Source: Octopus sinensis (lineage: Eukaryota). From it: a stretch of 50,486 nucleotides of DNA. The stretch covers positions 1 to 50,486 of the forward strand of contig NW_021834273.1 of the NCBI RefSeq assembly GCF_006345805.1, in the 5' to 3' direction. Position numbers and translations under genes: made by a program. Shown here one piece after another: positions 1 through 50,486 of the stretch (the first letter of the stretch is position 1; every line of letters begins with the position of its first letter). Below the pieces are notes generated by a model, which was not told the origin of the DNA, did no database searches, and saw nothing but the letters and a program-made list of their open reading frames with translations.

Positions 1-652
1 GTTTCCTTATAACTTTTAGACAAATGGATATTTTTTAATGAAATTTCTTTGACAAAAATGCTTCAGATGATGAAGATTCCAATTACATTGGAAATTGTTG
101 TAAAAACAAATTTTCAAACGTTGAAGAGTTGACTTTCTCAAAATTCACCCAAATCCGTTTTGTTTTTCTATAACTTTCAGAAAAGTGGATATTTTGTTTC
201 TGTGAAAATTTCTACAAATCCCTTTGAAATGGTGTAGATTAGGATTATATCAGTATTTAACATGAAAAAACTTTAAAAATTTGATGATTTCGCACAGATA
301 CATACTGACACACATCACGGTTATTTTCCCAAAGTTCATCTTTTTATTTTCTGTTTTGTGTCAGTGTATATCTGTGCGAATCCACCAATTTTTATAATTT
401 TCTTCATTAAATTCCGATATAATCGAAATCTTCACCATCTGAAACGGTTTTATTGAAAATTTCATTTGAAAATATCTATTTTTTTGGAAAGAAAGCCGAC
501 TCGGGTGAACTTTCCTAAATTTCTCTCTCCACCCACCGAAAAGTTTTTCTCACAACAAATTCCGATATAATTGGAATATTTGCCATCTGAATGATATTTG
601 TGAAAGAAATTTCATTGAAAAACATCCATTTTTCTAGAAGTTACTAGGAAAC
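1..652. mobile_element. Foldback/MITE-like imperfect palindrome; may extend past the window start
   Basis: 1-~100 (gtttccttataacttttagacaaatggatat...) is the diverged reverse complement of ~553-652. The inner arms ttcgcacagatacatactgaca (~289-310) and tgtcagtgtatatctgtgcgaa (~359-380) are also inverted. Confidence 0.75.
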
Positions 653-702
653 ATTCGTCTGGGGCACATTTGTGTAGGTTTGCCTTTACATACATACATA
701 TT

Positions 703-763
<61 letters not shown>

Positions 764-871
764 GAGGCTGTAGTATACATAGGTTTTTATGCATTTAATG
801 GAACACGAGTGTATATTTAATGTAATTATTAAGTGAATGTGATGTTTTATGTTTGTTTTTCTTCCTTTCAG

Positions 872-1028
872 CCACCGAACTGATGTTGTCGCCTTCTTAG
901 TCTCCAGTGGAGCAAATGTTAATAAGCATAACTCATGGGGCGACACACCTCTACATCTGGCTGTGGAGAAGAACTATGAAGATGTAGTCAAAGTCCTGTT
1001 AAATAGCAAAGAAAATAACAATTTACAG
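872..1028 (+). CDS. Exon A, ankyrin repeats ([17 protein letters not shown]...GDTPLHLAV...NNLQ)
   Basis: Acceptor cttcctttcag, donor CAG|gtcagc, GDTPLHLA motif. Confidence 0.9.
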
Positions 1029-4000
1029 GTCAGCGAATATATATATATATATGTGTCTGTGTGTATAATGATATGTATGTTGGTTTGTGTTATATGTATA
1101 TGAAACAGTTTATATTTATATTTTTTTAATTAAAAAATTTTCTTCAGCTCACACAGACCTGTACATATATACACAAATATACACACACATAAACGCATAT
1201 ATACACAAAAATGCATAAACAAATGATCAGTGAAGATATAAAACACGTATGTATATGTAGGTATTTATGTATATATGTATGTGCGAGAGTGTATATATAT
1301 ATATATATATATATTAAGGTATTAGAAAAATATGGACAAGAACGTATAAATCTTAGAAGACGACACAATAAACACGGACAGACATCGAAACCTCAGTTTC
1401 AGTCAAGAACCGGATATATATATATATATATATATATATGCATACACATATTGTGTGTGTATAGATACATTATAAATCTCATTTATTTTTCCCTCACCTT
1501 CATTCCACCTGTTTAAATTAATCTGATTCTGTTTTTCTGACATTTTTCCTTTTTTACCTTTTTCCCCCAATAAACACCATCTTTAATGTCTTTATTGTTT
1601 ATCTTTTTTAGGTTAATCTGCGAAATATTTTGGGTTGCATAGCTCTCCATGTTGCCTGTCTCTTTGGACACATAAAGGTTGTTGAACTTCTCCTGCAACA
1701 GAATGGCACGGATGTTAATGCTGTGCAGGAAGATGGTTGGACAGCTCTCCATGTTGCCTGTCACTTTGGACACAGAAAGGTTGTTGAACTTCTCCTGCAA
1801 CAGAATGGCATCGATGCCAATAAGGTGAACCTCAAGGGTGACACTCCTCTACATCAGGCAGTTCGAAAGTAAGTCCCCAATGGATTGGATTATCCAAATC
1901 TGTTTCTTTAATGTTTGTTTTCTTGTTTTGAGTCATTCATGTCATAATCCCACCATGGGTCGTCATGCTTCACCCCTCTCTCTCTCACACACTCTAATGA
2001 CACTGTAATCTAACTTCATTAATTAATCATCATAATTATTGTTGTTGTTGTTGTTACCTGACTGGATTCTTTACTTCATCTCATCCTTCGTTACCTCAAC
2101 GATACAGGTTCAAATCCTCTCCCTTCTTCCTTTCATTCCATGTACCCCCCCTTCTCTTGTAATTTTCCTCTTTCCTCTGGCCCTGGGCTAAATGCAGAAT
2201 CATCCCCTTACTTTGATCCGTTTGTGTTCCAAGTTCAACTCCTGGGGTCAAAATCTGTACCAGTAATATCTAGGGCTTCATTTAATAAATTGTCCTCCCT
2301 CTTTACTCCTGTTCTTGTGTCTGATTACTGTTGGAAAATATTCAGATAAAATTTATAAGTGTTGATATCTGGACGGTTTCCTAGTCTTCTGATTGTTTAC
2401 GGAATATGCGGTGTAATTTTTAATTATGTATCTTATGCAAATAACGTACATCTTCTTTACGCTGGTTATGGTAAATCTGTGTTTTGAGTTTATACCCTTC
2501 TTATAAATTTTATCTGAATATTTTCCAACCTTTGCCTTTTATTAACCCTTACGTCTTTCTACCCTTTTAGGCCCCTCTTTTTTGTATATTACGAGTTACC
2601 CTTCCAACCCTTTCGTTGTATTAACAATTAATATTATCTTAATTTTAATGATTCTTAATACTATTTTAGTTAACAGTATGTATGTGTATGTTGTTGGCAT
2701 CGTTTTTGTCTCAGGAGACAATGGAGTTGCGCATAAAATAGTCCAGTCCGGCTTTTACATTTCATGTCCTGATACATTTCCTGCTGTGGCTGTGTAGTCC
2801 TATCCTGGACAAACACTCCCTCTGGCAGGTACTGCAAATGTAGCGAAGACTGTTCCTGGCTGGTTGTAGTGTCATAGTTTCTTGTTGACTTCTTTTCTTG
2901 TCTTTCCATTTCTCCTCTCTCTCTCTGTCACTCCTTTGTATTCCCTCTTTTACGGTACGTCCCCAATCTCCACGGTTGCTGGCAATTGCTTCCCAACTGC
3001 TAATATTGATGTTGCAGGCCTTCATGTCCCTTTTGCAAACATCCTTGTAACGTAAGAACAGTCTACCCACAGACCTAGTACCCCTAGCAAGCTCTCCGTA
3101 GAGTATGTCCTTGGGGATTCTACCATCTTTCATACGGCTAACATGCCCAAGCCATCTCATACGTCTTTGTGTGAGGAGTGCAAACATGCTTGGTATTCCT
3201 GCTTGCTTGAGGACATCTTTGTTGAGGATATGATTCTGCCATTTGATGCGGAGGATTTTCCGGAGGTAGCGCAGGTGAAAGATGTTTAGGCGACGCTCTT
3301 GGCGTGTGTATAGCGTCCAAGTCTCACTTCCATACAGTAGAGTGCTAAGTACACATGCCTGGTAGATCTTCATTTTCGTGGTCTTAGTCAGCTTATTGTT
3401 GTCCCATGCCCGTTTGGAGAGTTGGGCCATCGCAGCAGCTGCCTTGCCAATGCGTATATTGAGCTCAACATCAAGGGATAGGTTGTAGGTGACGGTAGAG
3501 CCAAGATAGGTAAACTTCTCCACCTCCTGTAATCTGTGGTCTCCAATATGTATGTTTGGGATGTCCGATGTAGCCTGACCCATGATGTTGGCCTTCTTAA
3601 GTCTGATAGCTAAGCCAAAGTTGTTACATGCTTGCTCAAAACAGTTAATGAGCCTTTGGAGGGCTTCTTCTGTGTGTGATACCAGAGTGGCATCATCAGC
3701 AAATAGCATCTCCTTGATCAGGACGTTTCTGATTTTGGTCTTGGCACGCAGGCGCGAGAGATTGAACAGTTTCCCGTCACTTCTACTGTGCAGAAACACT
3801 CCATCATCTGATGTCTGAAAGGCATGTGAGAGCAAGAGCGAGAAGAAAATGCCAAATAATGTAGGAGTGAGGACACAACCTTGCTTTACCCTGCTTTTCA
3901 ATTGGAAGGTGGCTGATGTTGAACCATTGTGCTGTATGGTGCCTTGCATATCATCATGGAAAGACTTGATGATCCTCAGCAGCTTTGGTGGACATCCGAT

Positions 4001-4158
4001 TTTTTGGAGCAGGATGAAGAGGCCTTTTCTACTTACCAAGTCAAAGGCCTTTGTTAGATCAATGAAGGCCATATATAGTGGCATTTTCTGCTCTCTATGT
4101 GTATGTATATATATACATATATGTGTGCGTGGTTGTTTTCGGGTATATGTATTTGTTG

Positions 4159-4197
<39 letters not shown>

Positions 4198-4639
4198 ATA
4201 TATACGTATGTAGTTATGTATGTAAGCATGTATGTGTGTATGTAAGCTTGTATTTTCTGTTTTTTGGTTTATCTATGTATATATGTGTAAGCGCACATAT
4301 ACGTGTGTATGTAACGAAGACAATTGAAATTCAAATGTTCCAATCAATCCTATTGAGCTTTCAATCTTAAATTATTTCTAAACTTACTACTTAATATATA
4401 TCACCGTCAAAAATCTGACTTGTATGCATGTACACTTCTGGATTTTGCTATGATGTAAATCAATATTTTTCATTTTATATGTATTTGCTGATCTATAATG
4501 TTTTGCATTATACTGTATTATTATTGTTGTTATTGTTATTATGTTGCTATTTCACTATATTATGCTGTTGATTTTTTCCACCTAATATGTACTGTGAACC
4601 ACGTGATGCACATATTGTTTTACTGGTATTATTATTATT

Positions 4640-4673
<34 letters not shown>

Positions 4674-5382
4674 TTAATAGAGATAATAGTGATGGTAATA
4701 GTAATGATAATAATGGTAATATTAATGGCATTTTGTAACTTAATATAATGAACTCTTGACTTTGTATATGTACATTTGCATATGGATATGTGTATGTTTG
4801 TATATTGTAATATTCTAATATATTGATTTGACTAAATGTAACCTTGTATATATGTATGTATATTATTATGTATATACGTGTATATATATATAGGAGCATG
4901 GGTATATGCACTTATATGTATGTGTATATTATATATTATGTGTATGTACCCATTCTTGTATGGGTGTACCTTCTCTGATATTCATATTTAGATTGTACTT
5001 TATAATCTCTGAAGAAGCCTTGGGATATATTTGTATGCGTCTCATTTATAACCACATATTAACTTATCACACCTGGCTAATATGAGCATAATGAGATACT
5101 CATATCTACATGGCTGAAACAGCTGTAAGATGTAGTTTATATTTATATTTATTTAGATTTATTTATACATATTGTACTTATTGTATCATATTACTCATTG
5201 ATGTGCATTGTTTTGTTCTGTACTATTATGTTTGACCTTGATGTTCATATGTGGTGGGTTTATAAATTGTGATTGGGTATTATCTGGTAGTTGATTATTG
5301 ATTAAGGTGTATTTCTCCATTTTCTTATTTTGTATACATATATATGTATGTATGTATGTATTTGTGTATGTATGTATGTGTG

Positions 5383-5413
<31 letters not shown>

Positions 5414-5892
5414 GTGTGTGTGTGTATATATATATATTATATTAAATTAGAGACAAAACCACTATTAGGCAAATCTGATTTTTCCCTGTAAGTTTGGATT
5501 TATTCCCTAATATTTATTATATAAAGGGGTAAAGACCCCCTTCGGTCATGAATGACCATGGGATTGCACCTAGAAAGTTACCCTCCTAGACACAAGTCCG
5601 GGCAAGGTTGTTTATGGAAGACCAGCAGTCGCCCATGCATACCAGCCTCCCCTCTCCACGCCACCAGTGTTATCCAAGGGAAAGACAAAGGTCGATACAG
5701 CTTGGCACCAGTGACGTCGCAACTCATTTCTACAGCTGAGTGAACTGGAGCAACGTGAAATAAAGTGCCTTGCTCAAGAACACAACACGCAGCCCGGTCC
5801 GGGATTCGAGCTCACAACCTCACGATCGTAAGCTCGACGCTCTAACCACTGAGCCATGCGATGTATATGTATGTATATTATTATGTATATAC

Positions 5893-5948
<56 letters not shown>

Positions 5949-5954
5949 TATGTG

Positions 5955-5985
<31 letters not shown>

Positions 5986-6106
5986 GTATATATATATATA
6001 TATATTATGTATGTATGTGTATATATATATTATATATATATATATAGTATGTATGTGTATATATATATATATATATGTATGTATGTGTATATATATATTA
6101 TGTATG

Positions 6107-6139
<33 letters not shown>

Positions 6140-6142
6140 GTG

Positions 6143-6173
<31 letters not shown>

Positions 6174-6337
6174 TATGTGTATATATATATATATATATAT
6201 GTAGTATGTATGTGTATTATATATATATATGTATGTATGTGTGTATATATATATATATATGTATGTATGTATGTGATATATATATATATATATGTATGTA
6301 TGTGTATATATATATATATATGTATGTATGTATGTGG

Positions 6338-6368
<31 letters not shown>

Positions 6369-6401
6369 GTGTATATATATATATATATGTATGTATGTAT
6401 G

Positions 6402-6432
<31 letters not shown>

Positions 6433-6498
6433 GTGTATATATATATATATATGTATGTATGTATGTGTATATATATATATTATGTATGTATGTATGTG

Positions 6499-6529
<31 letters not shown>

Positions 6530-6532
6530 GTG

Positions 6533-6563
<31 letters not shown>

Positions 6564-6566
6564 GTG

Positions 6567-6601
<35 letters not shown>

Positions 6602-6613
6602 GTGTATATATAT

Positions 6614-6644
<31 letters not shown>

Positions 6645-6647
6645 GTG

Positions 6648-6719
<72 letters not shown>

Positions 6720-6761
6720 TATGTGTATATATATGTATATATATATATGTATGTATGTATG

Positions 6762-6794
<33 letters not shown>

Positions 6795-7036
6795 GTGTAT
6801 AATATATATATATGTATGTATGTATGTGTATATATATATTATATGTATGTATGTATTGTATATATATATATATATATGTAGTATGTAGTGTATATATATA
6901 TATGTATGTGTGTATATATATATATATAATGTATGTATGTATGTATATATATATATATATATTATGTATGTATGTATGTGTGTATATATATATATGTATG
7001 TATGTATGTGTGTATATATATATATATGTATGTATG

Positions 7037-7069
<33 letters not shown>

Positions 7070-7149
7070 GTAATGCTAGCATGGAGAACGGACGTTAAAC
7101 GATGATGATGATGTGTGTGTATATATATATATATATATAATATATATAT

Positions 7150-7207
<58 letters not shown>

Positions 7208-7833
7208 ATACATATATATATACACACACACATGTATAATATGTATATGTGTGTATGCAATTATTGATGTAATTAGGTTATAATGACTCAATTACATTTG
7301 TTTTAATTAATCTGATTATAATTATTTTTTTCCTTTCCTCTTTCTATAACTTTCAGGAGGCACTATGATGTGGTTGCTTCAATGCTGGTCCAGGTTAGTT
7401 AACAAATACATAATTATATCCTGTCTTTAATATTCGATATTAATATCATCAAAATACTGGTGGGTAGGTTTAATCAACTTCACTGCAGCAGCCTTTAAAC
7501 GGCAGGTCTTGGGTCTGTGAAGAATAATTATATTGGTGATAACAATGATGACAGTAGTAGTGGTGTTGACAGTCCAACTGACCACCACTGCTGACAGTAC
7601 TATCTTCAATGGTCAGACAAGACAAGGTCATTATGAATTCAACCCATATATATCAGATTATATATACTATCATCATCATCATCATCTTTTAATATCGCTC
7701 TGTCATGTTGTATGTGTGTGTGATATGTTATATATGTACATTGTTGGTGTCGGCATTTTATCTTGTGTCCAATAATTTATTTGGCTTCTTTTGGCTACTT
7801 TTTCCTCTCTGTACATATGTATAAATGTCTATG

Positions 7834-7881
<48 letters not shown>

Positions 7882-9883
7882 CGGGAAGCTTTATGAAAAT
7901 AGACAAAAGACGAAGGCATGTGGAAAACAAACAAACAATATATATATATATATATTATATGTATGTATATGTTTATGTACATACAGAGTTATTCATACCA
8001 GACATATTGCATGCTGAGATTATGCAGCAGAGAAAAATTAAAAGTCCTTGTCCCCAGCAACAAAGCTAAATGAGGGTACGCTGCACTCAGTCCCTATTGC
8101 TTCATTAATCCATTACCATCAATACATGATGAATCGACTTCCCTTGTCCTTTCCCTACCTAATTCAACAGATTAACTACCCTTGCTGTATTTATCTACCT
8201 AACTTATTTACCTCAAGGACATGTATTACGAAGGACGAGATGGACGCTTCATTTTTATGCTGTTGCCGCATTATGTCGTACGCGAATGAGAGGATTTGCA
8301 TCCCCAACGTAGAATTTTTGATGTAATACATGTCCTTGAGGTAGTAGTTGTGCGTGGCTGAAGAAGGCCATAGACACACATTATGCATTGTTATAAATCC
8401 GTCTAATAAAGGCCCGAAACATATGTACCGCTGAATCCTTGGCATCATGTTTTTATTTTGATTAATTTACTCCACCACCTACACCACCAAACGGTATATA
8501 CAGGTGCTTACAATTATCAAGTACTCACCCTGAATTTCTGTACCCAACTAACTTATTTACCTGTATTTGTATTAACATTGCATTGCATGAATGCCAGGAT
8601 GCGGCACCCTCCACTGCTGGTGGTGACAATACCTGATTAACTCCTATTTACAGGTGTCCATAAACAACCTTTTCAGATGCTGATAGCTGCAGTCAATGTA
8701 GGCACAGCAACAATCATCTCATCCTATGCGCTCCTCCCCCCACACACACAGACAACTGGGTCTGCCAAATGAACTGAAGGGCTACTTCTATGACACTCTT
8801 CTGCTGGCCACTTCAAAGATAAATGACTGTGACCTTATCTTCGTGGCCAGTGATTTCAATGGATATGTTGGGCAGCACCGAGGTATCTTCCATGGGGGAC
8901 GCAGATTTGGTTCCTGAAATGAGGGGAGTGCAAGGCTACTGGAGTTCTGTGGTGCAAATGACCAAATAATCGCAACACTTGCTTCAGAAAGCTGGCCAGC
9001 CACTTGATAACCTATAAATCCAAGGTACATGCTCACCAAACTGACTACATTCTCACCCAAAAGCAGGATTCATGGCTGCTCATAAATGCAAAGGCCTTCA
9101 ATAGAGAAGAATGTAGCCCACAGCATAGGTTACTCATTAGGGAGTTCAAGCTACTGGCTTGAAGGATTCCAAGAAGCAAGCAAGTTTGGAAAAGAAGAGT
9201 ATGGAAGCTGAAGGAACCTTCAATTAGTCAGAAATTTAGTGATGTCCTAAATGAAGCATATAATGGGAAGGAGGAGGAATTTCAGACTTGCAGCATTGAG
9301 GATAAGTGGAAGTTCCAATGGGACAACTTGCTGAGAGTTTCAGACCAAATCTGTGGCTGGTGCAATGTCCCAGCCAGGCGTAGGGTGATGTGGTGGTGGA
9401 AAGGGTAATTGACAGGGACAAGGATGGGAAGGGTGGTGGCAGCTGGGAGTTGTATCAGGCAGTTAGAAAGGAAGCTAGGAAGCAGGTATACTCAGCCATG
9501 AGTGAAGCAGAAAGGAAGAAGTTTGCCAATGTCTTGCAATGTGAGGAGCAGAGATTTGAAGTGTTTTGGCTTGCCAAGGAAAATTGTGATGTTGTGGGAG
9601 AGAAGTGTGTTCACATGGATGATGGCTCCCTTGCAGTTAGTGACTCTGCAAAGAAATAGGCTTGGAAGTGCCACTATGAAAGGCTCCTAAATGTAGAGAA
9701 CGCGTGAGAGAAGGAGAGGCTGTCTAAAGTGGATCCAAGAGATCTGTTTGTTTTTTTTAGTTGTTCGAAGAAAAGTTCATTTCTATGTTTTCGTTTCTCA
9801 TTGTGTTCGTTTTTTTTATGTCTTGTACCCATATATGCATGTATATATATACATATATATATATGTAGGTATGTACATATATT

Positions 9884-9915
<32 letters not shown>

Positions 9916-12900
9916 TTGCAGTGGCAATTTTGATTGTTATATGAATATGTGTGTGTATATATATATGTGCGTGTATATATATGTGTGTGTGTGTGCGTGT
10001 TACATCCATAACGTTAATATATTTATACATCTATATGTACAATGATGTAAGGATGTGGACACTAACCAACTCCCCCGTTTTATGGATCCCTTATTAACAT
10101 AGCAACATCAAAGGTTTACATTAAGTATATAATTCGTCTTTACTAGACTCGATCTGCTAATTATATTTTCACTCTTGTTCTAGTCCCCTAAAACATACTA
10201 TATAGTGAGGGTAAATGAAGATGAGGCTGAAACTATCTGTTTATGACATCTTAATAGATTTATCATGTCCCTAACAAATATCCATAGCGTGTTATAGAGG
10301 GACCTTACAGAAGGTTGACTACACTAACAAACATCAAATGTACATGATCAGGTTGATCAAGTACCCAGTAGAAGACAGCAATGACACATCCACCCTAATT
10401 TTCATGTACATTTTCAATTTCTATTTTTACTTCCACAAAGGATTCAGTGAAACTGGATATTGAGAACAATCGTAAAAGAACACCCTTACTGGAAGCCATG
10501 TATGCAGCCCACCTCGGAATAGTCCATAAACTTATTATACATGGTGCGAACATGAATGCCGTCGACAATGATGGCAATAATTGTTTGCACCTTTCCATAA
10601 TAAAGAAAGGGATGTTTCATTCTGAGGTGGAACGCATTTACATTTTAGATAAGGTAAGTTTTTAAAATTGTTTGTGAATGTGTGTGTGTGGTTGGTGTTG
10701 TTTTTATATATATATAATGTATTGAGTATTAAAGGAAGTAGTGAGTACTTAGTATGAAAGATTAAGAAAATGAGAGAGACTGAAACAACGTGTTAACGAT
10801 ACAAGATACTTTATTCGACTGCCGTTGTTGTACAAGTTAATTGTTTTGGCGGGAAACAAAGTGAAAGTCCTTTTATCAAGGGAGACAATGGGCGACGTTG
10901 ATTGTTCATGTTTGTTGTGATGATTATATAACATCTTCCTTTTTTTTTTTTTTTAAATTTTTTTTATATCATCTGTATCTACTGGGAATAATTATTCGTC
11001 GTCCACTTTTTGTGGTTTTATTATTTTGTAGTGTTGAATTCTGTAGTTGTGCTGTTTTTGTTTTTTCATGCGTGTTTGTTGACTTTGGAAATATATTTTC
11101 ATAATCTAATTCTTCTGTTATGCGAACGTGTTCGTTTGTTTTAAGAATATGTTGTCTATTTCGTTTGACTGTATTTCCTTCCTCTGTTATTACTAAGTAT
11201 GAACGAGGTTGCTCTAGTTTTTTAATTATTTTGCCCCTTCTAAACCAATTGTTGTTAAACTTAATTCTAACCGTGTCGTGTGGTATTAACTCTGGGAGTT
11301 CTGTTGTAATGTTTGATTTCTTCTTTTCGTGAGGCCTGATACCAATTTTGTCGTGTAATATGTTTGGGAGATTTGTTCGCAATGTTCTATTCATTATTTG
11401 ATTTGCAGGGGATGGTGCACCATTTTGTAATTTAGTCGTGCGTAATGCTAAGAGCGCTAACTGAGGTTCTTCGTCACTTTTGATTCTGAAATGAGTTCCG
11501 TATATAAACTGATGAAATTTCCTGCATGCGAAAACTATACTGAGAGCTTCGCTCTCTATCGGACAGTAGTTTTGTTCCGCTTGAGTTGTTGCACGAGATG
11601 CAAACGAAACAGGTAGCCATCTTTCGTTGTGTTTCTGCTCAAGTATCGCTCCGAGCCCATGCTTACTAGCATCTGTAGTTATTTTTATTGGTAGATCTGG
11701 ATCATAAAATTGTAGCACTGGTTTTCTGGTAATCATTTCTTTTATCTTTTTTATTGCTTCGATTTGTGGTTTGTCGAATGACCATAACGTGTCACTCTGT
11801 AGAAGCTGGCGCAATGGTGCTGTGACTTCGGAGTAATTAGATAAAAATTTACATAGGTAATTTGTCATACCTAGGAATCTTTGTAATTCTTTTTACTTGT
11901 TGGCAGTGGCATGTGAATGATTGCTTGTACCTTGGTTGGATCTTGTTTTATCCCTTCGCTGGTTAATATATGCCCAAGGTACTTGATTTGTGATTCATAG
12001 AAGATACACTTTGATTTATTTAACTTAATCCGTGCTTTCGGATTCGATCGAAAACTTGTTGTAGTCTATTTGTGTGTTCTTCTAAAGTGTTGGACCAGAT
12101 TATGATGTCATCCTGTGAATTTCTTGCTCCTTCTATGCCCTCTATTATTTTTGAAATTTCTTTTTGGAAAACTTCACTGGCGCTGTGAATTCCAAAGGGT
12201 AGTCGTGTGAAGCGATACCTTCCAAAAGGTGTGTTGAACGTTAAAAGATGGGAGCTTTCTTCGTCAACTGGAATTTGCCAGTATCCATTAGATGCATCGA
12301 GTTTTGAAAAATATTTAGGGTTATGCATTTGTGCAAAAATGTCCTCTGCTGTAGGGAGTTTGAAATGTTGCCTTTTTATGGCTTTGTTTAGATTCTTGGG
12401 GTCTAAACAGAGTCGGAGTTTTCCGTTGGCTTTTTCAACGATGACTAGGGAATTTACCCAGTCTGTAGGTTCACTAACAGGTTTTATGATATCTAATTCT
12501 GTCATTCTTTTTAATTCTTTGTTGAGTTTTTCTTTTATAGAAAAAGGAACCGATCTTGGTGGATGAATTACAGGAGTTATTTGTGGATCCACTGTGATAT
12601 GATGTGTTATTGACAAAGTGCCGATTTCTCCGAAACAGTCTTCATATTTTTCTATTATGTCGTTTGTGTTCGACGAATTTATTTTTGAAATTCTCTGAAT
12701 CAGGTTCAGATCTTTAGCTGTCTTTGCATCTATAACTGCGTGTGAGTTTGTTTTTGCAACAATGAATTTCATTTGTTTTGATACTTCTTTGTATTTAATG
12801 ACTGCTGTGCATTTTCCTAGCACTTTTATAGCTGTGTTATTATTGTAAGCTGATAATCGAGTTGAAGTTTTTTGCTGTTGTGGTTTTGGAATTATATTTC

Positions 12901-15008
12901 TATATTCTCTGAATGGCAGTACGGTTACGTCTGCTCCTGTATCTATTTTGAATGTTACATTCGAGTTGTTCACTTTTAGTTCGACCGTCCAAATGTCTTT
13001 TGGAGTCTTGAACTTTTCGATTTTGTGCACGCGGGAATTATTTGCAGTGATCATTTCGAGTGCATGTGTATCGTCATCTGATTCATCGTCGGTATGTATC
13101 TCTACTTTATGTACAATTTTCTTGATTTGCACATTTTTGCATAGTGTCCTTGTTTCTTGCATTTTTCACATGTCTTGTGAAATGCTGGGCATTTATTTCT
13201 TTTGTGATTATAACCACAATAGTGACAGTTAGTGACGTAGTGTTGACTTGGCGCTTGAAACTTCGCGGGCTTTCTGTCACTTCCGCCTTGTTCGTTTTGA
13301 TGTCTGGATTGCATATGGCAGGTTATTTGAGTTTTGGCGCCTTTTCTGTCGTGTTGACTATATACCCTCGAGATTTCGTTATCTCTTGTTTCGGATGTGG
13401 CATTTAGCATCCTTGATTGGAGTCGTGTTTGCTCTGCACTCTGACCTGCTTGAATTGTTTTTTGTAGGTCTAAATTTGGTTCTCTCAATAATCTTTCTCT
13501 TAATCTCATGTCTCTGATTCCACATATCAGAATATCTTTGGTGAGACTGTCTGTGAGGTTGCCGAATTCGCACTGTTGTGCCTTTTGGCACAATTCGTAC
13601 TCATCGAATTTTTGATGTTCCGCTTGTCCACATGTGAAGAATTTGTGTCTTAGGAAAGTTATGTTTTTCCTGGGTTCACAATATGCATCGAATTTTTCGA
13701 TTACTGTCTGAAGGTTCATTTCTTCGTCGGGTGAATCGAAATCCAGTGTGGAATGGATATCTCGGCCTTTAGAACCGATGCAAGTTAAAAACATTGAAGT
13801 TTTTACTTTGTCTGGCTTCATGTCACTTTCTGTTGCTATCAAAAAGAGATTGAATTCTTTTTTCCACTTTTTCCATGCTGCGGCTAGATTTTCCTGATTA
13901 AAGTCTAGGTCTTTTGGATGCGGTAAATTTTCCATTTCGTCTTTGAAGTATGATTTTCAACTTCTTTTTTCCTTTGGTTTCTGTATTTTGGGTTCTTTTA
14001 GTATTCTGACACCATGTTGTTTTTATATATATATAATGTATTGAGTATTAAAGGAAGTAGTGAGTACTTAGTATGAAAGATTAAGAAAATGAGAGAGACT
14101 GAAACAACGTGTTAACGATACAAGATACTTTATTCGACTGCCGTTGTTGTACAAGTTAATTGTTTTGGCGGGAAACAAAGTGAAAGTCCTTTTATCAAGG
14201 GAGACAATGGGCGACGTTGATTGTTCATGTTTGTTGTGATGATTATATAACAGTTGGCATTAGAAAGGGCATCCAACCACAGAAACCATGCCAAAACTGG
14301 CAATTGGACCCTGAGCTGCTCTGCAGTTGGCCAGCCCTTGCTGAACCATTGAACCCACACCAGCATGGAAAATGGACATTAAATGATGATGAGGAGGATG
14401 AGTAGAAGTGTGAGCTTGTGTGTGTGTGTGTGTGTAAGATAAAGAGAGAGAAATAGAGAAACGGGCAGACATTGCTTGCCATGTCTATTCACTCCCATCC
14501 ACCTCTCTTCCATTAGTATTAAGTAATCCAGTCAATCCAGATAACCCTAGTTATATTATGTAACTAACTATATTCCATCTCCTTTCACCCTCGAAGGCAT
14601 GCTCTCTCCACTGTAAAGGAGGTAACCCATCTTGTTGGCTATATAAACACAGCCATCACAGTGTGAAGGAAAGGTGACCAATGACAAAGAGGAGACATTC
14701 CCAAATAACAATGAAACAGGGAGGAGGAGAGGTCTGTGTGACATGAAAGACGATAACCTTTATAATGCTGGTGCCATGATAAATGCATCCAGACCATTCT
14801 GTGAAGAATTCTTCCCGAAACGACTCTTTATCACACATCTTGCACACAATGTGTATCCACTGGTTTCCTGTAGACATGTCATCACAATGTTGAATGTTAG
14901 AACACTAGAGAATGGATACAATGAAGGAAGGTCCTTGGTGTGTTTTCCTGTATGTAGGTTGTGTATGTTCAACTACATATTTATCTGTCTCTCTCTCTCT
15001 CTCTTTCT

Positions 15009-15068
<60 letters not shown>

Positions 15069-18000
15069 AAATGCATCAACATGTATCCATCGGGAGATCT
15101 GATGGTATATATTGTCTACTGTTTCAGAATTCAACCAACTCTTTGATTCCCGTATAAATAAAGGTCATTACTGATGTGTGACTCTATTTCAAACATTTGA
15201 TGATCATATGTAAATTGTAGTAATGTCTACTTTGGTGAGAAGAAGCCACTCTTGCAGTCAGCTACCCACCCAACTGGAATTGTCTAACAGTTTGAGCAGT
15301 TTATTAACTATAATGTGTTGGTGTGCTGCCTCAACTGTGACACTAATTCTTACTTCCTTTACTTCACCTTCATTATCCAAAGATGTTTCTTTATTAATTA
15401 TGGAAACGTTGTTATTTTTGGATATGTCTGTATGGTGTTGCTTTTGTTGTTGTGTCTGTTCTAAGTATTCTCAGTTCTCATGTAACTTGTTTGCTGTCAT
15501 GTTGTTGTGTTATATTTATATATACAATACTCCTCCATATTTCTTGTGTGATGGCCATTTATGGATTCACCAAGCTAGTTGAATAGGTTGTTGTTAGTTT
15601 GTTGTGTTCTAATATTTGTGATGTTTGTTCCATTATATTCCATATATTTGACTTGATGCTATGATTTGGTTTTAAATTGTTTTTTATTGAATATCTTGTG
15701 ATATTTGCAATTGGCAAATGATTATTTACGCATTAATTACCAATAAACTTGATGTTAATCAGTAATGTTTGTTCTGTTTAATATAATGACCATATATATA
15801 AAATATATAAAATATGTCATAATGTTGAGAATAGACTAAAAACAAATGAAAATGGGAAATGGATTCAATTAGAGATGATGTCGGAACTTAATATTGTGCA
15901 ATCAGTTTAAGCGCTGGAGATACAAACTATTTGTATACGTAGTTGAACTGTTGTGTAATTTGGGTATCTACGAAGTATATTTGTGAAATATTGTAATCAT
16001 CATTTTATACTTTGTCATTTGTAGTGCTGTGCTAAGCTTGGGTTGCCGATCAAAAAGAGGATCTCTGGTGTAGGAGTCGCCAGCTATCTAGCCCACCAGG
16101 GGGCCAACTTGTACAGGAAAAATAATAAGAATGTAGCTCCATTGGACCTCATTGGGGATGCAGATTTGAAAGAAAAATTTAAAGTATTATTCCCCCCACC
16201 ACAGTAAGTATTCATTGGCAGTGACAGTTTATTTTCTATTTTGTATATAATCATGTTTATGTTTGTTTAATTTTAATTCTACCAATACATTATACTGCCA
16301 TAGTGTCTTGATCAAAGGCCACACAACAATAGTATGAAGGACAATAAACAAAATGCAGTTGTTATGTGATCCAATGAAGAGCACTGTTTTGGTTGGTAGT
16401 TGTACCTCACTGTCTACCACCACCCATCTACCTTTCTTAGTTCCCTATTTTAAAGATTTGTGACCAATAAGAAAATGTAGAACTAAACAGTGAAGTGAAT
16501 GAACAGATTTTGAAGTTGTTACATAAAAACAAATGGAATTTATCTGTCTACCAACATGTTCTCTCTCTTCTCTGTTCCAATCAGTTCATTATTATGAAAG
16601 GTTTCGTAAGAAAATAAACTACACACCCAAACAGTGTGTGTATATATATCATCAACATCATTATCATCATTGCTTAACGTCCGTTTCCATCCTGGCATGA
16701 GTTGGATGGTTTGAAAGGGAGCCCGCCAGAAGTCTACACCAAACTTCTGTCTGTTTTGGCATGCCCAGCAGAGTGGACTGAGTAACACCAGCGCAGGCAA
16801 GGCCAGTTTTGGAATGGTTTTTACAGCTGGATGTCCTTCCAAATGCCAGCCATTTTACAGTGTGGACTGGATGCTTTTTATGTGGCCCCAGCACTGGCAG
16901 GGTCACCAAGTGTATATAGATATATAGATATATATACACACACACACACACATATTTCTGTTAATATTGCTAGAACACTGACACACATCTTCACAGAATA
17001 AAATTGCCAGGAAACATAAATCGTTCTGGTAACACCTATACCATTCTTAGTCTTTTAGGCTTCTTGGTCACATTAGACTCCTGTATTTCATAAGTTTTAG
17101 CTGTTACTTTGCCATATATTTGTTAGCTGCTGATGAACAAGACACATTATTCTCTGTGAGAATATGCATAACTTTCTTTGTCTGTTGAAATTCAGATATT
17201 GTCTTTAGATGTTGATTTCTGAACTGTATAAATATAGCTCTGTTTTATCCGATAGACAAGCATTGGTTGGACTTATTTATTAGCAAATAATCTTTTATGC
17301 AAATATTGTAATAACATAATGCATACAGAGCTGAGGTGTACTACAACTTACTGGGAAAGGGTAAAAGAGGGGATGGAAAGCAGTGCTTAGTCAAGTAAAG
17401 AAATACCGTTATGAAAGCTAGGAGTACATGCACGATACATAGAATAAAACACAAAAAACAGAAAGGCTAACAGTAAAAGAGGCATAAAAAGGTACATCAG
17501 GAGTGTAGTGGTCTATGTAGCTAAATAGTTGAATGATCTCCCTTGCAAGAAAGCATATAGAGTAACCTCCCTTTACAAAGTTTCTAGCAGCATCTGTGTC
17601 ATCAGATGTGATTCTTAATTATTCAAGTATCTTAGCATTTCTCTTGGTAGTTTCTAGAATATCTAGCATTCCATTCATAAAAACAGCTTGCTAACCCTGC
17701 TCTTTGCTTCTTAGTCGATTAGACTTAGAGCCATTCACGTCATTGCTATGTCCGTCTGTTTCTCTACGCCACATGGCTGAAAACCACCACTTGGCTATTA
17801 TTTCTATATTTCCTATCTCTGAACTTTCTTGTATAGATTATTTCATTCAACTAGATGCTACATATTAATTCTGTGTATCGTCATCGACCAGTAAATAAAA
17901 TATATTTTTCCGTAGTAAATATATAGGTCTTGAATTTATTCTTCATCTCTTTATGAACTCTTGTAAATAACATACACGCAGCCACATCAACACCTTGTAC

Positions 18001-21000
18001 TGGCTATATATCCTCGGTAAGAAAAGAATATTTTGAAGGATGCCGTATCCTGACAGCTAACAGCTGACTCAGGTGGTTTGTTGTGTGTTTAAATAATTCT
18101 GAGTGAGATAAAGTATTTCACACTGTTTTTTATTTTAATTTTATAAGAATGTCTGCTGCTGGCTGAGATTTTGAATTCAAAAATGTTGCCAAAGTTGTTG
18201 TTGGCAAGATTATGTATAAACCTAAGGGATTATACCAGATTAGCTGCTAGACTTCAAAACTTTAGTGTGCTAATACCCAGAGAAACAATACATTCAGTAT
18301 ATGGTGACTAACAGAGAGTATTTGCCTGGTTTGGAGATCAGATTGAAGCAAAGGTATATAGCATCTAATAAGATGTCAATACCCAGAGAAGCAATATATT
18401 CAAGATATGGTAACTAAGAGAGAGCATTTGCCTTGTTGTTCTTCTCTGAATAGATATTCTGGACAGGATGGGGATTCCAGATTGGAAATGTAAACTGTAA
18501 GTGTAGACGTATGATAGCCAGGCATAATTTTAAACTGATAACTTGACAAATTGACGGGCAGAGGTTTTACTGAGCAATACTTTGATATTTCTGATGATTT
18601 TTAGAAATGTGGTTCATGCATTACACATCATTGTTGACATTAATGTCACGGTCAAGTTCACCTGCAGACTTTTGAAGTTTGCTGTTCTGGAGAGAGTTGG
18701 TAAATTTTGGAATTTTCATTCCAAAGTGTATAGTGGTGCACCATTCTATGGCCAGCTTGAGTTTGCAATCAGCAGTGCATTGCTGCATTGTATCCAGGTC
18801 AGATTGAAGAAAGGATCTATAGCAGATAGTTGGCATGTATTTAGCTGATACATAGAAGGAGCAAGAGAAAACCAAGAGTAGTTCCTTGTAGGTCTTCTGT
18901 GTTGGGTGCAGAATGTTAGCTTAGTGTTGTGACTCTGTCTTTTCAACTGAGAATGTAAGTATTTTAAGCAGTTATATAATTTAGTCCTCGCACCCATTCC
19001 AGACAGTTGTGCCGTAATTGATCACTGTGGCATGGAATTAAAGACTTTGGTGAAGTTGATAGAGATAATATCCACCCATGAACCACCATCTGTGAAGAAA
19101 TTCAATGCAGCAACAGTTAGGGATAAATCGAAATGGTTGGAGTTTGAATAAGCTTATGAGGGTTCCAGATGTTCCAAAATGTCTTCCTGTAGATCCATTA
19201 ATTCTGTGAGACTGACTGGATGGTAATCAACAGGGGATGTCTGGTCACTCCCTTTTTGAACGGGGGAGAATACTGGCAACTTTCCATTAAACTGGGCTAA
19301 GTGTGAATTAGAAGAGGACAAAAAGCTGGTGCAGTAGAAAAAGGGTGCACCCTTTGAGAAGCAGATGAATAACACCACCAAGACAAGAGGAAGCATAATT
19401 GCACATATGCTTCAATTAGCATTGCGATATTGCAGAATTCAACAGGTTTTATGGAATTTGATCTCAGTAGCAGTGAAAACGGTACATTTGTCACTCCTTT
19501 AATATGGCAGGGTACCATGTTGCACCTTCTTCTTTTATCCCCTGTTCTTTTATCACGTCCAGCATCTCATCGATATTTCCTGGCAGTCTCTCACATATTC
19601 AGGCTTCTAAAACGTTTGTATGGCACCGACACTTATTCATGAATTAAGGATGGATGTGCTGAAGGTTAGTCTTGACATCTCCAGAATTGTAAAGTCGAAG
19701 CCAGTCAGGGAACTATACCTCAGTACAGTCGGAGTTCCAGGAAAACAAAGCAGTTTGGAAGTTATGGTGGCTTTTCTTTCTATCCATTAGAAATATTTTT
19801 GCAAGATTGGTGTATGATCAGAGTCACCTAAGGGTTCATCACTATTGAGGCTGATAATTTCAGGAGCAGTGGTAAATAGCAGATCGAAAGTGTTGTTAAC
19901 TCTTATGGGAGAGAGACTGCTTGGGATTAGTTTGAATCTAACATTAAATGAAGGAAATCTGTTGTGGCCAGTGGAAGATTTCCTAATCAATATTGGGTAA
20001 TTGAAATCACAAGTATGAGAACATAGGTAACCATTTTCATAGATGCAGCTCCAAAATTGTTTTGAGGATGGTAAATGTTGATGTGCTTTTATGTCGCAGA
20101 AAAATTCCTCTTGTGACTGGTTTAAATCTTCACAAGCAATTTCTGAAAAGCTTGAGCAAGCATAGACCATCGCACCACCTCCAAGGTAATGAAAGAGGTC
20201 TTTGTGAAAGAAAATGTAGCCAGCCATGCTAAAAACACCATTGCACAGTAAAGAATGTGTCCAGGTTTAACAAATGAGATTGGAATCAGTACTTTTAACT
20301 TAGGAATCAAAAATAGTGAACTTTATTGCATAAACTGTGGGTATTTTTAAACAATAATTTGTATCTCGATTTAAATCTGTCATGGTTCATGGAAGAGGAT
20401 ATCCTCAGACCAGTTTGCATCCCTTTTTCATCTGGTATTGAGTCATGATTTAAGGGACCTACAATATGTAACTTCAGGTGTGTATCAGGTGGTGAATGAC
20501 GAAGAGCTCAATTTATCACACCTGTCCTTATAAGAAGCTAAACAGTATGCACATAGCTCAGTAGAAGGTGAATCTAACTCGTTTGGGTTTTGATCCAATC
20601 AACTGAGGCAAATAAAATTGTTTTGGAGGAACACATCTGAAGTTGATAAGATGTAGATCAATGAACATGGACTCACCTATAACAAGGGGCAGGTTTGTAT
20701 GCAGGGCAAACCTAGACTGAAGTGTTTTGCTAAAGAACTTTACACATCGCCTTGTCCAGGAATTGAAGCCGCAATTTTACTGTGTGAGTCCAAAAGCCTA
20801 ACAACTTAGCCATGCACCTCACTCTGGTCAGTCTGGTGTTTCATAATATTCTGTACTGTAAACATAAAACAAACATGTAATATTTGTTAGAAATGAATGT
20901 TATAGGTGGGATGTGTTTTATGTTTTTTCCACAGATGTATGCTTTGTGAAGTGAATGAAGCCAGCATGGAGTTACAACCCTGTGCACATACTGTTTTATG

Positions 21001-23635
21001 TGAAGATTGTAGCAAAATTCAACTTAAAACATGTATAGAAAGCAAAAGGAGAGTTGGTAAGAATATGATTTGATGATCTGTCTGTTTGTCACATGACATT
21101 ATGGAATGGAATAATGTTGTATCGACCCAGATCTGTCATAATCTGACAGACGTATGATAAAAGATGTCCCAGGTGTCTTTTCTCTTTGATAGTATATCCA
21201 TGACTACACCCACTGAATATTGTCTTTATCCAAGTAGGAAACCTGTCCCACATCAAAAGAGTACTGTCTGCAACATAAGACTAATACGTTTTACTGAAAT
21301 ATAAATGAAATATCAATAAATCTCCAAGGTCCCATCAGTAAACATCAACTTTTTATATTCAGTTGTCAGCTTTTATATGAGGTTAATGATTTATAAGTAT
21401 CTTGGGAAACTGATAATTAAGGACAACAGTACTTCCTACAACATCACAGTCAGCTTTGTAATGTAAGAATTTCAATGACAAAATCTCAACTGAGAGTTTA
21501 AGGATCTGACTCTTAGCGAGTCTTATATATTCTTGAGAATGAATTCTAGTGTCCCATTTCAGATATAACTCCTTTGCAATAATGTGTAGATAAACAGTTT
21601 TAAGTTAAGGAGGTTTTATACAAATGTAATGTTTCAGGATACCTGTTATCACTTTCTGCTCCACCTGTGTAGAACTAATCATTGCTCACCTGGAAAAAGA
21701 AAAAGCTGCTTATTAAGGAGGATGAATGACATTGAAATATCTTCAGATCTTTCCTGAATCAGGTGGTATTCTGGTGAAGTGTGATGTGGGCAGTTAAAAT
21801 TAAAGATTACCAACAGTAACATATAAAAATGAGGGCTGGGGTATGTTTATCCTTCCTGAAGCAATGTGTCATGCCTTTGTGGCCAGATCTTTGAAGACCA
21901 GATTGGTTGACACTGGAATTTAGCAGAAGATGAGAAGAATATTGGTTAGTGAAGGTTCGAGATGAGAGGACAATGGCATGTCATATGACCAGCACAGACA
22001 TAACAAAGGAAAGACAAAACTAAGAGAAAAAGAGTGTTATGAAGTGATAACTAAGTGAGAGAATTTCAGAATTGTTAGATTAGTATATAGGATGTCTTAA
22101 TAGAAAGATGAGATTTAGAAAGGTTTGCCTATTTTGTTGTGGTTCTAAATATTGAACTATTATATAGTAACAGCTTAGAAAGTGTTGACCGAAAGCATAG
22201 TGGTCACCAATTGACTATTGATGATATGAATGCCTTACAAAAATGGAATATAGATTATTAAAAGAGACAAAGAAATTTTACTATGAAGTATAAAACTTTG
22301 AAATGCTTATTTCAGTGTGTCCAAAGTGTAAAGAAAAAGCAGTCAAGACGGTTGTAGAATCTGTTGGTGAGTATAAAATATCTGTAATTGATTTCTATAA
22401 ATTTTACCTTCACCTGAGATATATTATTTGTGTGAATGACTGAGAACAGGTTCCATTCTTAATTTCCAATTCTTATTTCAGAATGTCCAAAGTGTAAAGA
22501 AAAAGTAGAATCTTTTGGTGAGTATAAAATAACTGTAATTGATTTCTATAAATTTTACCTTCACCTGAAATATATTATTTGTGTGAATGTCTGAGTACAG
22601 GTTCCATTCTTAATTTCCAATTCTTATTTCAGTGTGTCCAAAGTCTGAAGAAAAAGGAGTCCAGACGGTTGCAGAATCTGTTGGTGAGTATAGAATAACT
22701 GTAATTGATTTCTATAAATTTTACCTTCACCTGAGATATATTATTTGTGTGAATGACTGAGAACATGTTCCATTCTTAATTTCCAATTCTTATTTCAGTG
22801 TGTCCAAAGTCTGAAGAAAAAGCAGTCAAGACGGTTGCAGAATCTGTTGGTGAGTATAAAATAACTGTAATTGATTTCTATAAATTTTACCTTCACCTGA
22901 GATATATTATTTGTGTGAATGACTGAGAACAGGTTCCATTGTTACATTTCTTTCGAATGGTTAGCGATAAAAGTAATTCTATTCGTTACCTACAAATGCA
23001 AGAATATCCAATAAAGGGGTTTTATAGAAATATGGAAACATGAGACACAGGAAAAATGTCTTTCACGATGAGGCCAAAATACAAAAGATAAAATATAACC
23101 CTGAAGCTGTTCTCTCCCCATAATGAGATACATTCACTTTTCTTTCATCTCATTGTTGTCTCTCTCTCCTTCCCTGTTTCTTCCTTCATCTCTCTCTCTC
23201 TCTCTCTATGCATCTACATGTAGCAGCCTCTGTACTTTCCAGTCGTGTAACAACATGAATTGTATTTAAAATATTGATATTACAGAAATTTAATAAAATG
23301 TCCAGCAGTGTTGGCAAGTATCCTCTGTTGCTAAAATGGTTAAATTAGAAAAAAAAAAACAATAGAGTTAATATTGTCTTTTGAATGAAGGAAGAAAAAC
23401 ATTTTGTTGTTTAATGGTAAACAGGTGAGTTAATGACAGTGTTTGTTTGTTGTACATTTTCAATAAGTTTACTGATTATTGTTGTTGATGTTCTTGTTGA
23501 ACAAGATGGTTAAGTTGAAAGCTTACAAGTGTGATCACCCTGTCTTTTTTTTCACTGTTAGTAAATCTATCATTACATCCATTAAACGATGTCTTTGTCC
23601 AAGTAAGAAGCTTTGGTCTGCTGCTGAGACAATTG

Positions 23636-23684
<49 letters not shown>

Positions 23685-26600
23685 TAAGATGGACACTGGT
23701 TGCAAGATACAATACAATCGATGTTATTGTCCTCATCATTTACAGTCTGCTCTCCTTGCTTCCATGTAATGGATGGGTGATCACTGTCCAAGTCAGTTCT
23801 TATTCAGAGTTACTGTCCCCCTTGACTGCTTGAGAAACACATCTCCCTTAAACATTCCACCTTTTCTATGGTGGGATGCCCTCCCCAACACCAACCACTT
23901 CATAAAGAGTCCTGAGTACATTTTAATGTGGCACAAGCACTAGAAAGATTTTCATGTGTCCAACATTGAAACTGGAATAGCTGTAGGTTGCACACTATCA
24001 GTCACTTGGTTTGTGCTTGTTATGGGGATCGGCAGATTTATGAGAAGAAATTACTCAGGCGAAATCATCTAAGAAAACATTCATGGATGACATAAAAATG
24101 CTAACAAGAGATCCAAAGTATATGCAATCAGTCCAAGATAGATTGGATGGACTAATTAATTGCTCAAGAATGCTGTTTGAAACAAATAATGAATGCATTC
24201 TGACATTTGTGAAAGGTCAACAGAAGCAAGTGAAGTTCAAAATAGCAGGAGAAATGATGCGAAAGGTTAAAGAGTAACTTGTAAAACGTTTTGGACTGTG
24301 GTAGATGATCTCATTGTCCGATAAGAGTAGAGGCATTGATGTCATTGCAGAAACCGAGGATGGGCAATAAGCATTTGCCAAGTCAAAACTTCTGGGCAAA
24401 AACAAGATTTGGTGCTTGAAGTTTGATCTATATCACCATCTTGATAATATATTCTTAAATATCACTTCTTTTGTACCATTTCAGATATTTTTCCTTTGCG
24501 ATAATCTGTGTATGAACATTTGCATGTTGTTAAAGATGTTTTGTGCAAGTATACAGTGTTTTAGGATACTTGCTATCACTTTCTGTTTCACCTGTGTAGA
24601 ACTAATCATTGCTCATCAGGAAAGAAAAGCATTTCATTAAGGAGTCCTTAAATATTTCCTGAATCAGATGAAATTCTGGTGAACTGTGAGTTGCATTGTT
24701 TAAAATTAAAGATTAAAAGCAGCAACGTTTGACAAAGATAACAGGTGTGACATGAGTTTGTGTCAAGGTCATTGATGACCAGCTTGGTTGACATCAGAAT
24801 TAAGCAAAAGAAGAGGGGAATGTTGATTAGTGAAGTCCAGTGGTGAGGGGACAATGCCATGTCATAGGTTTAGAATGGATACAAGAGATACATGTGATCA
24901 TTAAATAAGATGATTGCAACGTTGTTAGATTAAGTAGGATGTCTTAATAGAAAAAGGAGGCTTAGGAAGGTCAGTCTATTTTATTATGGGCCTAAATATT
25001 GAGCCATTATATAGGACCACGGTAGAAAGTATAAAACTATCAACCAAACCTATAGTGGTCAGCAGTTGTCCATTGATGATAGGAATGTCTTACAATAATA
25101 AAATATAAACCATTAACAGAGATCAGGAAATTGTGCTATGAAGTGTAAAATTTGGAAATATTTATTTCAGATTCTGTAACGGTAGAGGAGATTCATCTTC
25201 ATAGGGTGTCCCAAAAGTTGGCAGGTAAATGGATGGAACTTGGTGAGTATAAAACACCGAATTTCTATAAATTTTGCTTTCAGCTAAACTTTTGTTTGTT
25301 TGAATGACTGAGAACCGATTCCATTCCTAATTTCCAATTGAAAGTTTAGCTATAAAGTAAAGCTATCACTGAAATTTCATAAAATATCTATGGACGTCAG
25401 CACGGTTGTAAAATGTATAAATTAGAAGGTCCAGTAGAGTTAATATTATCGTTTGTAAAAGGGGACTCAAAAATATTGTTGTTTAAGAGTAAACAGGTGA
25501 ATTAATGACAATGTTTTTGCTTGTTTACACTTTTAGTAAGTTTACTAGTAGAGTGTTGTTGTTGATGTTTATTTTGGCAGATATCTGCCTTAATCTGGCA
25601 GAATTAAGGGGAAAGGGTTCCAGATGTGCCATCGCTCTTTCTCTTGGGTGAAGAGGACCACATTATCAAATGTAACCTTTTTAAAATGAGAGTGTGCATT
25701 GTGTGGGACATGTTGTCATCTCTCCCCTGGCCAGTCTGTTTTTCTATATTTATTGTAATTCTTTAGTCCCAGGTCAACATATATTTCCTGTCTCTATAGA
25801 AGACAGGCCCCATTGTTGATTGTGTTCATGGCTGGATTGAACTCAGCATTGTAAGTTAATGAAACACTCATTTATATTAGAAAAAAAAGAATCTCAACAG
25901 AAAATTCAAACTCAACTTGATCTTGTTTCTCAATTGAAATCATTTCACTCTCCTTTACATTACAAATGTCACGTGGAAAGGCATGAACATCACAATATCC
26001 CATTTCCCCTTCTCCGACAGTTTAACACAACATAAAATATCATTTATACAATGCTCCTATTATTTACAGCAATGTCTTCTACCTCCCTATGGTACCTATA
26101 TACATCTAGATAGAATGAAGCATAGAGAAATGTCTTTACCAGGTACATTGAGCGGTGCTGGGGATTAGATTTGAACCTTTGATCCCTGACTCAAGGGATC
26201 ATGACAATATCCCCTGAGTCAGCTGATAGAAACCATCATCTTCATCATCATTTGACGTCTGTTTTCCATGCTGGCATGGGTTGGACTGTTTGACTGAGGT
26301 CTGGAGAGCCAGTGGCTGCACCAGGCTCCAATCTGATCTGGCAGAGTTTCTACAGCTGGATGCCCTTCCTAATGCCAGCCACTCCGAGAGTGTAGTGGCT
26401 GCTTTTTATGTGTCACCAGTACAGGAGCCAGTCAGGTGGACCTAGCATCAGTCATGTTCGGATGGCCTTTTTACGTGCCACCAACACAAGGAGTCAGTCA
26501 GATGACACTGGCATCGACTACATTTGGATGATGCCTTTTATGTGCCACCAGAACGGGGGCTAGTCATGGGGCACTGGCCACAGCTGCAATTTTGGTTTTA

Positions 26601-29002
26601 CTTGACTCAACAGGTCTTCTCAAGCATATCATGTCACCCGATGCATTAAGGATACTCTTAAATGGGCCGGACATGCAACACTGGCATCGGCCATGGCTGC
26701 GATCTCACTTTAGTTGCTGGGTCTTCTCAATCACAGCATATTTCCAAAGGTCTCGGTCTCCTGCCATTGCCTCTGTGAGGCCCAATGTTCAAAGGCCATG
26801 CTTCACCATCTCATTCCATGTCTTCCTGGGTCTACCTCTTCCACAGCTTCGTTCTACAGTTAGGGAGTGGCACTTCCTCACACAGTTGTCCTCATCCATA
26901 CGTAACACGTGACCATACCAGCATAGTCGTCTCTCTTGCACACCACATTTGATGCTTCTCATGTCCAACTTTCCTCTCAGGGTGTTTACACTGTGTCGTG
27001 TATGCACACAGACATTCCACATCCAGCGGATCATACTACCTTCATTTCTGTCAAGCCTACGCATGTCCTCAGCAGTCATGGCCCATGTTTCACTGCCATG
27101 TAGCATGGCAGTTCACACTCAGAAATGATTTATCTAATTTAAGAAAGGACATCATCTACAACATTGCCAGCTTGCTATACCTCTGGGTGTCATACAAAAT
27201 ATACCAGTCATATACTGGGATAAAATGAATCCACTAACACCAGGTCCATTATCATCATCACCTTACATCCATTTTTCTAAGTTTGTAATGGTCAGACGAC
27301 TTCTCCCAGAGTTGTTGTGGTCCTTTGTCCAGTTTGATCGCTTGTTTCTTTCCACTTGAATTCCAGGCACTTCTTTACCCAGATTTCATCTGCCATGTCC
27401 CTTCTATATCTATACCATTAACTTTTTTCTTGTACACTATCACAGATTCTTCTGAGATCCAGTTATTTGGCTCCAAGATTTCAACACATTAACATTACAC
27501 TTCTAGAGATGTCTGCTCACCTCATTCCTGGCAGTTTCCATTGTATCTTTCACATTCTATGTAACATTGCATGAGGTGTATTTGTAAAGTGCAATCTCTC
27601 CCTCATATGGAGACAGAATCCCTTAGTTGCCAGTAGACATAACAACTCCCTGTACATTTTTCATCTCATTTTCCTTCTAACTACTGTGCTTTCAGAATAG
27701 TTTCCTCTACTTCTAATTCTGTCCTTTAGGTAACAGAAACTATCAACTATGTCTTTCATACTTGTTCCTATGAACTATTCCTGTACACATACAAAGTCCT
27801 TCCTCAGCCCTAACCTTAACCTGCCTCCTTGTAAACTTGCTTGTTTGTGAATGCAGTGATTCTATCAGGACCCAAGTGTTGTAGGTGTATGGTGTAGATG
27901 TTGGTAAAACTCTTCTCATTGCTTTATTTACTCTAGGGCCTCTCCTGTATTAGATTCTTTGAAATTGTGGCCTTGATCCAGTGAAAGAAGTTCTTGTTAT
28001 AAGTCATGAATCCAAAAACCTTAAGCCAGCGCCCTCTATAATATGTGATATTTACCTAACAGTATTATATTTTTACTTTGGGGTGGTTGAAATCATTCAG
28101 GTACACAATACCCACTTTTGAGATATTTCTGAATGTTGATAATTTTTAAATATTTATTAATCATAGGTGGAAAGACATCGCAAATGACTATTTCAGGCAT
28201 TGATCACAGGACGTTATCAAACGACTGAGATTGTATTCCTCCAAAGAGTCTCTGGAGTAACGTTACTCAACAAGGTGTGCAGGCTGGAGATTTGGGGCCT
28301 CTCCAGGTCAAGTGACTGCTTCTCTGCATTGAGAATTCACAGCTCCAGTACTCCTGGCATGTGATTAAAATGTCACAGGAAAGAACCACAAGAGGGATGA
28401 AGGAGGTGCCTGAAGACTCTTCCCCTACAACTCTCCTATGAATAGAGGGCAGAGAAAATGGACGGATGGATGAAATTATCTGTTGGTGGTCTTTGTTAAT
28501 TCTTTAGGCTCTCATACACTGCTACCCACACAAACACTTCTCCTGCCAGTTGTTCACCAGACATTTTCTCATGTGTAATTTTCAATTCTTTAAAATATTA
28601 TTCTCCTTCTCCAGCCTTTATTTCAACTTGTTTGATATTTTTGTCAACATCTTTAGAAATAGATGACAATGTCTTCTAATTTCCCTGTTTCTTAAGTATT
28701 TCTCATTCTTCTATTCACATAATTTCTTTGTCCTAATTAATACAGGTTTTATATTATCGTTAATGTTGTTGCAATTATTTCTTATTTCTTTTGCAGGAAG
28801 GGAATTAGGAATTCGACAAAATGACCTGGAAATCATCAGGCATGACTATCCTCAAAGCGTTAGGGAACAAGGCTTCCAGATGCTGTTCAAATGGCATCAA
28901 AGTACTGATCCAGAGAAACGTACACCTCGAATATTAAAAGCAGCTCTTAAGGAAACTGAATGTTATGATGCACTCAAATGTTTATCATCAGAATTCAATT
29001 GA
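872..29002 (+). CDS. Spliced gene, 5'-partial: ankyrin repeat + RING-like + CxxC micro-exons + death domain protein (Mind bomb-like ANK-RING module). join(872..1028,1612..1868,7357..7393,10441..10653,16025..16203,20935..21056,22316..22366,22482..22517,22633..22683,22799..22849,25171..25242,28797..29002)
   Basis: All introns are GT-AG and phases chain 2-0-2-0-0-2-1-1-1-1-1-1. 1431 nt after the first base read without a stop to TGA at 29000-29002. Ankyrin repeats are rejoined correctly across the junctions. Confidence 0.85.
1612..1868 (+). CDS. Exon B, ankyrin repeats ([16 protein letters not shown]...[11 protein letters not shown])
   Basis: Acceptor tttttag, donor AA|gtaagt, phase 0 continues exon A. 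Confidence 0.92.
2690..4092 (-). mobile_element. 5'-truncated RTE-clade LINE; uninterrupted 440-aa RT C-terminal ORF 2762..4084
   Basis: [34 protein letters not shown]-terminal C2H2-like motif, and a gatgccaacaaca-type 3' end. Confidence 0.92.
4325..5340 (+). repeat. ~1-kb AT-rich non-coding dispersed repeat, copy 1 (Penelope pLTR- or retrozyme-like), containing a hammerhead motif
   Basis: Aligns by eye to the reverse complement of ~35130-36130. Boundaries are approximate. Confidence 0.6.
5005..5131 (+). ncRNA. Minimal type-I hammerhead ribozyme motif, copy 1 (intact core)
   Basis: ATCT-CTGAAGA-AGCC-[92 nt hairpin]-GGCT-GAAAC-AGCT-GTA-AGAT; stems I, II and III can all form. Confidence 0.7.
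5531..5860 (-). mobile_element. tRNA-derived SINE, young copy
   Basis: Minus strand has A box TGGCTCAGTGG, B box GCTCGAATCC and a CORE-like gtgttcttgagcaaggcacttta segment. Near-identical to 49931-50254. Confidence 0.9.
5861..7260. repeat. Compound (TA)n/(TATG)n microsatellite with an embedded ~40-nt RTE 3' tail (7075-7112)
   Basis: Direct inspection. Confidence 0.95.
7357..7393 (+). CDS. Exon C, 37-nt micro-exon ((K)[12 protein letters not shown])
   Basis: Acceptor tttctataactttcag, donor CAG|gttagt. It supplies the missing second helix of the [11 protein letters not shown] repeat and converts phase 2 to phase 0, as required. Confidence 0.85.
8211..8341. mobile_element. 131-bp MITE, Tc1/mariner-type
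   Basis: Perfect 19-bp TIR CCTCAAGGACATGTATTAC / GTAATACATGTCCTTGAGG, flanked by TA on both sides. Confidence 0.8.
8690..9740 (+). mobile_element. Decayed RTE LINE fragment (AP endonuclease and linker)
   Basis: YFYDTLL...[14 protein letters not shown]...GFG remnants with stops and frameshifts. Confidence 0.75.
10441..10653 (+). CDS. Exon D, ankyrin repeats ([19 protein letters not shown]...NNCLHLS...ILDK)
   Basis: Acceptor ttccacaaag, donor AAG|gtaagt, TPL and GANMN motifs. Confidence 0.9.
10934..10954 (-). promoter_or_regulatory. Polypurine tract of the LTR element
   Basis: Minus-strand A-run + GGAAGA abutting the 3' LTR. Confidence 0.85.
10969..11868 (-). pseudogene. Gypsy RT connection/RNase H fused in frame to the integrase C-terminal tail
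   Basis: [10 protein letters not shown]...YCPIESEAL...FRIKSD joined directly to [13 protein letters not shown]...[13 protein letters not shown]. Confidence 0.85.
12020..13162 (-). pseudogene. Gypsy aspartic protease + reverse transcriptase (frameshifted at both ends)
   Basis: [49 protein letters not shown]. Confidence 0.92.
13102..13935 (-). CDS. Gypsy Gag with C-terminal zinc knuckles
   Basis: CHYCGYNH...CPA...[14 protein letters not shown]; begins 79 nt after the 5' LTR. Confidence 0.9.
   Translation of the reverse strand: MENLPHPKDLDFNQENLAAAWKKWKKEFNLFLIATESDMKPDKVKTSMFLTCIGSKGRDIHSTLDFDSPDEEMNLQTVIEKFDAYCEPRKNITFLRHKFFTCGQAEHQKFDEYELCQKAQQCEFGNLTDSLTKDILICGIRDMRLRERLLREPNLDLQKTIQAGQSAEQTRLQSRMLNATSETRDNEISRVYSQHDRKGAKTQITCHMQSRHQNEQGGSDRKPAKFQAPSQHYVTNCHYCGYNHKRNKCPAFHKTCEKCKKQGHYAKMCKSRKLYIK
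14004..14014 (-). promoter_or_regulatory. Primer binding site, TGGTGTCAGAA (tRNA-Leu type)
   Basis: Immediately inside the 5' LTR; complementary to the ...TTCTGACACCA 3' end that I recall for tRNA-Leu(CAA). Confidence 0.8.
14253..14400 (+). mobile_element. RTE-family 3' tail; the Gypsy element inserted at its 5' edge
   Basis: gttggcattagaaagggcatcc...catggaaaatggacattaaatgatgatg, shared with other copies in the window. Confidence 0.8.
16025..16203 (+). CDS. Exon E, last ankyrin repeats (CCAKLG...[22 protein letters not shown]...FPPP)
   Basis: Acceptor gtcatttgtag, donor CA|gtaagt. Not in the ORF track. Phase 0 to 2 bridges exons D and F exactly. Confidence 0.88.
16655..16905 (-). mobile_element. 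RTE-family 3' tail
   Basis: catcatt...aacgtccgtttccat...ctggatgtccttcc, reverse complement of the shared tail. Confidence 0.75.
18540..20250 (-). mobile_element. Old decayed CR1/L2-type LINE fragment
   Basis: NNTFDLLFT...LGDSDH (APE end), PVQKG...[13 protein letters not shown]...IHFG remnants. Confidence 0.75.
20680..20820 (-). mobile_element. Decayed tRNA-derived SINE head
   Basis: Minus strand gcatggctaagttgttagg...ttcaattcctgg resembles the 5531 family. Confidence 0.55.
20935..21056 (+). CDS. Exon F, RING-HC-like finger (CMLC...PCAH...CEDC...CIES)
   Basis: Acceptor ttttttccacag, donor G|gtaaga, C3HC4 spacing with the final ligand as Ser. Confidence 0.88.
22316..22366 (+). CDS. Micro-exon G1, 51 nt ([17 protein letters not shown])
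   Basis: ttatttcag|...G|gtgagt, phase 1-1, open frame. Confidence 0.75.
22482..22517 (+). CDS. Micro-exon G2, 36 nt ([12 protein letters not shown])
   Basis: Same splice sites as G1, with an in-frame 15-nt deletion. Confidence 0.7.
22633..22683 (+). CDS. Micro-exon G3, 51 nt ([17 protein letters not shown])
   Basis: Same splice sites, phase 1-1, open frame. Confidence 0.7.
22799..22849 (+). CDS. Micro-exon G4, 51 nt ([17 protein letters not shown])
   Basis: Same splice sites, phase 1-1, open frame. Confidence 0.7.
24020..24420 (+). mobile_element. Decayed non-LTR RT fragment
   Basis: MDDIKML...CILTFVKG resembles RT motifs; the clade is uncertain. Confidence 0.45.
25171..25242 (+). CDS. 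Exon H, death domain N-terminal part ([24 protein letters not shown])
   Basis: tttatttcag|...G|gtgagt. It joins exon I to give the death-domain hallmark L.gkW.eLGReLG. Confidence 0.85.
26238..27118 (-). mobile_element. RTE LINE 3' fragment (RT end + 3' UTR)
   Basis: [11 protein letters not shown]...RLCWYGHV...GRPRKTW plus the shared (GAT)n tail. Confidence 0.9.
28797..29002 (+). CDS. Exon I, terminal coding exon, death domain ([14 protein letters not shown]...QMLFKW...[10 protein letters not shown])
   Basis: Long pyrimidine tract + gcag acceptor, death-domain pattern, TGA stop. Confidence 0.88.
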
Positions 29003-29180
29003 ATTTCTTTGTAAATTGTTGCTGTTGCTTAGTCGCAAGTCTGTCTTTACCACAGACCTATTATCAAATGCCTTCCATCCAGGACCATCATGTCTTTTTC
29101 CTAAGTATAGAGAACGTAGAACCACATTGTTTAATGTGTCCTTCTTTAAGGTGATAAGTTATGAATGGAGTAGGATTTGG

Positions 29181-30180
29181 GGATCTTTACCTTTTGACCG
29201 GCAGATTTAGAAAATAATTTTTTGGAACTAAACACTTTCAAACTTCGTATTCTGGTAGAATGTGTCGTATAAAACATCTTTTACTCTTAGCGTTTTTGAG
29301 AAAAGTTTATATTTACAAAGTTATTTCGTGTTAAATTTGTCGTATTTCGGTAATTTCAACCAATCAATGGCGTGTATTCATCTGAATAAAATTACTGCCG
29401 TTGTTTGTCAACAACAACTTCTGGCGGTGTATATTTCGTTTGTCACTGTTATTTATGACATATTTCATCTCAGTTATGTTTGTATAAAAAACGAGTCTAT
29501 CTGAAACATGTTTACTTCATGGCACCACCATAATCGTTCGTGCATTTCTACTGGTTTTAGTTATGTTTTTTCCTGTTTTTCAGCTATTATTTTTGGTAAG
29601 ACTTTTTTAACCCTAACCCTAACACCTTAGCCCTAACACTAAAACCCTAACCCTAACCCTAAAACCTTAGCCCTGACACTAAAACCCTTGTCCTAACACT
29701 AAAACCTTAACTCTAACACTAAAACCCTAACCCTAACCCTAAAACCTTAGCCCTGACACTAAAACCCTAGCCCTAACACTAAAACCTTAACTCTAACCCT
29801 AAAACCCTAACCCTAACACCTTAAAGCTAAAACCAGTACAAATGCACGAACGATGTCATAAATAACAACAACAAACGAAATATATACCACCAGTTGTTGT
29901 TGACAAACATCATCATCATCATCATCATCCTTTAACGTCCACTTTGCATGCTAGCATGGGTTAGCAGTAATTTTATTCAGCTGAATACACATCATTGATT
30001 GGTTGAAATTACTGAAATACGACAAATTTAACACGAAATAACTTTGTAAATATAAACTTTTCTCAAAAACGCTAAGAGTAAAAATGTTTTATATGACACA
30101 TTCTACCAGAATACGAAGTTTGAAAGTGTTTAGTTCCAAAAAATTATTTTCTAAATCTGCCGGTCAAAAGGTAAAGATCT
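29181..30180. mobile_element. 1-kb non-autonomous foldback DNA transposon with long TIRs and 8-bp TSD
   Basis: GATCTTTACCTTTTGACCGGCAG... arm (~29182-29575) inverted with ~29825-30179; GGATTTGG direct repeat at 29173-29180 and 30181-30188. Confidence 0.88.
29608..29822. repeat. Degenerate (CCCTAA)n telomere-like array forming the foldback spacer
   Basis: aaccctaaccctaa interspersed with ctaaaacc and ttagccct variants. Confidence 0.85.
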
Positions 30181-31261
30181 GGATTTGGTTACTAATTCTA
30201 GCAGATCTCTCTACCACCTGTAGACCCCTTTACTGGTTTGGTTCCCTCGTTGTTCGAGATTAACTGTGGAAATAAAGACAAACTTTGAAATTTCATTTGT
30301 TGTTGATGTTGTAAGTCCCAGCATCTCCCTAAACACTTCCATTGTTATATAGTTTAAATATCCTGTGGAATTTTTCAAAAAACAAAAGTTGTAAATTCCA
30401 TTTTGTGAAACTTACTTAAAATGCACATTTTGTTTTCAAGTAGAACCTCCTTGTGGACACAATTGTCAGTCAATATACAGTTTCTATTTCTCTCAGCCAA
30501 TATTTTTACATTAGCCTTCATCCAAAATCTAGAAAAGGAAACTTACAGCTGACCACGGGAGAAGAATTGCGTTGGAAGATATATTCTGCTTGGTTTAAAT
30601 GTCTGTCCTGTGCCTTGCTGCATGTCAAGGCAGAGACTGGTTCCACAGGAAATTGTTTATGTGGTAACTGTGAATGGGAACTCCAGTCATTGAGACCCAT
30701 GCGGAATCCTTGAGATTACCAGCATTGATCCTGCAGAAGGACCACAAGCAACCTCAGCCACAATAATAAGATTGTGCAAGCAGATAATAACGTAGCCTGT
30801 GTCATTGCAATGGCCTTGTTTAACATCTAAGTTCTTCGAAAACCTAATGCAGCCTCTTGTCTTTGAGGTGAGGATATGTCCATGGAAAACCTGATGGTAG
30901 GAGTTTGTTGATGAATTTGATTAGGTACAGAGCTTCGTTATCAACTCTATCTGAGCTTTCTGTATATCTTTACCTCGCCAGGGATCCTGGTCAACATGAA
31001 TTCATTCATAAATTGTGATATTTCATTTGTTGGAGTAATGGTCTATTTGCAAGCCACACGGGGTCTGTGAAGTTATTTGCAAGGTCAGCCTATACAAAAT
31101 CACTTGGAATTAAAGACAAAGTTTGTAAGTCAGGTTGATTTTGAATGCACCTAGACTTTGTTTGACAGAAATGTCACTATTTCCTACATCTCTCTTTCAT
31201 CAGAATGATCTTTTGTAAAAAGTCTTAGATTGGTTGTCAACTTCACCACTTGTACCAAATT

Positions 31262-31700
31262 CTCATATAATAATAATAATGAAATTATTGTATACAGTGC
31301 TCAGGTGCACCACAACTTGTCAGACAGTGCGTATAAAGTATATGCAGTAATGTACAAATATCTGGAAAGCGAATAATGTATGAGTCAGATACATGCTTGT
31401 GTGTGTATGGAGGGGAGAAAATCAGGTGTAGTGTTGGCAAATCTCAGAAAGCATGGAAGTTTTGAAGGATGCAGTGCTCCGACAACTAACAACTGATGCC
31501 GGCAGTTTGTTCCATGCTTCAGTAACTCTTAGCGTGAAAAAATGTTTCCTAAAGTCATGGGAGCTATGCTGTTTTCTGACTTAGCAAACATGTCCACAGG
31601 TGGAGTTTGAAAAGGTGCTCAGAGTTATTGTTTGTAAGATGGTTAATAATTTTAGGGGTGTCTGCCAAGTCAGCTGCCAGACGTCGGAGTTTCAATGTGT
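31262..31700 (-). mobile_element. CR1/L2-type LINE 3' end
   Basis: Minus strand FTLRVTEAWNKLPASVV...FK terminus and (TTA)n tail. Confidence 0.75.
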
Positions 31701-32074
31701 GTATTTGAATTTTTCTTGTTATATATCACATTTAAACACACATTTTTATTCTGATGTTTAATCTTATATCTCACATTCTGTATTTCTCATATACTTGATT
31801 TTACATGATTGATGTATATATACTAATTCATATTTATAATGTATAATTTATAAATTTTAATTCTTAATATTTCAAAGTATCATTTTTATTCTTAATTTTT
31901 AATCTTTAAAGCTTAATTGTATTGCGTATTTTTAAAGGGATGTAAAATTAGATATGTAATATTTTCAAATAGAACCTGAAGATGTGTTGGAATAATTGTA
32001 AATCTGACAATTACATATATGTATTTATATATGTATATATATGGGTATACAGTTGTGTATACGTATATTGCTGA

Positions 32075-33585
32075 AGACCCTGCTCTAATTGCTGAGTCAC
32101 TATCAGAACTGGAGGAGAAGTTTCAGGTGTGGAAACAAGGATTAGAATCGAAGGGGCCTTAGAATCAACCTAGCTAAAACTGAAGTCCTAATAAGTAGGA
32201 AGGTAGACAAATCACAAACGCCTTCAGGTAGATGGCCCTGCTCGATCTGTAGAAAAGGCGTAGGTAGAAACTCTATAAGATGCACCAAGTGTAAGCTATG
32301 GACACATAAGAGGTGCAGCAATGTCAAAGGAAGGCTAACTGGGAAGATAATTTTTGTATGTGGCAGATGCTCAGGAGTAATAAACACTGAAAATGCGCAG
32401 AGACCAACTTACGCCACATTCCAGGGAGAAAAACTAGAAGTAGTTGATAGCTTCCGTTACCTAGGTGACCAAGTCAGTAGCGGGGGGCGGGTGTGCTGAA
32501 AGTGTAGCTGCTAGAATAAGAATAACCTGGGCAAGGTTCAGAGAGCCTTACCTCTGCTGGCGATAAAGGGCCTCTCGCTCAGAGTAAAAGGCAGACTGTA
32601 TGACGCATGTGTACAAACAGCCATGCTACATGGTAGTGAAACTTGGGTCGTGACTGCTGAGGATATGCGTAAGCTCACAAGAAATGAAGCCAGTATGCTC
32701 CGATGGATGTGTAATGTCAGTGTGCATACTCAACAGAGTGTTAGTGCCCTGAGAGAAAAGTTGGACCTAAGAAGCATCAGATGTGGTGTGCAAGAGAGAT
32801 GTTTGCGCTGGTATGGTCATGTGTCAAGAATAGATGAAGATAGTTGTGTGAAAAAGTGCCACACCCTAGCAGTTGAGGGAACTTGTAAAAGAGGTAGACC
32901 CAGGAAGACCTGGGATGATGTGGTGAAGCACGACCTTCAAACATTGGGCCTCACTGAGGCAATTACTAATGACTGGGACCTCTGGAAATATGCTGTGCTG
33001 CGGAAGACTTGGCAAGCGCAAGTGTGACTATAACCTTGTGGCCTATGCTAGGGTGTAACCAGTCCAGTTATTTGTGCCTTTTCTTCATTGGACACTAAAC
33101 TCTGCTTGTGAAGACCAGTTGAGGCAAGTGAAATTGAAGTCGAAATAAACTCGGTGATTGGCATCCGTTGCTAGTGGAGTGCTAAGAGTACTATACGAGT
33201 GAGATCGTTGCCTGAGCAACAAGCTGGCCTTCGTGCCGATGGTAAGTTAAAAACACCATTCAAGTGTGATTGTCACCTGCGTCGCCTTACTGGCACTTGT
33301 GCTGGTGGCACATGAAAAAAACATTCGAGTGAGATCGTTGCCAGTGCCGCTGGACTGGCTCCTGTGCAGGTGGCACATAAAAAGCACCATGTGAGCATGG
33401 CCGTTGCCAGTACCACCAAACTGGCACATAAAAGCACCCACTACACTCTCGGAGTGGTTGGCGTTAGGAAAGGCATCTAGCTGTAGAAACTCTGCCAGAT
33501 CAGATTGGAGTCTGGTTCGCCAGACCTCAGTCAAATCGTCCAACCCATGCTAGCATGGAAAGCGGACGTTAAACGATGATGATAT
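32075..33585 (+). mobile_element. RTE LINE 3' fragment
   Basis: MLHGSETW...CLRWYGHV...GRPRKTW, 3' UTR tandem units, (GAT)n tail. Confidence 0.9.
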
Positions 33586-34034
33586 ATATATATATAATAA
33601 TAATATTAGGGAGTATAACTCCAAACTTACAGGGGAAAATTCAATTTAGTATTAAATCAAATTTTACAATATAAATATATAATATCTATAAATTAGAGAT
33701 AAAACCACTATTATGCAATTCAAACAATGATAGACATAAACCAAATCATAAATCAAAAATAAAATATATTTTTTTAAAACATATAACTAGATCATAAAAA
33801 GTATAAAAATGAATAATCGATATTATTACCAAGTCATGGGGATGTAAACATACTAACATTGGTTGTCAAGCAGTTGAGGGAGACAAGCATAGAAACACAC
33901 ACACACACACACATAGATATTGCTTCTCACTCTTATGGCTAAGATCAAGGTCTAATATCTACTCTTAGCAGTTTAATATATATATGTATGTATGTATATA
34001 TATATATGTATGTGTATATATATATATATATATT

Positions 34035-34741
34035 GCTTGCGAAGACCTGTTGGGGCAAGTGAAATCGAAATCAGAATCGAAATTGAACCAACCCTATGAC
34101 TGGCACCCGGCAGATGCCAGGACCCCTGGACTGGTGGTACGTAAAAAGCACTATCCGAATCGTGGCCGATGCCAGTGCTGCCTTGACTGGATCCTGTGCC
34201 GGTGGCATGTAAAATGCACCAATCCGACCGTGGCCATTGCCAGCCTCACCTGGCACCTGTGCCAGTGGCACATAAAAAGCACCCACTACACTCACAGAGT
34301 GGTTGGCGTTAGGAAGGGCATCCAGCTGTAGAAACACTGCCAGATAAGACTGGAGCCTGGTGCAACCTTCTGGCTTCCCAGATCCCCGGTCGAACCGTCC
34401 AACCCATGCTAGCATGGAGAACCGACGTCAAATGATGATGATGATGATATATATATATATATATCATCAGCCTCGTCTGGCACCTGTGTCGGTGGCACAT
34501 AAAAAACACCATCCGAGCGTGGCCGTTTGCCAGCCTCGTCTGGCACCTGTGTCGGTGGCACATAAAATCACCCACTACACTCTCGGAGTGGTTGGCGTTA
34601 GGAAGGGCATCCAGCTGTAGAAACACTGCCAGATCTGACTGGACTGGTGCAGCTTTTGGGCTCCCCAGACCCCAGTTGAACCGTCCAACCCATGCTAGCA
34701 TGGAAAGCGGACGTTAAATGATGATGATGATGATGATGATG
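34035..34741 (+). mobile_element. Two head-to-tail RTE 3' UTR/tail copies (~34035-34446 and ~34465-34741)
   Basis: Each ends in ggttggcgttaggaagggcatccagctgtag...catgctagcatgg...(GAT)n. Confidence 0.85.
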
Positions 34742-35129
34742 ATATATATATATATATATGTATGTATGTATGTGTGTATATATATATGCATATATATATG
34801 TATGTATATATATATATATATGTATGTATGTATGTGTGTATATATATATATATGCATATATATATGTATGTATATGTATGTATGTATGTGTATATATATA
34901 TATATATGCATATATATATATGTATGTATATATATTTATGTATATATATATATATACATACAAATTGAGATAGGGATTGTAAATGCAACCCTCCATGGGG
35001 TAACATATATCCAATATACTGCTAGTGAAGTACCCAACAAAGTTAATACATAAATGTTAAGAATTGCGATACAATTAATTCATTTATTGTATTATATGGG
35101 CAAAGGTAAAATGTTTTACCACAAATTAA

Positions 35130-36130
35130 TAATACAAAATAAGAAAATGGAGAAATACATCGAAATCAAATATCAATTACCAGATAATACTCAATCACAT
35201 ACTTTATTAAACCACCACATAAGAAACTATAAGGTTAAACATAATAATGTAGGGTAAAACAGTGTACATGAAGGAGTGTACATAAAATAGTAATGTTATA
35301 CAATAAGTAGAATACGTATAATAGAAAATAAATATAAGTACACATAAATATAAATATAGACTACATCTTACAGCTGTTTCGGCCATGTAGATAAGCATGT
35401 CTCATTAACTTATATTAGCCATTTATGGTAGGTCAATATGTAGTTATAAATGAGACATTTACAAAAATATCCTAAGGCCTCTTCGGAGATTACAAATTAG
35501 ATTACATTCATACTTATATAGGTGTGGGTACATGCCCATAATAAAACATATACATATACATATGAGTGCATATACTCATACTCCTATACATATAAATATA
35601 CATATACATAATGATATAAATAATATAAATTAATAAACATACATATGTTCCACATTCAATGTTACAGTTTTTCAACTTAATATTGTGATAATTACAATGT
35701 AGAAAAACATATACATATTAATACCTAAATGCAGATATAGAGAGTCAAGATTACATTCTATTAATTCTTATTAATTTCCAAAATGTCATTAATGTTAGCA
35801 TCATTAACATTGTCGTTACCACTAATGCTACCAATATCATCATTCACATTATTATTAATAACGCTAATACTAGAGAAACAATACATAGATTCCATTATTA
35901 GCAATATAGTCACAATAGTACTACAATACCATGCAAAGTGTTAGATATCTGCATATACATACGAAATATGAAGTACCAGCATTCCGTTTACACTACATTA
36001 AGATCCACAGGTGCACATATGTAAGTCCGAGTTCAAGTTTATAATTTTCCTTGTGACATAAATACACTATTATTTCAGAAATAATTACGGATCTAGCGCT
36101 AAATTATGATTGGCCTGTGGATTTGAATTT
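35130..36130 (-). repeat. ~1-kb non-coding hammerhead-bearing repeat, copy 2
   Basis: Homologous to 4325-5340. A ~160-bp part is repeated inverted at 37672-37835. Confidence 0.6.
35365..35490 (-). ncRNA. Minimal type-I hammerhead motif, copy 2 (core U4->C, predicted inactive)
   Basis: Minus strand ATCT-CCGAAGA-GGCC-[91 nt]-GGCC-GAAAC-AGCT-GTA-AGAT. Confidence 0.6.
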
Positions 36131-37843
36131 AAATTACCATTGTCTTCCTTACGGTTGGTTTGAGAGCGTTAGGTTTCTACTACACTAGCGTAGGCATGGG
36201 AAAAACTATACCAACATTTGTACACACACACATACACGCGCACATCCGCACATATACATATACATATATACGCTCATGCACTGTGTCTGCAAACATTCGC
36301 ATATACTTATATACACATTCAAATATGCATTTGCATCCTCATACGCATAAGAAAAACATATACATATATATCCAACCATGAATATACATATCAATACAAA
36401 AACATACATACACATGTATATACATATGAATACATTCCGACATATCCACATATATTTACTAAGTTACAAATCATATGTCTGTCATCGAGTGGCTTATAGA
36501 TAAGCCAGCGCAGGCAGGGAAAGCTATAGCAGCGTTTATACACTCACACACACACTCACACGCACATCCACACATATGTATAAACATTAATATACTCCCA
36601 TATACTGTGTCTGCAGACATTCGCATATACATATATACACATTCAAATATATACATGCGCACCCATATGTATAAGAAAAAATATATATATATATATATAT
36701 CCACCCATGAATACACATATACATACAAAAACATACATACACATATATATATACACATATGGACACATTTCGACGCATAAACAATACATTTTCATGTACT
36801 GTGATTGCAAATATTCGCATAAACATATATACATATTCAAATATGTACTTGCGTACTCATATGCATAGGAACAACATATACCCTTATATCCATTTATGAA
36901 CATATATATACATGCAAACACATACATACACATACATATATATATATGAACACATTTCGACATTTCTACCTATATTTACTAAATTACAAGATATATGACT
37001 GTCCATCAAAGGACGTATACATGCATACACAATAAGTAAGCAGAAATTACTATTAATTAAGATATGAGTAAATTAATTATAAATTAATAAGTGCCAACAA
37101 AAAAAAAGAAGAATGAATGAATAAATAAATAAATGAATAAAAATACAAATAAAAAAAAACATAAATAAATAAATAAGTAAATAAATAAATAAATAGAAAT
37201 ATATATGTATATATATATATATCTATGTATAGATAAATATAATAAAATACAAATTAAGATGAGTACAAAGATAAACTTAATATATAAGGCTGCCCAACAA
37301 ATACACGCAAAAAAAAAACAACCTTATATGCTTATCGACATAAACAACATATACTAATTATAGACTCACATTTGTTAAATATTGGTATAGCAAAAACCCA
37401 AACCAGTGCCATTAGATATAATGTGCCTATACACCCTACACCCATAAATACTCTGTGGAGATCAGAATATCATGCATATATCAGAATAACTACATATTTC
37501 AGTATATTTTCCACTATATTTTTCAAGCCGGAACAAAAACAATCAATATAGAACATATGTATGGAGATACAAAATTATAAATTATAAATTATATATTATA
37601 AATTATGAGGGCCAGTAGTACAGTCCTACATAGAGGAATGTAAAAGGACTATTGGTAGAAAAATTAGGTGCTTACTATTTTATGTACACTCCTTCATGTA
37701 CACTGTTTTACCCTGCATTATTATGTTTAACCTTACTTATAGTTTCTTATGTAGTGGATTAATAAAGTATGTGACTGAGTATTATCTGGTAATTGATATT
37801 TGATTTCGATGTATTTCTCCATTTTCTTATTTTGTACATACAT

Positions 37844-37844
<1 letters not shown>

Positions 37845-37940
<96 letters not shown>

Positions 37941-37955
37941 GTATATATATATATG

Positions 37956-37986
<31 letters not shown>

Positions 37987-38018
37987 GTATTATATATATA
38001 TGTATATATATATATATG

Positions 38019-38086
<68 letters not shown>

Positions 38087-38100
38087 GTATATATATATGT

Positions 38101-38149
<49 letters not shown>

Positions 38150-38168
38150 GTATATATATATGTATATA

Positions 38169-38215
<47 letters not shown>

Positions 38216-38327
38216 ATATGTATATATATATATGTATGTATATATGTATATATATATGTATGTATATATGTATATATATATATGTATGTATATATATATA
38301 TATATACATGTATATATATATATATAT

Positions 38328-38372
<45 letters not shown>

Positions 38373-38387
38373 CATATGTATATATAC

Positions 38388-38427
<40 letters not shown>

Positions 38428-38575
38428 ATATACATATGTATATACATATGTATATATACATATATATATATATATGTATATATATATATGTATATATATA
38501 TTATATATATATATGTATATATACATATATATATATATGTATATATATATATATGTATATATATATATGTATATA

Positions 38576-38619
<44 letters not shown>

Positions 38620-38691
38620 ATATGTTATATATAATATATGTATATATACATATATATGTATAATATATATGTATATATATATATATATATA

Positions 38692-38723
<32 letters not shown>

Positions 38724-38744
38724 GTAATATATATATATATATTG

Positions 38745-38823
<79 letters not shown>

Positions 38824-38947
38824 GTATATATATATATGTATATATATATATGTATATTATATATGTATATATATATATGTATATATATATAATAATGTAT
38901 ATATATATATGTATATATGTATATATATATATGTAATATATATATGT
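37845..38947. repeat. ~1.1-kb (TA)n/(TATG)n microsatellite
   Basis: Direct inspection. Confidence 0.95.
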
Positions 38948-41900
38948 AAAAATAACCACAGTCACAACCACAGTCACCTACAGTTCCCTAGACAGGAAAC
39001 CACCTCTTCTTCCTCTTTTTTAGCTCTAATGAATCTAGCAAAAGAACTGGAAAAAAACATCCGAGCTATCACCCACCACCATCCACCACCACTATTACCC
39101 CACTGCACATGCCATTAAAAAGCAATCAAATAAACAAATCACCAAAACAATTAAAACCATCCACTCTCGCCTCAACATTTCTGCTTAATGCCCAAGGCAT
39201 CAGCCCTTCCACCAATACACAAAAATGGAAGTTAAGATTCCTGGAGGACTGGGTCGAGGACCATCCAAACCACATCCCTTTCTTCGTCCTCACTGAAACT
39301 CATCTTAGTGACCTCCACTTGGAAGCCGAGGTGAAAGTTAAAAATTTCAAAACCATTCGTGCTGATCGTGCTGGCAGAAGAAAGGGTGGGACTGCCATTT
39401 ATGTCCATGATTCATTCTCAACAGAAGCCATGAACACATTTTCCAATGGATACTGCGAAGCAGTCGCTGTTTTCAGCCAAACCAACAACTTAACAGTAGT
39501 TGGGCTCTACAGACCACCCCAAACGCCCCTACCATGCTTCAAGGAATGCCTCAACAGCATACAGTGTTTCATTCAGCAGTGTCAACCTGACAACATTTTA
39601 ATGATGGGAGACTTCAACCTTCCCGGGGTTGACTGGTCTACAAACAGTCTGCCGCCAGGTTCTTCTCTCTCAACCCCTGACAGGGAGGCAGTGGAATCGC
39701 TTCTTGACTTCATGGATGATTTCTTCCTGTCCCAACTGGTACTCGAACCAACGAGATGCCACAAAAACGTCTTAGACTTAATTTTCAGCAATCACACTGA
39801 TACTATCCACAATATTGCAGTGGAGAAAACCCTACTCTCCGACCATGACATGGTTCTCTGTGATCTGAGATTTCACCGGCCAAAATGCAAAACAAATGTC
39901 ATCCCTCCTGTTCATCCATTTGACACTATGGATTTCCACAATGCAAACTGGGAAGCGATCAATAATGATCTTGCACAAGTCGATTGGTCCTTCACGCACA
40001 CATACACACCCACTAACATCAAAAAGTCCTGGCAGTCACTTGTAGACACCATCACGAACATACGTGCAAGACACACCCCATTAAGATCTGCAAACAAATC
40101 TAAGTGTCGAATCCCTAGAAATAGAAAATCTCTCATAAGGAAAATTAAAAGAATTAACAAAAAGATCAACATGCTGAAATACTGTCAACAGCAACACACC
40201 AACCTGACTGCCATCTCGTCGCCAGAGATTAAAAAACATAAACTCCAAAACAACATGATGTCTATCATCAATTGTCAGCGAAGAGCTGAAGAGGCCTGGG
40301 CCATTGAGAAGATCAAACTCAATCCCAAAGTGTTCTTTTCATTTGCAAAAAAAACACAGAGTCACTGGTTCTACTGTTGGCCCTCTGATTGATGAAAATG
40401 GTACTCTTCAAGACAATGCCAAAACCATGGGAGAGATATTGCAGAAACAATATTGCTCTGTTTTCAGCAATCCTGATATGACTGATCTGGGCTGTATCAG
40501 TGATGTTACTCCCCAATACACTTTATCGGACATAACATTTGGAGCTCCTGATGTCCTAGCAGCAATAAAGGAAATGAAGCATAATTCAGCAGTAGGTCCC
40601 GATAGGTTCCCTGCTTGTGTCTTGAAGATGTGTCAAAACCAACTTGCACCCCCTCTAGCCAATCTGTGGCGGAACTCACTGGATGCTGGATATATACCAG
40701 AAGACCTTCTATCCCAGTCTGTTGTCCCAGTTTTCAAAAAAGGAAACAAATCGCTTGCCGTGAATTACCGTCCAATCTCACTCACCTCTCATATCATCAA
40801 GGTATTTGAGAGGGTGCTGAGATCGCGTATGACTCACTTCCTTGAGAGTCATAATATGCTGAACCCCAACCAGCATGGATTCCGTAATGGGAGAGATTGC
40901 CTGACGCAGCTACTGCATCATTTTGATGACATTTTGAGAGCCTTGGGAGAAGGTTCCAACACTGATGTCATCTACCTTGATTTCAGCAAGGCCTTTGACA
41001 GGGTTGATCATAAGATCCTTCTGAGAAAGCTGTCCAATATTGGTGTCACTGGAAAGCTGCTGCAGTGGATCAAGTGCTTCCTGTCTAACAGAACCCAACA
41101 TGTTGTAGTCGAGGGAGTCAAATCCAGCCCAGCCAAAGTCAGCAGTGGTGTCCCACAAGGCACTGTGTTGGGCCACTTCTCTTCATCATCTACATAAATG
41201 ATATTACTGACACCATCAAACACAGTAACATCAGAACCTTCGCTGATGATTCCAAGCTCCAGAAGGTCATCAATGGCGTGGATGACCGAATAAACCTTCA
41301 GTCAGACCTACTGGCTGTTGTCCAATGGGCGGAAAAGAATAACATGTTGCTAAATGAAGACAAGTTCGAACTGATCCACTTTGGAAGGGAGGACGCTCTG
41401 AAACTCCCATACTCTCTTCCTTCTGGAGAAATTCTCATGGCATCCAACAACATCAGAGACTTGGGAGTAACAGTGGACAACAACATAAGCTGGGCTACAC
41501 ATATAAGCAGCAAAGTTGACATGGCCCGCAGAATGTGTTCCTGGATTCTCAGAACCTTCCAGTCGAGAGATTCCCACGCTATTATCCTTCTCTTCTCCAC
41601 TTTTGCCCGACCCCACCTTGAATACTGCTGTCCACTGTGGTCTCCCTACACAAAACAAAATATTATGAGAATTGAAGCTCCCCAAAGGTCAATCACAAAA
41701 AAGATAGATGGCATGTCAGACCTTGACTACTGGGGTAGACTAGAGAAGCTGAAATTGTATTCACGCCAACGACGCCGTGAACGCTACATTATCTGTATGA
41801 TGTGGAAAATATTCCATCAGCACTGTCCGAATGATGTTGGCATCACCTTCAAAATACATCCAAGGCTTGGACCACGTGCCATCCGTCCACAACAGAAATC

Positions 41901-42218
41901 TAAATCGCATCACATAACGACAATACGGCACAACTATTTCACCTCAATTGGACCCGCTCTCTTCAACATTACACCAGGATACGTCAAAAAAGATACTGAC
42001 CACACAAAATTCAAGAAGTCTTTGGACAAATTCCTTCAAACAGTACCGGACAAACCACCCACACCCGGATATGTCTCCGCAAACAATAACTCTCTGCTCG
42101 AATGGGCCTTGGTGCCCAAATCCTGAACTGAAAGACTTCGCCAGGTGGTGCTATTAAGTTAGACATGGCCTGGGCCAATACTGGCCAAAACCTTTCTAAG
42201 TTATTCTAAGTTAAGTTA
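38948..42218 (+). mobile_element. CR1/L2-superfamily LINE: tail of ORF1 + complete APE-RT ORF2 (39109..42126) with two 1-nt homopolymer frameshifts
   Basis: LTETH, GGTAIYV, MGDFNLP, SDHDMV, NYRPISLTS, YLDFSKAFD, GVPQGTVLG, FADD (41248-41259); 3' TAAGT-type tail. Confidence 0.93.
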
Positions 42219-42282
42219 TGTATATATATGTATGTATATATGTATATATATATGTATGTATATATGTATATATATATACATG

Positions 42283-42328
<46 letters not shown>

Positions 42329-42329
42329 C

Positions 42330-42362
<33 letters not shown>

Positions 42363-42438
42363 AATATATATATATATGTATGTATATATGTATGTAGATA
42401 TGTATGTATATATGTATATATGTATGTATATATGAATG

Positions 42439-42470
<32 letters not shown>

Positions 42471-42974
42471 CATGTATATATATATATCACACACACACTT
42501 ACGTGCTCAAACACGCGCACGCACACACATGAACACATATACACGCGCTCGTAGACACCATGCGCACGCGCGCACACACACGCACACACACGCACGCACA
42601 CACATATATTTCCATATCTGTGACTTGTGTTTGTCCCAAGTCACCGCTTCATTTTCGGTTTTAATACACTCCCATATACTGTGTCTGCAGACATTCACAT
42701 ATACATATATACACATTCAAATATATACATGCGCACCCATACGTATAAGAAAAAAAAAAAATATATATATAATCGACTTAATCCCTTTGTCTGTCTTTGT
42801 TTGTCCCCTCTATGTTTAGCCCGTTGTGGACAATAAAGAAATAAGAAGAGTGAAATGTGTTTCTTTTGACATTCACAATAACAACTAACATATTTTGCAT
42901 CTGGTTCTCCCCTGATATATTGGGAACATATATGCAAATATTTGTAGTGTCTAATTTTACATCCACTACATCGA

Positions 42975-43118
42975 ATGTGTATCATCTACCAAATCCACTC
43001 ACAAGGCTTTCATGAAACCAAGACTATAGTGAAAGACACACACCTAAGGTGACATGCAGTGAGATGGAACCCAGAACCATGTGGTTGGGAAGAAGGCTTC
43101 TTATGACACAGACTACCT
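42975..43118 (-). mobile_element. Second tRNA-derived SINE family, decayed copy
   Basis: Minus strand ttcccaaccacatggttctgggttc...gccttgtgagtggatttggtag, recalled as an abundant octopus SINE. Confidence 0.6.
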
Positions 43119-43442
43119 TCATTATTCTAGAGTTTTGTTACAAGTAATCCCTGAAATCAATGTATGTTCATACCAGAGAGAAGCTGTATCATGTTCATAT
43201 CTGTGGTAAATAATTCTGTTAAAATAGTCACTTGACTAATGGCTTCAAACAAGAGAGGAGCCATAACATTACAATATCTGTTGTAATTTATTTTCTGTAA
43301 ATGGTGTTTTAATTATACATGAATATGTTCATACCAGAGAGAAGCTATGTCACGGTTATATTTGTGGTAAATCATACTCTCGTAGACCTAACTTAACCGT
43401 ATGTCAATGCATTCCTTCAAGAGAGAAGCCATGTCAGTGTGA

Positions 43443-45175
43443 CATCATCATCGTCGTCATCGTTTAACATCCGTTATCCATATTAACATGGGTTGGACGG
43501 TTCGACCGGGGATCTGGGAAGCCAGAAGGCTGCATCAGGCCCAGTCTGCTCTGGCAGTGTTTCTACAGCTAGATATCCTTCCTAATGCCAACCACTCCAT
43601 GAGTGTAGTGGGTGCTTTTTACGTGCCACCAGCAGAGGAGGCTGGTAATGGCCACAATCGGTTGGTGCTTTTCACTTGCCACTGACACAGAATCCAGTCA
43701 AGGCGGTGCTGTCATCAGCCACATTCGGATGGTGCTTTTTTATGTGCCACTGGCATGGGTATCACGACTACAATTTCCATTTGATTTTCATTTTGATGTT
43801 GATGTACTTGACTCAGTAGGTCTTCTCAAGCACAGCAGGTTGCCCTACGATCCAAGGTACTTTTGAGTGAGCTGGGGCTGGTTCTGTACAACTGGTGTGG
43901 GATACAGCCGTGAACTCACTTTATTTGCTGGGTCTTTGCAGTCACAGCATATCTCCAGAGGTCTTGGTCTTTCGTCATTGCCTCTGAGAGGCCCAACATT
44001 CGAAGGTCATGCTTGACCACCTCATCCGATATCTTCCTGGGTCTACCTCTACCCTGGATTCCTTCAGCTGTTTGAGAGTGGCACTTCTTCACACAGCTCT
44101 CCTCATCCATCTGTTGTACATGACCATACCAGCGCACGCGTCTCTTTTGCACGCCACATCCAATGCTTCTTATGTCCAGCATTTCTCTCAGGGCACTTAC
44201 ACTCTGTTGTGTGTGCACACTGACATTACACATCCAGCGGATCATGCTAGTTTCATTTCTTTTGAGCCTACGCATGTTCTCAGCAGTCATGGCCCATGTT
44301 TCACTGCCGTGAAGCATGGCAGTTCGCACACATGCATTGTACAATCTACCTTTCACTCAGAGTGAGAGGACCTTTGTCACCAGTAGGGATAGAAGCTTTC
44401 TGAACTTTGCCCAGGCTATTCTTATTCTAGTGGTGACACTCTCTGAGCACCCACCTCCACTACTAACTTGGCCACCTAGGTAGCGGAAGCTATCAACTAC
44501 TACTAGTTTCTTCCCCTGGAGTGTAATGGAATCTGTTTTCTGAGTATCAATGGTGTCTATTGCCCCTGTGCATCTGCTGCACATGAAAGCTATCTTCTTG
44601 GTTAATTTTCCTTTGATGTTGCTGCACTTCTTATGTGTCCATAGCTTACACTGGGTACATTTTATGGAGTTTCTACCTACATCTTTTCTACAGATCGAGC
44701 AGGGCCTAAAGGGGTGTGTGATGAGTTCGCCTTCCTACTTACTAGAACTTTGGTCTTTGCTACATTGACCCTAACACCTTTTGATTCTAAACCTTGCTTC
44801 CACACCTGAAATTTCTTCTCTAGTTACGGTAGTAATTCTGCTATGAGGGCCAGGTCATTAGCATAGAGGAGCTCCCAAGGGCAACCTGTCTTGAATTCCT
44901 CTGCTATTACTTGGAGGACTATGATGAATAAAAGGGGACTGAGGGCTAATCCTTAGTGGACCCCTACTTCTACCCGGAATTCTTCACTATACTCATTGCC
45001 AATTCTAACCTTACTAATGACCTCTCTGTATAGGGCCTGTACAGCCCTTATTAACCATTAGTCAATCCCCAGTTTCTGCATCGCCCACCTGATAAGGGAT
45101 TGCGGGACCCTGTGAAAGGCTTTCTCCAAGTCCAAAATAGCTATGTATAGGGGTTTATCTTTGGCTACATTAGTG
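43443..45175 (-). mobile_element. RTE LINE 3' fragment
   Basis: [20 protein letters not shown]...RWYGHV, plus the shared tail. Confidence 0.9.
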
Positions 45176-45577
45176 TTGCAGATTTCAACTATATATATAT
45201 ATATAGTTGAACAGTGCCAGAGACCAGGACCCACAGCTTAGCTGATATAAATCCAACAATCACAAAATTTACCAAAATTACGCCAGCAGACGCCGACCAA
45301 GAATCATTACTGTTGCTCCCATTGGAACACAAGGTAAAATCTATAATGAACTCCTCGACTTTTCAAGAACATGGATTTTTTATATTTGACTCTATTGAAT
45401 GTGTGTCACAATTATGAACTGTTCCATCATACTCTTTAAACATATAGCATGAACTCTCTTTATTATCTAAAAAAATTTTTGATAAGTTTCGTTATTTCAA
45501 GAACTGAAACATGTAAAATTAAAATTTATCTAATATAGCGGCATTTTCAAACTTCATTTTTTACAAATTCATTTTTT

Positions 45578-45582
<5 letters not shown>

Positions 45583-45665
<83 letters not shown>

Positions 45666-45666
45666 G

Positions 45667-45730
<64 letters not shown>

Positions 45731-45751
45731 GTATGTATATATATATATATA

Positions 45752-45790
<39 letters not shown>

Positions 45791-45797
45791 ATATATA

Positions 45798-45841
<44 letters not shown>

Positions 45842-45863
45842 GTATGTATATATATATATATAT

Positions 45864-45898
<35 letters not shown>

Positions 45899-45938
45899 GT
45901 ATGTATATATATATGTATATTATATATATATATATAGA

Positions 45939-45971
<33 letters not shown>

Positions 45972-46115
45972 GGATGTATATATATGGATATATATATATG
46001 TATATATATGGATGTATATATATGGATGATATATATATGGATATATATGGATGTATATATATGGATGTATATATATGGATATATATATATGTATATATAT
46101 TATGTATATATATGG

Positions 46116-46150
<35 letters not shown>

Positions 46151-46208
46151 AATGTGTGTATATATATATATATATATTATATATATATATATATATATAC
46201 ATGTATAT
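45583..46208. repeat. (TA)n microsatellite
   Basis: Direct inspection. Confidence 0.95.
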
Positions 46209-46417
46209 AAATTAGAGAAGGACCACCATGTAGCAATTCAACAATGATATACTTAAATCATACCATAGAGAAAAAAATTAAAGATACGATAAAACATTTA
46301 CCTAGAACTAAATAAAGTACGAAATAATTAATAAATAAATAGTATATAATTAGTGAGGATGTGTTTCAGTTTTCATTTGTGAATGTATGTTTATGCACAT
46401 GTAATATATTATATATA

Positions 46418-47373
46418 TGTAGTGGATTTGGCAAGCATGAAGTGGATCTGATCCACCACAGCCAAATTTAAATTAACAATGCAACAGAAGATAGAGATAT
46501 AAGCACAGTTATATGTGCAGCCTACTTATTGTCTCTACTTATTCCGCGCCACTGGCCAAAGCCAACCAATCACGGCCTTTGGTTAAGGTCCCCTTTTCCT
46601 AGGATCTGTTGAGCCACCTTACTTGTATATAAAGGAGTGTTCTCAGTATACTTGGGTCTTTGGTTCTAGTCCTTCTAAGGACTAACCTCTGACCACAGAG
46701 CTACTCAACATGTTCCAGTCACAGCGACAGACGATCACCCACGACGACGCTAATGTGCATCCGCTACAGAACGCCTTCTATCTCCGCCGCCGTCGTCACC
46801 AGCTTTGTACCAACTTCATGTCGTCTCAACCATCGTCCACTTCAGACATATACACTCCAACTTCACAGATCCACGCTGTTAGAGTGAATCCCTTCACCAA
46901 GTAGAAACAGTCCATCTGAAGAATTCTATATTAAGAGAACCAGCTCGGCGATTGAGACCACGACCTCGGCTCGACAATAATTCGCCCAACCGGTCTCCGC
47001 CCGAGACACATCTTGATATTGAACTCTTACATATCGTGTACCTTATGAACTGTAAACCAATTTCCATCATTAACTCTATGCTCTGTACTTTCTGTGTCAC
47101 ACGCATTCACCCTTATTGTATCTGTCACACACACACGAACACACAGACACAAACACTTGTTGAATGCACACATACACAACACTTGCTACCACTCACAACC
47201 TTCTAACCTTAACACCATTGTAAATAAAATCTTATCTTCTCTCAAACAGTGGAACGGCTCGTCGTCTTTCATCTATATTCTGTTGGCACTGCATTGTATA
47301 AATTGTATTTATGGCTTATCTTATTTCGTTAGGGATGCGACCGTGTGACTTACCTACGTCGCCAACCTCCACA
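46418..47373 (+). mobile_element. Putative solo LTR
   Basis: TG...CA with loose terminal inverted repeat, CCAAT (~46566), TATATAAA (~46626), AATAAA (~47223); no clean TSD. Confidence 0.45.
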
Positions 47374-47747
47374 TACGGTCGTATTTCCTACACATGTATG
47401 TATATAAGTATATATGTATGTGTATGTATTTATATATATATGTATGTACGTGTGTGTGCATGCATGCATGTATATATATATGCATGCATATATGTATGTA
47501 TACGTATGCATGTATGCAAATATATATGTATCTCTGCATCTATGTATGTTTGTAAGTATATATGTACGTATGCATGTCTGTATGTACGCATATATGTATG
47601 TATGTGTGTATGTTTGTATGTATACATGTAATTATGTATGTATGCATGCCTGTATGTATACCTGCACGTAGCACGTATGTACGTATGTATTTATATGTGC
47701 ATTTCTCTGTGTCTATGAATATATATATATACATACATACATATATA

Positions 47748-47808
<61 letters not shown>

Positions 47809-47886
47809 TGAAAGTGAGAGAAAAAGAGAGAAATACGTATGTACATATATATATGTGTGTGTGTGTATATATATAACTATCTATAT

Positions 47887-47954
<68 letters not shown>

Positions 47955-48649
47955 AGGGGAGGGAGAGAGAAGAAGTTAATGATAATGCGTGTTGTGGTTG
48001 TGTACACATGGTGTTCCGAATTTAAGGCAACCAAAGTTTCGGACTTTGATAACAATCAATAGATGCGATAAGATATGAAAACCATACATCATTATAAAAG
48101 TTTATTGTGTCTTGTGTTTGCTTCAGACTAAATAAATTCACATTTATAGATTAGATAATGGTTATGGACCGAAATACAACCATAATACTCCACAAGGAGG
48201 CGAAAGTAATACAACTATAACCTGTCTATCGCATAAAACTCAATTTTCCCCACATTCCTCACCATGGCAACCAAACGGTAGCCCCGAGCGACTTGCAACC
48301 CCCCTCATACCATTGCCCACCGCATTTTACTGCCCAGTATAAATTTTGGGGCCAATCTGACTCCATCTACGCCCCTTAAACAGCTCCCATCCCAAAATGA
48401 GACAAATAACCAAGAAATCAAACAACTTTTTCGCATTTCAGCTTCATAGATATTGATAATGGATATAGACATAAATACAATCATAACAGTCTACAAGGAG
48501 GCGAAGGTGTAACACAACTATAGCAAAAGATTTTTTAGAAGTAACTGAACAACAGTCTAGAAAATTGTCAAAAAATTTTAAGAGATTGATTCCACGGCTG
48601 GGCGCCCTGGACGTGGCCAAAAAAGAAATGTGCGGACCCTTCAGCTTAT

Positions 48650-49580
48650 CAAATGTATCAAAGAGAAGACACGGTGAAATCTTCGTCGTTCCCTCAGAAA
48701 ACTGGATGCTACAGTAAAAATAAGCTGAACATCGGTGTATCCAAGCGCTGAAGGAGTGTCTCAGGACCCAACGATAAAAGATGATCCGTTGTCATGAGCT
48801 CACACAAGTTTACAAAGCCATGGAACTGGAGAGGAATCGTCTTAGCATGCGTGAAATTGTTGATGAAAAGGAATTTGACACCGAATAGACAGTAAACTAG
48901 CAGAATGGCCAGCCTTGGTGTGTATCTAGCTCCGTCGAGGGTGGATCGATAAATTGACGTCAATATGTGATGTTTGCGTACTACTTCCAACATAAAACCG
49001 AGCGACCATATCCATAACAGTGAGGTACTATCAAAATGCAGCATATCAGGTACTAGAGCCATCCTCATCACCATACAGCTGAGATGGTCAGGTCATCTCT
49101 CACGTATTCCAAAGCAACTTCTCTTAGGCCAATTCCTATAAGGAAGGTCAGTTGGAAGGTCACTCCTACGCTTCAAAGGCAAACTAAAAAAACAATCTGA
49201 AGCGATGCAACATGCCCATTTCTCCCTGGGAAACCAAAGGACCGGATCACAGAAGCTAGTACTAGACCTTCTTCTCGTCAGGTTTGAGAATAATCGGCTC
49301 CAACAACGGTAACAACTTCGTGCAAGCATAAAAGTACGCTGGCAAAACACTGCTCCACTAAATAGAAACCTCGCGTGTCATTGTGGTTTTGGGACACGAA
49401 GCAAAGCAGGCTTTATTGTCCGCTGAAGAAAACACATGGTAAATGATCCAGAAGCACTGAAACAAAGTGAGCACTCAACTGGTTTGATTTGCCAAAAGAT
49501 TTTCAAGGCAACAGGGGGCATCAAGAGACACATTCGCACCGAAAGAACATGGTTAACGCTTTATTTTACTGAACCTCCAT
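48650..49580 (+). mobile_element. Decayed RTE LINE 3' fragment
   Basis: CLR...NSEVL...QLRWSGH...PKQLL...LRFK and a terminal [14 protein letters not shown] zinc-finger remnant. Confidence 0.75.
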
Positions 49581-49611
49581 TTGTCGTTCACGACAAGATT
49601 TCATCTTGTGT

Positions 49612-49930
<319 letters not shown>

Positions 49931-50254
49931 AAAGACCCCCTTCGTCATGAATGACCATGGGATTGCACCTAGAGAGTTACCCTCCTAGACACAAGTCCGG
50001 GCAAGGTTGTTTATGGAAGACCAGCAGTCGCCCATGCATACCAGCCTCCCCTCTCCACGCCACCAGTGTTATCCAAGGGAAAGACAAAGGTCGATACAGC
50101 TTGGCACCAGTAACGTCGCAACTCATTTCTACAGCTGAGTGAACTGGAGCAACGTGAAATAAAGTGCTCAAGAACACAACACGCAGCCCGGTCCGGGATT
50201 CGAGCTCACAACCTCACGATCGTAAGCTCGACGCTCTAACCACTGAGCCATGCG
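49931..50254 (-). mobile_element. tRNA-derived SINE, young copy
   Basis: Near-identical to 5531-5860 (two substitutions and two short indels seen). Confidence 0.9.
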
Positions 50255-50295
50255 CACACACACACATATATATATATATGCATATATGTATGTAT

Positions 50296-50351
<56 letters not shown>

Positions 50352-50486
50352 TATATACATGTATATATATCACACAGACACACACACTTACGTGCGCAAG
50401 CACGCGCACGCACACACATGCACACATACACACGCGCTCGAAGACACCAGGCGTGCGCGCACGCACGTACACACACGCACGCACGT

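Follow-up and report, generated by a model that had tools for sequence, protein, structure and literature searches.

A Mind bomb-like ankyrin–RING module joined to a C-terminal death domain in a gene family found in Octopus

Introduction

In MIB1 and MIB2, an ankyrin block with an insert in its last repeat runs through a ...PLDL motif and a short helix into a RING of the zf-C3HC4_3 type. Both proteins also contain MIB/HERC2-ZZ-MIB/HERC2, REP (SH3_15) and two or three RINGs. The same RING type is combined with a CARD, a death-fold domain, in cIAP1 and cIAP2 (BIRC2/3). Death domains oligomerise homotypically, and one lies at the C-terminus, downstream of ankyrin repeats, in ANKDD1A/B, ankyrin-1/2/3, DAPK1 and NF-kB p100/p105, none of which, to our knowledge, has a RING between the two. 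Oyster IAPs carry a death domain and a RING (PMC8917759).

The octopus gene analysed here resembles MIB1 and MIB2 from the interrupted ankyrin repeat to the RING, but lacks their other domains and has, unlike them, a C-terminal death domain and many paralogues.

Results

Gene structure

The window is an entire O. sinensis scaffold of 50,486 bp. Between the first acceptor at 872 and the end of the stop codon at 29002, twelve + strand exons join into one 476-codon frame, as determined by a splice-site and phase check (Table 1). An AG acceptor was found at 12/12 exons and a GT donor at each internal exon, with compatible phases throughout. From HRTDVV onwards the joined frame is identical to XP_036355683.1 (RefSeq, isoform X1, Octopus sinensis "E3 ubiquitin-protein ligase MIB2-like"), and RefSeq isoforms X1–X22 lie on this scaffold. 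The ankyrin–RING–death-domain locus is confirmed as a real 12-exon octopus gene; its exon structure is not new, since gene models are already in RefSeq. The ankyrin block, RING, micro-exons and death domain named in the preliminary description are all present on the + strand, but its exon inventory overlooked exon b2, without which exons B and C would not be joined in frame. This exon is below the size for an ORF list.

The start of the scaffold truncates the gene. The acceptor of exon A is in phase 2 and an upstream exon is therefore absent from the scaffold; no matching exon was found at positions 1–871 by tblastn of RefSeq X1 and the splice/phase check. The N-terminus of the O. vulgaris orthologue is 80 residues longer. 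At DD exon 1, a second acceptor lies 15 nt downstream, and its use removes DSVTV in some isoforms.

Table 1. Exons and repeat segments of the ankyrin–RING–death-domain gene (positions in the window)
Feature	Position	Strand	Content	Remark
Exon A	872–1028	+	tail of one ankyrin repeat and one complete repeat	tblastn of RefSeq X1
Exon B	1612–1868	+	~2.5 ankyrin repeats	most diverged segment vs chromosomal copy L001
Exon b2	7357–7393	+	helix 2 of an ankyrin repeat	37 nt, 12 residues
Exon C	10441–10653	+	one ankyrin repeat and first half of interrupted last repeat	
Exon D	16025–16203	+	insert and second half of interrupted repeat, then short helix	
Exon E (RING)	20935–21056	+	zf-C3HC4_3 type; zinc ligands C1–C6	
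Segment with micro-exon array	21525–23428	+	diverged duplicate of DD exon 1 segment (24447–25500)	repeat families D2, D4–D10; alignment
Micro-exon m1	22316–22366	+	17 residues	51 nt, phase 1-1
Tandem array	22356–22950	+	166-bp unit carrying micro-exons	3.7 copies, 88% matches; Tandem Repeats Finder; repeat family D1
Micro-exon m2	22482–22517	+	12 residues	36 nt, phase 1-1
Micro-exon m3	22633–22683	+	17 residues, without CxxC	51 nt, phase 1-1
Micro-exon m4	22799–22849	+	17 residues, without CxxC	51 nt, phase 1-1
DD exon 1	25171–25242	+	death-domain helix 1	72 nt, phase 1-1
DD exon 2	28797–29002	+	helices 2–6	stop at 29000–29002

Ankyrin–RING module

The joined protein contains about 8 ankyrin repeats, the last of them interrupted; Pfam Ank (E 6.8e-40 to 1.3e-50) was found in 4–6 separate stretches, plus the interrupted repeat. 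The latter is closed at the end of exon D by a 10-residue motif of the ...PLDL type. Together with the RING, it aligned continuously across the insert with the MIB1 ankyrin-domain structure 8v0e (E 8e-12), continuously with a full MIB protein (P0272; E 1e-12), and at 32% identity over 215 residues with a REP-bearing MIB2-type protein of O. bimaculoides (P0274; E 1e-30). Continuous alignment to these three references bears out the MIB-like ankyrin-to-RING junction recognised in the preliminary description. Using Pfam, MIB/HERC2 (PF06701) and ZZ (PF00569) were found in P0272 but not in the full-length O. vulgaris orthologue (P0123) or X1, and REP (Mind bomb SH3 repeat, PF18346; SH3_15) was found in the Octopus MIB-type proteins P0217 and P0274 but not in P0123 or P0001. 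Downstream of its one RING exon the gene continues with the linker and the death domain, and the further RINGs of MIB-type proteins are absent.

RING

The best PDB sequence matches of the octopus RING are cIAP1/2. An 18-nt in-frame deletion at 21029|21030 in exon E took out RCPKCK, which comprises zinc ligands C7 and C8, as determined from a family alignment and a DNA alignment to the chromosomal copy L001; neither L001 nor the intact paralogues have this deletion. Of the eight ligands of a C3HC4 cross-brace, the window RING retains only C1–C6. It scored 23.6–28.0 bits against zf-C3HC4_3 (PF13920; cut-off 27), with 27.1 and 28.0 bits in isoforms, compared with 26.3 bits in the O. vulgaris orthologue and 39.8 bits in the intact-RING paralogue P0007. 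Because C7 and C8 were removed, ligase activity of the window copy is doubtful, and the most likely role of this copy is that of an adaptor or regulator with weak or no ligase activity, not that of an active E3. The RING of the preliminary description is thus present as a domain, but with C7/C8 deleted the ubiquitin-ligase role proposed for it is weakened for the window copy.

Micro-exon linker

CxxC was found in 2/4 micro-exons, m1 and m2, which encode CPKC; m3 and m4, described at first in the same terms, read CPKS. The non-coding parts of the segment that holds the array (Table 1) are 74–88% identical to the surroundings of DD exon 1, and the micro-exon peptides align in register with the DD exon 1 peptide (z 4.4; 2/100,000 permutations). 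Judged by these alignments, all four micro-exons are shortened duplicates of death-domain exon 1 and are not zinc modules by origin. Their inclusion varies among RefSeq isoforms, and the linker between RING and death domain is predicted to be disordered (AlphaFold2 pLDDT below 35).

The RING exon ends in phase 1, and DD exon 1 and every cassette exon are phase 1-1. An O. bimaculoides adhesion GPCR has a C-terminal death domain of the same type. With these phases and that GPCR, an origin by exon shuffling, as put forward in the preliminary description, is plausible.

Death domain

Pfam Death was found in the joined protein at 4.9e-12 and 46.2 bits (cut-off 22.6), and at 41.9–42.2 bits within isoforms. 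PDB sequence matches of the C-terminus were RIPK1 (the best, E 2.3e-6), ankyrin-3, PIDD, Fas and CRADD. AlphaFold2 modelled six helices here at a pLDDT of ~90, and Foldseek placed death domains at all of the first 44 ranks for the predicted fold, with a CARD first at rank 45. RIPK1 led (TM 0.78, rmsd 1.9 A), with ankyrin-G, TNFR1, RAIDD and FADD also among the leading matches; by sequence, too, the death domain of ankyrin-G ranked near the top. The C-terminus is therefore predicted to be a true death domain with a six-helix bundle, in agreement with the preliminary description. Identity to the RIPK1 death domain is ~29%, which indicates family resemblance and not orthology, and the kinase and RHIM of RIPK1 are missing in the octopus protein.

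ZU5-UPA, kinase and Rel domains were not found in the octopus protein using Pfam, and no BIR domain was found in Pfam scans of the joined protein, isoforms and the full-length orthologue. As in cIAP1/cIAP2, a death-fold domain and an IAP-type RING are in one polypeptide. The octopus death domain, however, sits after the RING, whereas the CARD of cIAP1/2 and the death domain of oyster IAPs precede it, and the part that binds targets consists of ankyrin repeats and not of the BIR found in IAPs. A receptor, as one of the roles offered earlier, is not suggested: beyond ankyrin repeats, RING and death domain, Pfam detected nothing in the full-length orthologue.

Distribution

Among 5.8 billion proteins, 95/95 significant matches of a C-terminal profile came from three Octopus species, and 19/19 family-type representatives looked up from a search of 1.84 billion proteins were Octopus. 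The ankyrin–RING–death-domain family has dozens of paralogues in Octopus, consistent with the lineage-specific paralogue family that had been anticipated. No member outside Octopus was found in the protein libraries searched, a weak negative for other cephalopods, whose proteome representation is uncertain. A0A0L8GZF6 (P0149) is a member from O. bimaculoides, and its UniProt record may come from a separate annotation. Automatic RefSeq names of the gene include MIB2-like, MIB1-like and ankyrin-3-like. No description of a MIB-type ankyrin-RING combined with a death domain was found in the full-text literature, and the combination appears to be undescribed.

Comparison with the chromosomal copy and with O. 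vulgaris

Exon B has 48/257 differences (18.7%) from the chromosomal copy L001, compared with 26/1006 (2.6%) for the flanking introns (p 7.6e-18), and is ~seven times more diverged. Its protein sequence is 100% identical to that of the O. vulgaris orthologue. This pattern is compatible with selection that maintains binding surfaces specific to each paralogue. In L001 the RING exon is frameshifted, and exons b2, C and D are missing. Because this near-identical copy is frameshifted there, part of this subgroup may be decaying. The O. vulgaris orthologue differs from the window protein at 11 residues, all in the C-terminal two thirds.

Discussion

The reading that we favour, and consider probable, is that the window holds one copy of a family found only in Octopus and probably cytosolic, with an ankyrin–RING–micro-exon linker–death domain architecture that is MIB-derived and, in this copy, ligase-weak. 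The ankyrin-RING part would have come from a Mind bomb-type E3 ligase that lost MIB/HERC2-ZZ, REP and its additional RINGs. The death domain would have been gained as a two-exon, phase-1 cassette, and the linker micro-exons would have arisen by tandem duplication and shortening of its first exon. We infer that the protein functions as a cytosolic death-domain adaptor, conceivably in immunity or cell death. Its ankyrin surface would bind a partner or target, and through its death domain it would assemble with other death-domain proteins into a signalling oligomer of the kind used in cell-death and innate-immune pathways. Paralogues whose RING is intact may ubiquitinate components of this assembly, and alternative inclusion of micro-exons would lengthen or shorten the disordered stretch that separates RING from death domain.

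Identity as a MIB1 or MIB2 orthologue was refuted by domain content. For such an orthologue, acting in Notch-ligand endocytosis, one could cite how RefSeq names the gene and how MIB-like its ankyrin-RING junction is, but we give this next to no credence: MIB_HERC2, ZZ and SH3_15 are missing, there are one RING, a death domain and dozens of paralogues, and Octopus has separate REP-bearing MIB-type proteins (P0217, P0274). It is also very improbable that prediction software fused two adjacent genes, one with the ankyrin-RING exons and the other with the death-domain exons. Cluster models can fuse, as in O. vulgaris, where the annotation combines tandem paralogues into a single gene of 116 kb; the RING, micro-exons and death-domain exons, however, are phase-compatible (all phase 1), DD exon 1 is preceded by an acceptor and lacks the context of a start codon, and the domain order is identical in dozens of paralogues from three species, including A0A0L8GZF6.

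A different view of the RING is that the window copy is an active E3 in which the CPKC of m1 or m2, ~10 residues past the truncated RING, supplies C7/C8, so that activity depends on cassette inclusion. RING domains tolerate long C6–C7 loops, Pfam places the m1 CPKC at the end of the RING model in X1 (positions 4–45, 27.1 bits), and m1 and m2 have CPKC where most micro-exons of the family have CPKS. We nevertheless regard this as unlikely: paralogues with a complete RING also have CPKC/CPRC micro-exons, which argues against a specific repair, the m1/m2 region is disordered in the AlphaFold2 model, and the Pfam score is no higher with m1 (27.1 bits) than without it (28.0 bits). The gene might instead be a decaying duplicate, copied recently as a segment within a birth-and-death family, its frame open by chance and its isoforms computational only. 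The deleted zinc ligands, the damaged sister copy L001, retroelement-filled introns, the short unplaced scaffold with its missing 5′ exon and the 11 residue differences from the O. vulgaris orthologue are in keeping with decay. Against it stand canonical splice sites at all twelve exons with one open frame, a well-scored death domain predicted with high confidence, and an O. vulgaris orthologue that shares the structure, the four micro-exons and the RING deletion, has zero stops and is protein-identical to O. sinensis in exons A, B and b2. Decay of this copy is accordingly judged unlikely, and a ligase-weak adaptor remains the preferred reading.

In duplicates of the red/green opsin type, introns are homogenised and key exons are kept distinct; the likeness of exon B to these is offered as an analogy. 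A wider proposal, which we put forward tentatively and think possible though less than even in its chances, is an octopus-specific, diversified repertoire of intracellular ankyrin-RING-death-domain proteins, in which ankyrin surfaces are kept distinct by selection or exon-confined gene conversion and linkers are spliced combinatorially, the family serving as sensors or adaptors in innate immunity or cell death. If true, death-domain adaptor genes would have expanded greatly in a lineage where expansions of the related TRADD-N adaptors are reported to be absent (PMC8195603).

Each of the domains is well known, and the automatic RefSeq names obscure the nature of the gene; "MIB2-like" labels in cephalopods should not be taken to denote Notch-pathway Mind bomb genes. 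Should the family prove to act in death-domain signalling, octopuses would possess a cell-death and innate-immune component of their own, and the family would exemplify domain gain via phase-matched exons, linker exons born from duplicated domain exons and distinct binding-surface exons amid near-identical introns.

Exon structure and annotation of the gene

The exon model was built by direct reading of splice sites and by mapping RefSeq isoform X1 (XP_036355683.1, 'E3 ubiquitin-protein ligase MIB2-like') back with tblastn onto the window, a whole unplaced O. sinensis scaffold; this gave 12 exons: ankyrin exons A, B, b2, C and D, RING exon E, linker micro-exons m1 to m4, and death-domain exons DD1 and DD2. 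An AG acceptor precedes 12 of 12 exons, every internal exon ends at a GT donor, the phases agree from exon to exon, and the joined frame is identical to X1 between HRTDVV and the stop codon. In Pfam, the joined protein reached 6.8e-40 for ankyrin repeats and 4.9e-12 for a death domain (46.2 bits, cut-off 22.6). The coordinates and parts claimed in the preliminary description, a Mind bomb-like ankyrin-RING module followed by a C-terminal death domain at 872–29002, were correct. The parts that it named are all present; its exon list missed the 37-nt exon b2, which is required between B and C, and its term 'CxxC micro-exons' applies to m1 and m2 (CPKC) but not to m3 and m4 (CPKS).

A draft protein without b2 and three of the micro-exons was 88–95% identical over its full length to two O. 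sinensis RefSeq clusters. The isoforms in these clusters, X1 to X22, all come from one gene (XP_036355683-703 and XP_029656757.2; 421–484 residues) and are variously named 'E3 ubiquitin-protein ligase MIB2-like', 'MIB1-like' and 'ankyrin-3-like'; the O. sinensis gene already has an automatic RefSeq model. The listed isoform lengths and ten sequences examined are consistent with combinatorial inclusion of the micro-exons, all of which are phase 1-1 cassettes, and with an alternative acceptor 15 nt inside DD1 (…GGTAG/AGGAG, with the slash at the splice site; 25171–25185), which explains the RefSeq isoforms without DSVTV. An ORF of 77 residues between the micro-exons and DD1 (24044–24274) was considered as an exon and rejected: its boundaries are phase 0-0, out of phase with the gene, its acceptor is poor, it matched no Pfam family and it occurs in no RefSeq isoform.

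The acceptor of exon A is in phase 2, so the start of the gene lies beyond the 5′ edge of the scaffold. The ATG at 849 that RefSeq uses as start codon falls within an intron, 5′ of this acceptor (849–871). The O. vulgaris orthologue (CAI9743652, 556 residues, gene range 116 kb) carries 80 extra residues at its N-terminus, comprising further ankyrin repeats. A search of positions 1–871 by tblastn and three-frame reading found no upstream ankyrin exon, and the true 5′ exons, which code for about 80 residues in the orthologue, lie outside the scaffold.

Exons of the gene and retroelements of the window
Feature	Coordinates	Strand	Evidence, location or size
Exon A	872–1028	+	splice sites read, X1 tblastn
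Exon B	1612–1868	+	splice sites read, X1 tblastn
LINE reverse-transcriptase fragment	2762–4084	-	intron B/b2
Exon b2	7357–7393	+	X1 tblastn; 37 nt
Exon C	10441–10653	+	splice sites read, X1 tblastn
LTR-retrotransposon gag-protease-RT-RNase H	10969–13935	-	intron C/D
Exon D	16025–16203	+	splice sites read, X1 tblastn
Exon E (RING)	20935–21056	+	splice sites read, X1 tblastn
Micro-exon m1	22316–22366	+	51 nt
Micro-exon m2	22482–22517	+	36 nt
Micro-exon m3	22633–22683	+	51 nt
Micro-exon m4	22799–22849	+	51 nt
Exon DD1	25171–25242	+	splice sites read, X1 tblastn
Exon DD2	28797–29002	+	splice sites read, X1 tblastn
LINE endonuclease + reverse transcriptase	39109–42126	+	downstream of gene

Past 29002 there was no match to homologues of the gene, and the window gave no hits in Rfam or tRNA scans. 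Three similar ORFs matching no Pfam family (26789–27106, reverse strand; 32623–33027, forward; 43916–44356, reverse) probably represent the C-terminal portion of a repetitive retroelement. Two further ORFs 44 kb apart (5552–5743 and 49951–50142) have identical 63-residue translations, adjoin long TA-rich microsatellites and are probably a dispersed repeat.

Relation to Mind bomb proteins

The last ankyrin repeats, the interrupting insert, the PLDL motif and the RING aligned to MIB references as one continuous stretch. Residues 3–119 of the query matched residues 249–377 of the solved MIB1 ankyrin domain 8v0e (E 8e-12); a full MIB protein (P0272) aligned with E 1e-12, and P0274, a REP-containing MIB2-type protein of O. 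bimaculoides, aligned at 32% identity across 215 residues (E 1e-30). These unbroken alignments bear out the proposed MIB-like ankyrin-RING junction. Whereas P0272 has MIB_HERC2, ZZ and SH3_15 domains and three RINGs, Pfam found none of the first three in the full-length O. vulgaris orthologue, and a single RING. By its domain content and alignments, the gene derives from the MIB ankyrin-RING module but is no Mind bomb orthologue.

The death domain and its possible mobility

In a sequence search of the PDB, the best match of the C-terminus was the death domain of RIPK1 (E 2.3e-6); ankyrin-3, PIDD, Fas, CRADD and TNFR1 came next. The last 221 residues, modelled with AlphaFold2 from a 12-sequence alignment, are predicted to form six helices in the death-domain part (pLDDT about 90), and the top Foldseek matches of the model in the PDB were all death domains: RIPK1 (TM 0.78, rmsd 1.9 Å), ankyrin-G, TNFR1, RAIDD and FADD. 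The reading of the C-terminus as a death domain survived this check of its fold together with that of its Pfam score.

A family-type death domain also occupies the C-terminal 90 residues of an O. bimaculoides adhesion GPCR (P0195/XP_052821851; LRR, GPS and 7tm_2), where it scores 102 bits to the family death-domain model and is preceded by a QSTSQ-repeat tail. A death domain in one such receptor has been mentioned in passing (PMC6408891). Its presence in P0195 suggests that the death-domain cassette has moved between genes and supports the exon shuffling proposed earlier.

Origin of the linker micro-exons

Micro-exons m1 to m4 lie inside a tandem array with a 166-bp unit, and the non-coding flanks of the array (21525–22315 and 22907–23428) are 74–88% identical to those of DD1 (24447–25170 and 25292–25500). 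Across the family, the 17-residue micro-exon peptides align without offset to residues 1–17 of DD1 peptides (ETPKLEEKCLQDVAKLL... type), the best pair having 8 of 17 residues in common. In this register (offset 0) the mean BLOSUM62 score was +8.3; other offsets gave -6 to -26, and only 2 of 100,000 column permutations equalled the in-register score (z 4.4). Some paralogues retain a full-length degenerate DD1 copy. The identity of the flanks and the register of the peptides show that the four micro-exons arose as shortened copies of DD1 and did not originate as zinc-binding modules.

Loss of zinc ligands from the RING

In the family alignment, ligands C1–C6 of the RING (zf-C3HC4_3, IAP/MIB type) are invariant, and the window sequence is without the CPxC pair kept by close paralogues. 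Alignment of the RING exon to its 97% identical copy in L001, a near-identical segmental copy of the locus on chromosome CM016885.1, revealed an 18-nt in-frame deletion in the window between 21029 and 21030, flanked by the short repeat TAAAA, that removed RCPKCK and with it ligands C7 and C8. L001 retains the 18 nt (about 26735–26760), but has a 1-nt insertion that causes a frameshift and a stop. The RING exon was damaged independently in the window and in L001. Pfam scores for zf-C3HC4_3 were 23.6–28.0 bits in the window isoforms, near the cut-off of 27 bits, 26.3 bits in the O. vulgaris orthologue and 39.8 bits in P0007, a paralogue with an intact RING. Elsewhere in the family, a subgroup of paralogues (e.g. 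P0032, P0163, P0313 and P0025) has Asp in place of the RING His (PCGD versus PCxH), other members have truncated RINGs, and RING integrity is variable.

The CPKC of m1 or m2 might replace the lost ligands, but paralogues whose RING is complete have such micro-exons too, the region is disordered in the AlphaFold2 model, and inclusion of m1 brings no gain in Pfam score. A donor inside the RING exon (ACAT/GTATAG) was also considered. Splicing from it would link ...KIQLKT directly with the m1 CPKC and restore canonical RING spacing, with 37.2 bits in Pfam; it was rejected because the site is weak and unused in the isoform sequences examined. Given the loss of C7 and C8 and the three results against substitution by m1 or m2, ligase activity of the window copy is doubtful, as is the ubiquitin-ligase role first proposed for it.

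Divergence of exon B

DNA was compared with L001 alone, a segmental copy without exons b2, C and D. Exon B (L001 22287–22543) differs at 48 of 257 positions (18.7%), against 26 of 1006 (2.6%) in flanking non-coding sequence (Fisher p 7.6e-18). The corresponding values were 8.9% and 3.8% for exon A (p 0.048) and 4.1% and 1.6% for RING exon E (p 0.06). In exon B, 28 of 85 codons have an amino-acid change, only 4 of the 57 unchanged codons have silent changes, and identical framework runs of 41–51 nt are present. By manual mapping to the ankyrin consensus, the changes fall mostly in the beta-turn and the first helix, where ankyrin repeats usually bind their partners.

Positive selection on point mutations alone is not supported as the source of this pattern: by the Nei-Gojobori method dN is about 0.22 and dS about 0.21 (ratio about 1), and the L001 version resembles other paralogues (81% protein identity, versus 67% to the window, whose exon B protein is 100% identical to that of the O. 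vulgaris orthologue). Both observations are better fitted by gene conversion or by selection against homogenisation. The pattern suggests either exon-confined gene conversion among paralogues, or homogenisation of introns with selection keeping paralogue-specific ankyrin exons. Either process would imply that the ankyrin surfaces matter, and the pattern thereby lends indirect support to a functional, diversified family.

Distribution of the family

A profile of the junction-ankyrin, RING, linker and death-domain module was searched against 1.84 billion representative proteins, giving 47 matches below 1e-30. With local module models, all three modules were found in about 20 representatives. Twenty representatives were looked up, and the 19 among them with family-type scores all belong to three species: O. 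sinensis, O. vulgaris and O. bimaculoides. Matches looked up outside Octopus were ordinary MIB-like proteins (beetle, bryozoan) or multi-death-domain proteins (starfish). A word-indexed search of 5.8 billion proteins with the same profile gave 95 significant clusters, all from Octopus and from many chromosomes and scaffolds. Bivalve and gastropod genomes, which are well annotated and assumed to be present in the libraries searched, gave no family-type match. The family-type matches looked up are all from Octopus, in keeping with the suggested lineage-specific paralogue family; 'Octopus only' could instead be 'octopods' or 'coleoids', depending on cephalopod coverage of the libraries.

Proposed function

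The domains found here are all common ones, and shuffling of death domains is widespread among invertebrates. The nearest functional analogies include proteins with ankyrin repeats and a death domain (ANKDD1, ankyrins, DAPK1, NF-kB p105). They also include cIAP1/2, in which a death-fold CARD is paired with a RING of this type and which gave the best PDB sequence matches of the octopus RING, and oyster IAPs that contain both a RING and a death domain (PMC8917759). Full-text literature searches on octopus, cephalopod and mollusc MIB2 or ankyrin-RING-death-domain proteins found no account of the architecture or the family.

Pfam identified no domain pointing to secretion or membrane insertion. 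The ankyrin repeats may recognise a partner, homotypic contacts of the death domain would build oligomers with other proteins of the death-domain class, and the intact RINGs of paralogues could ubiquitinate components of the death-domain complex, with the micro-exon linker, predicted to be disordered, setting the spacing from RING to death domain. The window copy is probably a ligase-weak adaptor or regulator, or is decaying. Cephalopods, unlike sessile marine invertebrates, have few or no TRADD-N adaptors, whose lineage-specific expansions have been described (PMC8195603), and for this reason the expansion of a death-domain family in octopus is worth noting.

Follow-up and report, generated by a model that had tools for sequence, protein, structure and literature searches.

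What does a tandem array of micro-exons contribute to a protein when it lies between a RING exon without its zinc knuckle and the exons of a death domain, and when two of its members encode the cysteine pair CPKC? The question is raised by a locus in Octopus sinensis, for which we analysed a stretch of 50,486 nucleotides (RefSeq assembly GCF_006345805.1, contig NW_021834273.1, positions 1 to 50,486; hereafter the window). The original prediction for this locus was that the cysteines of the micro-exons could complete or switch the defective RING. We consider it likely instead that the array, four cassette micro-exons that arose by tandem duplication and leave the reading frame unchanged, acts as a spacer of splice-dependent length separating the RING from the death domain.

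The array and its host gene

The array lies on the forward strand, as do all features described here, and comprises four tandem exon-intron units at positions 22316-22849. The count of four had been foreseen, whereas the unit length of 166 bp applies to all save one, which measures 151 bp. Tandem Repeats Finder reports a period of 166 bp with 3.7 copies (22356-22950, score 861), and a 43-nt probe across the donor junction, with the final base of the exon and 42 bases of the intron, gave four matches against none expected. Micro-exons G1 (22316-22366, 51 nt) and G2 (22482-22517, 36 nt) encode C-type modules of 17 and 12 residues with the motif CPKC, and G3 (22633-22683) and G4 (22799-22849), both of 51 nt, encode S-type modules of 17 residues with the motif CPKS. 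This division agrees with the prediction, as does the only exon indel, a 15-nt in-frame deletion in G2. The introns of the first three units (22367-22481, running from gtgagtat to cttatttcag; 22518-22632; 22684-22798) are each 115 nt long, and the array ends in a fifth, incomplete copy of this intron (22850-22945), which runs on into the 2.3-kb intron before exon H.

All four micro-exons are of phase 1-1, have lengths divisible by three (51/36/51/51 nt) and are bounded by the acceptor cttatttcag and the donor TTG/gtgagtat. Because the end of exon F and the start of exon H are both in phase 1, which is in agreement with exact matches to RefSeq proteins, any subset of G1-G4 can be joined in frame. 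The proposal of four symmetric cassette micro-exons with strong splice sites is therefore upheld by both the sequence and the RefSeq protein matches.

Downstream of the array, exon H (25171-25242; 72 nt, phase 1-1, 24 residues) is the first death-domain exon and the parent type of the G exons; a second acceptor lies 15 nt into the exon and is used in RefSeq isoforms whose exon H begins EEIHLH. Exon I (28797-29002) encodes the remainder of the death domain and the stop codon. Together, exons H and I match the Pfam Death profile (PF00531) with 43.5 bits over profile positions 3-83 of 86, and AlphaFold2 models this domain with a pLDDT of 84-97, comparable to the death domains of RIPK1, ankyrin-3, PIDD and CRADD in being a confident instance of the fold. 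In two species, at three loci in all, the gene has retained its 12 coding exons and their splice sites undamaged. The end of the scaffold truncates the window gene at its N-terminus, and the orthologue P0050 is complete.

Pfam searches of the paralogues, of the orthologue and paralogue loci and of the C-terminal 220 residues of the window protein returned no domains other than ankyrin repeats, a single RING and a death domain. Genuine MIB1 and MIB2 proteins have MIB/HERC2 and ZZ domains, MIB repeats, ankyrin repeats and two or three C-terminal RINGs, and they lack a death domain. Since this domain set differs, the RefSeq name 'MIB2-like' is a best-hit label only, and the window gene is an ankyrin-repeat, RING and death-domain gene.

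Annotated isoforms and a proposed spacer of variable length

RefSeq holds 22 isoforms of the window gene, X1-X22 (XP_036355683.1 to XP_036355703.1 and XP_029656757.2), under the names 'E3 ubiquitin-protein ligase MIB2-like / MIB1-like / ankyrin-3-like'. The isoform proteins are exact matches to the window and between them represent each of the 16 subsets of G1-G4. X1 carries G1-G4, X22 carries no G exon, and each single, pair and triple is annotated: G2 is the sole G exon in X20, G3 in X18 and G4 in X17, and G1 is present in X1, X3, X10-X12, X19 and others. For each of the four exons, the RefSeq gene models thus contain proteins with and without it. The micro-exons are real alternatively spliced exons that are already part of public gene models, and the earlier remark that no expression data bear on them is out of date because RefSeq models every combination, albeit as automatic predictions in which the reads behind the models are not visible. 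Given that the units are ~96% alike, some of the 16 combinations could be by-products of model enumeration or of reads that map ambiguously. Combinatorial annotation extends to the paralogues, with at least eight module combinations at LOC115225502 and isoforms X1-X3 at a second paralogue locus. The RefSeq models are silent on the RING deletion and on the origin and function of the modules, and a literature search for the octopus MIB2-like family or its RefSeq models, including the topic of tandem cassette micro-exons, found no publication.

With 0, 1, 2, 3 or 4 units in the annotated isoforms, the exons are not mutually exclusive. They resemble other alternatively spliced tandem duplicates, such as cassette repeat exons in linker regions and the exon clusters of Dscam and of human genes with mutually exclusive exons (PMC5740500), in being tandemly duplicated, of the same length, frame-preserving and chosen by splicing; they differ in that any number can be used and in that the modules resemble a spacer more than interchangeable variants of a folded domain. 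The fold of a single unit intron, that of unit 2, was not significantly more stable than shuffled controls (z = -0.42), and at the level of this single-intron fold there was no docking or selector-type pairing. A search of the unit intron against Rfam returned no match. The locus is an extreme case of frame-neutral micro-exon duplication, in which four exons lead to 16 annotated proteins.

We propose that the identical donors and acceptors and the 115-nt introns would allow any donor to be joined to any later acceptor, and that stochastic splice choice would then insert between zero and four modules of 12-17 residues each. Between RING and death domain, the modules may constitute a spacer of flexible or loosely helical character, and its length would depend on splice choice and on copy number. 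That splice choice alters the spacing of the two domains had been predicted and is evident from the 16 subsets in RefSeq. Copy number was likewise expected to vary, and ranges from one to six units across the paralogues (L002, one; L003, two; L001, five; L005, six), with four in both the window and its O. vulgaris orthologue L006. AlphaFold2 assigns the modules a pLDDT of 24-33, compared with 84-97 for the death domain, and values below 50 in a paralogue control too; these low values rest on a shallow alignment of 20 sequences. A pure spacer leaves two features without explanation, namely the conservation of the unit introns, which is 4-5 times that of the exons, and the likeness of the C-type sequence CP[KR]C[KR] to a RING knuckle.

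The deleted RING knuckle and the CPKC modules

Exon F (20935-21056) encodes an IAP/MIB-type RING (zf-C3HC4_3) without the Cys7-x2-Cys8 knuckle and reads C-x2-C-x11-C-x-H-x3-C-x2-C-x7-C-I-E-S. It differs from the exon of paralogue L002 only in that precisely 18 nt, between direct repeats of TAAAA, have been deleted. Because this deletion took out RCPKCK, exon F alone falls short of the eight ligands of a C3HC4 RING (PF13920), which are spaced C-x2-C-x(9-39)-C-x(1-3)-H-x(2-3)-C-x2-C-x(4-48)-C-x2-C, with a serine at ligand eight. The description of this RING as broken is accordingly correct as regards the absent eighth zinc ligand, but CIES did not arise by mutation of a Cys7/Cys8 pair: it belongs to the normal post-RING tail, TCIES, which slid to the Cys7/Cys8 position. 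The Pfam RING match of exon F (31.2 bits) covers profile positions 4-40 of 49 only. This microhomology deletion cost the lineage of the window gene its last zinc knuckle, probably as an event separate from the origin of the modules.

The closest structures are the C-terminal RINGs of the IAP/MIB type, namely cIAP2 (3eb5), cIAP1 (6hpr), MYLIP/IDOL (2yhn) and XIAP. When exon F is given the paralogue-type knuckle, the query aligns to cIAP2 at 8/8 ligands, including CPxC and the basic residue after it. Unlike in the IAPs, the RING of the window gene lacks the CPxC knuckle and is not C-terminal, being followed by a linker and the death domain.

Under the original prediction, the CPKC of G1, or of G2 when G1 is skipped, would provide the zinc ligands that site 2 lacks, and isoforms with a C-type module would be active E3 ligases, those without one inactive. 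The RING consensus allows 4-48 residues in the Cys6-to-Cys7 interval, and the predicted distance of 16 residues from Cys6 to CPKC was found for both G1 and G2. The C-type modules read CP[KR]C[KR], a pattern also seen in the native RING knuckle of this family (CPKCK or CPICR), and RefSeq contains isoforms both with and without CPKC. Furthermore, the deletion-bearing gene has kept its open reading frames, with both CPKC exons, at three loci in two species, and the Pfam RING model extends to profile positions 46-48 of 49 via G1 or G2, which it does not via G3. However, the model threads CPKC through a 9-residue insertion, and the score is not raised: it is 27.6 bits when G1 is included and 31.0 with G2, compared with 31.2 for exon F lacking any G exon and 33.8 with the knuckle present. 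C-type modules are found equally in paralogues with an intact RING ahead of them (L005/P0027 and LOC115225502), and hence are not a specific answer to the RING deletion. The position of the second module cysteine is occupied by S, F, C or L, and the modules of O. bimaculoides contain no cysteine. In L006, one extra residue between the RING and G1 (reading KRRRV) changes the spacing, and the module appears to derive from a death-domain exon (see below) rather than from a zinc motif. Retention of the reading frame may reflect the short time since the species split, as evolution has been near-neutral, with 10 non-synonymous changes to 1 synonymous. AlphaFold2 gave no packing signal, with a pLDDT below 50 from TCIES to G4, but this result is uninformative and does not count as negative, because the intact-RING control failed as well (RING also below 50).

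The claim that CPKC completes or switches the RING is consequently not supported, in view of the C-type modules behind intact RINGs, the flat Pfam score and the unconserved cysteine, and we regard rescue of the RING by these exons as distinctly unlikely. The broader proposal that C-type micro-exons are spare, splice-selectable RING knuckles, with E3 activity in the knuckle-deleted lineage turned on or off by inclusion of G1 or G2, seems to us very improbable. Should the cysteine modules nonetheless bind zinc with, or in place of, the deleted knuckle, the finding would become important: a RING split between a constitutive exon and an alternative micro-exon would constitute a ligase switch operated through splicing. 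We know of no splice-completed RING.

Two narrower ideas on how CPKC came to lie behind this RING were also set aside. Its presence in G1 and G2 as compensation after the RING deletion was rejected, since the unit homologous to G1 by position in paralogue L005, its first, is of the same C-type with the same intron variant and follows an intact RING. A transfer of CPKCK as DNA from the RING exon to the C-type modules is not supported by the codons, which differ between the two (TGC CCT versus TGT CCA, and CGA versus AGA). The CPKC of G1 and G2 is one among several module subtypes in the family.

The cysteines could also act independently of the RING, if adjacent C-type modules formed their own Cys4 zinc site (C-x2-C-x13-C-x2-C in G1 plus G2) that is added or removed by splicing. 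C-type modules do occur in adjacent runs of two to four (G1-G2 in the window, three in LOC115225502 and four in L005), the spacing of 13 residues between cysteine pairs is constant, and the modules give weak, sub-threshold matches to Pfam zinc ribbons, together with a match of 31.2 bits between the triple array of a paralogue and the bacterial CxxC family Gin. Every zinc-ribbon match is under its cut-off, however, and the match to Gin is driven by repetition of the CxxC motif. For G1 plus G2, the search for a Cys4 ribbon or knuckle yielded a best Pfam E-value of 0.076-0.3, under the cut-offs, and a pLDDT below 35, and AlphaFold2 renders the modules as low-confidence coil or isolated helices. 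Moreover, some RefSeq isoforms contain a single C-type module, and G2 is short of five residues. A separate zinc site of this kind is, in our view, extremely doubtful.

Origin and divergence of the modules

The G exon aligns to exon H, the first exon of the death domain, with acceptor and donor context in common and a single interruption of 21 nt, and the flanks of exon H are homologous to those of the G block. From this alignment, the micro-exon is best read as a shortened copy of the exon that opens the death domain. The 21 nt missing from the G copy include the conserved LLG..W core; the G modules have no match to the Death profile and, in contrast to the death domains of RIPK1, ankyrin-3, PIDD and CRADD, no predicted fold. 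We infer that the first death-domain exon was duplicated along with its intron flanks, that the duplicate then lost the 21 nt corresponding to the hydrophobic core of helix 1, and that a 166-bp piece, consisting of 10 nt of acceptor, the exon and ~105 nt of intron, was subsequently amplified in tandem.

Within the window, the unit introns differ by 3.7% on average, which matches the predicted identity of ~97%, and the exons differ by 10.2%. The difference between exon and intron divergence is not significant for the window alone (p = 0.15), but reaches significance in a pool of 16 units drawn from five loci (p = 2e-5), with the introns 4-5 times more conserved than the exons. The original observation that every exon change alters the amino acid applies to the window (8/8 variable sites) and does not extend to the paralogues, across which 10/31 exon changes are synonymous. 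These 21 non-synonymous and 10 synonymous changes indicate that the module sequences evolve under little protein constraint.

The orthologue of the window gene in O. vulgaris, L006, has 98.4-99.2% identity to the window. It has the same RING deletion, the same four units and the same 15-nt deletion in G2, and the four-unit array and the deletion are consequently not private to the window. L002, which had been a candidate orthologue, is a paralogue of 96.5% identity. Between the window gene and its orthologue, the 10 non-synonymous and 1 synonymous changes correspond to a pN/pS of 2.7, which is not significantly different from 1. The gene would appear to evolve at about the neutral rate, although a divergence of ~1% represents too little time to separate constraint from neutrality.

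This near-neutral pattern bears on whether the RING-deleted lineage is a non-functional or decaying copy in a fast-turnover cluster, with the splicing of its micro-exons being tolerated noise without a selected role. The loss of the zinc knuckle, the pN/pS value, the deletion in G2 and a frameshifted unit in paralogue L001 are all consistent with decay, and 16 splice combinations are the expectation for unregulated splicing. Conversely, none of the 12 coding exons or their splice sites has been disrupted at the three loci of the two species, the unit introns show strong conservation and the death domain is well formed, and the short divergence again limits what the substitution counts can tell. 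We judge decay to be unlikely, and favour the splice-tunable spacer.

The host family consists of lineage-specific, fast-evolving octopus proteins that join a ubiquitin-ligase RING to a death domain and that probably act in cell-death or innate-immune signalling. For annotators, it is worth noting that 'MIB2-like' should be taken as a best-hit name, that the RING of this lineage lacks its zinc knuckle, and that the linker modules are likely to be degenerate copies of a death-domain exon.

Micro-exon array and its annotated isoforms

The four tandem micro-exons G1-G4, located between the RING-encoding exon F and the first death-domain exon H of an ankyrin-repeat/RING/death-domain gene, are confirmed and are already captured by RefSeq. 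Tandem Repeats Finder returned a single array with a period of 166 bp and 3.7 copies (22356-22950), and a 43-nt probe, starting at the final base of the exon and running 42 bases into the intron, matched four times, versus zero times in 100 shuffles. The surroundings of 22316-22849 are AT-rich, repeat-rich animal genome. In each unit a short open segment is framed by the acceptor cttatttcag and the donor TTG/gtgagtat. On the forward strand, G1 (22316-22366), G3 (22633-22683) and G4 (22799-22849) are each 51 nt long and encode 17-residue peptides, whereas G2 (22482-22517; 36 nt, 12 residues) is set apart by a 15-nt in-frame deletion. The three internal introns measure 115 nt apiece, and a partial fifth intron copy extends to ~22945 at the array terminus. 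Mean divergence among the window units is 10.2% in exons and 3.7% in introns, and the amino acid is altered at 8/8 variable exon sites of G1-G4 in the window. The original prediction described the array accurately with regard to the 166-bp units, the splice sites, the in-frame 15-nt indel and the exclusively non-synonymous exon changes.

Exons upstream of the RING encode ankyrin repeats. Exon E lies at 16025-16203, exon F (RING, ending in phase 1) at 20935-21056, exon H (phase 1-1) at 25171-25242 and exon I at 28797-29002, the latter two jointly encoding a death domain (Pfam Death, 43.5 bits). RefSeq models also include a 12-residue exon at 7358-7393, short enough to be easily overlooked by open-frame scans. 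With the G1-G4 peptide as query, exhaustive HMMER searching identified a 450-residue protein (P0028) matching the window exactly, and cluster look-ups assigned this protein and its siblings to RefSeq isoforms X1-X22 of a single gene on the window's contig, variously named 'MIB2-like', 'MIB1-like' and 'ankyrin-3-like'. These 22 products were found by the exhaustive search and were not returned by a word-index protein search. Among the decoded isoforms, X22 lacks any G exon, and all four single-G and all six pair combinations are present; the four triples and the full G1-G4 set, built as sequences, all occur among RefSeq proteins (X1, X3, X4, X6, X7). An alternative acceptor 15 nt into exon H (25171-25185, ggtag/AGGAG), the use of which trims DSVTV off the N-terminal end of the death domain, was assigned to six further isoforms and decoded in at least five (X2, X5, X15, X16, X21). 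Since RefSeq isoforms carry zero to four G exons, the proposed cassette splicing is already annotated at this locus in the form of predicted isoforms. Ambiguous read mapping might be the source of some combinations, the units being ~96% alike.

Deletion in the RING and its age

The window aligns collinearly, at ~96.5% identity, with a paralogue locus in O. vulgaris (L002; OX597842.1, 28.35-28.42 Mb), and exon F is identical between the two across ~230 bp save 18 nt (TAAAAGATGCCCTAAGTG), flanked by TAAAA direct repeats, that are absent in the window (deletion point near 21024). This comparison indicates that the Cys7-x2-Cys8 knuckle was removed outright from the window RING. The cysteine of the KTCIES tail now lies 7 residues past Cys6, in the former Cys7 place, with the serine in the Cys8 place, and the net outcome is a RING with seven of eight ligands. 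CIES, previously read as a defective Cys7/Cys8 pair, is actually part of this normal tail, moved up by the 18-nt deletion. For a RING query with the paralogue-type knuckle, the best alignments were with the RINGs of cIAP2, cIAP1, MYLIP and XIAP, in which the last knuckle is likewise CPxC followed by a basic residue. Loss of any one zinc ligand usually kills the activity of cIAP-like RINGs.

The 18-nt deletion is also found in the true O. vulgaris orthologue (L006; OX597842.1, 21.17-21.24 Mb; proteins P0048, P0050 and P0054), which is 98.4-99.2% identical to the window along most of its collinear length (blocks include 16.8 kb at 98.7% and one of 4.3 kb at 95%). The orthologous array has the same four units in unchanged order, the shortened G2 included, and the orthologue's RING is separated from G1 by one Arg codon more than in the window. 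The layout of the window, RING deletion included, recurs in a second O. sinensis copy (P0051, P0052; 21.3-Mb scaffold). The presence of deletion and array in both copies indicates that the RING defect is real and arose by deletion, and that it and the array predate the O. sinensis/O. vulgaris split rather than reflect an assembly error. Orthologous coding sequence differs by 10 non-synonymous versus 1 synonymous changes (pN/pS 2.7, no significant difference from 1); because divergence is only ~1%, relaxed constraint and positive selection are inseparable here.

Proposed RING completion and the spacer reading

The CP[KR]C[KR] pattern of the C-type micro-exons G1 and G2 is that of the family knuckles CPKCK and CPICR, though the codons differ, and their CPKC had been proposed to complete or switch the broken RING. 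Scored with Pfam zf-C3HC4_3 (49 profile positions), the RING reached 33.8 bits with the paralogue-type knuckle present (profile 4-48) and 31.2 bits with exon F followed by H (4-40), compared to 27.6 bits for F + G1 (4-46), 31.0 bits for F + G2 (4-48) and 26.6 bits for F + G3 (4-39), i.e. the profile reaches the CPKC via an insertion but without a gain in score. Several indirect arguments, among them the CPxC-type modules that accompany intact RINGs, count against completion or switching of the RING by these micro-exons, a role for which no positive support emerged and which we consider quite improbable. Pfam returned only sub-threshold zinc-ribbon matches for G1 and G2 as a joint Cys4 site.

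AlphaFold2, run on the exon E-to-terminus part of isoform X1 with an alignment of 20 family sequences, gave pLDDT values of 84-97 for the death domain, 50-67 for the RING and 24-33 for residues 55-130 (TCIES through G4). In the intact-RING control, paralogue P0023, RING pLDDT was <50 and the modules formed low-confidence helices; since this control also scored low, AlphaFold2 is no judge of the RING, and its output is only consistent with a flexible linker. The best-supported mechanism is a RING-to-death-domain spacer, tunable by splicing and variable in copy number, which would be built of degenerate death-domain-exon copies.

Origin and divergence of the modules

Sequence on either side of the G block (~21640-22315 and 22857-23500) is homologous to that around exon H. 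In paralogue locus L003, ETPKLEEKCLQDVAKLLGVNWQQV is encoded by the first death-domain exon, which has the acceptor and donor context of the G exons and aligns with them at each base, interrupted only by a 21-nt gap close to the 3' end. Shared flanks, splice context and alignment suggest that the micro-exon arose from the first death-domain exon as a truncated duplicate, a 166-bp piece of which would have been amplified later. Copy number varies across paralogues, with 1-6 modules among the fetched loci and paralogue proteins: one, of S-type, in L002; two in L003; five in L001 (one frameshifted and omitted from the model) and in P0003; and six, ECPKCKEK among them, in L005, all with intact RINGs (CPIC in L005), and four (C, C, S, S; CPKS in the S-type units of the window) in the window and L006, where the knuckle is deleted. 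The frameshifted unit of L001 (10512-10560, O. vulgaris) is 49 nt long and skipped by the deposited model, which starts at an ATG within the upstream acceptor region (MLIS...). O. sinensis LOC115225502, with an intact RING, has modules CPKF, CPRC, CPRC and CPKC and at least eight splice combinations, and the O. bimaculoides modules EGPKLSDKEVQTAAEPG and EIPKSGEKVPKTSQNV contain no cysteine. G1 and the first unit of L005 have the C-type exon in common, and also a private variant of the intron. Together with the co-occurrence of CPxC-type modules and intact RINGs, this likeness argues that these modules are an older subtype rather than a response to the RING deletion.

Across 16 units from five loci, 27/51 exon columns (pi 0.154) and 16/90 intron columns (pi 0.034) are variable (Fisher's test, p = 2e-5); conservation in the 115-nt unit introns (22367-22945; L001, L002, L003, L005, L006) exceeds that in the micro-exons 4-5-fold. 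With 21 non-synonymous and 10 synonymous pooled exon changes, the micro-exons evolve roughly neutrally, and the conservation lies with the intron. No significant RNA fold and no Rfam match was detected in the unit intron, and neither accounts for its conservation. This conservation and the CP[KR]C[KR] likeness leave a small opening for a functional cysteine motif and regulated splicing. Other window exons (B, D, E, I) are 81-93% identical to L002 versus 96-99% for their flanking introns, a pattern that locally resembles mosaic gene conversion among paralogues. Exon D resembles a more distantly related paralogue (P0004 type), suggesting that mosaic gene conversion or diversifying selection has acted family-wide.

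An LTR-type retroelement (10696-14252, reverse strand) encoding reverse transcriptase, RNase H and a gag-like ORF is bounded by ~200-bp direct repeats (10752-10950 and 14071-14260). Its absence at the matching point of O. vulgaris L006 and L002 points to a recent insertion in intron D-E. LINE-type elements at 2765-4213 (reverse), 38992-42123 (forward) and 32146-33024 (forward) comprise one RT fragment, one near-intact endonuclease and RT ORF pair, and a third ORF with a PHD-like finger. A tandem telomere-like TAACCC-derived array (29607-29825; periods 20, 40 and 80 bp) lies ~600 bp past the stop codon of the gene.
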